Source: a virus
DNA length: 64,000 bases
Reading direction: 5' to 3' (one strand)
IMG/VR virus record: IMGVR_UViG_3300031992_000044
In this document: positions 1 through 64,000 of the stretch, one piece after another
Position numbering within the stretch: the first letter of the stretch is position 1
Layout: each line of letters opens with the position of its first letter
Translations under genes and position numbers: made by a program
The notes under the pieces: generated by a model
Told to the model about the DNA's origin: nothing
Databases searched by the model: none
The model's input: only the letters and a program-made list of their open reading frames with translations

Positions 1-11
1 CATCAAATTGC

Positions 12-1028
12 TCATAGGTTCAATGACTCGGAGCCGTTGCCTTCATAATATTCTCTACTATGATCCCACTTGTTATGCTCTTGGTGCCAATGTATAGCAT
101 CTAGAGCATCTACAATCATAGAAAATCTAGATTGCACCATGAATTCTTCTACTTTAAACACTCTTATCTCATAGGAACCTGTTGTATCAATTCCAACAAT
201 ATAATAATCAAAACTCCATTCATCTGGATTCTGATCGCATTCGTTTCGAAGATACCATCTAACTGCGCGTTTATAATAGCACAACTGTCGTAGGTAATCA
301 TACTGATCTATACTGTCTTCAAAGTGCCACAATTTTTGTGTAGTTTTTAAATCCATTATAGTTGCTCTTTGATTTTCGAAATCAAGGGCTAGAGAATCTA
401 ATAACGATTTACATTGTAATCCATTATTCCATTCCCAGTTAATATGAAATTCATGGTAACATTTAACATCATCTTTTTTGTATTCCATAGACTCCATTAA
501 ATGTGCATTCTTTCCGAATGGCCACAATAAATTCCATGCAAGTTTGTGAGATTCCACATTCTGCTTAATCTTCTCAAGCATTTGGGCATCATAAGGAGTT
601 ATCATAATCCTTCCATCATTTGCTTTCAGGAAGTCTATGTAATCCTTCAACGTAGAGGCTATTTTAAGGCCTTCTGACAGCATTTTGTCTTCTGACTTTC
701 CTGCTGTACTATACGCTTCTTTATATGCGCTTAGAATGGCTCTATTTGGCTCTATTTCTAATGTTTGTGCCAGCTCCTGACAGAACTTCTCCTGCTGTGC
801 AGATAAAGGTCTACTTTTGTCCCAGACTACGTATGTCTTTTGGAACTCTTCGGGCTGGAGTAGGTACATGTGGATCATAGATCCACGTTCAAGGACACTA
901 TTCTTCTCCTCTGGAGGAGGATTGGTAAGCATCTTATGTAAAAAGGCTGGCCCCTTCTGTAGAAACCAGCCTATATTACTATTCGAGATTCTTGTAAGGT
1001 CCTCGTAGTATGGTGTATCAATTACCAT
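12..1028 (-). CDS. PD-(D/E)XK (RecB/Cas4-family) nuclease
   Basis: ORF 12..1088. I place the start at the internal ATG (MVIDTPYY, 1028), which overlaps the upstream ORF by 11 nt. Motifs IMDLKT (D-x-K) and RQLCYY (QxxxY). TGA stop. Confidence 0.6.
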   Translation of the reverse strand: MVIDTPYYEDLTRISNSNIGWFLQKGPAFLHKMLTNPPPEEKNSVLERGSMIHMYLLQPEEFQKTYVVWDKSRPLSAQQEKFCQELAQTLEIEPNRAILSAYKEAYSTAGKSEDKMLSEGLKIASTLKDYIDFLKANDGRIMITPYDAQMLEKIKQNVESHKLAWNLLWPFGKNAHLMESMEYKKDDVKCYHEFHINWEWNNGLQCKSLLDSLALDFENQRATIMDLKTTQKLWHFEDSIDQYDYLRQLCYYKRAVRWYLRNECDQNPDEWSFDYYIVGIDTTGSYEIRVFKVEEFMVQSRFSMIVDALDAIHWHQEHNKWDHSREYYEGNGSESLNL

Positions 1029-1266
1029 CCTTCTTTGGTTTATGTTTATCAATAAACTTACGTATAGTATCTCCATCTTTAAGCACATTCTCAGTAAAAT
1101 AACGTAAGAACTGCTTAAGTTCTTCTACTGCTTCATCAGCAGTAGGGAACTTATTATATCCAACGATAGTTCCAAACGGTCTACATGTATCGACCGTAAA
1201 GAACCATCCACTAGGACTATAATTGATCTGAAACTTTACGTGATAGTTTGCTTCTTCTAAACTCAT
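1018..1266 (-). CDS. hypothetical protein (82 aa)
   Basis: Intact ORF, tightly packed and overlapping both co-oriented neighbours. TGA stop. Confidence 0.5.
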   Translation of the reverse strand: MSLEEANYHVKFQINYSPSGWFFTVDTCRPFGTIVGYNKFPTADEAVEELKQFLRYFTENVLKDGDTIRKFIDKHKPKKDGN

Positions 1267-2054
1267 TTTTCAGAAAGATTCATGTCGTTAAACAAGTCTT
1301 CATATGTATCGTTAGGACAAGCATTTACTTCATCTGCAAACGAAGCAATATTATCAAAACTAGCACATGCGAACTTCTCCTGAATAAAGTCAGTCAAAGG
1401 CTTAATTTCAGTCTTATCGTCCAACTTATCTTCAAGTACTGCCTGTATCATAGACGCAGGCATCTCTCCATAATCCCTCCAATAACGAATACGAGAACAA
1501 CGATCCTTCAGATATTCATTTACATCTTCATCGTCGTTACATGTGAAAATCATCAACTTTTTACCAGACGAGTTAATACCGTCAAGTACTTTCAGCAGAT
1601 AATCATCATCATATCGTTCACCCAACTTGTCTACTTCATCCATAAGTATACAAATCTGTGTATCTGCAAGCTTATTGAACAAGCTGATAAGATCTTTAGG
1701 GTAAAAGCTCTTATCTATTAGAAGAATAGGAAGTTTAGATTCCAAAGCTATACGCTTCATCATAATCGTCTTACCACTACCTTTAAGACCAGACAGCATT
1801 ACGCCTACTGTGCCCTCTTTGGTTATGTTATAACGATCTACAACTTTATTGACAAACTTATTATCTTCATCAGTAGTGTAAAGTTTCTCAGGTAATGTAA
1901 TATCGGGTGCCATATTAAACGATATTTCATCTGTATATCGATCAATATCTGCAGTATATACTTTACCTGATTCAAGTGCATAATCAAGACCTTCTGTCTT
2001 TGGCTTAAACACTACTTTTTCTCCTACTTTCAGAAAGTTTTTGTTCTGTTCCAT
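1263..2054 (-). CDS. AAA+/P-loop ATPase
   Basis: Walker A GLKGSGKT and Walker B ILMDEVD in a 263-aa ORF. 4-nt overlap with the downstream gene. Confidence 0.7.
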   Translation of the reverse strand: MEQNKNFLKVGEKVVFKPKTEGLDYALESGKVYTADIDRYTDEISFNMAPDITLPEKLYTTDEDNKFVNKVVDRYNITKEGTVGVMLSGLKGSGKTIMMKRIALESKLPILLIDKSFYPKDLISLFNKLADTQICILMDEVDKLGERYDDDYLLKVLDGINSSGKKLMIFTCNDDEDVNEYLKDRCSRIRYWRDYGEMPASMIQAVLEDKLDDKTEIKPLTDFIQEKFACASFDNIASFADEVNACPNDTYEDLFNDMNLSEK

Positions 2055-2443
2055 TATTTTTGACTCTTTTGGTTCTTAATAATGTCCTCAATCATCTCAT
2101 CGACCTGTTTATGATTCCGTACTAAATAACACTTCATCTTAGATCTATGTTTCTTGAGGTAATATTTGAAGAGTTTAAATCTTAAAGGAAAAGAATCTCC
2201 CATAAGACCTTTACATTCTACCACAAAACCTCGTCCGATAAAATCGGGAAGGTATGTGATAGGACGTATTTTCTCTCCAAGGAATTCGAACTTTGGTAGA
2301 AGGACAAAATGCTTTGGCTCATATTTAACAGGTATACCTGCTTTCATAAAAGCTTCATACGTATAGAGTTCGAGTTTACTACGAAAATGTAGTCCATACG
2401 CATCGACCTTAGTCGCATTTTTAACCCTTCCGGAAGACTTCAT
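2054..2443 (-). CDS. small PD-(D/E)XK-like endonuclease (possible resolvase/VRR-NUC-like)
   Basis: 129-aa ORF with YLPDF...VVECKG (D...E-x-K arrangement). TAA stop. Confidence 0.45.
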   Translation of the reverse strand: MKSSGRVKNATKVDAYGLHFRSKLELYTYEAFMKAGIPVKYEPKHFVLLPKFEFLGEKIRPITYLPDFIGRGFVVECKGLMGDSFPLRFKLFKYYLKKHRSKMKCYLVRNHKQVDEMIEDIIKNQKSQK

Positions 2444-2591
2444 TTTTAAGAATAATCTTAAAAGTATTACACTCCTCGATTAGATTTTCAAGTTTCTTGA
2501 TTTCTTTGTCCAGCAAATAGTTACCGTACAATAAAACTCCTCCAATTCCAATCAATGTTCCTATAATGGAACCAATCAAACAATTAATCAT
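2421..2591 (-). CDS. small membrane protein (56 aa)
   Basis: Hand-translated: MINCLIGSIIGTLIGIGGVLLYGNYLLDKEIKKLENL... It fills the gap between primase and nuclease and falls below the ORF-track length cutoff. Confidence 0.4.
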   Translation of the reverse strand: MINCLIGSIIGTLIGIGGVLLYGNYLLDKEIKKLENLIEECNTFKIILKNEVFRKG

Positions 2592-3609
2592 ATCTTTCTA
2601 CTGTTTTAGTTAACCAATCCTTTACAACGAAGAACCCGTTCAACTTTACAGCATCAGACACGTCCTTCGCTTTAAACTTTTTATGGACGAATATAGCATC
2701 AAATTTATACTGTCTACTATACTTACGAGCATTTTGCATTCCTGCAGCATCTCTATCATATAGTATAACAATATGTTTCCATTTACTTTTTAGAGACTGC
2801 AATATATCTTCTGGAATAAATGTAGTCTCACTAGAAGCAGCTATAGCATTAAATCCCATCTCATGTAAACACATCACATCTTTTAAAGATTTAGTTATGA
2901 TGAGGAGATTACCACCCTCCTGTGGCAACTCGGCTAGCCCCTGAACATACCGATTTGTCAGATTGGTACGCCATTTAGTATACTTGGAGGCTAAAGGTCT
3001 ATAAATCTTAAATCGATCATAAACCTTATAGGCATACATAGGACTATCTTCTTTGTAGGTTCCTCTGACGACTCTATTACAAAGAAAGTATTTAATGCTA
3101 AACACGTTGAATTTCTTCAGTGTATCTATTGATATATGGAATTGCTTCCAATACTTTTTATCTACTTCTGTAAACGGTTGTCTTACTATCCCAATATCCG
3201 TCTCAGACGCATTTTCAGCCATTCTGACGGGGTTTTGGACCCTTTGGTTAGGATTTGTACACCTGAAGATTCTAAGGAGCTCACGCTCGAGTTCTTCGCG
3301 TGTATTCAAGCCTTTTATAAGCTTAACAAACTTGAGAGCATTACCTGCTTCTCCAGTACCATGATCTTTAAACAACAAATCCCCGGTTTTGCTAGGAAAT
3401 ATAGCGAAGCTGGGGATTTTATCATCTGGTCTCAATGGACTGTTCATTAAGACTTTTGGCTTAAAACTACCAAGATAGTAAGAATAGATAGTATAGTCAT
3501 CCAATTTATCCAACAAGTCTCTTAGACTCATTGTAATAGCTGTTTTTGTACTATACATGGCTTTAAGCTCTTTTGTATTGTGGTTATTCTCACGGGCGAA
3601 GTGAGACAT
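2584..3609 (-). CDS. DNA primase (toprim domain)
   Basis: LLIITKSLKDVMCLHEMGFNAIAASSE and ILYDRDAAG (toprim E / DxD). The real start may be ATG at 3558 (MYSTKTAIT), which shares a 20-nt leader with ssb. Confidence 0.75.
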   Translation of the reverse strand: MSHFARENNHNTKELKAMYSTKTAITMSLRDLLDKLDDYTIYSYYLGSFKPKVLMNSPLRPDDKIPSFAIFPSKTGDLLFKDHGTGEAGNALKFVKLIKGLNTREELERELLRIFRCTNPNQRVQNPVRMAENASETDIGIVRQPFTEVDKKYWKQFHISIDTLKKFNVFSIKYFLCNRVVRGTYKEDSPMYAYKVYDRFKIYRPLASKYTKWRTNLTNRYVQGLAELPQEGGNLLIITKSLKDVMCLHEMGFNAIAASSETTFIPEDILQSLKSKWKHIVILYDRDAAGMQNARKYSRQYKFDAIFVHKKFKAKDVSDAVKLNGFFVVKDWLTKTVERYD

Positions 3610-3792
3610 ACTAAGACGTAGCTAACGGCCACCGCTAATAACCTCCATTAAATTACCTTAGAAGGTACATCTCTTGCTGTCCCATACTTATGTGGGCCAA
3701 GCTCACGCAATCTTACGTGTCTTTTTTCTCTACCTCCACGATTCCAATACCAATCGTGGAACCATTCTTTTCGTTCTTCTTTTGTCATCATT

Positions 3793-3872
3793 GCAATCAG
3801 GTGGGGATTCGAACCCCACAATCCGTCAACTACCTTTTAGGGTGACCGTCATAACCTCTAGACTACTGATTT
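3793..3872 (-). tRNA. tRNA-like gene, non-canonical (22-nt anticodon arm, anticodon unassigned)
   Basis: Minus strand AAATCAG TA GTCT AGAGGTTA TGAC ... GTGGGG TTCGAAT CCCCAC CTGATTG. Acceptor, D-arm and T-arm are good. The anticodon region GTCACCCTAAAAGGTAGTTGAC is 5 nt too long. Confidence 0.4.
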
Positions 3873-4134
3873 CCAAAATTAACAGCTTCCCGACCTGATA
3901 TTATCTCCCGGTTGGCGGAATGTTCCAATCAGAATTTGCCTGAAGACACTCACACTGCTATTGTTAAAATCCCATTTCTTCTTTAGATGGAATCTTTTCA
4001 TTGTTTTTCTGAAGTGATCTTGCTAAAAGCACTATTAACTGCTTATCTTTTTCTTCAGGAAACATTCTTTTTGCTAATCTATAATATTTTTTCTTCATAA
4101 TCGTTAGGGGCTGGCTGCCGTTAGGCCTCCAGTC

Positions 4135-4597
4135 CTCCACCACTGACCTTTTATAATTCCCTTCCGTTTCACTACAGTTAATCTAAACATACACTAAAGA
4201 AACTAAACGTCTGTAGGTTCGTCCCGTACTCGGCATTTTTGTTTAACGACAGAAAACTAACTGTCCGGGCGGATTATTTGGTTGTCAGCACCACTGACCT
4301 TTTATTAGCTTTCACGTTACCCCTTCTAGGCGAAGCCTAGTTTGTTCGTACGATTTCCACGTACCCGCAGTTTATTAGACTTACGCGGAACGATTATCTA
4401 ATCTATTGGTTGTCATCACCATAATTCCTGATCCGTGTATCGATATAATAATATATCAATCGTTTCCGTTATTAAAACGGTGGCCATCAGCACCACTGAC
4501 CTTTAGCCAAAGACCAAGATATGCCTTCTCGGCCCTAGGATTTGGACTCTACGGTTATCGTTTATTCCGTAGCGAATGGTTGTCAGCACCACTGACC
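4135..4597. repeat. dispersed 20-nt hairpin repeat GGTTGTCAGCACCACTGACC (5 copies)
   Basis: Copies at 4135-4148 (partial), 4280-4299, 4408-4420 (variant), 4479-4501 and 4578-4597. Core GTCAG-CACCA-CTGAC is a 5-bp hairpin. Spacing is irregular (about 100-200 nt). Confidence 0.8.
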
Positions 4598-4705
4598 ATT
4601 ATACAGACAAATTCTTTGTTATCTTGGTATATAGTTCCGGATGTTCTCTATGTAGCATCTTCAAAACATCTTCTACTTCAAATAGCAAATCTTTTGTCTG
4701 TTCCT

Positions 4706-5308
4706 TTAAAAAGGCAGGTCGTCAGCACCTGTAGAGTCTGCAGTCACCGGAGCAGATGCGCCAATATTAGGCGATCCGAGCGGATCGACAGGCTTTTCTA
4801 CATCAGCCTGTACAGGGCGCTCCAAAAGATCGTTCTTCCAAAGCTTAATCTGAGACTCTGCAACATCCATAGACTCAATGAATATACCATTCTTAGAGAC
4901 TGTGGTATAACCCTTCTTATCATAAATCACCTTAAGGCGAACATTCTTACCGTCTCCAGCAAGACATGCTTTAGCCCATGTAATCATTTCAATAAATGAG
5001 GAACCCTCAAAATCTCCATGACTACCTTTAACTGCATCTATAACCTGCAGAATACGTCCGAATTGCTGATTATCACGACGCTGCAAATCCTCGTCGGTCT
5101 TAATCCACATATTCTTAGTATTCTTCCATTCAGTCATAGTTACTGTCTGGCCTTCACTATTCTGGAAGATAATCTCCAGAAAGTCAAGACCCTGAGGTGA
5201 CTTATTAACATTTACTTCTTTAATGGTAATATTTTCGTTGATGCCTACTGGCATATATGAGCTTGTAAACTCAGTATTGCTTGTTGTTGCTGTTTTTGTA
5301 CTATACAT
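4706..5308 (-). CDS. ssb: single-stranded DNA-binding protein
   Basis: 200-aa ORF in the replication cluster. It ends in an acidic tip GADDLPF, like the DDDIPF tail of bacterial SSB. TAA stop. Confidence 0.7.
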   Translation of the reverse strand: MYSTKTATTSNTEFTSSYMPVGINENITIKEVNVNKSPQGLDFLEIIFQNSEGQTVTMTEWKNTKNMWIKTDEDLQRRDNQQFGRILQVIDAVKGSHGDFEGSSFIEMITWAKACLAGDGKNVRLKVIYDKKGYTTVSKNGIFIESMDVAESQIKLWKNDLLERPVQADVEKPVDPLGSPNIGASAPVTADSTGADDLPF

Positions 5309-5345
5309 AATTTCTTCCTTTTAATTACTGATTCTAGATTCTGAA

Positions 5346-6092
5346 TTATTCGGGCTTATAAATTCGATTCCAATAGGTTGTTATACTTCCGTCTTCATTC
5401 CCAGTAGCGATGACAACATCTTTACCTGCAATGTGTCTGGCACGAGCCTCCATAATAGTCCCGTCTCCTCCAGACTTGAAACTAATGTGAGTTTCATTGT
5501 CTTTTCGGTAAACGTATCCGACTGCATCAGCCATTCCGCAAACGATTTTTCCAAGTTTTCCGACGAGGTCGATCTCTTTTGCGTTGACCTCTTCGCCATC
5601 TTTATCGGTGATACTATCTTTGACATGACCAACTAGGATAAACTCGTCACAAAGTTCTTTGAACATATCGATAACCTTCTTTACGGCATCTCGAAGATAC
5701 TTATAACCAGCACCCCTTGCGAGAGTAGTTACATCATCTCCTTTCCAGTTCTTACCAAGCTCTGTTTTTCGATATAAAGTACAAGCATAACTCATACATA
5801 TATCTTCCAGACGAGTAGCATTATCTATTGTAATGTGTTTATAGAAATTATGCCCTACTTCAGCATTCTTAGCTCTAATGGCTTGAGCAATCTCTCCCAA
5901 ATCATTGATGGTTCTGGCTTGTATAGCCATAGCATCAATAAACTGAGATCCTCCCTCAAGGTCTATGATGAGGTTGTTATCGAGTTGTGCAAGAGCACTG
6001 GTCTTTCCTGCTTTAGGAAGACCATACAACACCATATATTGAGGGTTAGTAGAGATTGCTGGAATCTTTGATGTAGGTAATGTTAGACTCAT
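5346..6092 (-). CDS. Sak4-like / AAA_24 RecA-fold ATPase
   Basis: Walker A GLPKAGKTS, followed by NLIIDLEGG and a later FILVGHVKD strand. This layout is typical of phage AAA_24 proteins. Confidence 0.65.
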   Translation of the reverse strand: MSLTLPTSKIPAISTNPQYMVLYGLPKAGKTSALAQLDNNLIIDLEGGSQFIDAMAIQARTINDLGEIAQAIRAKNAEVGHNFYKHITIDNATRLEDICMSYACTLYRKTELGKNWKGDDVTTLARGAGYKYLRDAVKKVIDMFKELCDEFILVGHVKDSITDKDGEEVNAKEIDLVGKLGKIVCGMADAVGYVYRKDNETHISFKSGGDGTIMEARARHIAGKDVVIATGNEDGSITTYWNRIYKPE

Positions 6093-6108
6093 AGGTTCTT
6101 AATTTTTA

Positions 6109-6594
6109 TTAAAGGAGATTAATGTTAATGTTAGCTGCACCAGTGGTGTAGATATTAATAATAATCTTCTTCGTGTTATCGGTAATACCGTTCAGGAACG
6201 ACAAATCAGAGAAATCAGAATACTTATAGGTGTCAAAACCAATCTGAATCTCGTCATCGTAGAACACGATCGGAGTACCATCACTAAGCGTATACATCTT
6301 ACCAAGAGTATAAGGAATAGTCTTATAGATCTTCTTGTTCTTCTTATAGTTGGCAAGGAAGTTTGCAGCCTTGATGAATTTGTCATCAGCCTTCAGATAG
6401 CTGCTGCTAAGAGGAATATACGTTGTGCTATCAGAGTTGTCGATATTAAACAGATAACTGTTCTTCTTCTTTATATCAGAAAGAATAATATTATCGATAA
6501 TCTCAGAATAGTTGGGCTCATAACTAATATTGTTAAAAGGAATAAACGTAGTATTATTGTTCTTCTTAGTTGTAAACTTGTAAGTCTTAATCAT
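6109..6594 (-). CDS. hypothetical protein (161 aa, Asn/Tyr-rich)
   Basis: Intact co-oriented ORF. TAA stop. Confidence 0.5.
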   Translation of the reverse strand: MIKTYKFTTKKNNNTTFIPFNNISYEPNYSEIIDNIILSDIKKKNSYLFNIDNSDSTTYIPLSSSYLKADDKFIKAANFLANYKKNKKIYKTIPYTLGKMYTLSDGTPIVFYDDEIQIGFDTYKYSDFSDLSFLNGITDNTKKIIINIYTTGAANININLL

Positions 6595-6620
6595 ATTCAG
6601 CCTGTATTTTAACGTTAATA

Positions 6621-7556
6621 TTAGCCACCAGCTACTTCCTTTATATTGTTATACATCAAGTCATTCTCGAACTCAAGTATGCAGGGCTTTCCTGCGTCTC
6701 TATTCTTTAGCATGTGCATATAGATCTTATTCTGTGTAGGCAGATGATTCGGTCCATACTCTTGTATATTCAATATTTCAGGTCTGTGCATAACGAGAAC
6801 GTAGTCGCTCGCTTGAAAAATTGCATCTGATGACGATATGTCACTTCTCATAGGATAGTGACTCAACGGATTGTTGATACGTTCTGAAGACTCAATATTT
6901 CTATTCATTTGTGCAATCTGAATGACTGTTGTAAGCGGGAGTTTCTTTGCTTGTATAAACACACGCTCTAATTCACTCGTTGTCTCGATCACTGTTCCTG
7001 TTTGTTTTGTTAATAGTGCGTGATCGTACGTGATTACAAAATGTTTCCCAGTACCTTTTACATACTGGTTATAGAAACTATTTATGATTTGTTCTACCTG
7101 CATAGGAGTACATGGATTGTCTACAAAATAGACTGGATACTCCTTTAGCTTGTTGGAAACACTGATAACTTTTCTGAAGGTTTCGTCATCTAGGTCCGTT
7201 TCCGAACTATACAAAGCAGAAGTAGTCTTTCTCAGCTTATTTGAAAGAGCTCTTCCTACTTGCCTAAATCCAACCATCTCTAACGAGAAGTTTAGAATAA
7301 TCATGTCTTCAGTTGGATTCAAGTCAATTAAATCGAAAGTCAATGAATTTACAAACGATGACTTTCCACTTCCTGATATGCCGGCTATGGTATAAACGGT
7401 ATTTGGTTCAATACCTCCCATACACTGCTTATTGAACTTAACCCATCTTGTCTTTAACGACTGAATATCGTGACTTCTACGTCCTTCAATATAGTTAATA
7501 GCCTCTTGTGCTACAACTCGTATTGGTCGAACGATATTAGATAAGTTCTGTTCCAT
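6621..7556 (-). CDS. DnaB-like replicative helicase (RecA-type core)
   Basis: Walker A GISGSGKSS, Walker B-like FVITYDHALL, and IQIAQMNRNIES (DnaB SQLNR-like motif). Confidence 0.7.
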   Translation of the reverse strand: MEQNLSNIVRPIRVVAQEAINYIEGRRSHDIQSLKTRWVKFNKQCMGGIEPNTVYTIAGISGSGKSSFVNSLTFDLIDLNPTEDMIILNFSLEMVGFRQVGRALSNKLRKTTSALYSSETDLDDETFRKVISVSNKLKEYPVYFVDNPCTPMQVEQIINSFYNQYVKGTGKHFVITYDHALLTKQTGTVIETTSELERVFIQAKKLPLTTVIQIAQMNRNIESSERINNPLSHYPMRSDISSSDAIFQASDYVLVMHRPEILNIQEYGPNHLPTQNKIYMHMLKNRDAGKPCILEFENDLMYNNIKEVAGG

Positions 7557-8100
7557 AAGAATTTACAGTTTTTGCTGTATCTTGCATTTCTTCCTCAATT
7601 GCTTCCCATTGTGAACGCGTTAGCCAATTCCACATAGTCATCATATAACTCAGACTTCCTTCGCGCATTCGCTTAGAAATCTCATAATCCAAACACTTAA
7701 TGATATGTTCTGCCATAGCCGAACTTTTACCACATTTAGCGTTAAAGAAATGACGACATTTGTTTACATTAGCTCGTAGATAGCATTTACTGCCATCTGT
7801 TCGCATTACATACACTGGGTACATATCGTAGAATAGATCAAAATAATCTTTCTCATTAGCTACAGCTTGCTTAAGCTTATCTGTAGCTTGATATGTAATT
7901 GACTCACCGCTCTCTATCGCGGTTACTAGTTCTTGAGAAATTAAGTATGATATATCTTCGTCGCTAATAAGGCTGACAACTTTGCGGACGTCTTGATATT
8001 TTGGTTGATTCTTATCCAATATCATACTTAGGAAAATTAACTGACTTGAGTTTAACTCTGGGACTTTATCCAAGAGTTGAGTGTTTACTTCAATAATCAT
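7537..8100 (-). CDS. hypothetical protein (187 aa)
   Basis: Intact ORF between helicase and polymerase. Overlaps the helicase start by 20 nt. Confidence 0.5.
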   Translation of the reverse strand: MIIEVNTQLLDKVPELNSSQLIFLSMILDKNQPKYQDVRKVVSLISDEDISYLISQELVTAIESGESITYQATDKLKQAVANEKDYFDLFYDMYPVYVMRTDGSKCYLRANVNKCRHFFNAKCGKSSAMAEHIIKCLDYEISKRMREGSLSYMMTMWNWLTRSQWEAIEEEMQDTAKTVNSYGTELI

Positions 8101-8133
8101 AGCTTACTGACTCTTTGGTTCTCAAGTTGGTTA

Positions 8134-9999
8134 CTAAAATAACTCTAGTTGCTGTTCAGTGAAGTCGGCAACTATCTTTTTGGCTTCACTGATATAGTAA
8201 CGATAGTTAATCTTTCGATCTTCTATCGGTAGATCATCAAACTTATTCAGGATAGTAACTCCTGATTTTGTTAGCATATTTGCTTTTTCTCTTGTACTTT
8301 CTGGATCATACTTAAATAAATATTTTCCATCTGTACTTGCGTAGAATCTGTTAATCCGTTGTATCTTCTGTTCTCCATGATACACTTCAAACTTCTTATC
8401 AACGGCTTGAGACACGAGGAAATCGCGTATGTCTCTATCGTTCTTAATGAACTCTTCAATAGATTCTCCAGTAGTAAAGTAGTTTATCACAGCCTTTGGA
8501 ATAACCACAGGCGAAAGTCCTTTGCCTAACTTTGTTTCAGTAATAAACATACCTTTTTCTTCTATCTCTCCGCCTTTCAAGACACCAAAGTAGTCATTGA
8601 TTGCGTATTGATAGAATGCTTCGTACTCATCAGTCTCGAATTCTAGACGCGTAAGTTTTTCAACCTCGGCAATAGCGTCTAAAATAGCCTGTTTAAAGCA
8701 CTTTTTAGCCCTGTAGACGACACCATCGGTGTTACACTGAATAATTTCACACCCAAGGTCTAAAAGCCTGTCTACGAGCAAAAGAAGTATTAACTGGCCA
8801 TTAATTCTTATCTTAAAGACATTGAAAGGATCATACATCCAACTTACTTCCTGCTGCATTTTACCAGTAGGAGAATTGAGCACAATCTTCAGAAACTTAT
8901 TCTTTGTAGTCTGACCTGTACGTTTTGCTTCTAGTCTTTCGACTTTCAATCCGGCAAATAGATCGCAAAATAGTTTTCTCAAGTGACGAGGTCCAAATTG
9001 ATATTCTATCAATAAAGACGGGTACATCGACGCCACATCTGCGTGCCCTATAAACTCGTCATCAGCTGGGAGGAATATCTTTGGTGTATGAATAGTATGA
9101 ATACCACCAACACCAATAGAATATACCACATTCGAGAGAACAAACTTCTTCTCGTAGCCTTTTCGCTCCTTAGAGTAAACTACCTGTTTCTTCATTTCCT
9201 CTAAGACGCTCTGTAACTTTGGATTTTTATATGATATAAATGGCAGTATGACATCCTTCAATGGAATATAATCCATCGGGGAACGCATTTCCTTTATTAC
9301 ATTTTTAGGAATACCTGACTTCTCTGAATATTTTTCGAGTAGAAAGGTCTCTGCCATTTTAACAGAATCCATTGATAAACAATCAATTCCGTGTTCTTCT
9401 TGTATGAAGAGTCTGAGTTCTATGTCTTTCTTCAACCGGTTTAATAACTCTGTGGTTGATTCTACATCATTGATATTATAGCCAATCATATTGTCTATTT
9501 GGTCTACTGGTATAGGCTCTTCGAAGTTTCCTTCATATTCATAGACATTACGATAATGCATTGTCACCTGCATGCTTTTAAGACCAACTCGTAGTTTCTG
9601 ACTGAACATCATGGTTAGTAAGTCCATCGATTGAAAGTAATGTGCATACTTCCATCGTTTGAACTTATCTATATTCCCATCTTCTGCATTCACAATAGTT
9701 TGTGAGAGATTAAACAGAGATAAGCATATTCTCCAAAATGGAAGTTGATCCATCTTGTAAAACATATCAATCATATAATTTACTATAACATCATCATAAT
9801 GATGATTATTATATCCACAGAACATTTTGTCTTTGGAGTCATAGTAAAAGAAATCAACCAGTTGTTTTAGCTGGTTGACTCTCTCACTAATTTCGAATTT
9901 ATATAATTGATTAGTCTCTGTATCTTTACACACGCAATGGAAGCAGTTGGGAAATACTTCTATGTCGTATGTTACGACCGTTGCATTGCGTATAATCAT
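8134..9999 (-). CDS. family-B DNA polymerase
   Basis: Exo I YDIEVFPN. Motif A DVASMYPS. Motif B KIVLNSPTGKM. Motif C QCNTDGV. The stop is TAG (8134-8136), immediately followed by TAA (8131-8133). Confidence 0.9.
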   Translation of the reverse strand: MIIRNATVVTYDIEVFPNCFHCVCKDTETNQLYKFEISERVNQLKQLVDFFYYDSKDKMFCGYNNHHYDDVIVNYMIDMFYKMDQLPFWRICLSLFNLSQTIVNAEDGNIDKFKRWKYAHYFQSMDLLTMMFSQKLRVGLKSMQVTMHYRNVYEYEGNFEEPIPVDQIDNMIGYNINDVESTTELLNRLKKDIELRLFIQEEHGIDCLSMDSVKMAETFLLEKYSEKSGIPKNVIKEMRSPMDYIPLKDVILPFISYKNPKLQSVLEEMKKQVVYSKERKGYEKKFVLSNVVYSIGVGGIHTIHTPKIFLPADDEFIGHADVASMYPSLLIEYQFGPRHLRKLFCDLFAGLKVERLEAKRTGQTTKNKFLKIVLNSPTGKMQQEVSWMYDPFNVFKIRINGQLILLLLVDRLLDLGCEIIQCNTDGVVYRAKKCFKQAILDAIAEVEKLTRLEFETDEYEAFYQYAINDYFGVLKGGEIEEKGMFITETKLGKGLSPVVIPKAVINYFTTGESIEEFIKNDRDIRDFLVSQAVDKKFEVYHGEQKIQRINRFYASTDGKYLFKYDPESTREKANMLTKSGVTILNKFDDLPIEDRKINYRYYISEAKKIVADFTEQQLELF

Positions 10000-10025
10000 G
10001 ACTCAAAGGTTCTAAAGATTAATTG

Positions 10026-10138
10026 CGTACACCGAGGAATCGAACCTCTCTCCGTTTCTGGTTAACGAAGAACCATCCTAACGTCTATTGTGTTGGATAT
10101 GATAGCTTGCTGTAATGTTATTGACTCTGGTGGTGTAC
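10026..10138 (-). pseudogene. tRNA-derived element (Arg-TCG-like anticodon arm, T-arm, 7-bp terminal helix, about 40-nt insertion)
   Basis: T-arm GAGG TTCGATT CCTC at 10034-10048. 17-nt arm TGGTT CTTCGTT AACCA at 10059-10075. GTACACC (10132-10138) pairs perfectly with GGTGTAC (10027-10033). No D-arm is recognisable. Confidence 0.35.
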
Positions 10139-10145
10139 TAATCAC

Positions 10146-10934
10146 TTATGCTGCTTTACGCATCATCATGAGATTTGTAGGGAGTATAATTCGTCCCTTT
10201 GTTCCTTTATGGTCTTTTAGATTAGTAGACACAAGATTCATATGTTTTGCATGAATTGTGTCTGTGACCATTTGGGCTTTCTTAAGTAGCTTAGACTTCT
10301 TACTGAGGTCATTTACGTTATGCCCTTCTCCGTTGATGTCTTTTATAGTAGCTACTTCTTTTTCTTCGAACTTCCCATCAGCCGTCTTAAAACGACCAAT
10401 GAGATGTAATTTGTCGTATGCAGAGACTACCATATCTCTGAATCGTTCTACAGCCTTATCGTGTTCTTCTTGCCAAGCAACCTGATATTCGACTTTGAAT
10501 AAGTCGTCATCTTGGCACGGCTTCGGGTTCTTCTTCTCCCACTTAGCCGTTTTATGTTCGACAATCTTTTCCCAAAAGGAAACTCTACTCATTGGTATAG
10601 GATCCTTATGGAAGTATTCTGACTCATGCTTTACAAGCTTATGTTCTGTAGCCCAACCTTTCTCCTTAGAGAATGTTGATATATACTCCCACTTCTTACG
10701 CGAATGAAGTAGACGATGTGGCTGTTTTGTTTTCTCCTGTTTCCAGGGTTTTGCATCCTGTACATAGTGCACATCATTCTTACCAAAGATGACCTTCTTT
10801 AACATCTTAATGTCAAAGATCGGTTTATCTTTAGGCATGTTGTTAACGCAATCGTTAACGTTCCTGGATGCAATAATTGCACGCTTTTTGTTGCGCAGTT
10901 TTACCTCGCGCTGTTTGCTCTTTGATAGTACCAT
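10146..10934 (-). CDS. hypothetical basic protein (262 aa)
   Basis: Intact ORF, preceded by AAAGGAGGTGAA. TAA stop. Confidence 0.5.
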   Translation of the reverse strand: MVLSKSKQREVKLRNKKRAIIASRNVNDCVNNMPKDKPIFDIKMLKKVIFGKNDVHYVQDAKPWKQEKTKQPHRLLHSRKKWEYISTFSKEKGWATEHKLVKHESEYFHKDPIPMSRVSFWEKIVEHKTAKWEKKNPKPCQDDDLFKVEYQVAWQEEHDKAVERFRDMVVSAYDKLHLIGRFKTADGKFEEKEVATIKDINGEGHNVNDLSKKSKLLKKAQMVTDTIHAKHMNLVSTNLKDHKGTKGRIILPTNLMMMRKAA

Positions 10935-10948
10935 AGTTCACCTCCTTT

Positions 10949-11668
10949 CTATGCAGCTTTTTTGAGGCTCGTAGAGGCCTTTTTAGAGCCCGTAGAGCGC
11001 TTTGTTTTCTGCAGGTGGATAACATTAGCCTTGCGATCTTTCTTGGCCTTAGCGAGGCGTTCTCGCTTTGCTGTAAATGCAGTTTTTTTGCTACGTTTCG
11101 TGCGATTCGTATTACGTGACACATTGGCAAACTTACGACGTTCCTTAGCTGCTTTCTTAGCTTCTGCCGTATTGTTTGAAGGCTTCTTCACCTTAATAGG
11201 CTCTGATTTAGGAAGTACAGATTCGAACTTCTTAGCGTACGGGTGGATACTAGCAAATGTCCCTATTGTTTCACGAACTTTTGCCAATACTGACTGATCA
11301 CCTTCTATCAGTGCCCAGCTGAATGTCTCCTTCTTCTTAGTAAGAATAAGAAGTTTACAGTTAATCTTAGCATTCTTCAGGGCCTGTACTGCCATGTCTT
11401 CCATTCCTGAATGGAATATTACATGTATACTATACTGATTAGGCTCCTTGAGCTGCTTCTTCAGCTTTTCTACGCACTCGTTAATCTGTTCTTCAGACAT
11501 ACCCATTCGCTTTGCACGACGCTTAAGAGCATTTACACGACGGTTCTCGTATTCCTGCTCCTTTGCTTTACGAATCTCTTCCTTAGACTTTATAGTCTTT
11601 ACCTTACCTGTTGGTACTTTTGTGGCCTGACCATTCTTGGTAGTTTCCACAGATGTATTTTTATTCAT
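10949..11668 (-). CDS. hypothetical Lys-rich protein (239 aa)
   Basis: Intact ORF. Start context TTATCAAAATG. Stop is TAG (10949-10951), with an in-frame TAA 16 codons downstream. Confidence 0.5.
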   Translation of the reverse strand: MNKNTSVETTKNGQATKVPTGKVKTIKSKEEIRKAKEQEYENRRVNALKRRAKRMGMSEEQINECVEKLKKQLKEPNQYSIHVIFHSGMEDMAVQALKNAKINCKLLILTKKKETFSWALIEGDQSVLAKVRETIGTFASIHPYAKKFESVLPKSEPIKVKKPSNNTAEAKKAAKERRKFANVSRNTNRTKRSKKTAFTAKRERLAKAKKDRKANVIHLQKTKRSTGSKKASTSLKKAA

Positions 11669-11693
11669 TTTGATAATGCTTTATTAGTTAATA

Positions 11694-12068
11694 TTATGCT
11701 ACTTTTTTGTAGCGAATCAGACCCGTTGCTTCCGGATCCCATTCATAGCGAACACCTCGCATATAGAACCCTGCTATTTTACGTGCAGGCATAGACGTTA
11801 CTTTTGCATGCACAACAGGTGCTGTCTTCTCCTTCTTTGGTTGGATGACTATATCTATGTGGTTCACATTGAAACGCTGTTTCATTTCTTCACGTGTAAA
11901 TGTAGTACGCTTACGGTATATCTTTATTTTTACGTACTTCTGCTTTTCAGCATCCCATACACGTTTTGTTCTATATTGACACGAGGTTTTAGCTCGACGT
12001 TCTTTTCTTTCTTTTTCACCGCCGAAGAACTGAGTCTTCTTTAAAGTGGATAAATTCTCTTTTGCCAT
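11694..12068 (-). CDS. hypothetical basic protein (124 aa)
   Basis: Intact ORF. Start context TTATCAAAATG. TAA stop. Confidence 0.5.
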   Translation of the reverse strand: MAKENLSTLKKTQFFGGEKERKERRAKTSCQYRTKRVWDAEKQKYVKIKIYRKRTTFTREEMKQRFNVNHIDIVIQPKKEKTAPVVHAKVTSMPARKIAGFYMRGVRYEWDPEATGLIRYKKVA

Positions 12069-12117
12069 TTTGATAACAGTTTAGAGGGTTTGACATATTT
12101 TTGGGAAAATACATTTG

Positions 12118-12188
12118 TTGGGTCACACGGATTCGAACCATGACTAAGGGAACCAAAATCCCTTGTGCCGCCATTACACCATAACCCA
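12118..12188 (-). tRNA. tRNA-Gln (anticodon TTG)
   Basis: TGGGTTA TG GTGT AATGGCG GCAC A AGGGA TTTTGGT TCCCT TAGT CATGG TTCGAAT CCGTG TGACCCA A. Clean cloverleaf with a U1-A72 start, as in bacterial tRNA-Gln. Confidence 0.85.
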
Positions 12189-12195
12189 GAGTTGC

Positions 12196-12738
12196 TTATA
12201 TAGCAAGCTCAGCTTTAAACTCATCCGCAACAGAAGTAATCTCAATACTTGTATTAGTATTAAACTCCTCCATAGCAGCATCGAAGTTCACCGCTTTAAG
12301 CTGCAACTCCTTAATGAGAGAAGCAATCTTAGCTGAGGTAAACACCTCATCCTTACCCATCTTAGATGCGCCACCCTTCTTCGACTTAGTAGCCGGATCC
12401 AAAGTAGGAACCATCTTAAGCTGAGCAATAGCCTCCTTCATCTCGGTGGCCATAAAAATATTATAATTATTTGTCTTCTTAAACTTCTCCTTATCGAAAG
12501 TAGTCTCACCCATATTCAGATAGAAGAGCATACCCTTGATAAGCACAAGCTTCTCTGACATCTGCATAATCTCATTATACAGAGCCTTGAGGTCATACTT
12601 ACGGAAACCGTTCTTAACCTCCTTCGTGGACAACAAGTTGGTTGTTCGGATCTGCATCCAATTATCCTTCTTTTTCTTATCGATGTCCTTACGAATATTA
12701 ATGATGTTCTTAGAGTTAAACTTTATTGATTTCGTCAT
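12196..12738 (-). CDS. hypothetical protein (180 aa)
   Basis: Intact co-oriented ORF. TAA stop. Confidence 0.5.
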   Translation of the reverse strand: MTKSIKFNSKNIINIRKDIDKKKKDNWMQIRTTNLLSTKEVKNGFRKYDLKALYNEIMQMSEKLVLIKGMLFYLNMGETTFDKEKFKKTNNYNIFMATEMKEAIAQLKMVPTLDPATKSKKGGASKMGKDEVFTSAKIASLIKELQLKAVNFDAAMEEFNTNTSIEITSVADEFKAELAI

Positions 12739-12988
12739 ACGCGTCTTGATTTAAGTTTATACTATACTTGAGAACATCTGCCTACGTAATCTATGGTGGA
12801 TACGATCCCCCATAAACTAAAAAGTATCCTAGGTAGAGCAGTCCCTCAAGACTACTCTACCAGACTCCCTCGAGAGTCATATAGGATAAGATATTGTTGC
12901 TTTCTTTTATGCTTCTTTTTGTGTATAATACATATTGCGATAGTTTTCAATCAGTGACCCCACGAGGTATGATTTAATCTCTTCGAGA

Positions 12989-13582
12989 TTAGTTTTCTTC
13001 TATTACAGTATGTACACCAACAACGCCAAGTTCGCACTCCAGAAATGCTTTTCCAGTTGCATCAGGAAAACGCACCGTTTTGTGAGTTTTTCCATCTATG
13101 TTGACATTAACATTCACAGGATTGTTGACCGGTACAGCAACACGAGCTACGCTCGGGCCCGACTTCCCCAGGGATCCCTCGAGATCCGCTCCACCCTTGT
13201 TATTACATACATGATCATAACATTCCTGTAGACGCTTTACAACCCAGTTGTACTCTTTCTCACGCTGTGACTTTTCCATCAGTTCGCGTCCAAGCCCTTT
13301 TTGTAGGGCTTCCTTATTACCTCCTGCAGAGAGGTCCACCAATGCATCCCATACAGCCGAAACGAATGCATGGAATGTTAGTGGGAATTGACATTTGATA
13401 AGGCGATTCCACCACCAATACCTGGTTTCACCAAGCACTACGATACCAGAATCATGTACCTTATATGTCACATAGGGTCTACCCTCCTCTCCCGCAGACA
13501 TTACTTTATTACGAATCGTCTCGTTGAGCATCAATCGCTCAATGTTCAACTTCGAATCCGGTGTGAGGAGTTTCTTCTTCAT
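12989..13582 (-). CDS. hypothetical protein (197 aa)
   Basis: Intact ORF, 2 nt from the upstream gene. TAA stop. Confidence 0.5.
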   Translation of the reverse strand: MKKKLLTPDSKLNIERLMLNETIRNKVMSAGEEGRPYVTYKVHDSGIVVLGETRYWWWNRLIKCQFPLTFHAFVSAVWDALVDLSAGGNKEALQKGLGRELMEKSQREKEYNWVVKRLQECYDHVCNNKGGADLEGSLGKSGPSVARVAVPVNNPVNVNVNIDGKTHKTVRFPDATGKAFLECELGVVGVHTVIEEN

Positions 13583-13584
13583 GG

Positions 13585-14253
13585 TTACTCAGCGCCGCTA
13601 GTAGCCGATACTTCAACCATAGCACTCACGTCACCCTTCAGGATGTCACGGAAGTCTACGGTCTCTATCTTGGTCTCCTGGAGCTCCTTGGCGAACTTCT
13701 GAGCCTTCTTGGTGTTGTCATTGATGGCACCAATCAGATTCTGCTTAATACTATTCAAAGCCTTAATAAGGGCCTCAACAGCGTTGAGCTCTGACTTGTT
13801 GGCATCGTTGATAACAGTAGCTACTGCTACGGGGTTGAGGAAGAAATTCTCGCCTTCACCCTTGAGGGCGTCAGCTATTGCCTCGGGAGTACCCTTCACC
13901 AGGTTGAATATGTCCTTGTTGAGGGGGAAGAACTGATCGAATGTTCCGTCCTGACGGAGGTTGATTGCGATACCCATCTCACCAGTGACAGGACGCTGAT
14001 AATACTGAGCGCCGAAGATATCGACGTCCTTCAGCATATACTTGTTAATCTTGCGGTTGGGGATCAACATGGTGGAGAGACCGTTACGAACTTTCTCGTT
14101 GTCGGCATCCCAGCCCTGATCGCCACCCTGCCAGGTGTTACGAGATTCTACCTTGTGGTAAGCCTGGCCTACCAACGAACCAACCATAGATCCGATGCCG
14201 CGACTTGTAGGAATTGCAGCCTGGATATTAATGTCAATGTTTTTTGTTTCCAT
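13585..14253 (-). CDS. hypothetical protein (222 aa)
   Basis: Intact ORF. TAA stop. Confidence 0.5.
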   Translation of the reverse strand: METKNIDINIQAAIPTSRGIGSMVGSLVGQAYHKVESRNTWQGGDQGWDADNEKVRNGLSTMLIPNRKINKYMLKDVDIFGAQYYQRPVTGEMGIAINLRQDGTFDQFFPLNKDIFNLVKGTPEAIADALKGEGENFFLNPVAVATVINDANKSELNAVEALIKALNSIKQNLIGAINDNTKKAQKFAKELQETKIETVDFRDILKGDVSAMVEVSATSGAE

Positions 14254-16369
14254 TTTTTTTCTTATCCTTTTTGATATCGTTATTGATTAACTAACGATAA
14301 GAATTAATATTTCCTCCACTTATGGCGGGAGGGTAACCTTTGAGTTTGAAAATGTGGCGTTCTGGCTCAAAGGCTCTACGAACGTTTATCTTTAGATCTT
14401 TTAATGTTAATATCTTTATGCGTGCTCACGAGAGCAATCTTTTTTCATCCAATAGGATCTTCCAGCTAGATAAATTACGTAGCACGAACACTATTTCATT
14501 TATCGGGGACTCAGCGATAGAGTCAGCCATGCCCATCATTAGAAGATTGTTGTATTTTCTGTAAAAGTACAAAAAGTGATATATTGTAACCAAACATAAG
14601 ATCCATTGAGATTATGTTAATAAATAATTTACATGCACTGAATGTTTTCAACACTATTCGTTGGCAGCATTTCACAAGGACTACTGTTCGTAGAATATGC
14701 TTACTAAACCCAGCGGCATTTAACCAACAAAAATTGTGTAATTCTTCCTAGCGTATTTTCCCGTTTTGCTTGGAATCCTTACCATGTTTCTGAATATTTA
14801 ACGAGACTAACAGCAACATTAACGTTCTCGTCCACGCTCAGCATAAGGCATCTCATGCGTAGACATGTTTTATTATCGGAATGGTCTAGAGCTCCAGAAC
14901 TCATTATGGACCTACGGTTTTTTGTTGTACATTCAGCTTTACTGCTGTCTTCTGTTTATAGTGCGCGAATACTGGAGGAATTCCACCTCATACGCTATAA
15001 GATTTATCACCCACCTAAAGATTCACTTTGTCGAACTCTCCTTCAATTTCCTCAAAAGGTATGGATCTCCGGTTTGCTTTACCCCTCCGAGACAGGGAGG
15101 TGATTTCATTTCACGATAGGCTGCCTTACATCGTTTACGTATATTGACTTTATACTTTCTACCCACATAGATTTGCTGTCTATGCTTCGCTTCGTTGCGT
15201 ATTCTGTCTACTTGCTTCTCAGGAACGGTTGGCACTCGATTTCTTGGCGTGAAAGCACCCACAAGCGTTACAAACGGGGTCTTTATCTTCTCCCAGCCAA
15301 GGGACATCTATTAGATTTAACAATATATTTAATGTAACGATATTTTCATAAGCCTTATCTTAGAATCAAGTTATGCCGCACATAAGTTTACTACTCTCAC
15401 TGATATAGTATAACAGGTTCAGGTCTTATTATCTTTTGCATTACACGAGCGATCTCCTTCTGTACTGGATGTACAGTTCTCGAATCGACCCTATCTCACT
15501 ATAAAATAACTTGGGTTTGACTGTCAGGTTGTCATCCTTCGACTCCAGCATTTCCTCTGGTACATCTCCAATCTATATTACTTAACTATCGCTTATCATA
15601 GTCTTTCATACCTTTTGAATAGTCTTTCACCCCGGACTTCACTCGGGTAGCATTCAGTCCTCTAGGACTATACTCCGCATTATGTGGCGCATCCACATGT
15701 GGTCATTTACTTTTAGCACGAATCAATTCCACGTGTCTTATACCGCTTGAACGACCAAAGCCTGGCGGTCACCTTCATCATATTTTTCTCAGTACCCCAT
15801 CCCCGGCACCCCTTCAACGGAGTCGTGCTGAATCGAACAGCAAGGACTTCTCCAAGGAACGTAGTTACGGTACGTCGCAGACAGTTAAACCTTCTGCTAG
15901 GCTCATATACTCCAGTAGTTTTCATCCCTTCATACACGCTGTGGAGGCGTGGAACACTAGACTACAGCTTAATTTGTGATACATCCGTATACTCTTTGGA
16001 TTAGTATACGCTGCAACTCGTGTAACGTGATTCTAGGTCTATGTAATCTCTCGAAACCTAGATCTATCGATACGGTTCGTTTTGCGCTTCTTGCGACTTA
16101 TGTGTCTTCTCTTGACTACCCTCACCAGACGGTTCTCAGGGACCAGAATAGGGTTGATACAACGCTCTCCCTAATATCCACAAGCTTTTCACACTTGCGA
16201 TCTTCCATCCTACCTTTTGAGTTTCTCACCCGTTGAGCGGGCTAACATATTCTCGGATCAAGTAAATTTGCGTACACGGCTAATGAGACCGTTGCCTTAG
16301 CTGTACTGACGTGCTGCCAAACTGGCTGGGGGATACAGGCAGTGTCCCATATCCCCCGCACCGGAGTGA
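14254..16369. other. 2.1-kb ORF-free, hairpin-rich island (function unknown)
   Basis: Only short, mutually overlapping ORFs on both strands. Contains a TGGCTCAAAGGCTC motif copy (14363-14376), a GGTTGTCATCC motif (about 15527-15537), a tRNA-Tyr-like relic and many stems. By eye it is more G+C-rich than flanking genes. Confidence 0.7.
15818..15913 (-). pseudogene. tRNA-Tyr(GTA)-like relic
   Basis: T-arm TGCTG TTCGATT CAGCA at 15826-15842. Arm ACGTA CCGTAAC TACGT at 15859-15875 (C at position 33). D-like arm GCAGA..TCTGC and a long variable region. Acceptor pairing is only 5/7, with extra 5' nucleotides. Confidence 0.35.
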
Positions 16370-16828
16370 TTATCGCTTATAGACTTCCTCACCGTCGACA
16401 ATGAGGATAATGGACTCTTTAGGAGATCCAATAGTGTCTGCGGGATTCTCCTCTCGACCCGCACCGAAGTTGTTTACAACAGGTGGATCAGGTAAGATAG
16501 CTGGAATGCTATCGCCTAAACGTTTCTCTGTTGCACGTGCAGGCTTCGGCGCCCGTACGTATTTTATTTTATACACAATACTGTCTCTATAAACAGTATC
16601 GGGTACTGTAGTATTGCCAAGACATTCTTGACAAGTAGTATCTTTCTCCAAATTCAATTGGAGATCAAGAGGCAGCTTTCCGTACTTATTTGGAGCCCAA
16701 TTAAGTACAGGTGCTGCGCTCGCAGACTTATAGTCTGTGCTATCGTCATGCGAGGGCGCGTATATGGCCAATCCAGTTCCGCCAATGGCAAATAGGATGG
16801 CGCATATAATGGTTGTTATATGTCTCAT
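16370..16828 (-). CDS. secreted/membrane-anchored protein (152 aa)
   Basis: N-terminal hydrophobic signal MRHITTIICAILFAIGGTGLAIYA. TAA stop, followed by an 8-bp GGGGGATA/TATCCCCC hairpin. Confidence 0.55.
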   Translation of the reverse strand: MRHITTIICAILFAIGGTGLAIYAPSHDDSTDYKSASAAPVLNWAPNKYGKLPLDLQLNLEKDTTCQECLGNTTVPDTVYRDSIVYKIKYVRAPKPARATEKRLGDSIPAILPDPPVVNNFGAGREENPADTIGSPKESIILIVDGEEVYKR

Positions 16829-16925
16829 CTTTGATAGAATTAACTTTACAACTCTGTTTGCAGGAGTTTGTCCAGCAATGACCTTGTTTTACTTCCGAAG
16901 CGCACTAAGTACCCATTGCTGGACT

Positions 16926-26297: not shown

Positions 26298-26343
26298 TTT
26301 TGATAAACGATTTAATTTTAAAACTTTGTTTCGAAACCCAGTT

Positions 26344-26577
26344 TTAAAGGGAACTTGGAATAACCTTTCTTGGGATGCACATTGGTGGCATATTTTTATA
26401 GCATTTGCGTAAATCAAACGTTGTCTTTTTAGTTGGATAATCAAATCGTGCAATACACGGTGGTTTTCCATTTACTTGTTGACAAAACATACATGCAGTA
26501 TAGCCTGAACTATAACGACATTTATGTATTCTATAAACACTGCCATTTAATGTGACCAATTGACCATTTTTCCACAT
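26344..26577 (-). CDS. small Cys-rich protein (77 aa), paralog of 27510..27698
   Basis: N-terminus GQLVTLNGSVYRIHKCRY.. aligns with GQLCTINNAVYRAKRRINKCY.. in the paralog. Multiple Cys. Confidence 0.5.
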   Translation of the reverse strand: MWKNGQLVTLNGSVYRIHKCRYSSGYTACMFCQQVNGKPPCIARFDYPTKKTTFDLRKCYKNMPPMCIPRKVIPSSL

Positions 26578-26601
26578 AATTGTAAATATTGGTGAGTTTT
26601 G

Positions 26602-26672
26602 TAGTCTCTAGGAGAGTCGAACTCCTCTTCTAACAATGAAAATGTTATGTCCTACCGATAGACGAAGAGACC
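26602..26672 (-). tRNA. tRNA-Glu (anticodon TTC)
   Basis: GGTCTCT TC GTCT ATCGGTA GGAC A TAACA TTTTCAT TGTTA GAAG AGGAG TTCGACT CTCCT AGAGACT A. Confidence 0.8.
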
Positions 26673-27110
26673 AGGTAGGTAGTTACACGGGGAGAGGTAA
26701 AAAAACACGAGCCTTGAGTCCTTTTCAGAGTACGCCCTACATAACCACTGTTATGATTGTAACTACCTAATTGGTGAGACTGTTTATAGGATCTGGCAGG
26801 GTAGGCATTTCCCCTCGATTCTATCCTATGCACGGTACAGTCTCTTAAACCTCTTTAGTAAAACGTCCTATCTAGTTGAGTTAGATATCATACCCCAACT
26901 ATGCACCACCCTCCTGCTAATATCGCCTGTAGCGAATCCCTCGGACGTATTTGTTGCTGTGAAAAGTATACCCTGTCTCACGACAGAGTATACATGTAAT
27001 GAACACTTTCATTTAAATAACTTAAATAAACATTAAAAGTACTATGAAAATAAACCTTTAACACATTATTAATTTATCAATTAAGAAATGTCACACGCTT
27101 CACAGCGTTG

Positions 27111-27185
27111 TGTGGGAGAATGGATTCCAACCACTACCTACAGATGCAGAATCTGTCGCTCTGATGGTTATTAAGCTACTCCCAC
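27111..27185 (-). tRNA. tRNA-Gln (anticodon CTG), unusual D/T loops
   Basis: GTGGGAG TA GCTT AATAACCATCA GAGC G ACAGA TTCTGCA TCTGT AGGT AGTGG TTGGAAT CCATT CTCCCAC A. All four stems pair. The D-loop has CC instead of GG, and the T-loop has G at position 56. Confidence 0.65.
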
Positions 27186-27509
27186 TATACTCAGTTTGAC
27201 CCACTGAGTCTTAGAATAACTTCGTGCTGAGTCCGATTAGAAGAGCGTCTTTTCGACTTAGTTATCTAAGTTGGACAGGTATACATATGTCCGCGTTTAA
27301 TGCAATTGCACCCTCTCATCATTCGTACAGTAGAGATTGTCTAGACGTTGTATTCAGTTTCCTCATTTAATTCTGACTAACTGATAAAATCCAGATTCTG
27401 TACTTGCGGGCTTGAGGTTTCCGCTTTAGCTGATTTCTATGCAATATTGTAATGAACTCCCGTGCTTCACAGCAGAGGAGTTCAATAATGAATAAAATTA
27501 AAAGGACAT

Positions 27510-27698
27510 TCATACTCTCACGAGTATTATATCATTTATAGCACACTCAAGTAACGGTGTTCCATTACGCGAGTCCACTACATTTGGGCACATCGTTATG
27601 CTATTTAGTGCACATCCATAGCATTTATTTATTCTACGTTTTGCTCTATAGACAGCATTGTTTATTGTGCACAGCTGTCCTGGCTTTGGCGTCTTCAT
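27510..27698 (-). CDS. small Cys-rich protein (62 aa), paralog of 26344..26577
   Basis: MKTPKPGQLCTINNAVYRAKRRINKCYGCALNSITMCPN... ATGA overlap with the upstream gene. Confidence 0.5.
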   Translation of the reverse strand: MKTPKPGQLCTINNAVYRAKRRINKCYGCALNSITMCPNVVDSRNGTPLLECAINDIILVRV

Positions 27699-28159
27699 AT
27701 TACGTAGATATTATTCCATCTTGCTGCCACTTTTTTTTCTTTTGGGCGTAACGAAGACAGACGATACGGATTCCAAAATATTGGCTCAGTTACTACCACC
27801 GATATTTTTGAGTGTGGATTATAAAATACAGTCACATCATATTTACCACGATGCATTGACGTGAGCTCCTCTGTTTTATCAATTGCATCTTCCCATCTTT
27901 TTGTAGATGGATGCGTAATGACTGATGGACGATTTTTTATCAACCATTCTAAGTCATCCACGGGTAGTTGCAATTTGATGCATTTTAACTTTTTCAATCG
28001 GCTGCGTAATCTTGCGAATGACCCAATAGAGTTTTTAGGTACATGATGTACATATACCTGTGTACCTTCGACATCATCTACCATCAGTAGTCCTCCTATT
28101 AGAACATTACTGTTTTCCATTTTTGTTCGTACGAAATCTCCTTCTTTTAAATATTCCAT
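27695..28159 (-). CDS. hypothetical protein (154 aa)
   Basis: Intact ORF. Start context TTATCAAAAATG. Confidence 0.5.
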   Translation of the reverse strand: MEYLKEGDFVRTKMENSNVLIGGLLMVDDVEGTQVYVHHVPKNSIGSFARLRSRLKKLKCIKLQLPVDDLEWLIKNRPSVITHPSTKRWEDAIDKTEELTSMHRGKYDVTVFYNPHSKISVVVTEPIFWNPYRLSSLRPKEKKVAARWNNIYVI

Positions 28160-28291
28160 TTTTGATAAAATTTAAACGTTTAAACTCGTGCAGACATTAT
28201 AGCCCACTAACACTTGGGTTGCAGTTCCTTAGAACCAGAATAAGGATGATGATTGCCACACCTATCCAAAATCCTGGTTCTAAGTTGTTAT

Positions 28292-28393
28292 TTATTCTCT
28301 GGGCTTCCATAACTTTAGTATTAGTATAGTTAATCCAGAGAATACTACAGAGTACAGTATCATTTTCAAGATACCATATGTGATACCTGTCAT
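28292..28393 (-). CDS. tiny membrane peptide (33 aa)
   Basis: Hand-translated MTGITYGILKMILYSVVFSGLTILILKLWKPRE. ATGA overlap with the upstream stop. Confidence 0.3.
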   Translation of the reverse strand: MTGITYGILKMILYSVVFSGLTILILKLWKPRE

Positions 28394-28623
28394 TTTGTAA
28401 TCAAATATGAGCATTGTTCTTCACCTCCGAGATTTTTAATAACCTTGGAGATATCAATCTGAGCTATTTTTGCCGCATTTTCAGACGGCAATTTAGCTAG
28501 TAAGAGAGTGGCAGTGCCGCTCTTGACGAAGAGACGGCGACTGTCGTTTCCTTTAGAATCTACTCGCTTCTTTTTAGGAAGTGGTGGATTCTGTTGGTTT
28601 ATTTGTCGTACTCTTTCAGCCAT
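28390..28623 (-). CDS. hypothetical protein (77 aa)
   Basis: Intact co-oriented ORF. TGA stop. Confidence 0.45.
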   Translation of the reverse strand: MAERVRQINQQNPPLPKKKRVDSKGNDSRRLFVKSGTATLLLAKLPSENAAKIAQIDISKVIKNLGGEEQCSYLITK

Positions 28624-29099
28624 GCTTCGAACATTTGTTTCAATAATGACTCACTAATACGTCTATATAGTACTTCGAATGATAGATCTGAATCCCTTCC
28701 GAGTAGAATTGCACCCGATGTACCCATACGAGTATTAGTCTCATCCCACGTTTCAATTATTTCTCTAACAAACTTCTTATCTTCTTCTAGTTGTTTGTTG
28801 CTGGAATCAGTTGAATCTACTTCGGGAAGATCGTTGACAAATGCAATTAGGTCTCTACATCTTGCTCTTGCTTCACTGATGTTTCTAACCTTACAGCATT
28901 CTGCTAGTTCTTTAACTTCTACGAAGAATCGACCATCTCTTGGTGAAATGTTAATCGCAAAAATATGATTATCTTTACACCAATTTTTTATTGTTTGTTT
29001 ATTGATAATCGCATTAAATTTGTTCTTCCACTCAAGGTTTACTTCTTTTACGCACGTTATTTCTAAGCGCTCGTTTACAGATTTGATAACTGTTTCCAT
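28599..29099 (-). CDS. hypothetical protein (166 aa)
   Basis: Intact co-oriented ORF. Confidence 0.5.
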   Translation of the reverse strand: METVIKSVNERLEITCVKEVNLEWKNKFNAIINKQTIKNWCKDNHIFAINISPRDGRFFVEVKELAECCKVRNISEARARCRDLIAFVNDLPEVDSTDSSNKQLEEDKKFVREIIETWDETNTRMGTSGAILLGRDSDLSFEVLYRRISESLLKQMFEAWLKEYDK

Positions 29100-29102
29100 T
29101 GT

Positions 29103-29285
29103 TCAAATTTTTTGATTGATTTCGTCCACTTGTTCAAGGACAACTTTTTGGATGTTGTCATGACGCTTTTGCTCATTTTTAAGAGCTTTTAATTCAGAGT
29201 TTACTCTATATATGAGCACAAGTGCCCATACTAAGAAGATGAGAGTTAATGCTATATGGAAGCGCTCTAAGATTTCTAATGTCAT
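29103..29285 (-). CDS. small membrane protein (60 aa)
   Basis: Hydrophobic helix ALTLIFLVWALVLIY. Start context TTATCAAAATG. Confidence 0.45.
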   Translation of the reverse strand: MTLEILERFHIALTLIFLVWALVLIYRVNSELKALKNEQKRHDNIQKVVLEQVDEINQKI

Positions 29286-29305
29286 TTTGATAATGTTTTT
29301 TGATG

Positions 29306-29413
29306 TTATTCACTTGTAGAAGACCTGTCGCTTCTACTCGACCCACGAAACGCTTCGTAGTAAAATATGCAGATTAATACTACAATGATAAAACCTACAA
29401 ATAATCCACTCAT
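29306..29413 (-). CDS. tiny membrane peptide (35 aa)
   Basis: Hand-translated MSGLFVGFIIVVLICIFYYEAFRGSSRSDRSSTSE. ATGA overlap with the upstream stop. Confidence 0.3.
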   Translation of the reverse strand: MSGLFVGFIIVVLICIFYYEAFRGSSRSDRSSTSE

Positions 29414-29676
29414 ATTTCAGAACGTTTAGCAAGATCTGTCATTATTTGTTGCGGTACAGAGTACTCCGAATGTCCACGTAATACACCATAATGTACTTTG
29501 TCGAGATGTTCAGCAATATTACACATTGCTTTTACTAACGCATCACCGTTCTTGTTGCATACTGCGAGAACGATATTTCCATCACTTGCTTTGAATGTGA
29601 CGTGTGGCACATCACCTAAAGCATTTTCAACTTGTTTGATGATTTTCTCATCTTTTGTTACTAGCTTTTTACTCAT
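29410..29676 (-). CDS. hypothetical protein (about 88 aa)
   Basis: ORF 29410..29778 trimmed to ATG 29676 (MSKKLVTK), which has the variant TTAACAAAATG context. Confidence 0.45.
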   Translation of the reverse strand: MSKKLVTKDEKIIKQVENALGDVPHVTFKASDGNIVLAVCNKNGDALVKAMCNIAEHLDKVHYGVLRGHSEYSVPQQIMTDLAKRSEI

Positions 29677-29778
29677 TTTGTTAATATTTAAGGGTTTAAA
29701 ATTGATTTTCAAACAAAAGGCGCACTTAGAGTGTGCGCCATACTCATCTGTGAGGTTTTCGAAGTTCGTTGCCGCCAT

Positions 29779-30658
29779 GCGCTTAATGGTTCGGTTTCAG
29801 CGCAATCCATACCAGAAGGGCTGTCATCCCTTGTATACTGGCCCTACTAACCATAGTTTTGACGTACTATTTTTATCACAGGGGAGTATTGTACTTCTAA
29901 TCCCGACATTTACATGTTTCGTCTTAATTTTCAAAGACTCTTCAGGGGATTTAATAAAACTCCTCATATCTTCACAGACCTGAGGAGGAATAACTAGATA
30001 ACTAAAAAAACCTAAAACTTATATGGATAATTGTTATAATGGTTCTTATAAAAGGGCGGAGAGGGCCCCTTGTCCATGCTTCGGATCTCCGCCCTGCACT
30101 CTACGTTCCTAGCATCTATAGCTGCATCACGATTCTTTACACAGATTAACCAACTGAGCATTCTGCTTTTCTTTCTGTGCGAGTGACCATACATAGATGG
30201 ATTTTTGTTTGTGAGGACTAGTATCATCACCTCACAGTACCCTCTCTTTACGTCAAGCAGGGCTTTGTTTTTGTAAGGACTTGGAACGGTAGTCACCTCA
30301 CTGTACACCTATTGCCTAGTGTCTTTCGACCAATGTGCTTTGTGGAGTCTTAGGTCCGATTACTCCCAGAACGTCTTTTTGAGCGTTTCAGTTTATCTTA
30401 CGCACAACTTGACTACTTTTGTTTTTCAACCTTTTTTCAAACAAAGCGCGAATCAATCCACAAGGTTTTCTCAGTGTTCGTTTAATGTCATGCTGCTGAG
30501 CTACCCACATGACTAACAATACAGCTTACGATTTCCTTGGTCACGTAATACTGCATCAAAAGACATTTCCGTTTCGTCTTAATTTTCAAAGACTCATCGG
30601 GCGCTTTGGTGAGCGCAACGGAAGAGCAGTTTTAACACTTGCTTAGGTGCTGAATAAC
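29779..30658. other. ORF-free island with 25-nt direct repeats and a degenerate tandem duplication
   Basis: GTTTCGTCTTAATTTTCAAAGACTC at 29916-29940 and 30571-30595. Two roughly 60-nt related units at about 30196-30262 and 30263-30320. Strong 9-bp stem GGGCGGAGA/TCTCCGCCC at about 30054-30095. The only ORF (30012..30308) looks non-genic. Confidence 0.65.
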
Positions 30659-30856
30659 TCATAGACGAGCTATTCTTTGATACGGTGCAAGCATTGCTGC
30701 TTGCATCGGAGTTACTGCGAGCTTGATGCTCCCACACTTGGCGTATATGGATTTCTCTCTACGCCCTGTTGTGCCAGCTTTGCGGTCATGAGATATCATG
30801 ATGTGGCTACCGTCTGAGCTGGCTACTGCTGATGGATTGAATCTACGTCTATGCAT
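30659..30856 (-). CDS. hypothetical protein (65 aa), doubtful
   Basis: The ATG sits 1 nt after the upstream TAA. Composition is unremarkable. Confidence 0.3.
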   Translation of the reverse strand: MHRRRFNPSAVASSDGSHIMISHDRKAGTTGRREKSIYAKCGSIKLAVTPMQAAMLAPYQRIARL

Positions 30857-30857
30857 A

Positions 30858-31289
30858 TTAGTATTCTAACATAAATTTCTCTAATGCTATAATCTCATAA
30901 TTGAGTTGTTTCTTGTATGATATATAATCAACTCTTGTACAGTCACCTTTACAGTTTTCAAATATAGTATTTCTGCCATATTTGTATAGAATAATCATTA
31001 TAATTAATCTATTTAATGAATACCTATTTTTTGTATAAAGACGATAATGTTGAGTTATATTTTGAGCTGATTCATATCGTATTGTTGGGAGAAGATGAGC
31101 TCTTATCTTTGTTGGAGAACACATTATACTATTGTGGCTTGTTATGTATTTCTCTAACGCAGATACAATGTTTTGAAATGTATCATAGTCCATATTATTG
31201 GTGATTGATTTCGAAGAAAGAACCGACACAATCTTTTGGATTGTACAATTGGCGACTAGCCCTACCAAGTGGCTCATGTGCCGGTTCAA
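30858..31289 (-). CDS. hypothetical protein (up to 143 aa)
   Basis: The ORF opens with TTG. The first ATG is at 31277 (MSHLV). Confidence 0.45.
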   Translation of the reverse strand: MNRHMSHLVGLVANCTIQKIVSVLSSKSITNNMDYDTFQNIVSALEKYITSHNSIMCSPTKIRAHLLPTIRYESAQNITQHYRLYTKNRYSLNRLIIMIILYKYGRNTIFENCKGDCTRVDYISYKKQLNYEIIALEKFMLEY

Positions 31290-32208
31290 GTGAGGAAATA
31301 GAGTGTGCCCAGCTCTTTAACGTGGCTGGGCTTTACTTTGTTATTTGAATTGATTTCAAATATAAAAGGCTGAGTGTTGACCTTTTGTGTTACCATTTAT
31401 ATCTCTTTCAAGATATTCACACACCTGTTTTTATCAAGTAGGTAACATACGGACACATTTTTATTAGAAATGTGCAAAAACTACTCTCATATTATGTAGA
31501 CTAATTTCTCACTCATGGCGCTTGCGGCTTAACAGAGTGCCCCCTGAGACCAGATAAGTTTGATTTCATCTTTGTGTTTTCCTTGCGGTACTCACACAAT
31601 CTGCGTATTACAGCAGAACAACCGTATTTTCATACGAGAGTGCATAACACTTTTGCTTTTGTTAAATACTTTGGATAAAATAGATAACTAGAGCTCTGCT
31701 TGGAAGATGTGGTTATGCTTGTCACCATACTGGCTTTTGACCAGCTGCAGGTGCAACACCTTCCTATTTTCGCCTGCCAAGGCTACTCATTTCTAATAGT
31801 TTTATTTATCCTACCATTTCTGACTCAAGTAACCAGCTGGAGTTCACCATTGGTTGATGAATAGGATATTACTAATAGATTACACACTCTATTGGACTGG
31901 CAATCCTCTGGAGTATGATTATACTATATATTGTCGGTGTTACCACCCAAGGTAGCTTAGCAAGAGCCACCGTATACCTCTTCAACTCTGCCCGAGTATC
32001 CCAAGATATACTTATATAGTATAGCTTTCTTATGAACAGAGTCTGTGCTAAAGCACATATCTGCGCACACTCTTTCTAAAGGAGTGCACTTTATAGCATC
32101 GCTGCTTTATTCTCAAAGACAAGAAGCCTGCCTTCCATCACCGTTCACATTACTGTGCCGACTACTTTGGATATGTCGGGTGTAGGTTTAAAGGGGCTAA
32201 TGCCCAAG
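31290..32208. other. ORF-free island (0.9 kb)
   Basis: No ORF of 60 aa or more on the minus strand. Contains numerous stems and one copy of the 33-nt CCCAGC/GCTGGG hairpin element at 31304-31336. Confidence 0.65.
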
Positions 32209-32616
32209 TCAGACTTCCTCATATTGAGTGACTGGCTTGAGCACTTTGTAACCCAGTTCTTTTAGCATCTTTATTGCTCGGTTTACATCGAGTTCAAGTT
32301 GCTTTTTGTCTGGGTTTGAGGCCATACGGTTTCTTCCAATATAGCCATAATCATCCCACACCTTTTGTAAGCGTGAAATATGTATTGGTTTTGGGTTGAA
32401 ACAATATTTACCTCGTTGTATACGGATAAACGGAGGGTTTTCTCCATTTACCATACATTTTATGAGATTACCACTCGTGGCATATCCCATTTTGTTTAAG
32501 AGAACTTTGAACTCTTCAAGATTATAGGTCTTGCCGTTTTCATTCTCTCTACGCAGATTAAATCTCATGATTTCCTGCTCATCAACAATGTGATGCGTCT
32601 TTCTTTGCTGTGCCAT
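32209..32616 (-). CDS. hypothetical protein (135 aa)
   Basis: Intact ORF. TGA stop. Confidence 0.5.
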   Translation of the reverse strand: MAQQRKTHHIVDEQEIMRFNLRRENENGKTYNLEEFKVLLNKMGYATSGNLIKCMVNGENPPFIRIQRGKYCFNPKPIHISRLQKVWDDYGYIGRNRMASNPDKKQLELDVNRAIKMLKELGYKVLKPVTQYEEV

Positions 32617-32681
32617 ATGTTTATTGATTGAATTGATTTCAAGTTGTGCCCAGCTCTTTAACGTGGCTGGGCTTTACGTTA

Positions 32682-32822
32682 TCAGGTGTACCATATATCA
32701 TTCTGGGGATTTAATTCTGGCAATGTTATCCCCAAAGATAATGTTATTTGAGCAAGTCTTTTATATTCTTGTTCTTCATCAAATGGTACAGCAAAGTTTT
32801 CTGCTATTCTTCTGTAGTTCAT
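32682..32822 (-). CDS. small protein (46 aa)
   Basis: Hand-translated MNYRRIAENFAVPFDEEQEYKRLAQITLSLGITLPELNPQNDIWYT. Below the ORF-track cutoff. Confidence 0.35.
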   Translation of the reverse strand: MNYRRIAENFAVPFDEEQEYKRLAQITLSLGITLPELNPQNDIWYT

Positions 32823-33033
32823 ATGTTATTTGATTGATTGATTCAAACAAAAGCGGGAGAGTTGCTGAGTACAGACCAGCATCGCTCTCCCTACTTAATC
32901 ACAAAGTTGAGCTACTTTTTTGGCATTTCCCCATAGCTCTACGTTAGCGCCATGATCCGGGCTTTATTAGTGTGTGCAATTTAATGTTTAACTCCAGGGT
33001 GTACAACGGTCAAATCATACACCCTATCAACGT

Positions 33034-33279
33034 TCATGTAAATGTTGAAATGATGTTTGATGCCAATTCAATTTCTGACTCCAATATACACATAAAAATA
33101 GCCTCTATACGACTGAGATCATCATCTGTTAAGTACTCTTTTTTCTGATTTGGAGTACGATGATTTTCAATCACTTTGACTACTTTTGTGCATATCTCTA
33201 CCATCTGTTCAAGCTCGCGTGTTGTAAACTCCACGTGCTTACCGACGATAGCATCTCGGGTGATCAACTCTGTTTTCAT
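33034..33279 (-). CDS. hypothetical protein (81 aa)
   Basis: Intact co-oriented ORF. Confidence 0.45.
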   Translation of the reverse strand: MKTELITRDAIVGKHVEFTTRELEQMVEICTKVVKVIENHRTPNQKKEYLTDDDLSRIEAIFMCILESEIELASNIISTFT

Positions 33280-33394
33280 ATATCTATTGATTAGGAAATG
33301 TTATTTGCTTTGTTCACTTTGGCTATTTATAGTGTTGTTATACGTCAAAACAAAAGGCGAGGAGCCGTGCTATGTGCACGACCCCTCTGTGTTG

Positions 33395-34012
33395 CTAAAC
33401 TGCGGGAACGGCTGCTGGTGTTGAAACGCTATTTGTTAATGGGGTTTCGGGAGCACCTGGCAGTACGATACCTGCTGATTGTCCGTTATCGAACTGTGAC
33501 GCAGGAGCGTACAGGTTGTTCCAGATGGAACTTGCCTGCTCTTCGGGCGACCAACCTTTGGCATACCTGAGTTCGCCAGTTTCATTGTCCGCAATCTTCT
33601 TTGTCAGCACGATGATGCTGTTTCTGCGATAGAACTGGCCGTTCTTCGGGTTAACCATCGGCACATTCTCTCCGTCCTTCAAGCGCACCATGTCCACACC
33701 GCCAGGTGAGAGCACCTGTTCGAACTGCGCGTGTGTCATCACGAGCAACTCTGCTGGAATGGGCTTCGTGGCGTCCTTCAACTGACTTGGGAGCCAAGTC
33801 TGTCTGCCGAACTGGTCAACAGGGCCTGGTAGTGCTGGCACGATGTACTCGGAGATTTTCTTGACCATTCGCTCGTTGAACGTGGTCATCGTACCTGGCT
33901 CGTCCCAGTCATCGTCGGGGTTAACTACTGTGGCCTGTAAAAAGAGGCTGCCTGCGTTGGGCTTACCGTCCGCAACTTTGCGCAACTTAATGTCTTCTAA
34001 ATTGTACTTCAT
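33395..34012 (-). CDS. hypothetical protein (205 aa)
   Basis: Intact ORF, G+C-richer than its neighbours. Operator-like repeat 45 nt upstream. Confidence 0.55.
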   Translation of the reverse strand: MKYNLEDIKLRKVADGKPNAGSLFLQATVVNPDDDWDEPGTMTTFNERMVKKISEYIVPALPGPVDQFGRQTWLPSQLKDATKPIPAELLVMTHAQFEQVLSPGGVDMVRLKDGENVPMVNPKNGQFYRRNSIIVLTKKIADNETGELRYAKGWSPEEQASSIWNNLYAPASQFDNGQSAGIVLPGAPETPLTNSVSTPAAVPAV

Positions 34013-34173
34013 ACTTTAAAACGTTTTAAGTGGAACAATGTTATGCAGTTGATGTCTGCATTCGATAATAAATGGCTTATTCGATTTCTGCCTAGTTGTG
34101 TACGACTATGGTTATCAGTATAGATTGTGTACCTAGCGTGTTGTGTGTGTCAAACATAAGCCAAACCTACGCA

Positions 34174-34368
34174 TTACCGCGCAGGATTGGACTTTTCCGC
34201 GTATCGCACGTTGTCCACGAATGTGATGCGTGTGAACCGCTTGTTGAGGTGCTTTTTGCAGCGCAGTGCTGCTGCGAAGCACTCCTCTTGTGTGGGATAC
34301 TCGGGAGATGTACGCCAGTTGCCGTTGGACATCTCGATGCTGAACTGATAGGTGGTAATTGTTTCCAT
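34174..34368 (-). CDS. hypothetical protein (64 aa)
   Basis: Intact ORF. Operator-like repeat 28 nt upstream. Confidence 0.45.
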   Translation of the reverse strand: METITTYQFSIEMSNGNWRTSPEYPTQEECFAAALRCKKHLNKRFTRITFVDNVRYAEKSNPAR

Positions 34369-34544
34369 AATCTATTTTGTTAAGTTATGCAATATTGCAT
34401 TCGATAGGAAAAGGCTTATTCGACCGGAAGTTACCCGGGGGTACTTTCCTTTTGGCGAACAGGTGGGGAGGTGATTGGAGTGTGTTTCTTGTTTCTGCAT
34501 ATATAATACAATTTCTCGTTTCCACACTCGCACAACAAAAAATT

Positions 34545-34594
34545 TTGCAAAAAAAAATAAAAAGAGCTAAGAAGATTACTCCTCCTAGCTCTTT
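34545..34594 (-). terminator. strong Rho-independent terminator
   Basis: Minus strand AAAGAGCTA-GGAGGAGTAATCTTCT-TAGCTCTTT followed by TTATTTTTTTTT. Confidence 0.75.
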
Positions 34595-34752
34595 CCATTA
34601 TGTTTATGTTGTGCTTTATACTTTACTATGCGTTCATGTAGATCTGTTCTATCTTCTAATAGTATGTCTAGAAGATACCAATATTCTTCTCCAGCCTCTT
34701 CGTATAGCGTTTCTACAGTAAAATTCCTGCAATACGGCACTCTCCACTCCAT
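34576..34752 (-). CDS. small protein (55 aa, or 58 aa if the TAG is read through)
   Basis: Hand-translated MEWRVPYCRNFTVETLYEEAGEEYWYLLDILLEDRTDLHERIVKYKAQHKHNGKS, then TAG (34585-87), EE, TAA. Confidence 0.4.
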
Positions 34753-34961
34753 TATCTAAACAAATCTATTAGTTTATTCTTACTATCAGGTTTCTCAAAA
34801 GGTTCTAAGATAAACTCCCAATCTATTTTATCCCAATCATCTTCCCCAGATGTACATAAATCATATCTACGTATACTCTCTTGTTTCTGCTCTTCAGTAT
34901 ACTCATCATTATCTGCAGATATTAGAGTACCGTAGATTAATGCTCTTATATCATTCTCCAT
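34752..34961 (-). CDS. hypothetical acidic protein (69 aa)
   Basis: Intact co-oriented ORF. Confidence 0.45.
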   Translation of the reverse strand: MENDIRALIYGTLISADNDEYTEEQKQESIRRYDLCTSGEDDWDKIDWEFILEPFEKPDSKNKLIDLFR

Positions 34962-35160
34962 CTTCTTTTACTGCATATGTTACCCAGCCGGCAAATTTAG
35001 TACAACCTTTATCTATCATTTCTTGGAATGCTTCTGCGGCTTGTTCTTTAGTAACTCCAATTTGTTCAATAGGGACGCTTATATATGGCCGCAATCCGTC
35101 TTCTCCTTTAGGTGCTTCTAGAAATAAGAAGTGTACCATTGTATCAGTTCTGTTCTCCAT
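34951..35160 (-). CDS. hypothetical protein (69 aa)
   Basis: Intact co-oriented ORF overlapping both neighbours. Confidence 0.45.
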   Translation of the reverse strand: MENRTDTMVHFLFLEAPKGEDGLRPYISVPIEQIGVTKEQAAEAFQEMIDKGCTKFAGWVTYAVKEDGE

Positions 35161-35668
35161 CTTTTTTTGTCTCTTCTACTGGTTCTATATATTCATCGGA
35201 GGCTTCACCGATAGGTGAAACGTACTCATCCATTATAACTGGTGCAGGCTCTTCCACAGTCGATTCCACCGGTCTATCCAGCTGTCCGTCTCCGGTTCCT
35301 TCGGGGGTTGCCAACTCGGGAGTTTCTGGGAGATTATTATACTCATTTTTAAGTTCTTCTATAGCTTTATTTATTTCTTCTAACTCTGCTTGTTCTGCCT
35401 CATTTGCAGCATTTTTAGCGTCATCTACGCTTGTTTGGAGGAATGTCATACGTTTCATCAGATCCTCTCTAGACATGTTGTTGTAGAGCTTAAAAAGCCA
35501 CTTTTGGGCATTATTTAAGTAGACCTTATATACCTCATTATCAGGGTTTTCCTTAACTTTTTTAGTTAATTTGTCTACTAATTCTTCGGTTTCCTCAAGG
35601 GTAAATGCTCCTTGGTCCCCGCGACGAATTAACTCGCCATCAATATCATAAATATTACTTTCTTTCAT
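35144..35668 (-). CDS. hypothetical acidic protein (174 aa)
   Basis: Intact co-oriented ORF. Confidence 0.5.
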   Translation of the reverse strand: MKESNIYDIDGELIRRGDQGAFTLEETEELVDKLTKKVKENPDNEVYKVYLNNAQKWLFKLYNNMSREDLMKRMTFLQTSVDDAKNAANEAEQAELEEINKAIEELKNEYNNLPETPELATPEGTGDGQLDRPVESTVEEPAPVIMDEYVSPIGEASDEYIEPVEETKKDGEQN

Positions 35669-35774
35669 AATTCAAAGTCAAAATCGTCCGTAGTATGACG
35701 CTGATCCTCGTCATCATAAGGCTCTATTTCATGCTTATTATTCATAGTCAGTAGGATAAAGTCCGTTAATAAGT

Positions 35775-36293
35775 CTATTCCGTTGTGCTTTCTCCATTAG
35801 CGCTAAGGCTTTCAAGAAGTTTTCGTCTTCTAAGGCTTGTTTCAAAGTGTTTGACGTACCGTGTGCACGGTGTTTGTTGGGGGTCTCCATTTTCATTGAA
35901 TGTTATGTGAGAATAAAATTGTTCTTTTTTCCATTTGTTATAGGCATTATATGCCTGTTTTCGTTCATACTTGTTACTAAATCTATGAATACACTTTAAC
36001 ATAGCCTCAGCGTCAACACTACCACATGCTTTTATACTACAAATATCGTCTATAAAGCTCATAGCAGCATCTTCGTCATACTTTTCTTGTATTGTCTAAT
36101 ATTCTGCCATAGCCTATGCTATATACTAGTTATCAGGGTCATATTCTGGCTCTAAATCAAGTATATACGCACTATTTATAGGGGCTCCATGGATAAAGAA
36201 ATACTTGCAATTATCTGTAACTGGGTGATTTTCATGCTTCATACTTAGAAAATCAGCATAATACAGTATAGCATTCAACTCTATATTTGTCAT
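35775..36293 (-). CDS. DUF4065/Panacea (SocA/GepA-like) domain protein, 3 in-frame TAG codons
   Basis: ATG 36293. TAG at 36126-28, 36114-16 and 36096-98, in frame with ORF 35775..36062. N-terminus ELNAILYYADFLS...FIHGAPI resembles the KLLYYAQ...HGPV signature. Confidence 0.5.
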
Positions 36294-36715
36294 TTATTAA
36301 GCCAGTTTTTAAGAATTAACGTGGTTATGTACGACTTCTCATAAGCAAAGTGTTCTTGGTTATCTAAGTCTATTTCAGCTCCAATTATCTTGTACAAATC
36401 TAGTATAGCATGACATGCTTCATGGTCTGCCAGGTTTATTATATCAAGCAACTTGTCTACTTTTACACTAGTGTCGGAAACATGTTTTACTAATATAAAC
36501 TGCCTATTATCACTCTTACGTTTTACTGATACAGTAACTCCCTGATACGGATACCCATCGCTATCGTTGAGAAAATTATCGTCTAATTCTACTCCATCGG
36601 AATACGTAAATATCTCCTGAAGCTCCTCGAATGTAGTATACTTGTTTGCTATTGCTAGATATACTTCATATGGAGTTTCGTAATAATCTATCCTGCTCTT
36701 ATTGTTTTGTTTCAT
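36290..36715 (-). CDS. HExxH metallopeptidase-like protein (ImmA/IrrE-like?)
   Basis: ORF 36290..36850 trimmed to ATG 36715 (MKQNNKS). Motif ADHEACHAILD. Its TGA overlaps the downstream ATG (ATGA). Confidence 0.45.
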   Translation of the reverse strand: MKQNNKSRIDYYETPYEVYLAIANKYTTFEELQEIFTYSDGVELDDNFLNDSDGYPYQGVTVSVKRKSDNRQFILVKHVSDTSVKVDKLLDIINLADHEACHAILDLYKIIGAEIDLDNQEHFAYEKSYITTLILKNWLNK

Positions 36716-36861
36716 ACGATTTAGTTTACTGGGGAAAGAGAAGAAAGTAGCAAAGAAGATAAAGGGCCAGTATATATTATATAAATTTATATAGTTATAA
36801 CAGTATAGAGCCCCTAATAACCCCCCTATAGTCCCCCCTTCTTCCCCCAAAGGTCACCTGC

Positions 36862-36943
36862 ATAACGCATAAAATGCCCAAAAAGTTGCAAAAATAAAAA
36901 ATTTTTATCGTTTTGCAACCAACTTTAAAGAAATCTGCGTTAT
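36862..36943. promoter_or_regulatory. nested inverted repeats in the divergent intergenic region
   Basis: Outer ATAACGCA (36862-69) / TGCGTTAT (36936-43). Inner GTTGCAAAA (36885-93) / TTTTGCAAC (36911-19) around an A/T tract. Lies between the last minus-strand gene and the first plus-strand gene. Confidence 0.55.
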
Positions 36944-36976
36944 GGGGGCGTAATTTGATTAAATTGTTAAATTAAA

Positions 36977-37387
36977 ATGGCAAAAACATTACGTGTAATT
37001 TCTGATTTTTTGGACATGAATCCTGGTGATACGTTTGAATACGATAACGATACCAAGATGTATGTCGCAGAGCGAAACGAGGAATTTCATCGTACGGATG
37101 ATTCTGATAGTGAACTCCGCTCGATTTATAGTTCTAAGTTCGCTATTTCTGAAGGATATGCCAGAGAGTTGATTCAGGACGGTATTCTTGAGGACGCCAT
37201 TAACGATTCAAAAAGTTTCGTTAACGTATTCGACGAGATTGATAATCTTACTACCAGATATGAGAGTGAGCTTAAGAATCTCGATGAAGATATGGCTCAG
37301 TTCCCAGAGTGCATGAAGGTTGAGCGTACAACAGTACTTAACAATCTTCTTTCTGTACTTGATCACCTCAAAGGACTTAAGAAGTAA
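36977..37387 (+). CDS. hypothetical acidic protein (136 aa)
   Basis: Intact ORF, first gene of the plus arm. Confidence 0.55.
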   Translation: MAKTLRVISDFLDMNPGDTFEYDNDTKMYVAERNEEFHRTDDSDSELRSIYSSKFAISEGYARELIQDGILEDAINDSKSFVNVFDEIDNLTTRYESELKNLDEDMAQFPECMKVERTTVLNNLLSVLDHLKGLKK

Positions 37388-37390
37388 AAT

Positions 37391-37804
37391 ATGGGAGAAG
37401 AAGAAAAATTAATAGACCAATCGCCGCTTGCTGAGAGTGTAGCACAGAACATCAAATACGATTTTCTTGACTATTTCCTGGTAAAGCCGCTGGATCCGGT
37501 CAAAGTGAAGAAAGAATTTACAAAACCGGTCGCAACTGGTACACCCGCAAAAGATGCAAATGGAGTTGAAGCACAAGACTTTGACAACGTTGAGACCGAG
37601 GTTAAAGAAGTTGATTCTGATTATCGTAGAGGAATTGTATTGAAACGTCCTCTTTACTACAACGGAAGTGATGTTATTGGCACATCGCAAGAAATAAAAG
37701 TAGGCGATGTTGTTATATTTAGAGATCCTGCCGGACTTCGCTTTGACTTACTTAAAGATAGTCGTTTGCTTCGTTTATACGACATACTTGGTGTAGAAGC
37801 ATGA
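37391..37804 (+). CDS. hypothetical protein (137 aa; weak GroES-like C-terminal pattern)
   Basis: Intact ORF. KVGDVVIF...YDILGV recalls co-chaperonin motifs, but this is weak. Confidence 0.5.
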   Translation: MGEEEKLIDQSPLAESVAQNIKYDFLDYFLVKPLDPVKVKKEFTKPVATGTPAKDANGVEAQDFDNVETEVKEVDSDYRRGIVLKRPLYYNGSDVIGTSQEIKVGDVVIFRDPAGLRFDLLKDSRLLRLYDILGVEA

Positions 37805-38016
37805 TCGACATCGATAAAGTAATTAGAGAAGTCGCCAAACGTTTAAATGTAGACAAAGATATAGTTGATACAGTGTGCAAACACGCGTTTAAAGAAACAG
37901 TAGAAACTATGAAGTCTGATGATGATTGTAGAGATATACTATTCAATCAATTATTTAAGTTTAAACTGAAGCGTAGATACAAAGAAGATAAAACATACAA
38001 ATACAGTTCAAAATGA
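37801..38016 (+). CDS. hypothetical protein (71 aa; weak HU/IHF-like N-terminal pattern)
   Basis: 4-nt overlaps with both neighbours. Confidence 0.45.
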   Translation: MIDIDKVIREVAKRLNVDKDIVDTVCKHAFKETVETMKSDDDCRDILFNQLFKFKLKRRYKEDKTYKYSSK

Positions 38017-38477
38017 AGACTTTATATTTAACACAGAGCTCAGAGAACATCGTTGTTGATCCAGAGACTGACTTTGTTGGCAAGCTCAACAGTGAGGATC
38101 GTTATTCAATTCGCTCAGTATACTACATGGAAGAACCCATGCATATTGTATATCAGTGCGGTGAAGTGAAGGAAGAGCTTGATGCCCGTAAGGGCGACAT
38201 TGTACTGGTGTTTTATAGCAATACTTATAACAAGTATACTATTGATACTATACGTACAAAACAGTGGGCTGCTAATATCCGTAACGAGCACGCCATGCGT
38301 CAGAAGGAGAAGGAAGAGTGGGCTGCTAAGAAAGCTAGCTGTGATTGTGATACATGCTGTGAGACATGTTCATGTGGTGCAAATTTAGCAGAAATTCCTG
38401 TGGTTAACGCTGCTCCTGAAAAGGAGAACATTGCCAAAAAGATTAAGAAGGCGTTAAAGAAAGTAACTAAGAAATGA
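38013..38477 (+). CDS. hypothetical protein (154 aa)
   Basis: Intact ORF with a C-terminal Cys cluster CDCDTCCETCSC. Confidence 0.5.
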   Translation: MKTLYLTQSSENIVVDPETDFVGKLNSEDRYSIRSVYYMEEPMHIVYQCGEVKEELDARKGDIVLVFYSNTYNKYTIDTIRTKQWAANIRNEHAMRQKEKEEWAAKKASCDCDTCCETCSCGANLAEIPVVNAAPEKENIAKKIKKALKKVTKK

Positions 38478-38836
38478 TAATCATGAAGACAAAGAATACA
38501 AAAAATACTAAGAAAGTAACAAAGAAGCCTGACTTTGTAGTAGATTGGACAAACATTGAGACATATCTTGATGTTCCATATGAGACAGCTCAAGCAAAAG
38601 TACGTGCGGGTCTTCCTATTTCACAGGAAGAGGCTGACGTAATTGAGAAGATGGGCTTTATGACTGCTGCCGATATCGTCGATGCTTGTGTTGCTGAAGC
38701 AGATAAGCATACTACTGTTATCGAAGACGATGAGCTCGCTGAGAAAATGGTAAAGATGATTAAGAAGCATATTGCCAAGAAACAGCCTTGGTATAAGCGC
38801 TTCTGGCGTTGGATTACTTTCCGTAAGAATAAGTGA
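38474..38836 (+). CDS. hypothetical protein (120 aa)
   Basis: Intact ORF, 4-nt overlap with the upstream gene. Confidence 0.5.
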   Translation: MIIMKTKNTKNTKKVTKKPDFVVDWTNIETYLDVPYETAQAKVRAGLPISQEEADVIEKMGFMTAADIVDACVAEADKHTTVIEDDELAEKMVKMIKKHIAKKQPWYKRFWRWITFRKNK

Positions 38837-39140
38837 TATAAGTGGCGCTTTGTGAAGGCGAAAGCTGGAGAGCGTCCAATCACTAATATACAGGTTAAGA
38901 CTAGTCATGTGCTCTCCTAATACATAAGGGATCGTAAACGAGCTGGGCGAAATCGGTAAGTAGGGGTCCTGTAAAAACCCCGAAGTCAATACAGGTTACA
39001 GGGTCCTGAAATTCCCTGTGAAGAGTTTGAACACATGTGAAAGATTTGAACGAATCAATCGAACTAAAAGAAAAATAAGAGAGAAATAATGTGAGACTTA
39101 CGTTTAGACCTTGCGAGAGAGCGTTACTCTCGGTAAGTCC

Positions 39141-39215
39141 TGCTCCATGGTGTAGCGGTAGCACGGGAGGCTCTAACCCTCCAGGTCCGGGTTCGACTCG
39201 ATGGTGGGGCGACCA
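39141..39215 (+). tRNA. amber suppressor tRNA (anticodon CTA), Gln-like architecture, CCA encoded
   Basis: TGCTCCA TG GTGT AGCGGTA GCAC G GGAGG CTCTAAC CCTCC ... TGGGGCG A CCA. Anticodon CTA at 39173-39175. 7-bp acceptor (2 G-U pairs). The D-arm matches the phage tRNA-Gln(TTG). The T-arm (CCGGG TTCGACT CGATG) pairs badly. Confidence 0.75.
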
Positions 39216-39237
39216 ATACACACTTTATATACACATT

Positions 39238-39792
39238 ATGACGATTAAATTTAAAAGACTTTCAGAAAATGCGATCGCACCTGTAAAAGCACATAGCACA
39301 GATGCTGGATTTGATTTGACTTGCACTGACGTTACAACAGAGATTAACGAGAACGGTCAAGTTGTTATAGTATATCACACAGGTCTGTCACTCGAAATAC
39401 CAGAAGGATATTTTGGAGCACTTGTTTCAAGATCTTCTATTGCAAAGAAGCCATTGTTGCTGACAAATGCATTTGGCGTCGTTGACTCTGGTTTTCGTGG
39501 AGAAGTTATTGGTAAATTTAAAGTTACCACAGATTCTGTACCTAGTGTATATAAACCAGGTGAACGATTTGCGCAACTTTTGATCCTTCCTGTACCAGAT
39601 GTACAGTTCGAGGAATCAGAAACACTTAGTGAAACAGATCGTGGCGAAGGCAGCTACGGATCTACAGATGAACAGACATCAAGCGCACCATCGGCTACTC
39701 AGAGTCTTCCGGAAACAGAAGGCGAGCCTATAAACTCTGAGCCCGCAACAGACGGCAGCGGCGACGCAGTAAACAGCGTTGAGGAAGCATAA
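39238..39792 (+). CDS. dut: dUTPase with acidic/Ser-rich C-terminal extension
   Basis: ORF 39091..39792 trimmed to ATG 39238 because the upstream part overlies the tRNA. Motifs AGFDL, GVVDSGFRGE, RFAQL. Confidence 0.85.
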   Translation: MTIKFKRLSENAIAPVKAHSTDAGFDLTCTDVTTEINENGQVVIVYHTGLSLEIPEGYFGALVSRSSIAKKPLLLTNAFGVVDSGFRGEVIGKFKVTTDSVPSVYKPGERFAQLLILPVPDVQFEESETLSETDRGEGSYGSTDEQTSSAPSATQSLPETEGEPINSEPATDGSGDAVNSVEEA

Positions 39793-39970
39793 TAATTACG
39801 TAATAAAAGCTTCATGGGGTGGCGTACATCGGATGGCAAAACCTCACGAGGTTGATTTAATCAACTGATACGGGCTACATTGGTAGTCAAGTTAATAGGG
39901 ACTCTTTAGAGGGCCCCTATTGGCGTATATACATTATTCTCAAATTATTTCATTAATTCTCTTTATTTTT

Positions 39971-40852
39971 ATGGAAAACTCTAAAATTTTTATGTTCCCT
40001 GAGAACGGGACAAAGAGCTCTATCGATCCTACTCTGCTTGCTCTGATGAACAACAATGGTGGTTTCGGTGGTAATAACTGGATATGGATTCTCTTCCTCT
40101 GGCTCATCTGGGGAGGTTATGGAATGAATGGTTTTGGCGGCATGGGAGGCTTCGGAGGTAATGGCTACTTCGCTAACCAGCTTGCTAATAGCGAAGGTAG
40201 AGATCTTCTGCTGCAGGCTATAAATGGTCGTGCAGATGCTCTCGGACAGCTTGCTAGTATTACTAATAGTAATGTAGAACAAGTATAGGCCGCTGTCAAC
40301 ACTTTGAATACCAGCATCCAGAATGTAGGCTCTCAGGTTGGTATGTCTAGCTTACAGGTAACCAACGCAATTCAGAGTGGTAATGCTTCTTTAAGCCACC
40401 AACTCTGTGAGTGTTGCTGCGAGAATCGTCTGCTGACAACTCAGCAAGGTTATGAGAATCGCATCTAGACCATTGAGCAGACCAATCAGCTTGGTTCTCA
40501 GGCCGACCGCAATACACGGTCAATAACAGACGCTATTGCGAATCTCCAGACCAACATGACCCGTGAGTTCTGTGATATTCGTGAGCGTGAAATGCAAAGT
40601 AAGATTGACACACAGAGTGATATTATCACTCAACTGCGTGGTCAGCTGGATAATGATCGTCAGACAGCACAGCTGTTTAACGCTATTAATCCTCTGCAGG
40701 CTAAGGTTAATGAGATTGCTAACAAGCAGCCCAACACTGTGCCTGTTGTATGGCCTAACTTAACCGCAGTTAACAACACTCCTTACGCAGCTGGAGCTTT
40801 ATATGGCTTTGGTTGGAATAATGGTTGGGGTTCTAACAGCTTTTGGAATTGA
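39971..40852 (+). CDS. Gly-rich membrane / coiled-coil protein, 2 in-frame TAG codons
   Basis: ORFs 39920..40288 and 40556..40852 share a frame and are bridged through TAG 40286-88 and 40466-68. N-terminus GGFGGNNWIWILFLWLIWGGYG. TGA stop. Confidence 0.65.
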
Positions 40853-40871
40853 TTGAGAAAGGAGGTAGACT

Positions 40872-41228
40872 ATGTTTGGTACTACTAATTATCCTTTTAA
40901 CTTTGCCAATCGCCGTGGTATACCTATGATTGAGAGCAGTGGCGTTACAGCTACAACGGAGAACGTTACTATTGCCCTCCCTAATAGAGTATTCAGATGG
41001 CTTAATGACAAAGGGGTAATCCTTTTTAGGCTTTGCCAAGTAATTCCAGAAGCATCAGTAGATCTTCCTATAGTATTTACATCTAATGATTTTACACAGC
41101 CTCTCACCCTTGCTGGTGGCGATCCTGCTACAGGTGCAAATGTTATAGGTCCTGGTGTATACCTGATCTACTATGATAAAGATGCTAACTTAATGCAGCT
41201 CCTTACTATGGCTGCTAGTTCTAACTAA
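40872..41228 (+). CDS. hypothetical protein (118 aa)
   Basis: Intact ORF. TAA stop. Confidence 0.5.
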   Translation: MFGTTNYPFNFANRRGIPMIESSGVTATTENVTIALPNRVFRWLNDKGVILFRLCQVIPEASVDLPIVFTSNDFTQPLTLAGGDPATGANVIGPGVYLIYYDKDANLMQLLTMAASSN

Positions 41229-41240
41229 TATTAATTAACT

Positions 41241-41774
41241 ATGTTTTCAGCTTTACGTCAAGGAGCTCCCCTTTATATATTAAATAAGGTGGAGAAACCC
41301 GAGCTAAAAATCGGGTATGTTGAAAGTGTGACGCAGCCGCGTCCTAGATACGCCACTTATAATCCTACTGTTAGCTTTGGTACTAATATGGAATAGATAG
41401 TAGATGTTGTCGTAAAAGTAGGCACAGATAAACTAGAATATTCTGGTGTACCAGCTAATGCATCTATTCATGAGTATAACAAGATAGTAATCAGTGAGAG
41501 TAGAGAAGCTATGATCTCTGAAGTCGATGGTATGCTCTAGAGTAGTAAGAACGTCTTAGATAACGTAGATTATCATCAAGATATTATAAAATCGTGTGAG
41601 GATATTCTCAAATAGCTTAACCCTACTTACGCAAAAGAGCAAGAGAGGGATAGTGCTATAGAAGATCTAACAGCACAGGTAAATAAAATATAGACTGAGT
41701 TTGGATCTATTAAAGGTACTCTTTCAAAGATAGAAGGGCTCCTGACTAGAACTGAGAACGTCCAAACAGTATAA
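41241..41774 (+). CDS. hypothetical protein visible only with TAG as sense (4 in-frame TAG)
   Basis: Hand-translated from ATG 41241. 177 codons, with TAG (first at 41394-96) as the only in-frame stop until TAA 41772-74. Fills an otherwise empty 530-nt gap. Confidence 0.6.
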
Positions 41775-41776
41775 TT

Positions 41777-42049
41777 ATGGTGATGATTGAATTTAAAGAA
41801 GCAGCCGTTGATAAAGTATTCAACCTGCTTGAGGAGTCGTTTGAGCACAACAAGAATCAAAAGATGATTCTATGTGAGCTTTATGATGTTCTTGAAGATG
41901 CTATGAAAGATCATGGCGATGAAGACAAGATATCAAAAGGTATCATGGGTCTTCGTGAATCTAGAAGCGGTTACCGCTCTTCTATGCATGGTGGCTATAA
42001 ACGAGGAATGCGCGATGACTATCGTGAGGATAATCGTTATGCTTATTGA
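41777..42049 (+). CDS. hypothetical protein (90 aa)
   Basis: Intact ORF. TGA stop. Confidence 0.5.
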   Translation: MVMIEFKEAAVDKVFNLLEESFEHNKNQKMILCELYDVLEDAMKDHGDEDKISKGIMGLRESRSGYRSSMHGGYKRGMRDDYREDNRYAY

Positions 42050-42124
42050 TCGAAGATAATAACAGTGGGGGTCAGGGGATACTTGATCCCCATTTGTTTT
42101 TGTATAACTTAAATATTTATTATT

Positions 42125-42544
42125 ATGCATAAGACAGATTTGACCCAGTTTGACATCAAACCGGAAGCAATGGTTAATTATCTTCGATATAACGGTCCTC
42201 ATTTCAATAAGAAGCTATTACAGTTTGCTACTAGTAAGATGACTAAGAAAGGAATCAATGGCAAAGAAACAGCCATAGTTCCTTATACTATAGAACAAGT
42301 TGATAATATCATTAGAATAAACAATATCAACTTAGAATATAATCAGCTTTACGACTACGTATTTGTAGCTAACATGTGTAAAGCAGATTACTTAGGCTCT
42401 AGTATAACAGATGAAATGCATCTTGCTAAGTATATCAAAGATGTAATAGACGATGTTGATGGTTATGACGGTATCGTGTTTAATCGTTGGTATGCGGATA
42501 TGTGCCGAAAAGGTATTGTTATTAACTGGGAAGAAATGATATGA
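42125..42544 (+). CDS. hypothetical protein (139 aa)
   Basis: Intact ORF. TGA stop overlaps the next ATG. Confidence 0.5.
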   Translation: MHKTDLTQFDIKPEAMVNYLRYNGPHFNKKLLQFATSKMTKKGINGKETAIVPYTIEQVDNIIRINNINLEYNQLYDYVFVANMCKADYLGSSITDEMHLAKYIKDVIDDVDGYDGIVFNRWYADMCRKGIVINWEEMI

Positions 42545-42945
42545 CCAGCTAGTACATCAAGATAGGCAAGTACTGGAGAGTGCTTGTACTATATAATGCA
42601 GACTTCAACGATCTACCTGAGATAGAGGATTCTCTAGTACAGTTAGATTGTTCAGAAGAAGATATTGACGCTATTGCAAAAGTATTACAAAAGCGTGATA
42701 TAGGTTTTACATACAGTAACAGTGATTATAAAATGAGTATTGTATGTATTTCAGAGTCTACTTCTGCTGAAGAGTTTGTAAATACTGCAGCACACGAAGC
42801 TAAACATGTGCAGTCACATATGTGCGAATATTATGGTATACCGGAAGACAGTGAAGAAGCTGCCTATATCATAGGGCACATAGTGTCAGAGATGTACAAA
42901 ATGGTCAGCAAAGTAATTAAACACTATGTTCGATATCTAGGGTGA
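42541..42945 (+). CDS. small HExxH metallopeptidase-like protein, 1 in-frame TAG
   Basis: ATG 42541 (ATGA-type overlap), TAG 42550-52, then ORF 42580..42945 in the same frame. Motif AAHEAKHVQSH. Confidence 0.55.
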
Positions 42946-43444
42946 TAAAATTCGCCTATCTACCGACGAACTTGCAATCCCACCTTTTAGGGAGCATTAT
43001 AATAATGCTAAGGATAAAGCAATTGCGTTGAAAGAAATCGAATACATTATTTGGCTACACAAATGGAACAGCCCGTATGAAGCTTACCCAGCAGATAAAC
43101 GGGCTGCTATTGTAGCCAAAGATGTATTTAAAGATGATAAATATGTACCTACTGCAGAAGTAAAAGAACTTGCTAGACGCTTCATAGAGTTCCAAGAAAC
43201 ACCTGGTACAAGATTGTTAACAGCGTCATAGACTGCAGCAGAGGGGCTTATAGCTGCCCTAAATGACTACTCGTAGGGTAATATGGATATAGATACTGCT
43301 ATTAAAGTAACACGTATCTTAAAAGATGTTGGTAATATTGTTAAGTCTCTAGATATAGCTATGAAACAAGCTAAAGCCGAGTAGTTGGAGACTGGTAAAG
43401 TTAAAGGTGGAGGTATAATAGGCCTCTACGAAATGGTTAAATAA
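42926..43444 (+). CDS. hypothetical protein, 4 in-frame TAG codons
   Basis: ATG 42926. TAG at 42938-40, 43229-31 and two more. Same frame as ORF 43028..43231. TAA at 43442-44. Confidence 0.5.
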
Positions 43445-43452
43445 TATACAAC

Positions 43453-43989
43453 ATGGAGAAAAGAGTTTTATTTACAGAACTTGATGACAGGGGATCACAT
43501 CTCCGTAGAGACATTACTCCCACTGCGGTGGTAACCGACAAACGTCGTTTCCCGATAGCGCAGTTCTGGGATGCAAACAAAACTTATGATGTAATCGTAG
43601 CTGATGCCACAAGTGCTTCAGATACATTAGAAAAGGCTGAGAAGAATCTTAATAATGAGATTGCAACAGCCAGAGCTGCAGAAGCTACGTTAAGAGCTCA
43701 GTCTGTAGCTACCGCATCATATGATAGTCAAAATAAACTTATTAAATTCTATAATGCAAACGGTACTCTTCTAGACACGAGTATTGATGCCACTAACTTT
43801 ATCAAGGATGGAATGGTAAGTAATGTTGCTATAGACGGCGACTATCTTGTTATTACATTTAATACAGATGCTGGGCAAGACGATATAGAGATTCCTTTGA
43901 GTGATATATTTAATCCCAACAATTATTATACTAAGACACAAATAGATAATATGATTGGGGATATTGAATCGTTACTTTCTAATATTTAA
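43453..43989 (+). CDS. tail-fibre-associated protein (178 aa)
   Basis: C-terminal NPNNYYTKTQIDNMIGDIESLL is repeated in the 51818 fibre gene. Located upstream of the fibre genes. Confidence 0.55.
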   Translation: MEKRVLFTELDDRGSHLRRDITPTAVVTDKRRFPIAQFWDANKTYDVIVADATSASDTLEKAEKNLNNEIATARAAEATLRAQSVATASYDSQNKLIKFYNANGTLLDTSIDATNFIKDGMVSNVAIDGDYLVITFNTDAGQDDIEIPLSDIFNPNNYYTKTQIDNMIGDIESLLSNI

Positions 43990-45077
43990 TGATTATGATA
44001 TCAGAAGAAATTACAAGATTACAAACAGCTAAAGCTAATATTAAAACTGCTATAGAAAACAAAGGGGTAGAAGTTAGTTCTAGTGCTAAGATAGATGATT
44101 ATGCAAGTTTAATAGACGACATAAGTAGTGGCGGAGACACTTCAAAATATGGAAACCTTATTGATAACTATAGCGGTAGCACTGTTACAAATTTCAATTT
44201 TTATGCATTGTTTGAACATTTAACAATACCTAGTAATATTCAAACATTATGGCTAAATTTCCCAAATTATAGTCAGATTAAGTCAATAAGTTTTGAAGCA
44301 AATTCACAATGCACTAGTTTGCCTAGCCAATGGTTTTTAAATGTGACCACTTTAACAAATGCAACTTTACCACCATTGATTACAATAATACCAAATCAAT
44401 GTTTTGATAATACAAGAATTTCTACAATAGATATTCCAAGTGGTGTTACAACCATTAATCCTTATGCTTTCAGACAAAATCCGTCACTTACTACTGTTAA
44501 TTTCCAATCTAACAATACACTTACAACCATTGGTGCTAGTGCTTTTGATAACTGTACAAATTTGTCTTCAATTACTATACCATCAAGTGTTACAAGTATT
44601 GGTAATAATGCATTCCAATACTGTAGTAGCCTTACAAGTATAATTATACCAAGTGGTGTTACAACCATTAATGCTTATGCTTTCCAAGGCTGTACTAGTC
44701 TTACAAGTATAGATATACCAAGTGGAGTTACAAATATTGGTGATTTTACTTTCCGTGGTTGCAGTAGTTTAACAAGTGTAACCATTGCTAATAGTGTTAC
44801 AAGTATTGGTGGTTATGCTTTCCAAGGCTGTACTAGTCTTACAAGTATAGATATACCAAGTGGAGTTACAAATATTGGTGATTATGCTTTCCAATACTGT
44901 AGTAGTCTATCAAGTGTAACTGTAAAAGCAGCAACGCCTCCAACATTGGGTGCAAGTGCCTTTAATGATACAAATAACTGTCCAATATATGTTCCATCTG
45001 AAAGTGTTGAAGCATATAAGTCAGCAAGTGGTTGGAGTAACTATGCAAGTAGAATCCAGCCAATACCTACAGTATAA
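43989..45077 (+). CDS. BspA-like leucine-rich-repeat protein
   Basis: At least 6 repeats of about 23 aa: IPSGVT.IG..AF.GC.SLTSI. No TAG codon. Confidence 0.8.
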   Translation: MIMISEEITRLQTAKANIKTAIENKGVEVSSSAKIDDYASLIDDISSGGDTSKYGNLIDNYSGSTVTNFNFYALFEHLTIPSNIQTLWLNFPNYSQIKSISFEANSQCTSLPSQWFLNVTTLTNATLPPLITIIPNQCFDNTRISTIDIPSGVTTINPYAFRQNPSLTTVNFQSNNTLTTIGASAFDNCTNLSSITIPSSVTSIGNNAFQYCSSLTSIIIPSGVTTINAYAFQGCTSLTSIDIPSGVTNIGDFTFRGCSSLTSVTIANSVTSIGGYAFQGCTSLTSIDIPSGVTNIGDYAFQYCSSLSSVTVKAATPPTLGASAFNDTNNCPIYVPSESVEAYKSASGWSNYASRIQPIPTV

Positions 45078-45084
45078 TTAAACT

Positions 45085-47832
45085 ATGGCAGTATTAAGAT
45101 ATTTTCATCAAGACCCCAGACAAACATCTGTACAAGAGTCATCAGTAATAGATAAACAAGGTACTGTATTAACACAGAAGTTAACTACTATAAATCAATC
45201 TATAACTAACAATACACAAGTTTTAGAAGATAAGTAGAATAGTGTACCAGGTAAATCTCTTTCTACTAATGATTTTACGGATGAATATAAGAACAAACTT
45301 AGAGGAATTGAAGAAGGAGCTGAGGTTAATGTACAATCTGACTGGGGCGAAGATGACAATACTGCAGATAGTTACATTAAGAATAAGCCTACATCACTAC
45401 CAGCTTCAGATGTATATGATTGGGCTAAACAACCAAACAAACCGTCTTATAACTTAGATGAGGTTCCGGATGGTAATATAAGAAAGCTTAGTAATTATAT
45501 ACCATTAGCCCAAAAAGGTATATATGGCGGTGTAGCTACATTGGGAGCTAATGATGGTAAAGTGCCAGAATCACAGCTTCCCAGTTATGTAGATGATGTA
45601 TTAGAATATACAAATAATAGTCAATTCCCTGTTATAGGAGAAAGCGGTAAGATATATGTAAACACTACTACTAATCTTACTTATAGGTGGACTGGTACGT
45701 AGTATACAGAGATAAGTCCGTCTATAGCCTTGGGGGAAACATCATCTACAGCTTATGCTGGAGATAAAGGTAAAGCTCTTGCGGATAGTTTATCTTCTTT
45801 GACAGGTATAGTAAACGATACGCAAGATTATCAAGATACATTAGATTGGAACACTAGAGTAGCTATAGCTAAAATAAATGGTACAGAGATAACAGCTAAG
45901 TTGCCGTCAAATCCCGACACATGGAGGCCTATTAGTGATTCTATCAATACTGTTAGTTCTACAATATCTGCATCACTTACTGCAGTAAAGGCTGCATATG
46001 ACTTAGCTGCAAGTAAGACATCGAATACTGGTACAGTAACGTCAGTAGGATTAACTGTACCGACAGGATTATCTGTATCAGGTAGTCCAGTAACTACATC
46101 TGGCACATTAGCTATTACATACGCTAGCGGATATTCTATACCTACTACAGCTAAATAGGATGAGTGGGATGCTAAGCAGAATGCTATATCAGATCTATCT
46201 ACTATACGTACCAATGCCAGTAATGGTAATACGGCATACGGTTGGGGCAATCATGCTAATGCTGGGTATTAGATGGCTATATCTGATTTGGCCACTATTA
46301 GAGACAGGGCCGATGAGGGTCATGTTGCTTATGGGTGGGGAAACCATGCTGAGGCTGGATATGTTACGTCATCCGGTGTGACATCTATAAAAATAAAAGC
46401 CACTTCCCCAATAGTTAGTAGCAGTTCTTCTGCCATAACTACAACAGGAACAAGATATATAGGTATAGCAGACGCATACGGAGATATAAAAAACCCATAT
46501 GGTGCCAAAACGGCAAATACTATACTTGCTGGTCCGACTACAGGATCTGCTGCAGTTCCAACATTTAGAGAATTAGAACAATCCGATATACCAACTTTAG
46601 ATTGGAGTAAGATAAATGCTACGGTATCAACCACAACAGTAGGATCCGCTTCGGCTAGTACAAATATATCTGCTGACGACATTACGGCATGGGATCCTGG
46701 AGCTACACCGACACTTGGAACCGCAATACCAGCAGATGATATAACTGCATGGGACGCCGGAAGTACTCCAACATTAGGAACAGCAATAAGCGCGGATGAT
46801 ATTACAGCATGGTCTGCAGGATCACTGCCTACTTTAGGGACAGCAATATCTGCAGACGACATTACTGCTTGGAGTGCTGGAACGCTACCAACATTAGGCA
46901 CCGCGATACCAGCTGACGACATAACAGATTGGACAACAAATGTACCTACGGAAGTTGTTCCAAATACAGTTGTTATAGGCGGAAGTACTACTAGTATACC
47001 AAATATATCTAAGAAGACTGTTGTAACAAGCGTAACAAAGAAAACAGTCGTTACTGGCGGTAGTACTACAGATGTGCCTAATATTAGTAAAAAGACAGTA
47101 GTTACCGGAGGTAGCACAACTGATGTACCTAATATATCTAAGAAGACTGTTGTTACCGGTGGAAGTACAACAGATGTTCCCAATATATCTAAAAAGACCG
47201 TAATAACAAGTGTATCGTTATCTGGTGGCATACTTACTATAAACACTGGTGATAGTGTAACAGTTGGTACAGCTATAAAGGCATATACCACTCTGAATAC
47301 TGGCGACAGTGTTACAGTCGGCACACCTATAAAAGCTTATACTAGTCTTACTACTGGAGATTCTGTAACGGTGGGAGATCCTATAAAAGCGTATACAAGT
47401 CTAACAACAGGCGATAGTGTCACAGTATCAACGGGCGATAGTGTAACTGTCGGAGCCGCTATAAAAGCGTACACGTCTTTAACCACAGGTCCTGCCGCAA
47501 CAGTTACTGCTGGCACAGCAGCATCTCTTGATTATAGTGCCAAGTCTATACCAAACATTACTGGTGTTGGTACACTACCGTCGTTGTCGTATACTTCGCG
47601 TAGTATACCAAATATTACTGGTGTTGGTACTCTCCCATCACTGTCTTATACATCTAGAAGTATACCTAATGTAACAGACGTAGGTACTGCCCCATCTCTT
47701 ACTTATACAGCTAAATCTATACCTAATGTAACTAGTGTGGGATCTACCCCAACACTAACTTACGCATCTCGTTCTATACCAAATATATCAGTAACAAATA
47801 AAACAGTAGTCACAGGAATAACTACACCATAA
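45085..47832 (+). CDS. tail fibre protein 1 (about 915 codons), 4 in-frame TAG codons
   Basis: One frame from ATG 45085 through TAG 45235-37, 45700-02, 46156-58 and 46270-72 into ORF 46273..47832. Contains the SDW..D..A..YIKNKP fibre motif and four families of peptide repeats. Confidence 0.75.
46666..47800 (+). repeat. four blocks of in-frame tandem peptide repeats inside fibre 1
   Basis: ISADDITAW.AG..PTLGTA x5 (54 nt). GGSTTDVPNISKKTVVT x4 (51 nt). TGDSVTVGTAIKAYTSL x5. LPSLSYTSRSIPNITGVGT x5. Copies differ mostly at synonymous positions. Confidence 0.85.
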
Positions 47833-47842
47833 AGAAGATAAT

Positions 47843-50800
47843 ATGTACGTAGGAAAAGTAAAATATGGAAATAATACATGGCCAGTCGGTTCTACACTAT
47901 ATGGCACATGTAATACTGCAGCCGATACGGTAGAAAAAACCGTAACGTTGGCAGACTTTGATACACTTCTCGAAGGTGTAACTATTCATGTTAAATTTAC
48001 ATATAGCAACACTGCAAGCAACCCGACGCTTAATGTAAACAGCACAGGAGCGTACGCAATAAAAAGATACGGAACAAAAGCCCCAGGTACCAGTTCCAAT
48101 AGTTCGTGGAACGCTGGATCTGTTGTAAGTTTTACATATGATGGTACATACTGGCAATAGAACGACTGGTTAAACAATAACACTACTTATACGTTTGATG
48201 GAACTTATGACGCAAGTACTAATAAGGCTGCTACAGTAAACACTGTTACTAATGCAATCAATGCTCTTGATGGAGGTACTATAGGTACTGGCGGTAGTGG
48301 CAAAACCATCACCTCTCTTAGTCAGACTAATGGTAATGTGTCTGCAACTTTCGGTGATATTTCAATCACGAAATCCCAAGTGTCAGACTTTCCGTCTTTG
48401 GCAACTGTAGCAACCTCAGGTTCGTATAATGACTTGAGCAACAAGCCTACAATTCCTTCTGCCGCAAACAACGGTACTTTCTCTGTCAAGACAAAGGTTG
48501 GCTCTAATGATGCTGTCACAGCAGCTGATTTTACTGCTAACCAGTCGAGTGCAGACGATATTACATTCATTCAAGGAAGTAACGTTACACTCACTACGGA
48601 TACTACAAATAGAACTGTTACCATTGCTGCAAAGGATACTACATATACTTTCGATGGTACCTACAACTCGTCTACAAATAAGGCTGCCACAGTATCTACG
48701 GTTACAAATGCCATAGCAACCCTTGACGGTACAGTCACAGGTAGTGCTGGATCAGGAAAAACCATTACTGCATTCTCACAGACAGACGGAAAGGTTTCTG
48801 CTACATTTGGCGACATTTCCATTACCAAGTCGCAGGTATCTGACTTCCCCACTATTCCTACGGTTAACAATGCTAAGTTCAGTGTGAAGGGCGATGGCAC
48901 AGAAGTTGCATCCACTACGGCTAATGCTTCATCTGCTTCTTCTGTTGACATTGTGGCAGGAAGCAATGTTACTGTGACACCGGATGCTACAAACAAAAAA
49001 ATAACTATTGCTGCTAAAGATACAACATATTCAACAGCCACTACATCAGCAGCCGGTCTTATGTCAGCAGATGACAAGACAAAGCTGAATGGCATAGCAG
49101 CAGGTGCAGATGTCAATGTTCAGTCAGACTGGAATGCAACTTCTGGTGATGCCTTCATTAAGAACAAGCCAACTATACCAGACAGCTTCCAGTGGTTCGG
49201 CACATCTTCCACAGCAGCAGACGTTGTGCAAAAAGAAGTCTCAATACCAAGTATAACCAGCTTGAAAACAGGTCAGATTATAGTAGTAAAGCCTACTGTG
49301 ACATCTACTGTTGCAAACAGCACCTTGAAACTGAATGACTTTGATGCCTATCCGATGAGATACAACAACGCTGCTATTACTACAGGTACTGACAGCATTG
49401 TATGGAGTGCAAATATTCCATCGTTATTTGTGTTTGACGGTTCATATTGGGAATTTCTTGGGCATGGATTAGATTCAAACACCACATATTCTGCAATGTC
49501 TGTAGCTGAAGGCACTGCTGGAACAAAAACTTCTGCAAGGACTATGAGGGCTGACTATCTGAAGCAGATAATTCAGGCATTAGCACCTCAATCTGACTGG
49601 AATGCAACAAGTGGAGATGCAGTGATTCTGAACAAACCAACCATCCCGACAGTGAACAACGGAAAGTTTTCCATAAAGGGTGCTGGTACAGAGGTGGTAT
49701 CTACAACAGCTAATGCCTCTTCTGATTCTTCTGTTGATATTGTGGCAGGAAGTAATGTAACGATTACACCAGATGCTACCAATAAGAAAATCACCATAGC
49801 ATCTACGGATACCAATACTACCTATTCTGCAGGTACTGGGCTTAGCTTATCTGGCACAACATTTAGTGTAAAAACCGGTTATACTACTAGTGGAAACAAT
49901 AGAGCTGTACAAGCTGACTCAAATGGTAATTTGTATGTAACACAAAAAGACGACAATGCCACATATACATTTACCGATAACAATCCGACGTTAGCTTGGG
50001 GTACTAAGTCTAAAGTAGCTACTGTTGGTGGTACCGACATTCATGTAACAATGCCAGCTAATCCGAATACTAACACTACTTATACTATAGCCACCGGCGA
50101 TAGTGATGGACAAATAAAAGTTACTCCATCTAGCGGTAGTGCTTATAACGTAAGTGTTAAAGGATTAGGTTCTAGGGCTTATGATAGCACTAGTTATTTA
50201 CCTTTAGCTGGAGGTACTTTGACTGGCGGGCTGAACTTTAAGTTTGGGCATGACCTTACACAAACAAATAACGGTGTAGAATCAGTCCAATACTACGGCA
50301 TTAGGATGTACGATAAGAACAATTATTACTCCGCACAATTATTAAACCAAGTACAAACAGACGGTACAAATGCCTTAAACTTTAACCTTAGAAATAGGAA
50401 TGGCAGTACAGAGTACGATAAAAGCCTGATGATATATCTTACTAAAGCCGGTGTCATCTCGGCATCCCTTGGCGGTGCATTTACAGCAAATTCTTTTATT
50501 AAATCAGGTGGTACATCTTCACAATTCCTGAAAGCGGATGGTAGTGTAGATAGCAATTCGTATTTGACAAGCATAACCAAAACAATGGTAACTAATGCTC
50601 TTGGTTATACCCCACCGACTACAGATACTAATACATGGCGTGGAATAACTGATAGTTACTCCGGTACAGATTCATCTATTTCTTTATCTCAAAAAGGCGG
50701 CAATGCTTTATACAATGCACTTTTAAACGGGTATGCTAGTTCTGCAGGATATGCAGATTCAGCAAGTTATGCTTCATCTATACCTTCAAGAACAATATGG

Positions 50801-51805
50801 GGGCAATCATTCAATGGAACTGCAAATGTAAATGGAACGTTCTATTTTACTAATGGAGATGCAACTATGAAAATATATGGTGCGCCATCTACTGTCGAGT
50901 CTTACGGTAACGAAAGAGTTGCAATACAAACATCATTTGATATGCAAGATCCAGAAACATCTTCTTATCCAACGAATTATCCTACCCGTGCGGCACTACT
51001 TTTGCAACCAAGAGGAGGCTACGTGGGCATAGGTACTACATCTCCATCCACAAGGATGCATGTTGTAGGCAGAGTGACGTGTGAATATAGTAGTGCATAT
51101 TCTGGTTCATTTAGTGCTATTCGTGATGTCTATGAAGGATGTTTTGGAATAAATAGTTCCGGTTATACACTTCTTACTACAAATAAAGTTGGTGATTCTA
51201 GTGCAAGAGTTAGAATATCATTAAGTCCTCATACTATTACAAACAGCAGAATTATTTTGAATGATAATGTAGAAATGTCTAATGGTAGTGGTATATATTA
51301 GGCATCATCTTATAGTTCCAGTAGTGATCCTTTTTATATACAAAACCACGATTTGTATGATAACGATGTTTCAATAGGACGCCCTGGAGATTCAGGAAAA
51401 CCTTGGGTTGGTATAGGTATACGGAAACCGTCTTATAAACTGCATGTAAATGGAGCATGCGGAGCTACATCGTTTCCTAATACATCGGATATAAGATTGA
51501 AAGATATATAGTCAGAGTGGTTACCTAAACTGGAAGATATAGCAAACGCTCCATCATTCTTGTTTAAATGGAATAATATAAAGGATGATACTGTTCATTT
51601 AGGTAGTAGTGCGCAATATTGGGAAGAAAAAGCTCCAAATGTAGTAACAGAAGCAAATGATGAAATAAAGACAAAATCGTTGCAGTATGATGTATTGGGA
51701 ACTGTAAACAGTATAGCCATAGCAAAAGAAGTTGTAAGTTTAAAAGAAGAAATAAAGCTTCTGCAGGCTTAGATTGCAGAATTAAAGTAGCTACTAAATA
51801 ATTAA
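47843..51805 (+). CDS. tail fibre protein 2 (about 1320 codons) with C-terminal S74-type intramolecular chaperone, 5 in-frame TAG codons
   Basis: ORFs 47843.., 48338.. and 51560.. share one frame. TAG at 48158-60, 51299-301, 51509-11, 51770-72 and 51788-90. C-terminus TSDIRLKDI(TAG)SEW...FKWNN resembles the SDxRxK chaperone motif. TAA at 51803-05. Confidence 0.75.
48184..49830 (+). repeat. two pairs of large internal duplications in fibre 2
   Basis: About 210 nt: 48184-48394 versus 48641-48850 (TYTFDGTY..SATFGDISITKSQVSDFP). About 180 nt: 48854-49030 versus 49645-49830 (PTVNN.KFS.KG.GTEV.STTANASS..SVDIVAGSNVT.TPDATNKKITIA). Confidence 0.8.
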
Positions 51806-51817
51806 ATATAATCGATT

Positions 51818-53419
51818 ATGTGTAATAATAATTGTTGTACGTGTTGTCAATGTGGCACGCACGATGACGATACTCCACAGGAGATCACATATACCTCTGT
51901 ATGTAATAGTGATGTATGCAAAGATAAAGATGGATGCAGATGCTGTTGCTGTAAAAACAAAGGAGTATGTGAAGATGATCCTAACATTCGCTTGGATGGT
52001 ATGGAAGAGCGTATGGAGGAGTGTTGTGAAGAAGTGAATGAAAGAATTACGAATCTAGAATGCGAGCTTTGTGAAGAGATAAGTCGTTCTACAACGAAAG
52101 ACGAAGAGCACGATGAGAAGATAGAAGATCTTTATAATAAAGAGAGTTTAGACTATAATAATGTTAACTATACTCTCGATAACCACAATCTTGTTGTAAA
52201 CTTCTATCATGATGATGTATTCCAGGATAGTATTACTATTCCGGTAGAGTCATTTATAAAAGACTGGTTTGTTGATGATGTCGATTTGATAGATTCTCAT
52301 ATACTTAGAATAACGTTTAATGTAGATCCTACTACAGAAACTCATCATGAACCCAGAATAATCGACATTGATCTTAATGATTTTCTAAATCCCAGTAACT
52401 ATTATACTAAGACTCAGATCGACAATATGATCAATCCTCTTAGTCAAAGTATAACTAACCTTACTACAAACCTTAATAATTATAAGACAGAAGTAAGTAA
52501 TACATACGAAACTAAAGTTGCTGCTGGTAATCATATCAACAATGTCGATTATGATCAAAACGATCATCATACACTCATCTTTACAAAAGAGAATGGTTAG
52601 ACTATAACAAAAACAATTCCCGATAGCGATTTGTACATATAGTCTGGTCAATATACAGGTGGTAATCTTGTACTTACTAGAAACAATAATACAACCGTTA
52701 CAATTCCTGTACCTGCAACAAATCATATTGTTGGAGGAAGTATTGATGGACGCGTAATAACTCTTGTTAGAGAGAACAACGGTACACCTGTTACCATCCA
52801 ACTTCCGGCTGATGCAAATACATATCCTGTAAGTGCAGAAATTATTGGCAATACACTTACTATCACAAACAGCGATGGTAGTACTGTTCCTGTAACATTG
52901 CCTACTGATAATGATCATTATGTTACTGGCGGTAGCATTTCTGGAAGCACACTTACTCTCACTAGAAACGGAGGGCTTTCCAATGTAACAGTTCAGCTTC
53001 CTGCGTGGAAAACTACAGATAATGATCATTATGTTACCAGCGGTACCGTTACAAATGGTGTATTGAAATTAACAAGAGATGGTATAAACGGAACGGTAGA
53101 TATAACACTTCCTGAAGGCGCAGATGGAGACCATTATCCAACGCAAGCAACATTGAATGGAAATACACTTACGATTTCTGGTAATACCGGATTTAATCCG
53201 TTTAGTGTAGATCTTTCTGGTATCAGCGGTACTACCAATGTAACATATGGTGGTGATACCGTAACATTACAGCAAGCTATCACATCTATTGAAAACAGGT
53301 TGAACGCACTTGAAGGATTGTGGGAGATTAATCCGAACGACAGTACACAGGTTGTTGCTAAGAATAATAGATCAGCAAAGGCCGCAGGATTCTATGATTC
53401 GACTGTAAACGCAGTATAA
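51818..53419 (+). CDS. fibre/receptor-binding-like protein with Cys-rich N-terminus, 2 in-frame TAG codons
   Basis: ORFs 51818..52600 and 52898..53419 share a frame, bridged through TAG 52598-600 and 52640-42. Repeats of TDNDHYVTGGS..G..LTLTR. Confidence 0.65.
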
Positions 53420-53430
53420 TAATATAATAT

Positions 53431-55473
53431 ATGGTAGACTTTAATAAAAAGATTCTAAATAGTTCAAAGTTCCGCTAGCCAGCTATATTCTTTAAAGAGC
53501 ATGGATGTTATACACTGGCTCCGCGTGGAACAACCGATTATATACAATATTGGGATAGAGAAACACAAAGGTGCATAAACGGATATGTAGCACCTGATGG
53601 CGACGCTATTACAGGCTACCATTATTTTTACCTAAACTATAGTCCTATTATGAAGTTGGAGGAAACTAAGTATACAGATAGGTACGGAAACGAACGTACC
53701 AGAAGAGAACGTGTACTTAATTTCCCCGACTTCTGGGATTATGATTATTACTACTTCAATGCGATAGAAGAAGCCGAAAACCAAGGGAAACACATGGCAA
53801 CCCTTAAATGCAGACAGAGAGGTTATAGCTTTAAAGGGGCTAGTATGCTGGTGCGAAACTATGAACTCATCCCAGGATCAAAGAATTTCGCAGTAGCTTC
53901 TGAGTAGAAGTTTCTTATAGGAGATGGACTACTTACGAAAGCTTGGTAGATCATGGATTTCGTAGACAAGCACACAGCATGGTCTAAACAACGTCTAACA
54001 TCAACCCGTATGGAGCGTGTATCTGGTTACAAAGTCACAGATGAATTTGGTAAACAGACAGAACAAGGATATTTGAGCTCTATTACAGGTATTACACTAA
54101 AGAATGACCCAGAACGTCTTCGTGGTACTCGTGGTAAGCTTGTGCTATTTGAGGAGTGCGGTAAGTTCCCCAACCTAGAAACAGCATGGCGTGTTGAACA
54201 ACCTGCTGTAGAAACTGACGACGGTGTGGCATTCGGTTTGCTTTGTGCATTTGGTACAGGTGGTACTGAAGGAGGTAGCTTTGATGGTCTAAAGAATCTA
54301 TTCTATAAACCAGATGCATTTAATGTATTATCTTTCGATAATATATGGGATGACGGATAGGAGAATACTAAATGTGGATTCTTTGTACCAGCGTGGAGTA
54401 ATATGGGTCCTGAGTTCATGGATGAAGACGGTAATAGCGATAAAGATAGATCTATAGAAGAATTAATGGTATAGCGTAACAAAGTTAAAGATGGAGGCGC
54501 TACACAGACATCTATAGATAGGTTTATCTCAGAACGTCCTTTAAAGCCACAAGAGGCTGTCTTAGAGCTTGGAAGAAACATATTCCCTAGAAAGCTATTG
54601 ATGGACCAGCTAACCCGTATCAGAACCAATAAGAAGCTTTAGAATATGAAACATATTGTAGATCTTCTATGGGACGGTAAAGGTGGTGTTGAAGCAGTAG
54701 AAAAGAAATCTGGAGATATAACTACTTATCACTTAAAGAAAGATGACAAACCAAAAGGATCAGTAGTTATCTGGGAATACCCAATCACAGATCCCCCATT
54801 TGGATTATACATTGGCGGCTGCGACCCGTATGATCATGACGAGTCGTTCACTAACTCGTTAGGATCGACGTTTATTTTTAAAAGAGTTAGAGCTGGAGAG
54901 GCTTGGAACGATGTAATAGTCGCAGAATATACTGGGCGACCAGATACTGCTGAAGAATATTACGAAAACGTGCGTAAACTATTGATATTCTATAATGCAC
55001 GTCTGTTGTTTGAGAATGAACGTAAGGGTATCTACCCTTACTTCACAAACAAACACTGTGATTATCTTCTTGCAGATTAGCCAGATAAAATAATTACGGA
55101 AGTCTTTAAAGACAGTAGAGTACAGCGCCGCAAAGGCTGTCATATGACTAAATAGATTAGGGCGTATGGAGAAGGATTAATCCTCGAATGGCTTATGGAA
55201 GAGTATGAAGAAGGGCATCCTAATCTAGAAAGAATATACAGCGAACCTTTGATAGAAGAGTTAATAGAAAACGACGGTGAGAAAAACGTAGACCGTGTTA
55301 TTGCTATGTGTATGGTTATGATATATAGAGAAGAACTATATCAAGTTAAAGTGTCCGCTGCAAAAGAACAAAACAAATAGGTTGAACTCTTCGAACTACC
55401 TTTATTCAGTTAGCGATACTGGGATGCTGATGAAGAGGTAGTGCAAGACAACATACCTGTATTTAACTTTTAA
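53431..55473 (+). CDS. terL: terminase large subunit, 10 in-frame TAG codons
   Basis: A single frame carries ORF pieces 53650.., 53953.., 54646.. and 55195... TAG at 53476, 53905, 53950, 54358, 54472, 54640, 55078, 55153, 55378 and 55411. VLFEECG (Walker B-like) and GGCDPYDHD (nuclease Asp) motifs. TAA at 55471-73. Confidence 0.8.
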
Positions 55474-55476
55474 TAT

Positions 55477-57966
55477 ATGGTTAGAGTAGACGATAATTTA
55501 TATAACGTATCATTTCCCCAATAGAAACTACCACTAAAAAAGAAAGACGAATAGTGGCAGCATGATTGTGTAAACTGGATAATCGGCGAGGGGAACGTTG
55601 CGTCTGGAGGTATGAATAAGACGCGATTCGGAGAGATACAAACCTACTATAATCTTTATAATTCTATATTTGATGAAAAAGACTTCAAGCGTATTACGAA
55701 CCCATTTAAGGTAGAAGATGGGTTCCCCGCTACTCCTCAAGATTTCAATATAATTAGGCCTAAGGTAGACCTCCTTATAGGTGAAGAGACAAAGAGGCCA
55801 ATGAACTTCAGGGTGGTGAGAACGTCGTAGGAAGCCGCTTCAGAGCTTATGGACAGAGAGAAGGAGATGCTCATCCAATATATTATGGCATCTATTACTT
55901 CTCAGATGGGTCCTGAAGAAGCACAATAGTTTTAGCAATAGTTACAGTCTGGCGAGATAATGCCTCCTGAAGCTATAGCTAAATATATGTAGAAAGATTA
56001 TAAAGATGTTATAGAAAACACAGCATATCATACCCTCACATACTTACGAGAAAAACTAAACTTGGACAATGAGTTTATCAAAGGCTGGAAAGATGCTCTT
56101 ATTGCAGGTACTGAATTCTATTATGTTGGTGTAATGAACGATGAGCCGTACATGGAGAGAGTGAACCCAGAATACTTCGATTATGATCATAGTCCTGATC
56201 TAGAGTTTGTAGAAGATGGTTCGTGGTGCTGTCGTAGAATGAGGATGCCTGTGGCTGAGATATATGACCGTTATTATAATAAGCTTAGCGAGAAAGACTT
56301 GAATAAGCTTAACGAGATGATGGGTAGCAGACACGCTAATGATCTTGGTGATAGACCTCCTGTAGATAACTTCGGTGGTGGTATACAATTCCATATCTAT
56401 GATAATCCTACTATGGATTAGAAGACTAGATATGCTATAAATGTATGGCACTGCTGTTGGAAATCTTTCAAAAAGATATACTATGTTACATACTTCGATG
56501 AAGCCGGTCAGGCACAAGTAGAAATTATGGACGAGTCTTATAAGAAGACAGGACAGGAGATATCAGTTGAACCGGACTGGATTATAGAAGTTTGGGAAGG
56601 ATACCGTGCAGGATCTGATCTTTATTTTGGTATTCAGCCTATTGAGTACCAGCATGTATCAATTGATAACCCTAATTCTCAAAAGCTTCCGTATTGCGGA
56701 TGTGTCTACTCTAATACCAACAGTAGGCCACGTTCTCTTGTAAGTATACTTAAGCCTCTACAGTATATGTATATTGTATTGTGGTATAGACTTGAGTTAG
56801 CTATAGCCAGAGATAAGGGAAAGGTAGTAAACATGGATATTACATAGATTCCTAAATCTATGAATATCACTCCTGATAGATGGATGCACTACTTGTCTTC
56901 TGTAGGCGTAAACTTTATTAATCCTTATGAAGAAGGTTGGAACATCGCAGGTAGAGAAGGCGGAAAGCCTGCTACGTTTAATTAGATCACTGCTCTCGAT
57001 CTTACTATGTCGAACGTAATCGCTGAATATATTCAGCTGATGGATAAGATTGAGCAATTGGCTGGTACTATATCAGGTATTACAGAACAGCGTGAAGGCG
57101 CTATTAGTTCTAATGAACTTGTAGGTAATGTAGAACGTAGTGTTGTACAGTCTTCTCATATTACTGAGCCTTTGTTCTGGGCTCACAACCAATGTAAGCG
57201 TCATGTACTTAACATGTTGTTAAATACAGCTAAAGGGGCATGGTAGCAGACAGGTAAGAAGAAGCTTAGTTATATCTTCGATAATGGAGAACGTGCTTTT
57301 GTTGATATCCAAGATAAATTCTACTATGAAGATATGGATGTGTTTGTAAGCGACACTTCTAAAGACATGGAAAACATTTAGAAGTTGCAGCAACTTATTC
57401 AGCCGGCTATGCAGAATGGTGCTAGCTTGCTTGAAGCAGCTGAGGTACTTACCAACGATAACTTCAACATCATCAAGCAGAAGCTTCTAGAGATGCAGCA
57501 ACGTCAAGAACAGCAAATGCAACAGCAACAAGAAGCTGAGCAACAACAAGCTATACAACTGCAACAAATGCAGAATGAAGCTCGTGAACAAGAACTTATG
57601 CTTGAAGAGGCTAAGATGGAGCTTGAGCGTTACAAGATCGATGCTGACAATTAGACTAAGATTGCGGTTGCTGAGATATCTACTTATCGTGGTACTGAGG
57701 AGAAAGATATCAATCAGAACAATATCCCAGATCCGCAGGAAATGTACGATATTGCTATTCAGCAGTAGAAGCTGCAATCCGATGCTTATACGAAGCGTTA
57801 CGAAGCAAATCAGAAGAAGAATATAGAAGACAAGAAGATTGAGCTCGAACGTGAGAAGATGAAGCACGAGATGGCACTACAGAAGCAGAAGGATGACGCG
57901 GCTCTTGAGCGTGAGAAGGTTAAAGGGCGCTACGCTCTTCGTAACAAAACATCGGGAGAGCGATGA
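55477..57966 (+). CDS. portal protein (about 829 codons), about 14 in-frame TAG codons
   Basis: ORF pieces 55612.., 56062.., 56527.., 57007.. and 57385.. all lie in frame 1, immediately after terL. Gln-rich coiled-coil C-terminus. TGA at 57964-66. The portal call rests on position and size. Confidence 0.65.
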
Positions 57967-58136
57967 CGTACGCTGAAGAACAAGAGCTTCTATAGCTTAC
58001 TAGAGAGAACAATCAATTGTTGAAACTTATACTGAGATATGTTTGGCATGATGGAGGCGATGATTTCATTACCAACATCATTGCTAACATAATCGGTAAT
58101 AGAATAGATCCTGCTTATGTATAGAGATCCAAGTGA
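57963..58136 (+). CDS. small protein (about 57 codons, 2 TAG)
   Basis: ATG overlaps the portal TGA (ATGA). TAG at 57993-95 and 58122-24. TGA at 58134-36. Confidence 0.35.
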
Positions 58137-60105
58137 ATTTAGAGAGCGCTTTAAGGCGTATAAAGAAGGTAAATCTGTACGAGAGATCTATGGATTGTCT
58201 GGGTATGCTGGAGGTAAAAGTACTATTGAAGACACCGCCGATTTTCTTAAACAGTATGAAGGGTTTAGAGATAAAACATATCTAGATGGAAAGGGGATAC
58301 CCACTATTGGATACGGTTTTACGGATGCTAAATTTGTAAACAAAGGAAGAATAACAAAGGCTGAAGCGGATGCTGAGTTAAAAAGACAAATCGCATTTAG
58401 ATAGGCAAAACTTAGAAAGAAACTTGGTCCTGCAGTGTGGGATTCTTTATCTAACGACAGTAAGAAAGCTCTCACGTCGTATCATTATAATTATCCTTCC
58501 GGATTTGAAGATGATACCAAGTTTATGAAATATTGGAGGTCTGGACAGTATGCAAAAGCTATAAAAGAAGTAGATGCAGGATGGAACGATTCTGCAAATC
58601 CAGGGCTTCGTACACGTAGAATGAAAGAGTAGTAGTTACTATTTTCAGACCCTGTACTTGGAGGTTTTATTGTTCCAGAAACAAAACCTGAACCAATTAT
58701 AGCTATGCCAGACGCTACTAGAGTATCTACTATTCCTACTATACAATAGAAAGCTATAGATTATTCTGATCGTAGAAATGCAGTAGCCGCTGAAGCGGAG
58801 CGTGCTATGTGGGCTCATAATGTAATGGAGGATATGAAAGGTGCTTATCAAGTACCTATCTGGGAATCTCCTTCATTACCAGCATTGACTCCTGTAGAGT
58901 ATGATGTTACTCCTTTGAAGACATACGCTGGTGGTAAAGTTTCAAATGAACCGGTAATAACTCAAGGACGTGCTGGTAGTAGATTGGACAAACTCGACAG
59001 AATGATGGATCCGGACGAAGACGACGGTGTGGCAACTAGAGTGGCAAAGAAAATAGGAAAAGGTATTACATCTATCGCACAAGATGCAAAGAAAATATTT
59101 GGATTAGAAACAGTAGATAGATTTGCTACTCGCACACAACGTCCAGAAGATTATGTAGACGCAGCATTCCTTACAGTAGGTAATGCTATCATATCTAAAA
59201 TAATGAAGTCGTCTTCTAAGGCGTTCATAAAATAGTTCGTAATGTCTTTTGATGATATGGATGCTAGAGCGATTGGAAAATATTTCTTTTAGGAGCATCC
59301 AGAATTAATGACACAACCGCAAGAAGCATGGTATGGAGAATTAGCTAAAAAATCAGATTCATATTTTCGTTAGGCGATAGATCACAGAGTCAAAATGTTT
59401 GATCGAGAAGGAAGACCTCTCAGCCCAGAAAGTATAGCAGCTTAGATCAGTCCTGATATCAAAATTGCACCAATTAAAGGAAGTCGCTATGGGGGAATTT
59501 ATTCTGCTCCCGATAATACTATGCTCGTCAATAGTGATCTTGTAAAAGACCCAAGAACTGCTGCTAAAGTATATAATCACGAACGAGCTCATGCAATGCA
59601 AACAGCGTTTGAGAATGAAGTAGGATTGCCGTACCCGATTAGATACGGTACAGAAATGGAAGCTTTATTCCCGTTTACAGCAGAGCAAAAGGCGAAACGT
59701 CCAGGCGTGCATATAGGTAAAGAAATTGATGCTTCTTTACACGAAGTTAAATCATTGCGTTCGTATGACACGAATCAACTAGGTAGAGCGTTAGATGTAG
59801 ACTTTGAAAATATGTCTGATGAAGAGTTTAAACAATATGCGAATAATGGTTATTTCAAAGATATAATGCAGAATATCTAGAACGGACTACAAGCACAAAA
59901 GAAATTTATAAGCAAACTTAAGGACGGCAAGCTACCTGGATATAGTAACGGCAAAATAAGAATTAAACCGGCTAATCTCGGTAAGTTTAATGCTACTAAA
60001 AAACGTACCGGTAAAACAACAGAAGAACTTACACACAGCAAAAACCCGCTTACTAGAAAACGCGCAATATTTGCACAGAATGCTAGAAAGTGGAATCACA
60101 AATAA
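58117..60105 (+). CDS. GH24-type lysozyme fused to an HExxH peptidase-like domain, 9 in-frame TAG codons
   Basis: N-terminus YEGFRDKTYLDGKGIPTIGYG (T4-lysozyme-family motif). C-terminus YNHERAHAMQ. ORF pieces 58117.., 58435.., 58807.. and 59521.. share one frame. Includes the tandem TAG-TAG at 58630-35. TAA at 60103-05. Confidence 0.7.
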
Positions 60106-60142
60106 CAGAATAAACTGTACAAATTAACTTACATATTATAAT

Positions 60143-61324
60143 ATGGCAAAGAAAAAGAATACAATTCCGAGCGGATTTGAAGATGTTCTTGGAAGCATTT
60201 ATTCTAATGCTGAAGGCCAAGAAGAGGTTACACAATTAACTGATGATAGAGGTTACTTTGTTAATCCCGACGACGATGATGATCCAATCGATGAACCGAT
60301 TAAGAATGAGCCGCCAGTGAAGAAAGATCCTGAGGACGGCAATGTAGACGATCCGGATAAACCGGATCCAAACGCAAAGGATGATGATTCTCCAATCCCT
60401 CCTAGCGTAAATAATCCTGAACCACCTATAACAGAACCACCTGTAGAGGATCCTAATAATAATGAACCTACAGATGCTGATGTAATAGAAGCTGAACAAG
60501 TAGGGTTGTTCTTTGATGCCCTAGGTAATTCACTTGGGTGGAACATGGATGAGATTGATGAAAAGAGTAGACCTCTTACTGTAGATCAACTAACCGAATA
60601 CATGCGTGATGTTGTACAGGAGAACTCCGTACCGCAATACGCAGACGATCGTATACAGGCGCTCGATGAGTATGTAAAGAACGGCGGTAAGTTTGAGGAC
60701 TTCTACCAGAAACAGCAACAGGCTCTTACTCTTGATGACATTAATCTCGAAGACGAGAATAATCAAAAGGCAGTTATACGTGAACTCATGCAGCGTAATG
60801 GTTATACCAACGAGCAGATTAATAAAAAGATTGAACGCTATGAAGATGGTGACATGCTGTTTGAGGAATCTGAGGATGCTTTAGATAGATTGAAGCAGCT
60901 TAGGCAGGCTGAGGTTGAAGAAGCTAAACGACAATAGGAAGAATTTGCACGACAATAGGAAGAACAATCAAGACAATTCTTCAGCACTGTAAGTAATGAC
61001 ATCAAATCACTTACTAACATTCGCGGCATCGCTATTCCTAAGGAAGATCGTCAAGCTTTGTTTGATTACATTTTCAAAGTGGATCAGAACGGTCAATCAC
61101 AGTATACTAAAGACTTTAATAAGAATCTATCAAAGAACCTTATTGAGTCTGCGTATTTTACGATGAAAGCTGATACTTTAATCAATAACGCGACGAAGGC
61201 AGGAGAAACATCCGCTGCTGAAAAACTTAGGAAAATGTTGAGGCATAGTGCAAAGAATCATAGCACTTATAATGCCGATGATAAACAGAAGTCAGTAACC
61301 GACCTTATAGGTGGTATGTTCTGA
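60143..61324 (+). CDS. acidic, Pro-rich virion/scaffold-like protein, 2 in-frame TAG codons
   Basis: ORFs 60143..60937 and 61058..61324 share a frame, bridged via TAG 60935-37 and 60956-58 (inside a 16-nt direct repeat ACGACAATAGGAAGAA). Lies immediately upstream of the capsid gene. Confidence 0.55.
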
Positions 61325-61346
61325 CGCACAAGAATTATAAATATAT

Positions 61347-62870
61347 ATGAATAATACTTTACTTAACAATCTCCAGCTGTACCGTGGACGTCGTTTCTCG
61401 GACCTGGTAGATGAAAACATGATTTCTAACGCCCTGCTGACTAGACCTCATGAGGTGTCTGGTCTGCTTTCACTGGTATTTGGTACAAAAGACGATGGTG
61501 TTTCTACTACTATCGATCTGCTCACCGGTGGTCTTGGCAAGACAATGATTATTGATAACCGCGAGTTTGAGTGGGCTGTCCAGGTTGACAGCGAGCACGC
61601 TATTAACATTCGTTGGGCAAAGTGGAACGGTAAGGAGATTACCTCCGCTAACTATATTTCTGAGACTCCTGGTCTGAATGGTACTCCTATCTACCTCGCT
61701 CTTGAAGAGCGTTGGTTCGGTCCTGGTGCAATTCTGTCATTTGACGATTACAAGTTCCAGGTTCGTGTAAACGGTGTTCCTTATCAGGACGGTAGCGCTT
61801 GGGTATATGAGGTATATGTTGTTGATGGAGCACAGGCTGCTTACATCCCCGGTGAGTTCCTGCTTCCTGGTCGTCAGGTAAGCCGTTTGGGTTCTGCTTA
61901 CGAGGAGTACAGTGATGAGGCAGATATCATCAACTACCAGACTCCGTTTAAGATGCGTGGTCATCTGCAGACTCTCCGTCTGACTTATGATATTACTGGT
62001 GACGCATATTCAACGGTTCTGGCTATTGCTCTGCAGGATCCCGAGACTGGTAAGAAGAGCTATCTCTGGGCCGATTATCAGTACTGGCTCGCACTCCGTG
62101 AGTGGAAGAAGCGTGAGGAGTATCAGCTGTTGTTCTCTAAGAGCAACCGTCTGGCTGATGGTACTTATCTTAATAAAGGGACAAACGGCAGACCCGCACC
62201 TACGATGAGTGGTTTGTTCGAGCAGATTAGCCCGGCTAACATTCGTTACTATCATCACCTGACAGCTGAGCTGTTCGAGGATTATCTCTTCGACCTCTGC
62301 TACAATATCCTTGGTACCAATGAGCGTCGTTTCGTTGCTCTGACTGGTGAGATGGGTATTCGTGAGTTCGACCGTATCCTGAAGGAGAAGGTTGCTAGCT
62401 TCAATATGTGTGAGAATATCTTCGTTACCGGTAGCGGTCAGAACCTGACTCTCGGTGGTCAGTTCACTACCTACAACATGACAAACGGTATCACGCTGTC
62501 TCTGAAGCGTTGTCCTTTGTTCGATAACATGGAGATGTTCCGTCAGCTCCATCCGCTGACTGGTAAACCCCTGATGTCTTATACGTTCCTGTTCGTCAAT
62601 ATCAGCAACTTCGACGGTCAGGCTAACGTTGTTAAGGTTTGCCGCAAGGGTCGTGAGTTTGTTCAGTGGTACACCGGCGGTTCTGTTTCGCCTCAGGGTT
62701 ATGCAAACAGCATTAACACTCTGCGTTCTAACAGCCGTGATGGTTACCAGGTTCACTTCCTCGGTGAGGAGGGTATTATGGTTCGTAACCCGCTGAACTG
62801 TGGTATTCTGTACTGCGACGCTGAAGATACCGAAATCTGCAACGACGGCGGTATTAATGTCGGTGCGTAA
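61347..62870 (+). CDS. major capsid protein (507 aa), no TAG codon
   Basis: Long uninterrupted ORF in the head module. Visibly different, G/C-ending codon usage (CTG, CGT, GGT, TTC), as expected for a very highly expressed gene. Followed by a strong hairpin. Function is assigned by position, size and expression signature. Confidence 0.65.
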   Translation: MNNTLLNNLQLYRGRRFSDLVDENMISNALLTRPHEVSGLLSLVFGTKDDGVSTTIDLLTGGLGKTMIIDNREFEWAVQVDSEHAINIRWAKWNGKEITSANYISETPGLNGTPIYLALEERWFGPGAILSFDDYKFQVRVNGVPYQDGSAWVYEVYVVDGAQAAYIPGEFLLPGRQVSRLGSAYEEYSDEADIINYQTPFKMRGHLQTLRLTYDITGDAYSTVLAIALQDPETGKKSYLWADYQYWLALREWKKREEYQLLFSKSNRLADGTYLNKGTNGRPAPTMSGLFEQISPANIRYYHHLTAELFEDYLFDLCYNILGTNERRFVALTGEMGIREFDRILKEKVASFNMCENIFVTGSGQNLTLGGQFTTYNMTNGITLSLKRCPLFDNMEMFRQLHPLTGKPLMSYTFLFVNISNFDGQANVVKVCRKGREFVQWYTGGSVSPQGYANSINTLRSNSRDGYQVHFLGEEGIMVRNPLNCGILYCDAEDTEICNDGGINVGA

Positions 62871-62889
62871 TATCAATAAAACATACTGA

Positions 62890-62925
62890 TGTCCGAGGGG
62901 GCTTAGTGCCCCCGCCCGGCATCAC
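62890..62925 (+). terminator. stem-loop downstream of the capsid gene
   Basis: GGGGGC TTAGT GCCCCC nested inside GATGTCCG...CGGCATC. No clear U-tract. Confidence 0.5.
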
Positions 62926-62946
62926 AACATACTAATTATTATAATT

Positions 62947-63699
62947 ATGGTAGTTGAATTAAAGATTAAGAAGAAGAATCCCTGGGGATCTTTTATAAAG
63001 TATAGGAATTGTTTTGATTATATTGCTCCGTACTTTACACGTTCCGGGTCGATTTATACGGGTCTCACCCCAGAAGATGAGAAATATTATGAGAAAGCTT
63101 TGGGTTATCCCGAAGGACATCTTGCAAAAACATCAGAATTTTGGAATACATTCTCTGTAAAAGTTGGTGCACGTGGTTTGCTTCTCGACGATTCTATTCC
63201 TCGCCAAGCCATGATGATCAAATTCTTAGAAGGTCATAAGCGTGTTGCTACTACACTTGATAAACTTGATGCAGGTAAAGATTATCTGTTGATTAACCGT
63301 GAGGCTGAGGCAATTGAACAGAATAAGCAGAACAAGCTTCGTCGTGATGCAATTAAGCAGTTTGATACATTGTCGCTTGAGCAAATGCGTAAGTGTCTGC
63401 GTCTGTTTGGTGCTAATCCCGATCGTATGTCTAACGAACTTGTAGAATCTACATTGTTTGGTATTGTTGATAAACAACCTAAGAAGTTCATGGATAAGTG
63501 GGTTAACAATAAGTCCAAAGAGACGGAGTTCTTGCTTGAGAATGCTATTGCTAAAGGTGTAATTCGTAAAGATAAGACACACTATTTCTACGGTTCTGAT
63601 ATGTTTGCAGACTCGCTTGATGATGCTATTGCATATTTGGATAGTAAGAAGAATCAAGACCTTAAGCTTTCGATTATAAACGAAACAGAGAATAAATAA
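62947..63699 (+). CDS. hypothetical head-module protein (250 aa)
   Basis: Intact ORF, no TAG. TAA stop. Confidence 0.55.
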   Translation: MVVELKIKKKNPWGSFIKYRNCFDYIAPYFTRSGSIYTGLTPEDEKYYEKALGYPEGHLAKTSEFWNTFSVKVGARGLLLDDSIPRQAMMIKFLEGHKRVATTLDKLDAGKDYLLINREAEAIEQNKQNKLRRDAIKQFDTLSLEQMRKCLRLFGANPDRMSNELVESTLFGIVDKQPKKFMDKWVNNKSKETEFLLENAIAKGVIRKDKTHYFYGSDMFADSLDDAIAYLDSKKNQDLKLSIINETENK

Positions 63700-63718
63700 C
63701 TCTAATAAACATGTGATA

Positions 63719-64000
63719 TGACGCATAAAGACATATATACTAAGTTCGTGATAGAATATGACAAGGCAAATGTTACTTCGTCATATCCATCGTTAACAGA
63801 ATACGAAATAGCTACTGTTCTTGATAAAGCTTATAACGCACTGATTGCACAAAAGATAACTGGTAATAATTACAGACGGTCGATGTTCGAGTCTGACGTA
63901 AAATCTATTGCAGATCTTGAACCACTTGTTAAATCTGAAAAGAAGAGATTATCTTCAGAAAATTCGAGAGTTGCAAACATGAGTTATACTGATTGTCCTG
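63719..64000 (+). CDS. hypothetical protein, 3'-truncated by the window end
   Basis: Hand-translated from ATG 63719 (MTHKDIYTKFVIEYDKANVTSSYPSLTEYEIATVLDKAYN...). Open to position 64000. Confidence 0.5.

Follow-up and report, generated by a model that had tools for sequence, protein, structure and literature searches.

What occupies a stretch of 2.1 kb of gut crAss-like phage DNA in which no gene can be read? The question is raised by positions 14254–16369 (hereafter, the island) of IMG/VR virus record IMGVR_UViG_3300031992_000044, of which a stretch of 64,000 nucleotides was analysed (the window). A sequence-only reading had described the island as free of open reading frames (ORFs) and rich in stems, and had suggested that it encodes a large structured RNA, is a decayed tRNA array, or both. 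Its observation on the island was partly confirmed.

Standard-code ORFs in the island reach at most 94 aa on either strand. Reading TAG as a sense codon was said to yield no gene there, and indeed no conserved reading frame emerges after reassigning one or two stops. All seven long gaps previously listed on the minus-strand arm were recovered among at least 11, together about 8.9 kb, when a gap was defined as at least 240 nt devoid of minus-strand ORFs of 70 aa or more. The late arm, described as gap-free, is so with TAG as sense, except at a suppressor-tRNA spot and at the window end. Other impressions were not borne out. The island had been called richer in GC than the surrounding genes, but its GC content is 41.6% (35–50% throughout), as opposed to 44–52% in the flanking genes and 39.3% in the window. 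Similarly, the islands were thought to share motifs, but neither the island profile nor the covariance model R1 (see below) finds a second copy in the window. The sole inter-island repeat found is a pair of hammerhead cores, both inside 29779–30658.

A conserved element of the Suoliviridae

The gap belongs to a syntenic locus, which was anchored on the sigma-factor gene by tblastn in 51 phage records. Its order is sigma factor, a gene of ~470 aa, a gene of ~140 aa, the gap, and a gene of ~200 aa, and in each of the four Suoliviridae subfamilies sampled a gap of ~2 kb occupies this position. In the window, the locus includes:

18787–19362, minus strand: phage sigma-factor gene (PHROG 1740, E 2e-25)
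16370–16828, minus strand: upstream gene of 152 aa, ending 60 nt before the element, with syntenic homologues in relatives
14275–16305, minus strand: whole conserved non-coding element, ~2.03 kb, bounded by the first conserved hairpin and the conserved hairpin at the 3' end
13585–14253, minus strand: downstream gene of 222 aa, with 116 homologue clusters lacking annotation

The 222-aa gene is followed by a 197-aa gene and then the replication module. The flanking proteins, including the 152-aa protein, have no Pfam, PHROG or PDB sequence match and give no clue to the role of the element. AlphaFold2 models of the 222-aa protein (pLDDT 77.5) and of the neighbouring 482-aa protein (pLDDT ~77) likewise gave no significant PDB fold match.

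The best-conserved DNA of the locus is found in the core blocks of the island, which are 75–87% identical at the nucleotide level, compared with 27–34% for the 482-aa protein. In a profile of 17 diverse relatives, conservation is 0.6–0.9 inside the element versus 0.3–0.5 in the flanking genes. The profile HMM aligns 16309–14260 end to end, and matches Dulem virus 42 at full length (E 3e-182). R1, a model of 194 positions and 27 bp built from the core of the 5' domain, scores 123–124 bits in Loutivirinae, 97 bits in Boorivirinae, and 36.5 and 26 bits in Uncouvirinae (E 6e-8 and 4e-5). When searched alone with nhmmer, the central region matches Dulem virus 42 (1e-38), Loutivirinae (3e-20 and 2e-12) and Boorivirinae (5e-6), and in each of these it follows the 5' domain in the same order. 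R1 and nhmmer matches are confined to the syntenic gap in each genome.

The element was found in Oafivirinae, Loutivirinae, Boorivirinae and Uncouvirinae, as well as in Dulem virus 42, and is carried by more than 60 distinct independent assemblies. A scan of IMG/VR with the 14-nt core of its 17-nt loop retrieved at least 80 phage contigs. For cellular homologues, a scan of genome contigs gave true matches only on phage-like contigs binned into MAGs. Pattern matches in Sulfurimonas and Campylobacterales do not fit the model and were rejected. Across the four subfamilies sampled, the element is family-wide, and it is probably a specific hallmark of the crAss-like Suoliviridae. This family (the 'delta' group) is described as the largest crAss group of the human gut virome (PMC7886860). 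Full-text searches found no paper reporting a large non-coding RNA in crAss-like phages; Yutin et al. (2021) mention only regions with short ORFs of differing polarities.

Fold, strand and parts of the element

The evidence for structure in the island is evolutionary, not energetic. An alignment of 29 sequences (MAFFT) yielded a consensus (RNAalifold) of 244 base pairs, 149 of them with compensatory changes, at an MFE of -253. In comparison, ten conservation-preserving column shuffles gave 107–151 pairs, 16–30 of them compensatory, at -93 to -109; RNAalifold itself rewards covariation, so that the shuffles are a control only in aggregate. In the 5' region (A4), 87.4% of pairs form, as opposed to 36–47% for slid partners, with a score of 0.356 against 0.06–0.11, and none of 500 shuffles reaches the observed score. 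Relative to the nearest relative, 14 doubly changed pairs are still paired and four are broken. The earlier picture of an island packed with stems does not hold as a thermodynamic claim: over the best-conserved 611 nt, MFE z-scores against shuffles are +1.3 (minus strand) and +0.1 (plus strand). The proposal that the islands may encode large structured RNA is supported for this one by synteny, by controlled covariation and by the lack of a coding signal. The island is conserved, structured and non-coding.

Moderate evidence from the sequence indicates that the RNA is read from the minus strand, based on the asymmetry between G-U and A-C pairs, the purine-rich loops and the direction of the genes. 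The minus strand folds at -253 and the plus strand at -215. In a Watson-Crick-only fold, 22 pairs admit only G-U and nine only A-C, and among pairs common to both strand folds the counts are 149 and 106, respectively. In the minus-strand reading, A makes up 36% of unpaired bases, and all neighbouring genes lie on that strand. Scans for sigma-70 and Bacteroides-type promoters and for intrinsic terminators returned no conserved or convincing signal at the element ends.

From the 5' end, the following parts were distinguished:

16328–16357, minus strand: 8-bp hairpin GGGGGAUA/UAUCCCCC, a direct reading, outside the conserved element and absent from aligned relatives
15670–16305, minus strand: 5' domain, the best-conserved part, with helices of 4–7 covarying pairs each
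16275–16293, minus strand: hairpin with the invariant 7-nt loop CUCAUUA, in the 5' domain
16077–16267, minus strand: core of the 5' domain and source of R1, single copy in the window
16122–16138, minus strand: almost invariant 17-nt hairpin loop UGAGAACCGUCUGGUGA, made up of invariant columns
15826–15842, minus strand: T-arm-like hairpin GCUG-UUCGAUU-CAGC, 5 bp and a T-loop, with five of five pairs covarying and 96% canonical
15750–15770, minus strand: invariant block GACCGCCAGGCUUUGGUCGUU, conservation 0.88, candidate long-range partner of the 17-nt loop
14950–15330, minus strand: central domain with invariant blocks GAGUGCCAACCGU, AGUGGGUGACAAG and UAUUCGUGCACUAUAAA, nhmmer matches and covarying helices
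14435–14920, minus strand: 3' domain, less conserved (0.3–0.6), with covarying helices
14263–14299, minus strand: conserved terminal palindrome AUCGUUAGUUAAUCAAUAACGAU followed by AUCAAAAAGGAU, conservation 0.89, single copy in the window

The stem quoted as an example in the sequence-only reading is real, with GGGGGATA (16350–16357) pairing with TATCCCCC (16328–16335), and is lineage-specific, sitting within the unconserved first 60 nt of the island. T-loop modules had also been reported, and one is conserved in the island, at 15826–15842 (loop conservation 0.94). In addition to this hairpin, the 5' domain contains a stem GAUCC/GGAUC, a hairpin GCCCG/CGGGU and other helices. All seven pairs covary in the central-domain helix at 15165–15185, and three to five do so in each of the 3'-domain helices at 14877–14916, 14508–14524, 14461–14504 and 14439–14567. 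The terminal palindrome, a 7-bp stem with three covarying pairs, lies immediately before the ATG with which the 222-aa gene starts, and it may either form the 3' end of the RNA or help to control that gene.

Contacts between these parts are less clear. The 17-nt loop could pair over 8 bp with the block at 15750–15770 (93% canonical; gapRC 240–247/603–610, where gapRC is the minus-strand position counted from 16369), a pairing with no usable covariation. The same loop-to-strand pairing was sought in distant subfamilies and rejected, as its positions there are inconsistent and compatible with chance. No covarying helix spanning more than 250 nt rises above the parallel-stack null, which weakens the case for a single 2-kb molecule.

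One RNA, several RNAs or another kind of element

The best explanation, to which we assign a probability of about 0.6, is that the island encodes a large non-coding RNA, highly structured and composed of several domains, a Suoliviridae hallmark that likely acts in trans as a folded particle. We infer that transcription would proceed from the minus strand within the leftward, non-recoded arm, from ~16305 to ~14275 (1.85–2.03 kb), giving one molecule. This RNA would consist of many short helices joined by conserved A-rich unpaired blocks, with a T-loop and probably loop-to-strand contacts. Most likely, the particle would be stable and would serve as a scaffold, as an assembly of RNA alone or as the core of an RNP. 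Its targets during infection would be the translation and RNA machinery of the host or the phage. The same arm also supplies tRNAs, a tmRNA, a GOLLD-like RNA and ribozymes. This most likely function is proposed by analogy with GOLLD and ROOL only. A bolder version is more tentative: every Suoliviridae phage may make a single ~2-kb RNA that is a three-dimensional machine with a new activity, needed for infecting gut Bacteroidota, whether it works as a ribozyme, as the core of an RNP or as an assembly of RNA alone.

Somewhat more doubtful than this, but the strongest competitor, is a series of three to five structured RNAs, independent of one another and ~300–600 nt each, lying in tandem and released from a polycistronic transcript. 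Such an arrangement would fit the covariation, which backs local helices only, with no long-range covarying stacks above the null, as well as the variable, indel-rich spacers that separate the conserved domains. The same arm of related phages also holds many separate small RNAs and self-cleaving ribozymes. However, in each subfamily in which the domains can be detected, they occur together, with their order kept and their spacing similar, and no Rfam family, ribozyme or tRNA-like punctuation lies between them at E<=10. Invariant blocks that are far apart are also complementary, both 16122–16138 with 15750–15770 and UAGUGU or AGUGC with GCACUA.

It is improbable that the element acts in cis, either as a long structured leader or processing platform, or at the DNA level as a replication origin or packaging site. 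Its location, with the sigma-factor block on one side and the replication module on the other, would suit such a role, as would the conserved palindrome directly preceding the next start codon and the lack of a terminator between the element and the next gene. However, with a length of 2 kb, ~50 helices, modules of the T-loop type and invariant blocks that stay single-stranded, the element goes far past the bacterial and phage leaders that are known. Iterons, direct repeats and an AT-rich unwinding region, which would mark an origin, are absent from the island, and the only repeats in 2.2 kb are a single 14-nt match present in two copies and a single inverted pair of 14 nt. No antisense targets of the invariant blocks were found within the window. 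Furthermore, the pairs tolerate G-U more than A-C, which points to RNA rather than DNA.

The remaining explanations have almost no probability left. A protein-coding island, through an unusual code, many small ORFs or the plus-strand ORF of the Bohxovirus and cr7_1 annotations, could draw on those 160–168 aa annotations at the equivalent spot, on 171 open codons with TAG as sense and on one plus-strand frame without TGA over 501 codons, but the longest open frames vary in strand, position and frame among 29 relatives, peptide similarity occurs only where nucleotide blocks are invariant, and indel lengths are not multiples of three. With TAG, TGA or TAA as sense, the island contains at most 171–209 open codons, on its plus strand; as this strand is pyrimidine-rich, long stop-free runs would be expected by chance. 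Neither the frame nor the position of these recoded stretches is kept among the 29 relatives, and codon periodicity of substitutions is absent (1.04–1.2 versus 1.6 in the next gene). Alternative-code and antisense ORFs were rejected, with neither a conserved open frame nor periodicity to support them.

Equally remote is the idea that the island is junk, such as a decayed tRNA array, or an artefact of assembly; conservation and covariation already refute it. In its favour, the islands hold or adjoin tRNA genes and a T-arm-like hairpin, and several hairpins have 7-nt loops. However, more than 60 distinct independent assemblies share the element, its core has changed less than the genes beside it, and compensatory changes maintain its helices. 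The earlier suggestion of decayed tRNA arrays fails for the island, as ARAGORN and the Rfam tRNA model (RF00005) find no tRNA or tRNA-like match in 14254–16369 at E<=10, only isolated T-arm-like and 7-nt-loop hairpins, and the pattern is one of purifying selection rather than decay. Six tRNA or tmRNA genes are present in the window (ARAGORN and Rfam), all outside the island.

Known RNAs and significance for the family

The island has the general features of large ornate structured non-coding RNAs: at ~2.0 kb it exceeds 500 nt, is non-coding and has many covarying helices. It also lies in a phage near tRNA genes, with a tRNA-Gln 2 kb downstream in the window; in relatives, a tRNA comes after the two downstream genes. 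Nevertheless, it matches none of the 4227 families of Rfam 15 even at E<=10. The only cmscan match in 13800–16800 at that threshold, PrrF, is by chance. As a positive control, the same library recovered GOLLD at 31367–31764 (96 bits, E 5e-25). The idea that ROOL or GOLLD might be present therefore does not apply to this island and holds for another, where the GOLLD copy is divergent. The island has no match to the conserved 3' domain model of GOLLD (RF02032), and ROOL (RF03087) is absent from the island at E<=10 and from the whole window at E<=0.1. Group I and II introns (RF00028, RF00029, D1–D4 models) gave no matches in the island, nor are there intron-like exons, as the upstream ORF has its own stop and the Met of the downstream protein is conserved and aligned with its homologues. 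Self-cleaving ribozymes and RAGATH motifs (hammerhead, hatchet, twister, pistol, RAGATH-n) are likewise absent from the island.

GOLLD is similar to the island as a large ornate phage-borne RNA of unknown function, with a tRNA-rich setting, well-conserved and more variable parts, and many covarying helices as well as pseudoknots, which in the island are candidates. The two also share this genome. They differ in size (~0.8 kb versus ~2.0 kb) and have no sequence or structure match at E<=10, and GOLLD turns up here and there in many different phages and bacteria, whereas the island is confined to a single phage family, always in the same syntenic position. GOLLD forms RNA-only nanocages (PMC12286853). 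ROOL is also a large structured phage or prophage RNA, often near tRNA islands, with no known protein partner and forming nanocages (PMC12286853, PMC5737381). Unlike the island, it is ~580–660 nt long and has a different host range (Firmicutes and rumen), and it gives no match.

RAGATH and self-cleaving ribozyme motifs share the genomic setting of the island, with two hammerheads in the window, and they too are RNAs of unknown role, brought to light in gut metagenomes by comparative genomics. These motifs span 50–210 nt, a tenth of the island's size, and none matches it; nor does the island contain a recognisable ribozyme core. In size and complexity, the island can be classed with OLE, group II introns, RNase P and rRNA. 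Like these large catalytic or RNP RNAs, it is multi-domain, with conserved single-stranded joins, T-loop modules and A-rich unpaired positions, but it has no model match, no intron-like flanking exons and no associated protein of recognisable RNA-binding fold. Only a handful of bacterial or phage RNAs are known to exceed 500 nt. Those large RNAs that have been studied (OLE, ROOL and GOLLD) revealed unexpected RNA-only quaternary structures (PMC12286853).

Other islands in the window hold the divergent GOLLD, two hammerhead ribozymes and a permuted tmRNA, and the early arms of Suoliviridae relatives carry hatchet, hammerhead and RAGATH-1/6/7/9/20/22 motifs. The early arm of Suoliviridae phages is an RNA-gene cluster, which helps to assign a biological host to the RAGATH, hatchet and hammerhead motifs known from gut metagenomes. 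The element also accounts for 'gene-free' regions in which annotators placed either nothing or spurious small ORFs, and its good natural alignment makes it a ready target for structure determination by cryo-EM or chemical probing and for functional genetics.

The element would be among the largest phage RNAs of unknown function and, if it is indeed a single ~2-kb machine, would define a new class of giant viral RNA, its length being over twice that of GOLLD. Its rRNA-like size, its fixed position throughout the family and its better conservation than the adjacent proteins argue that it must serve something central to infection by the Suoliviridae.

A conserved gap in the minus-strand arm of Suoliviridae

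The window comes from a crAss-like phage. Left of ~36.9 kb, its genes lie on the minus strand and use the standard code, with a replication module downstream of the island. In the right, plus-strand arm, ORFs stay open only with TAG as a sense codon, indicating that the late genes are TAG-recoded. One feature marks the start of that arm:

39141-39215, plus strand, suppressor tRNA with anticodon CUA (ARAGORN label tRNA-Pyl)

The sequence-only reading described 14254-16369 as an ORF-free island, and the longest ORF there is indeed at most 94 aa on either strand. Taking TAG, TGA or TAA as sense gives merely 171-209 open codons on the plus strand, whose richness in pyrimidines presumably makes stop codons scarce. 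A protein-coding island was rejected, as no reading frame is conserved and codon periodicity is absent (1.04-1.2 vs 1.6 in the next gene). The long minus-arm gaps it reported were also recovered (at least 11 of at least 240 nt, ~8.9 kb altogether), as was the gap-free late arm with TAG as sense. Five more minus-arm stretches, several absent from its list, lack a minus-strand ORF of at least 70 aa (3610-4705, 22240-22609, 29100-29409, 32617-33033 and 34013-35143); Rfam gives no hit in any of them at E<=0.1.

Among 50,697 phage genomes, blastn matches to the island were confined to Suoliviridae records (cr272_1, cr273_1, cr130_1, cr131_1, a Bohxovirus, cr7_1, cr124_1 and cr52_1), with none in other crAss-like families. 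Every relative examined has an unannotated gap of 1.85-2.5 kb at the same location, in the order sigma factor, small ORF, ~470-aa protein, ~140-aa protein, gap, ~200-aa protein and ~180-aa protein, usually followed by a tRNA. Some annotations place tiny ORFs of both polarities in it.

Relatives with the syntenic gap
Oafivirinae: cr272_1, cr130_1, Bohxovirus, cr7_1
Loutivirinae: cr52_1, cr4_1
Boorivirinae: cr1_1
Uncouvirinae: cr114_1, cr118_1
Unclassified: Dulem virus 42

A profile built from the Oafivirinae element aligns at full length with Dulem virus 42 (E 3e-182) and in two blocks with Loutivirinae, and region-specific profiles reach Boorivirinae. R1, a covariance model of the 5' domain core (16077-16267, minus strand), scores 123-124 bits in Loutivirinae, 97 bits in Boorivirinae, and 36.5 and 26 bits in two Uncouvirinae (E 6e-8 and 4e-5). 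Judged from these genome sequences, the element is a family-level character of Suoliviridae, because profile and R1 matches span subfamilies and each R1 match falls within the syntenic gap.

At least 80 IMG/VR contigs, nearly all crAss-like in size, carry a 14-nt invariant motif and a short downstream anchor. They hold at least 60 distinct full-length island copies, in 15 clusters at 80% similarity (identical bases in the blastn alignment over a 2350-nt extract). The element is not cellular: among 185,579 species genomes, true copies occur only on phage-like contigs binned into MAGs. Six contigs from Sulfurimonas, Campylobacterales and related bacteria (L107, L108, L110, L117, L119 and L120) fit a degenerate DNA pattern of three blocks, in each case spanning 149 nt; they match neither R1 nor the island profile, and the pattern is probably an unrelated conserved Campylobacterota sequence.

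Conservation, base pairing and strand

In the island alignment, near-invariant blocks alternate with variable hairpins rich in indels. Across 17 diverse copies, conservation is 0.6-0.9 in the blocks vs 0.3-0.5 in flanking coding sequence, and a neighbouring 482-aa protein retains just 27-34% identity in the same genomes. In the nearest relative (L007, 2177-4501), the flanking protein is 99% identical and the island only 87-96% identical with indels; between close relatives, then, the RNA changes quickly. Despite this, the best-conserved DNA across the family is the island core.

For 29 copies less than 96% similar by the same blastn-based measure, RNAalifold gave a minus-strand consensus of 244 pairs, an uncurated model in which alignment of the variable regions is uncertain. 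Compensatory change, with both sides altered and the pair kept, was found in 149 of these pairs. Ten column shuffles that retained conservation and gap content yielded 107-151 pairs (16-30 of them compensatory) at consensus energies between -93 and -109, vs -253 for the real alignment. Positions in this analysis (gapRC) are numbered along the minus strand from 16369; the window coordinate is 16370 - gapRC. A second alignment of the 5' region (33 sequences, including Loutivirinae, Boorivirinae and Dulem virus) showed compensatory change in 15/19 predicted pairs. Its 37-pair structure has 87.4% of cells paired vs 36-47% with partners slid by 1-3 columns, and a covariation score of 0.356 vs 0.06-0.11, equalled by none of 500 shuffles. 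For instance, the hairpin ACGG-UCUCAUUA-GCCGU has the stem variants UGGG/CCCA, UAGA/UCUA and AAGGG/CCCUU in relatives, while the stem AUCC/GGAU varies to GUUC/GAAC, GCCC/GGGC and GUGG/CCAC. Against the nearest relative, 14 doubly changed pairs are intact and 4 broken.

Other features proposed earlier fared unevenly. A T-loop module is represented by a conserved T-arm-like hairpin at 15826-15842. The quoted GGGGGATA/TATCCCCC stem is present at 16328-16357, within the first, unconserved 60 nt. The island is not GC-richer than its surroundings (41.6% vs 44-52% in its neighbours), dense stem packing is not borne out by a folding energy no better than shuffles (z = +1.3), and no motifs common to this and other islands were detectable.

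The evidence that the RNA is read from the minus strand is moderate and not decisive. Consensus folding favours that strand (-253 vs -215), a strand-neutral Watson-Crick-only fold has G-U-only exceptions in 22 pairs and A-C-only in 9, A makes up 36% and C 15% of unpaired positions, and the neighbouring genes all have this orientation; the grading reflects G-U and A-C counts of 149 vs 106 in helices common to both strand folds. The conserved stretch begins ~60 nt past the upstream stop codon and closes with a conserved palindrome 10-20 nt ahead of the next ATG, and the putative RNA ends are placed at these limits.

Domains of the element
15670-16305, 5' domain, strongly conserved
Between the 5' and central domains, middle region
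14950-15330, central domain
14435-14920, 3' domain, weaker
14275-14299, terminal hairpin

Nature of the element

The island is a conserved, non-coding, base-paired element, and very probably a functional structured RNA locus. It was not assigned to a known RNA family: cmscan with 4227 Rfam families left the island without a hit even at E<=10, while the same library picks up tRNAs, tmRNA, GOLLD and hammerheads in other parts of the window. A decayed tRNA array, as suggested earlier, is not supported, since ARAGORN finds no tRNA there. An iteron-type origin was rejected after a repeat search of the island, as was an intron, the flanks being separate genes. Neighbouring proteins gave no functional lead.

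By analogy with other large phage RNAs, we favour a single, trans-acting RNA, at a probability of about 0.6. Tandem independent RNAs are a possible but unlikely alternative: no covarying helix spanning >250 nt exceeds the parallel-stack null, so that one RNA or several would both fit, but the domains are co-inherited every time in unchanged order and distant invariant blocks are complementary to each other. A cis-acting leader or DNA element seems distinctly improbable, and coding sequence or junk is scarcely credible.

The single RNA would be transcribed together with the leftward arm and fold into a compact multi-domain structure organised by invariant single-stranded blocks, the T-loop and loop contacts. 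It may then act in trans as a stable particle, possibly a scaffold or assembly engaging translation or RNA-handling components, by analogy with GOLLD and ROOL (PMC12286853). The island is alike in kind to large ornate phage RNAs but differs by its sequence, ~2 kb size and fixed family-wide synteny, and in these respects the element appears new. Rfam 15 has no family of this sort, and full-text literature, mostly outside subscription journals, yielded no account of a large ncRNA from a crAss-like phage. Yutin et al. mention only regions where short ORFs differ in polarity.

RNA genes of the non-recoded arm

The non-recoded arm is an RNA-gene cluster. Besides four tRNAs, the window holds two hammerhead ribozymes, a permuted tmRNA and a full-length but divergent GOLLD:

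23771-24151, minus strand, permuted tmRNA (ARAGORN tag peptide GDYNIVDYTGLKEAA; Rfam tmRNA_permuted, 49.4 bits)
29899-29951, minus strand, hammerhead 1 in island 29779-30658 (core CUGAAGAG...CGAAAC; Rfam E 0.0085, below gathering score)
30566-30624, minus strand, hammerhead 2 in the same island (core CCGAUGAG...CGAAAC; Rfam E 1e-5, below gathering score)
31367-31764, minus strand, GOLLD in island 31290-32208 (96.3 bits, E 5e-25, model 1-416 of 416)

The GOLLD match is below the gathering score of 150 and was missed by a gathering-threshold scan; its 919-nt island could hold a whole ~0.8-kb GOLLD, including the variable 5' half. The first 24 kb of cr272_1 yielded no GOLLD match. The two hammerheads have an identical stem II and loop (5'-GAGUCUUUGAAAAUUAAGACGAAAC-3'), and both 29898-29952 and 30571-30607 match one overlapping cr272_1 site (L106 5501-5555) at 92% identity. 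The permuted tmRNA also occurs in cr272_1 and cr114_1. A 49-nt block at 27400-27448 (minus strand, island 26578-27509) adjoins tRNA-Glu and tRNA-Gln, is 92% identical to cr272_1 (L106 2887-2935) and has no Rfam match.

The early arms of cr114_1, cr1_1 and cr272_1 (L101, L103 and L106) are likewise dense with published gut-metagenome RNA motifs, comprising a group I intron, three hatchet ribozymes, RAGATH-1-hammerhead and RAGATH-6/7/9/20/22. Because the early arms of these related Suoliviridae are so rich in them, the hatchet, RAGATH and group I intron motifs reside at least partly in crAss-like phages.

Follow-up and report, generated by a model that had tools for sequence, protein, structure and literature searches.

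A 75-nt tRNA gene with the anticodon CTA was called by ARAGORN at 39141-39215 on the plus strand of the window, the whole 64,000-nt stretch of viral DNA analysed here, and comparison with its relatives indicated that the gene is genuine and looks functional, an amber suppressor of a known kind with a conserved T-stem variant. Very probably it acts as a functional phage amber-suppressor tRNA of the glutamine type, in which the T-stem pair 52-62 is replaced by a 1x2 internal loop. The window represents 64,000 nt of a roughly 100-kb genome, about 36 kb of which lie outside, and the phage was recognized as crAss-like by the ORF at 61347-62870, which matched the Crassvirus major capsid family in Pfam (E = 7.8e-207). 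A preliminary description had proposed a plus-strand tRNA with this anticodon, a 7-bp acceptor stem and a genome-encoded CCA end, and the ARAGORN call fell at exactly the coordinates given there. The parts of the gene were as follows.

39141..39215, plus strand: suppressor tRNA(CUA) (ARAGORN; Rfam tRNA, 31.7 bits; covariation in 32 distinct homologues)
39141-47/39205-11, plus strand: acceptor stem TGCTCCA/TGGGGCG, 7 bp with two G-U pairs
39150-64, plus strand: D-arm, with the 4-bp D-stem GTGT/GCAC
39166-82, plus strand: anticodon arm, loop CTCTAAC
39173..39175, plus strand: anticodon CTA, reading UAG (sequence, ARAGORN)
39183-86, plus strand: variable loop, 4 nt
39187..39204, plus strand: non-canonical T-arm, with the T-loop TTCGACT at 39192-39198
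39187-39204, 39188-39203, 39189-39202 (G-U) and 39191-39199, plus strand: T-stem pairs in register B
39212, plus strand: discriminator A
39213-15, plus strand: CCA (ACCA encoded at 39212-39215)

The gene scored 31.7 bits against the Rfam tRNA model RF00005, for which the gathering score is 29, and in a local alignment only. In single-sequence folding its stability was no better than that of shuffled sequences (z = 0.59), and the minimum free energy (MFE) structure was not a cloverleaf. Since the Rfam score was marginal and the fold uninformative, the argument for a real tRNA was drawn from comparison with relatives, where the evidence was strong. All relatives were found by pattern scans of viral and metagenome collections, using patterns for the anticodon arm, the T-arm, the D-arm, and combinations in which the T-stem was left free. 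Finally, a tRNA(CUA) clade with a six-base T-arm 3' strand was obtained, comprising 136 instances and 32 distinct sequences from many samples, and pairing percentages were computed over these 32 distinct sequences. The acceptor stem was 99.6% paired, and the D stem and the anticodon stem were both 100% paired. Compensatory changes on both sides were found at acceptor pairs 2-70, 3-69, 4-68, 5-67 and 7-65, and at all five pairs of the anticodon stem in a 14-sequence set. The anticodon loop of the clade had 7 nt (CUCUAAC or CUCUAAA), with U33 and a purine at 37 present.

The T-arm had been written in the preliminary description as CCGGG TTCGACT CGATG with two of five pairs. The letters and the count were right, and the poor pairing proved to be an artefact of the forced 5+7+5 register, which ARAGORN also used and in which the T-stem was 37-38% paired across relatives. 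The T-arm 3' strand consists of six bases, not five (CGATGG at 39199-39204). In register B the stem is formed by 49-65, 50-64, 51-63 (G-U) and 53-61, four pairs in tRNA numbering, and G39190 (G52) faces two purines, G39200 (G62) and A39201 in the window, with A or G at the latter position in the clade. The T-stem in register B was 100% paired in the 32 sequences. Register B was supported by homology and by a single type of compensatory change, which may have arisen only once: pair 50-64 changed from C-G to U-A in three distinct sequences (L003, L008 and L290). A sister CUA tRNA with a normal T-arm (CTGGG TTCGAAT CCTAG) differed from L003 (CTGGG TTCGATT C-GA-TAG) by a sole stem change, C62 to GA. 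Because all three outer pairs, the G51-U63 wobble among them, are also present in the normal sister, they were taken as ancestral, with C62 alone replaced by GA or GG.

Whether the T-arm irregularity is conserved in related phages was answered clearly, as the six-base 3' strand was found in 32/32 distinct clade sequences, with the variants CGATGG, CGGTGG and CGATAG. The extra T-stem position was A in 28 and G in 4 sequences and had switched in at least three backgrounds. The elbow nucleotides G18, G19, T54, C56, R57, A58 and G53-C61 were invariant in the clade, and T55 varied in one sequence only (C in L208). Of the features of a class I cloverleaf, the acceptor, the anticodon arm and the elbow were found in the window tRNA and its clade, and the regular 5-bp T-stem was not. 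As three outer T-stem pairs, G53-C61, the seven-base T-loop and the GG of the D-loop are intact, the standard elbow of the L-shape can form. A non-standard elbow had been suggested before; the T-stem is indeed non-standard, but the elbow nucleotides are canonical and (nearly) invariant, and on this comparison the irregularity sits in the stem below the elbow, which is itself canonical. The T-arm was nearly frozen in the clade while the acceptor and anticodon stems covaried freely, and the T-stems of normal-T-arm suppressors from other phages were varied, which suggests a sequence-level constraint on the motif.

The genes around the tRNA were then described by Pfam matches and in-frame TAG codons.

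39238..39792, plus strand: dUTPase gene (dut), Pfam PF00692, E = 1.6e-18, no in-frame TAG
39896..64000, plus strand: TAG-recoded late module, 57 in-frame TAGs among 287 Gln-type codons
53431-55473, plus strand: terminase-like gene of the late module
55477-57966, plus strand: portal-like gene of the late module
61347-62870, plus strand: crAss major capsid gene of the late module

The ATG of dut at 39238 follows the end of tRNA(CUA) after a 22-nt gap, as had been stated. The five plus-strand ORFs at 36977-39792, dut included, contained no in-frame TAG, and ORFs containing TAG begin after 39896, in agreement with the earlier placement of the tRNA ahead of the TAG-containing plus-strand genes. The late module also encodes tail-like proteins. 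When TAG was read through, the coverage of plus strand 39215-64000 by long ORFs (at least 150 aa) increased from 0.53 under the standard code to 0.91, and no gain in this downstream coverage was obtained with TGA or TAA read-through. The long-ORF coverage of the minus-strand module was barely altered by TAG read-through. TAG made up about 20% of Gln-type codons in the late module (57/287), compared with 0/258 in the early one, and 7/36 ORFs of the early module (length at least 120 aa) had it as their stop codon. Replication proteins, among them a primase and a DnaB helicase, are encoded in the minus-strand half of the window. Among relatives with enough flanking sequence, nearly all have tRNA(CUA) ahead of a TAG-recoded block on the same strand, and the downstream ORF coverage jumped when TAG was read through, for example from 0.34 to 0.95-1.00. 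A scan for sigma-70 promoters and terminators around the tRNA gave nothing above shuffle expectation, with models that are ill-suited to Bacteroidota or phage RNA polymerases, and megablast of 37000-43000 against deposited phage genomes gave no match.

To identify the amino acid inserted at UAG, codons of the terminase and portal genes were compared between the window and two relatives with 77-88% protein identity. Where only one genome of a pair had TAG, the partner codon was CAA or CAG in 35/52 informative cases, and the other 17/52 were scattered over many amino acids, no single one of which occurred more than three times. At the protein level, terminase homologues had Q at 83% of the window's TAG positions. 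The database terminases had been called with TAG = Q and could not be translated from their own DNA with table 11, so this count was partly circular and was replaced by the codon comparison. The comparison supported UAG = Gln. The Gln-type tRNAs of the phage, which the preliminary description had listed as Gln-TTG and Gln-CTG, were both called by ARAGORN with these anticodons.

12117..12188, minus strand: tRNA-Gln(UUG) (ARAGORN)
27110..27185, minus strand: tRNA with anticodon CUG, assigned to Gln by ARAGORN

The identity of positions 8-9 and the D-stem with those of tRNA-Gln(UUG) held (U8-G9 and GTGT/GCAC), and the two tRNAs also share U1, the 7-nt D-loop, the 4-nt variable loop and A73. The body of tRNA(CUG) was unlike both tRNA-Gln(UUG) and the suppressor. 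In viral contigs the D-arm UG-GUGUARYGGUAGCAC was mainly a signature of tRNA-Gln(UUG). Further Gln-like features of the clade were U1 with a weak 1-72 pair (31/32), G2-C71 (27/32), G10 and U35. G3-C70 and G73 are identity elements of E. coli GlnRS. The suppressor lacks both and has C3-G70 and A73, and the pair 3-70 is variable in the clade. No phage aminoacyl-tRNA synthetase, elongation factor or release factor was found among the 27 window ORFs scanned with Pfam, and charging by a host GlnRS was thus adopted as the working inference. Taken together, the earlier view of an amber suppressor of the Gln type, with a non-standard T-arm and heading a TAG-recoded late module, was supported.

Other foldings of the T-arm were weighed against register B. 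In one of them, also a functional tRNA, the T-arm would be a 4-5 bp stem (CGGG/CUCG) with the 5-nt loop UUCGA and an AUGG linker, giving a truly non-canonical elbow. This is the register of Rfam's own alignment (register C); its four inner pairs are possible in 32/32 sequences, with the stem 82.5% paired, and the A-to-G change that recurs at column 61 would make its C-A mismatch a C-G pair. It was also the most stable of three cloverleaves by nearest-neighbour calculation (-21.5 kcal/mol, compared with -17.7 kcal/mol for register B and -25.7 kcal/mol for the MFE structure), but thermodynamics was unable to choose the T-stem register, because the MFE structure was not a cloverleaf and no better than shuffles. 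The register showed no double compensatory change, its fifth pair was C-A in 28/32, and the G-to-A change that always accompanies C50-to-U was left unexplained. Moreover, it would destroy a T-loop with invariant T54, C56, R57, A58 and C61, G18 and G19 of the D-loop being invariant as well, and the normal sister showed the outer CYG/YRG pairs to be ancestral, so that the 5-nt loop was judged unlikely. ARAGORN drew an 8/4-type architecture instead, with U8-G as an eighth acceptor pair; U8 and G are both invariant and the pair is always possible, and 8/4 tRNAs with a bulged T-stem base do exist (PMC5389517). Drawn in this way, however, the T-stem would be left with only two true pairs (38% paired). 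The G that is paired with U8 here can instead form the Watson-Crick pair C49-G65, which is invariant, and U8 has A14 available as its usual tertiary partner. The 5'-strand bulge (A51a), the tRNA-Sec-like long D-stems and the variable arms of known 8/4 tRNAs are also absent here (PMC5389517), and we regard an 8/4 architecture as highly improbable.

The preliminary description had also proposed an assembly error in the T-arm, or an impaired copy with the real suppressor elsewhere. The low covariance-model score, the part of the genome outside the window, and the second CTA tRNA with a normal T-arm that directly adjoins the first in L003 and L008 would fit such a reading. An assembly error was nevertheless rejected because of the number of independent contigs, since one and the same T-arm with its six-base 3' strand recurred in all 136 instances from many samples. 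Decay was excluded because the acceptor and anticodon stems were maintained through many compensatory changes (stems 99.6-100% paired) and because almost every relative has the tRNA at the same place, heading a recoded module. In addition, a second CTA tRNA was not seen in most relatives' loci scanned with ARAGORN, and the T-arm was more conserved than the stems, not less. An impaired copy is therefore very unlikely, and a defective or misassembled T-arm beside another active suppressor is, as a whole, scarcely credible. Charging with an amino acid other than Gln was considered as well, as A73 and C3-G70 depart from the identity set of E. coli GlnRS and ARAGORN labelled the tRNA Pyl. This label was given because of the anticodon alone, the phage's own tRNA-Gln(UUG) also has A73, and the 35/52 informative codon pairs with CAA/CAG, the rest being scattered, argue for Gln. 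In one survey, TAG-to-Gln is the only recoding of TAG reported for such phages (bioRxiv 10.1101/2021.08.26.457843), and we give another amino acid only a very small chance.

The distribution of the odd T-arm was evaluated in viral, metagenomic and cellular sequences. T-stem variants in which the outer stem was left free gave no new loci in viral contigs, and the same T-arm pattern gave one further sequence only in metagenomes, L290, with its U50/A64 pair. The window's tRNA and its immediate flanks had a match in the contig IMGVR_UViG_3300028888_000078. In the cellular scan, which included one genome per species for 185,579 bacterial and archaeal species, 57 matches were obtained, of which 55 were chance matches in high-GC coding DNA. 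The other 2 lay on short phage-like contigs of 31-32% GC in gut MAGs, mis-binned, and were identical to the phage tRNA. A cellular origin of the odd T-arm was rejected, as the only matches in a tRNA context were on these two contigs. Judged from these scans, the odd T-arm is phage-specific, and the T-stem irregularity is fixed throughout a large clade of suppressor tRNAs from crAss-like phages.

A structured 5' leader was found directly before the tRNA.

39095..39139, plus strand: structured 5' leader, acceptor/T-arm minihelix-like, ending 1 nt before the tRNA

It consists of an outer helix (39095-39101/39133-39139), the linker GTTTAGACCTTG, and a hairpin at 39114-39132 with the loop AGCGTTA. 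The MFE fold of the leader showed a comparable arrangement of outer helix and inner hairpin, with the register slightly shifted. In relatives the loop was kept and the stems covaried, and some had a true T-loop minihelix at the same place. The leader motif GTTTAGACYTT was not enriched within the window as a repeated signal.

The copy in the window has no intron. In relatives, an insertion was found at the site corresponding to the junction between 39174 and 39175 (CUCU|AAC): the tRNA(CUA) of L030, L033, L034 and L036, and of the truncated loci L029 and L038, was split after U35 by about 1 kb, and ARAGORN found no tRNA at the intron-split loci. The intron encodes a 306-aa protein with an HNH domain, and its ORF runs into the core. 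When an invariant core stretch was used for scanning, 15 viral contigs were retrieved, in which the insert was always at one site in a CUA tRNA, including CUA tRNAs with normal T-arms. The junction CUCU|...G|AAC, with G as the last intron base, was found in 14/15 copies. The 3' core of about 185 nt comprised 44 pairs in 7 helices and was 99.1% paired, with compensatory changes at 13 pairs, compared with 34-50% in slid controls. The helices were ordered as P3, two hairpins (P4-P6), P7 with a bulged base, P3', P8 and P7', and the core thus appears to have a group I topology. No match to Rfam Intron_gpI was obtained at the gathering threshold or at E <= 10, with the whole intron or the core alone, and no convincing P1 or internal guide sequence was seen by inspection; for these two reasons it was named group I-like only. 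A GGUU/AACC pairing proposed by RNAalifold was dropped, as it was broken in 2/10 sequences, and nhmmer with the intron core against 2.9 Mb of DNA gave self-matches only. Group I introns are known from the anticodon loops of bacterial tRNAs such as cyanobacterial tRNA-Leu(UAA) and Azoarcus tRNA-Ile. The relatives' intron resembles these in its anticodon-loop insertion directly after U, its terminal G and its P3/P7 core, and differs from them in its host gene, a phage suppressor tRNA, in its HNH ORF of about 300 aa, and in the missing Intron_gpI match. The intron-bearing phages also have TAG-recoded modules downstream, and therefore need either splicing or a second suppressor.

The window tRNA was also compared with known suppressors. 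The E. coli supE-type suppressor has a tRNA-Gln body with the anticodon CUA and inserts Gln at UAG via the host GlnRS. Both share U1 with a weak 1-72 pair, G2-C71 and G10. The supE tRNA arose by point mutation from a canonical tRNA that has G73, G3-C70 and a regular T-stem of 5 bp, whereas the window tRNA has A73, a variable 3-70 pair and the 1x2 internal loop in its T-stem, and appears to be a dedicated phage-encoded part of a code switch. Phage Sup-CTA tRNAs, together with late-gene TAG-to-Gln recoding, are well established in crAss-like phages by two surveys (Yutin et al. 2021, PMC7886860; Borges et al., bioRxiv 10.1101/2021.08.26.457843). The phages of those surveys belong to the same group, with Crass_capsid and relatives of about 100 kb; there too, the reading of TAG as Gln is confined to late genes for structure, packaging and lysis, and the suppressor gene lies in standard-code surroundings upstream of the recoded block and has a Gln-type tRNA origin. 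The clade described here differs from them in its fixed extra T-stem purine and in lying at the edge of covariance-model detection (29-35 bits). As for the T-stem itself, 8/4 tRNA-Sec and selC* tRNA-Cys have a bulged A51a and yet are functional (Mukai et al. 2017, PMC5389517; review PMC7609411), and this bulge is the nearest precedent. These tRNAs likewise serve translation with an unpaired extra T-stem base, and some suppress stop codons (PMC5389517; PMC7609411). Their bulge lies on the 5' strand of a tRNA-Sec-like body with an 8/4 split (PMC5389517), whereas the window tRNA has its extra base across from G52, on the 3' strand, and a 7/5 class I body like that of tRNA-Gln.

Based on these results, a course of action can be proposed for the suppressor. 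The tRNA would be transcribed at the head of the late genes on the plus strand and is probably processed out of the structured leader. By comparison with its relatives it is a 7/5 cloverleaf that is normal except for the T-stem pair 52-62, replaced by the 1x2 internal loop of G52 against G62 and the extra A or G. The host glutaminyl-tRNA synthetase would charge it with Gln. Competing with release factor 1, it would then decode UAG as Gln, which would allow translation of the structural and packaging genes; the early minus-strand genes, which have no in-frame TAG, still use TAG as a stop. In gut phages, the recoding of stop codons is believed to control when late genes are expressed, with the suppressor tRNA as the switch.

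T-stem base pairs near 52-62 are held to set the affinity for EF-Tu. The T-stem irregularity may tune handling by EF-Tu or the ribosome, may aid escape from host tRNA-directed enzymes, or may be a tolerated frozen accident. The 1x2 motif was near-invariant beside the pairs that set this affinity, while the other stems drifted, and the clade can be regarded as a natural experiment in which bacterial translation seems able to use a class I tRNA whose pair 52-62 is replaced by a 1x2 loop.

These features also bear on the detection of suppressors. With the Rfam tRNA model the clade scored 29.1-35.1 bits against the threshold of 29, and the L208 copy was missed, while normal T-arms gave 43.2 bits in the sister and 56.7 bits in the tandem partner of L003. 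Two surveys could detect a TAG suppressor for only a minority of the genomes with TAG recoding (one of them for about 40%), and both suspected non-canonical tRNAs behind the missing suppressors (PMC7886860; bioRxiv 10.1101/2021.08.26.457843). A term search of the same two sources found no mention of the T-arm or T-stem feature (PMC7886860; bioRxiv 10.1101/2021.08.26.457843), and in the literature that could be searched the variant is apparently undescribed. The window offers a concrete and widespread example of a non-canonical suppressor. As the clade lies within 0-6 bits of the Rfam threshold and intron-split copies escape ARAGORN, a dedicated model could recover such genes. Tentatively, and with more doubt than confidence, a joint proposal can be made, in which the extra T-stem purine is an adaptive phage-specific signature rather than a tolerated defect, accounts for part of the shortfall, and goes together with a self-splicing intron in some relatives. 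Such a signature would distinguish the suppressor from every host tRNA; it might serve efficient reading of UAG through EF-Tu or the ribosome, or hide the tRNA from host quality control or tRNA-directed nucleases. If the reading as an adaptive signature is true, the T-stem irregularity could explain part of the long-noted shortfall of suppressors in TAG-recoded phages; and if the HNH-carrying intron is self-splicing and homing, the genetic-code switch of the relatives that have it would depend on RNA splicing.

In relatives, the suppressor tRNA(CUA) gene that heads the TAG-recoded late module was found to carry an intron of roughly 1 kb, which interrupts the anticodon loop (CUCU|AAC). The interrupted genes were as follows.

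L029, L030, L033, L034, L036, L038 and L355-L363 (related loci from pattern scans): intron-split CUA tRNA, insertion site equivalent to window 39174|39175

The insertion site was identical in all 15 viral contigs with the intron, the host genes were CUA tRNAs only, and some of these tRNAs had normal T-arms. Inside the relatives' intron an HNH endonuclease ORF was detected, and the predicted intron core adopted a group I-like topology which was backed by covariation. No match to the relatives' intron was obtained with Rfam Intron_gpI, and the intron-split suppressor tRNA genes were missed by ARAGORN.

Immediately 5' of the suppressor tRNA, a structured element was identified in the window.

39095-39139, plus strand: structured leader

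It was composed of an outer helix of 7 bp, a linker of 12 nt containing TAGAC, and a hairpin of 6 bp with the loop AGCGTTA; in relatives the stems covaried and the loop was kept. In L009, L011, L015 and L016, the position of the leader was taken by a minihelix whose loop, TTCGATT, was a true T-loop. The leader may be what is left of a former tRNA, or it may serve in processing.

In two contigs of about 175 kb, L003 and L008, a CUA tRNA with the odd T-stem stood in tandem with a second CUA tRNA that had a normal T-arm (CTCAG/CTGAG).

L003 7260-7410, minus strand: tandem CUA tRNA pair, also in L008

No TAG recoding was found in the 7-8 kb flanking these pairs. A Hatchet ribozyme (13016-13099, 81.8 bits) and a tmRNA were also present in L003. 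Elsewhere, the CUA tRNAs of L158, L162, L166, L179, L196 and L200 combined a D-arm of the same Gln-like type with a class II-like variable arm some 20 nt long, and they may be suppressors with a different amino-acid identity. ARAGORN calls without a resolved anticodon, reported as 'aa' in L004, L014 and L027 and as 'taaa' in L019, adjoined normal-T-arm CUA tRNAs, which suggests unusual anticodon loops; a comparable 'aa' call lay about 600 nt downstream of the odd-T-arm CUA tRNA in L035.

For the public terminase homologues (proteins P0001-P0120; loci L209-L212), translating the source DNA with table 11 did not reproduce the proteins, since these had been called with TAG = Q, and therefore residue counts at TAG columns are partly circular. 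Intein domains (PF14528/PF14890) were observed in the homologues P0089, P0101 and P0118. A reverse transcriptase gene (RVT_1) was located about 2 kb upstream of the terminase in L209, and in L211 the dUTPase gene dut was abutted by a GIY-YIG/NUMOD1 ORF. In the late module of the window, 45082-51805 (plus strand) encoded two very large proteins of about 917 and 1328 aa when TAG was read through, with many tandem peptide repeats, such as GTAI(S/P)ADDITAW and KKTVVTGGSTTDVPNIS, and these proteins are probably tail-fibre-like.

Amid the tRNA genes of the early module, a phage-encoded permuted (two-piece) tmRNA was present at 23771-24151 (minus strand); its score with Rfam tmRNA_permuted was 49.4 bits (threshold 47), and the tag peptide was GDYNIVDYTGLKEAA* according to ARAGORN. 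A tRNA with the anticodon CUG was located at 27110-27185 (minus strand), and its Gln identity is uncertain because its body differs from those of the Gln(UUG) and CUA tRNAs. The usual GG was absent from its D-loop (AAUAACCAUCA), and its T-loop was UUGGAAU with G at position 56. The 19-56 tertiary pair could thus be swapped, giving this phage a second non-standard elbow.

Follow-up and report, generated by a model that had tools for sequence, protein, structure and literature searches.

Reading of TAG as glutamine is already well documented for crAss-like phages: it is published, it has proteomic support in related phages, and it is annotated in RefSeq relatives. TAG-to-Gln reassignment, mostly in late genes, is described for Beta, Delta and Zeta crAss-like phages (Yutin 2021, PMC7886860), peptides with Gln at TAG are reported for two crAss-like phages (Peters 2022, PMC9523058), and a temporal model of the code switch is proposed by Borges et al. 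(bioRxiv 10.1101/2021.08.26.457843). The earlier note on this DNA had given late-gene recoding of this kind as established, and these sources say what it claimed.

The window, a stretch of 64 kb, holds about two thirds of the genome of a crAss-like phage, with about one third lying outside. Judged by its crAss-type major capsid protein (MCP), terminase large subunit (TerL) and portal, all of which are present, we assign the phage to Crassvirales, Suoliviridae, as an Oafivirinae-like member (Delta group). The MCP matches Pfam Crass_capsid with E=7.8e-207, the best nucleotide matches are all Suoliviridae, and the nearest annotated relatives belong to Suoliviridae/Oafivirinae. The nearest records have about 75% nucleotide identity over 48-68% of the TerL-MCP region, and since records in the phage collection all cover less than 80% of the query, the phage appears to be of a different species or genus from these relatives. 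Table 1 collects the features.

Table 1. Predicted features of the window, with counts of in-frame TAG codons.
Feature	Position	Strand	Evidence and remarks
DNA polymerase	8134..9999	-	phrog_1252 E=1e-134; ends in tandem TAG then TAA
Early-block gene, predicted genuine TAG stop	10949..11668	-	L107 orthologue has TGA at same aligned residue
Phage tRNA-Gln(UUG)	12117..12188	-	of the window's tRNAs, most similar to the suppressor
Early-block gene, predicted genuine TAG stop	19459..19914	-	TAG conserved in 5 phages
Predicted recoded gene B, Metallophos-like, 621 aa	20620..22485	-	TAGs at 22410, 22338, 21246
Predicted recoded gene A, 416 aa	22487..23737	-	TAGs at 23662, 23656, 22612
Permuted tmRNA	23862..24110	-	ARAGORN; Rfam RF04321 49.4 bits, gathering score 47
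Early-block gene ending at TAG	25271..25777	-	L107 orthologue (89% identical) has TAA at same position
Early-block gene, predicted genuine TAG stop	33395..34012	-	4 orthologues have TAA at same position, where similarity stops
Predicted recoded gene C, 175 aa	35766..36293	-	4 TAG; beside strand-divergence point
Putative suppressor tRNA, anticodon CUA	39141..39215	+	ARAGORN; Rfam tRNA 31.7 bits; CCA end encoded
dUTPase	39238..39792	+	first gene after tRNA; Pfam dUTPase E=1.6e-18; 0 TAG
Predicted recoded gene, function not assigned	39971..40852	+	2 TAG; phrog_16490 E=5e-40, single stretch
Predicted recoded gene	41241..41774	+	4 TAG, 40% of Gln-type codons; phrog_28898 E=6e-28
Predicted recoded gene	42541..42945	+	1 TAG; overlaps 42926-43444
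Predicted recoded gene	42926..43444	+	4 TAG, 67% of Gln-type codons; overlaps 42541-42945
BspA-type leucine-rich-repeat protein	43989..45077	+	Pfam LRR_5 E=1e-114; 0 TAG despite recoded surroundings
Repeat-rich fibre-like protein, 915 aa	45085..47832	+	4 TAG
Fibre-like protein, 1320 aa	47843..51805	+	5 TAG; S74-like motif at C-terminus
Cys-rich repeat protein, 533 aa	51818..53419	+	2 TAG
Terminase large subunit (TerL)	53431..55473	+	10 TAG; phrog_6681 E=8e-142, residues 24-651
Portal protein	55477..57966	+	14 TAG; phrog_6547 E=9e-156, residues 10-804
N-terminal lysozyme domain protein	58117..60105	+	9 TAG; Phage_lysozyme E=1e-16; phrog_7 endolysin
Predicted recoded gene	60143..61324	+	2 TAG; cr124_1 counterpart annotated 'regulatory protein'
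Major capsid protein (MCP)	61347..62870	+	Crass_capsid; 0 TAG; Gln codons 19 CAG, 0 CAA

Between 39971 and 61324, the + strand holds twelve tightly packed genes in which TAG occurs in frame 59 times and TAA and TGA never interrupt the frame; each terminates at TAA or TGA, and none of the + strand genes uses TAG as its stop. For the 20 genes that lie complete on this strand (39238-63699, 7993 codons), the counts are again 59 TAG, 0 TAA and 0 TGA, where about 545 in-frame TAA plus TGA are expected from off-frame rates if the frames were unconstrained. The earlier note had proposed a comparison of translation tables: counting ORFs of at least 150 aa, coverage of the + strand block is 52.6% with table 11 and 91.4% with TAG as sense, and control reassignments of the same block give 54.5% (TGA as sense) and 61.9% (TAA as sense). 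No frame changes are needed, and TerL and portal each match their own PHROG profile in a single continuous stretch. These results bear out its claims that the late/virion module reads TAG as sense, that the frame never changes, and that recoded genes end at TAA or TGA, as all twelve TAG-carrying genes do. Its TAG counts are also right for TerL (10), portal (14), the lysozyme fusion (9), and the fibre-like genes 47843-51805 (5) and 45085-47832 (4). The TerL TAG that it placed at 53950 is really at 53947, and of two reported tandem TAGs we find one, at 58630-58635 in the lysozyme-domain gene (codons 58630/58633), and not the second. The S74 chaperone motif SDIRLKDI-TAG-SEW is present, while the Pfam Peptidase_S74 match that runs across this TAG in 47843-51805 is sub-threshold (16.2 bits, cutoff 22). 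The note's heading spans 39238-64000; in-frame TAGs occupy the stretch 40286-60956, and genes without TAG are found at 39238-39792 (dUTPase), 40872-41228, 41777-42544, 43453-45077, 61347-62870 (MCP) and 62947-63699.

Callers using table 11 yield many short ORFs, and a related phage, GenBank PV686213, is annotated in that way, as one would expect if the TAGs were undecoded and marked pseudogenes, split genes, assembly or sequencing artefacts, or sites of leaky read-through giving mostly truncated products. Such an explanation is extremely unlikely, given that only TAG, and never TAA, TGA or an indel, interrupts the frames, and that TerL and portal are essential and conserved end to end. Shared TAG sites interchange with CAA/CAG in dozens of independent assemblies. 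The near-identical ENA contig L226 has identical TAG positions; there the 45085-47832 protein is 100% identical and called as one 915-aa gene, and 47843-51805 is called as one 1320-aa gene. Leaky read-through over 10-14 TAGs per gene would leave a negligible yield.

The residues opposite the TAGs point to glutamine. Aligned with 117 homologues, all 10 TerL TAGs face Gln, whose background share is 4%. At the codon level, window TAGs face mostly CAA, CAG or TAG in 77 TerL and 40 portal relatives, as the alignment of homologues suggested in the earlier note was expected to give. TerL residue 159, for instance, is CAG in 39, CAA in 22 and TAG in 16 of the 77 loci, and residue 550 is TAG in 43, CAG in 22 and CAA in 12; in portal, 7 of the 14 TAG sites hold only TAG, CAA or CAG in relatives. 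The Gln share in TAG-containing columns is 27% for TerL (background 2.4%) and 54% for portal (background 6.7%). Among non-TAG codons, Gln reaches at least 89% at 12 of the 24 sites in TerL and portal, and no site has a different residue as its main one; the conserved TAG columns are all Gln, and some variable sites have K, E, A or R in relatives. CAA is abundant though it is two mutations away from TAG, which shows that selection acts on the amino acid. Homologue alignments that end at the TAGs or need frameshifts, named earlier as evidence against recoding, do not occur: the alignments pass every TAG and no frameshift is required. The evidence from codons indicates that, in the genes for virion, packaging and lysis, TAG stands for glutamine.

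A tRNA with anticodon CUA sits 23 nt upstream of 39238, directly ahead of the recoded block, on the block's strand and after five TAG-free genes. It lies just outside the range of the earlier note, which overlooked it. Its Rfam RF00005 score of 31.7 bits (gathering score 29) covers model positions 5-66 only, and its T-stem is irregular, with a G-G mismatch and one extra 3' base. This T-arm variant is kept across a clade with scores of 30-35 bits, where canonical homologues have 52-55 bits. Homologues of the tRNA are found in at least 120 viral contigs. In 25 distinct sequences, 96.4% of cells are paired and 8 pairs show compensatory changes, values attained by none of 500 shuffles. This tRNA is real, and selection acts on its structure. 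Its anticodon loop CUCUAAC and G10 are invariant, the 1-72 pair is always weak (U-U in 10/25, U-G in 7/25, U-A in 7/25), G2-C71 is found in 15/25, 3-70 is C-G and not G-C, and the discriminator is A, matching the phage's own tRNA-Gln(UUG). The GlnRS identity elements known from E. coli are U35, a weak 1-72, G10, G2-C71, G3-C70 and G73, and the rules of the host may differ. The cr53_1 and cr60_1 homologues are annotated as tRNA-Gln in RefSeq.

The irregular T-stem and the marginal Rfam score could mean that this tRNA is decayed and non-functional, with read-through owed instead to a suppressor of the host, to a factor encoded beyond the window, or to loss of RF1 activity; recoding and detectable suppressors do match imperfectly (Yutin et al., PMC7886860). 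We find this unlikely, as the T-arm variant recurs in many contigs with a compensatory change inside its T-stem (C48-G63 to U-A), five acceptor-stem pairs covary, the anticodon loop does not vary, and two subfamilies share its placement at the start of the late block.

The label 'Pyl' that ARAGORN gives this tRNA derives from the anticodon alone. We reject this identity: the molecule has a 5-bp anticodon stem, a 4-nt variable loop, G18-G19 in the D-loop, and a TTCGA T-loop. A tRNA-Pyl has a 6-bp anticodon stem, a 3-nt variable loop, a small D-loop without GG and no T-psi-C, and it comes with pylS and pylBCD genes; within the 64-kb window we find no Pyl biosynthesis, PylS-like or any aaRS domain. 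More generally, TAG could be sense and stand for pyrrolysine, or for Glu, Lys, Tyr, Leu or Trp, and besides the ARAGORN label one may cite the K, E, A or R at variable sites, and the Asn and Leu that the relative L107 has opposite two minus-strand TAGs. That TAG is read as something other than Gln is nevertheless highly improbable: besides the tRNA architecture, the conserved columns, the 12 sites dominated by Gln and the abundance of CAA all speak against it, and in related phages the residue is Gln by proteomics (PMC9523058).

Recoding does not follow a clean strand block: several + strand genes, the MCP among them, carry no TAG, and three minus-strand genes do. These three genes, and the direct evidence of real TAG stops in early genes, were overlooked in the earlier note. 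In gene A, homology to L107 crosses all three TAGs and both genes end at the same TGA; one window TAG faces a Q in L107, and one L107 TAG faces a Q in the window. Gene B, whose N-terminal part matches Pfam Metallophos (E=1.9e-5), is 41-51% identical to L107 across its TAGs, and L107 has two of these TAGs in the same places. Gene C has four orthologues with 1-5 in-frame TAGs at differing positions, all with TAA/TGA ends, in which TAG and Q interchange.

In several early genes, TAG acts as a stop. No TAG interrupts primase, helicase or DNA polymerase. Orthologues of 10949-11668, 25271-25777 and 33395-34012 carry TGA or TAA exactly at the window TAG, beyond which similarity is lost, and past the TAG of 19459-19914, which is followed by a conserved hairpin (19421-19459), nucleotides are conserved and a 1-nt indel puts L096-L098 out of frame. 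By these comparisons, TAG is a true stop in at least four genes of the replication block, and the genome uses TAG both ways. The alternative is that code 15 applies to the whole genome, the early TAG 'stops' being sense codons with short C-terminal extensions. An expressed suppressor would read through early TAG stops anyway, and four TAG-ending ORFs meet TAA or TGA within 0-2 codons downstream, hence do not discriminate. Against the orthologue stops and the unconserved frame past 19459-19914, however, we consider whole-genome recoding very unlikely; coverage of the early block barely moves under TAG-sense (63% to 66%, inside the range of the control reassignments), and we know of no bacterial host with TAG as Gln.

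We are thus left with a highly probable reading in which TAG has two meanings, Gln in the virion, packaging and lysis genes and the three minus-strand genes, and stop in the replication genes, with the tRNA(CUA) as decoder. This tRNA is probably derived from tRNA-Gln and would probably be charged with Gln by the host GlnRS. As it accumulates, ribosomes would insert Gln at UAG, competing with release factor 1 of the host, and TAG-containing proteins would be completed only after the switch. The presumed timing is standard code early and recoded late, where 'late' is taken from gene function. Portal has 14 TAGs, so per-codon read-through of at least about 85% would be needed for even a 10% yield, with RF1 presumably out-competed.

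As a side observation, the most interesting one we have, a phage-encoded permuted tmRNA adjoins the minus-strand recoded island, directly upstream of genes A and B. Six of 7 relatives share it, with scores of 58-71 bits, and its tag peptide is conserved in 7 phages. It is a speculative and rather doubtful idea that the code switch here involves more than a suppressor tRNA, through a role of the tmRNA and, separately, a functional T-arm variant. When termination at UAG is suppressed, ribosomes would run off the ends of host and early transcripts, and the tmRNA might rescue or tag them. The clade-specific T-arm variant may be adaptive, serving for instance maturation, EF-Tu binding or escape from host defences aimed at tRNAs; it may also be the reason why earlier surveys, with a tRNA cut-off of 35 bits, found suppressors 'missing'.

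The classical counterpart of the decoder is the E. coli supE amber suppressor, a tRNA-Gln with anticodon CUA that decodes UAG as Gln in competition with RF1. The window tRNA likewise has a CUA anticodon, U1 with a weak 1-72 pair, and G10; unlike supE, it is encoded by a phage, carries C3-G70 in place of G3-C70 and A73 in place of G73, has an irregular T-stem, and would have to decode far more efficiently than a typical supE. Among phages, Agate/Jade (TGA-to-Trp, code 4) and the TAG-recoded Lak phages (Borges et al.) likewise reassign mainly late genes in a standard-code host; Agate/Jade differ in the stop codon and the amino acid, and some of the Agate/Jade/Lak phages bear a 'code-change module' (release factor and aaRS), whereas no such module, and no release factor gene, is found within the 64-kb window. 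In the two proteomics-proven crAss-like phages (PMC9523058), as in the window, code 15 restores coding density, there is a suppressor tRNA, recoding affects structural and lysis genes, and replication genes keep the standard code; the evidence there includes peptides, and here it is drawn from the sequence. Among the closest are the Suoliviridae relatives cr124_1 (Burzaovirus faecalis, NC_055899), cr53_1 and cr60_1, which have MCP, TerL and portal families in common with the window phage, the same TerL-portal-...-MCP gene order, and 74-75% nucleotide identity from TerL to MCP. The Suoliviridae relatives, like the window phage, have in-frame TAGs in TerL and portal and a TAG-free MCP; RefSeq annotates cr124_1, of the same subfamily, with single CDSs containing 8, 15, 22 and 5 in-frame TAGs, and its MCP has none. 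In cr53_1 and cr60_1, a homologous tRNA(CUA) is at the head of the late block, directly upstream of TerL. The window phage departs from this group in the T-arm variant of its tRNA, with one extra base, and in TAG positions that partly differ.

Read from stop to stop with TAA and TGA as the sole stops, the plus strand at 39971-61324 resolves into twelve tightly packed genes with gaps of 0-40 nt. The 20 complete plus-strand genes of 39238-63699, 7993 codons in all, include 59 in-frame TAG and no TAA or TGA, where about 545 TAA and TGA would be predicted from off-frame rates if the frames were unconstrained. All 59 fall within the twelve genes, and every plus-strand gene finally ends at TAA or TGA, as the earlier note had stated. 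The comparison of coding density that it proposed favors TAG specifically: ORFs of 150 aa or more cover 52.6% under the standard code (table 11) and 91.4% with TAG as sense, versus 54.5% for the control reassignment of TGA and 61.9% for that of TAA. For the early block, reading TAG as sense moves coverage from 63% to 66%. A recount returns the same numbers of TAGs per gene as reported before (10 in the terminase large subunit TerL, 14 in the portal, 9 in the lysozyme-domain protein, 5 and 4 in the fibre-like proteins). Three details need correction: the TerL TAG placed at 53950 is at 53947, off by 3; one tandem TAG-TAG is found where two were claimed; and the S74 chaperone domain has no Pfam match above threshold. 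The TAGs show no "gatekeeper" placement: they are spread uniformly along genes (KS p=0.69), and the first one does not come significantly earlier than expected (p=0.18).

In TerL and in the portal, a single uninterrupted PHROGs profile match covers nearly the whole profile and spans all TAGs, so neither frameshift nor re-initiation is needed. (A Pfam search of both proteins with X at the TAG positions gave no match, which the PHROGs profiles resolved.) The earlier note had asked which residue aligns opposite each TAG. In 117 full-length TerL homologues, Gln occurs opposite 10/10 TerL TAGs and forms the majority at 8/10, for a background of 4%. Because the database proteins might themselves be code-15 translations, we repeated the analysis on DNA, using IMG/VR loci for TerL (77) and for the portal (40). 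Facing the window's TAGs, these loci mostly have TAG, CAA or CAG, and conserved sites carry these three exclusively. Examples in TerL are aa159 (CAG 39, CAA 22, TAG 16), aa550 (TAG 43, CAG 22, CAA 12) and aa650 (CAG 38, TAG 37); in the portal, 7/14 TAG sites have only TAG, CAA or CAG in relatives. Among the other codons of TAG-containing columns, the Gln share is 27% for TerL (background 2.4%) and 54% for the portal (background 6.7%). CAA is two mutations away from TAG yet abundant, which demonstrates selection on the amino acid and not mutational proximity. Relatives have between 0 and 15 TAGs in TerL and between 0 and 18 in the portal, indicating rapid turnover of TAG and Gln codons. The near-identical ENA contig L226, with fibres 100% identical, has its TAGs at the same positions, and its public gene calls are already full-length (915, 1320, 533 and 678 aa). 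The window TerL (53431-55473) is 97.2% identical to that of L226 (10001-12037), though three upstream fibre-region proteins are 100% identical. The TerL differences cluster C-terminally, and five involve TAG (CAG to TAG, CAA to TAG, TAG to GCA, GAT to TAG and GTA to TAG), a pattern that points to recombination in this region or to fast turnover of TAGs.

Some features concern codon usage around the TAGs. The following base is A in 28/64 sense TAGs (44%; context was scored for 64 of the 67 window-wide) versus 57/209 CAA/CAG codons (27%); the statistics are weak (Fisher p=0.02), and a context preference for efficient suppression is possible. Several plus-strand genes have no TAG, among them the major capsid protein (MCP; 61347-62870 (+)), with 19 CAG, 0 CAA and 0 TAG as Gln codons. 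Other late genes prefer CAA, with TAG at 7-67% of Gln-type codons. A phage tRNA-Gln(CUG) lies at 27110-27185 (-), and the MCP of the RefSeq crAss-like relative cr124_1 is likewise TAG-free. This suggests that the most highly expressed gene avoids a suppressor-dependent codon. A BspA-type leucine-rich-repeat protein (43989-45077 (+); Pfam LRR_5, E=1e-114) lies midway through the recoded block but has 0 TAG among 13 Gln codons; its gene may have been acquired recently from a source that uses the standard code.

The recoded block is headed by a tRNA with anticodon CUA, 23 nt before the start of the stretch under study at 39238. Five TAG-free plus-strand genes precede it and a TAG-free dUTPase follows. 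We rejected the tRNA-Pyl identity assigned by ARAGORN: the label reflects the anticodon only, and the cloverleaf is not Pyl-like. A G-G mismatch and one extra 3' base in the T-stem make the Rfam score marginal (31.7 bits, gathering score 29). Homologues are nevertheless widespread, with at least 120 viral contigs carrying one. Pairing of the cloverleaf over 25 distinct sequences is 96.4%, versus about 50% in slid controls. Compensatory changes occur in 8 pairs, all located in the acceptor stem and the T stem, both of which the pattern used to find homologues leaves free; 0/500 shuffles reach the observed values. One aligned sequence has a single-base transcription error in the anticodon loop, in an unpaired column, which leaves the counts of pairs unchanged. 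The irregular T-arm type is kept across a clade, within which C48-G63 shows a compensatory change to U-A, and scores 30-35 bits in Rfam, versus 52-55 for homologues with a canonical T-arm. The 5' half equals that of the window's tRNA-Gln(UUG), the most similar of its tRNAs; throughout the family G10 does not vary and the 1-72 pair is weak; and RefSeq labels the homologues in cr53_1 and cr60_1, directly upstream of TerL, as tRNA-Gln. From these sequence features, charging with Gln is likely.

The window (64 kb, 39% GC) consists of two divergent gene blocks joining near 36.9 kb, where the GC skew flips. The minus-strand block also has a tmRNA-like gene as well as four tRNAs. Crass_capsid is the Pfam match of the MCP (E=7.8e-207), and TerL (E=8e-142) and portal (E=9e-156) match crAss-type PHROGs; the exact MCP is absent from the public gene index. 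The closest annotated genomes, at about 75% nucleotide identity, are all Crassvirales of the Suoliviridae, mostly Oafivirinae.

Features of the window, with positions, strand and supporting evidence
Feature	Position	Strand	Evidence or content
Replication block	1-36.8 kb	-	PDDEXK nuclease, Toprim primase, DnaB helicase, AAA_24 ATPase
DNA polymerase	8134-9999	-	phrog_1252, E=1e-134
ECF-type sigma-70 family factor	18790-19356	-	Sigma70_r2 + r4, E~1e-12
Sense-TAG gene, Metallophos-like, 3 TAGs	20620-22485	-	Homology across TAGs
Sense-TAG gene, 3 TAGs	22487-23737	-	Homology across TAGs
Permuted (two-piece) tmRNA	23862-24110 (ARAGORN span 23771-24151)	-	Rfam RF04321, 49.4 bits (gathering score 47); also ARAGORN
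Sense-TAG gene, 4 TAGs	35766-36293	-	Homology across TAGs
tRNA, anticodon CUA, 75 nt	39141-39215	+	ARAGORN
Plus-strand block		+	dUTPase, fibre-like proteins, TerL, portal, lysozyme-domain protein, MCP

In the replication block, 12/52 of the minus-strand table-11 ORFs end in TAG, and for four of them orthologues are decisive. The TAG stop of 10949-11668 (-) is replaced by TGA at that end in the related phage locus L107, and that of 25271-25777 (-) by TAA, also in L107. For 33395-34012 (-), four relatives have TAA there and similarity ceases at the stop. The TAG of 19459-19914 (-) is conserved; we rejected read-through at 19459, as the downstream conservation is that of a hairpin at the nucleotide level, and three relatives have an indel that breaks the frame. 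Together, these cases identify TAG as a genuine stop in this block. An internal TAG in 34174-34575 was rejected as a sense codon on similar grounds, with conservation at the nucleotide level and the frame broken in relatives. The DNA polymerase gene ends (8134-8139 (-)) in a tandem stop, TAG then TAA, which stops translation with or without UAG suppression. The hairpin is an inverted repeat, GGGCTGT...ACAGCCC, at 19421-19459 (-), which begins at the last base of the 19459-19914 TAG stop, upstream of the ECF sigma-factor gene. Its nucleotides are conserved in five phages despite the indel, and it may be a terminator or regulatory hairpin. The sigma factor itself could regulate transcription of middle or late genes.

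Three minus-strand genes do have sense TAGs. In their relatives, a TAG may be shared, placed elsewhere or replaced by Q, and all end in TAA or TGA, so recoding tracks gene identity and not strand. Two of them form a recoded island directly downstream of an ORF-free gap that includes the permuted tmRNA. It is kept in 6/7 relatives at 58-71 bits, and its tag peptide, G(D/N)(Y/N)NI(V/A)DYTGL(K/Q)EAA, is conserved in seven phages, with UGA as the stop of the tag ORF.

Coding coverage of the early block on the minus strand is only about 73%. The stretches 3610-4705, 14254-16369 and 31278-32208 lack a convincing ORF, whether read with table 11 or with code 15, and Rfam finds nothing in them at the gathering threshold. 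Ribozymes and introns occur in related phage loci: a RAGATH-1 hammerhead in L104 (2994-3064, 65.8 bits), a type III hammerhead in L099 (3225-3283, 49.8 bits) and a group I intron in L010 (437-684, 72.5 bits); none of the three reaches the gathering score in the window. Scans for sigma-70 promoters, terminators and a Bacteroides-type promoter pattern near the tRNA and divergence point gave nothing above chance, and a TATATACA motif that two late genes share in their upstream sequence did not hold more widely.

The published dual-code model, with an early standard code and then suppressor-dependent late genes (PMC7886860; 10.1101/2021.08.26.457843), is the best-supported picture for the window. 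Early genes would be translated in the host's standard code, and the phage suppressor tRNA would then permit completion of the TAG-containing virion and lysis genes; we infer the early/late timing here from gene function only. For two other crAss-like phages, proteomics has shown Gln at TAG (PMC9523058). To reach a 10% yield with 14 TAGs, the portal gene needs read-through of at least about 85% at each TAG. All ORFs of the window were searched for a "code-change module", and none has a release factor or aaRS domain.

The earlier claim of TAG recoding is correct and not new: the window phage is a member of the known code-15 crAss-like class (Delta group, Suoliviridae). It adds one more clean case of two genetic codes in one genome, in which validated TAG stops lie beside TAG sense codons. 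That standard-code annotation shatters the late block is borne out: under table 11, essential genes for the virion, packaging and lysis are fragmented over about 21 kb. The effect is seen in GenBank PV686213 (Bohxovirus sp. 'endotrachealis'), annotated with table 11, where the matched stretch from TerL onward appears as 17 small "hypothetical proteins". We rejected PV686213 as a comparator, as it is fragmented under every single-stop reassignment; its assembly is probably rich in indels. In cr124_1 and similar RefSeq relatives, the in-frame TAGs are already annotated. A tmRNA is mentioned in neither of the two main papers on crAss recoding, and our literature search found no work linking tmRNA to recoding in crAss-like phages. 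We speculate that it handles ribosomes overrunning UAG stops, a role whose conceptual kin is the action of tmRNA at unassigned UAG described for recoded E. coli (PMC6207430).
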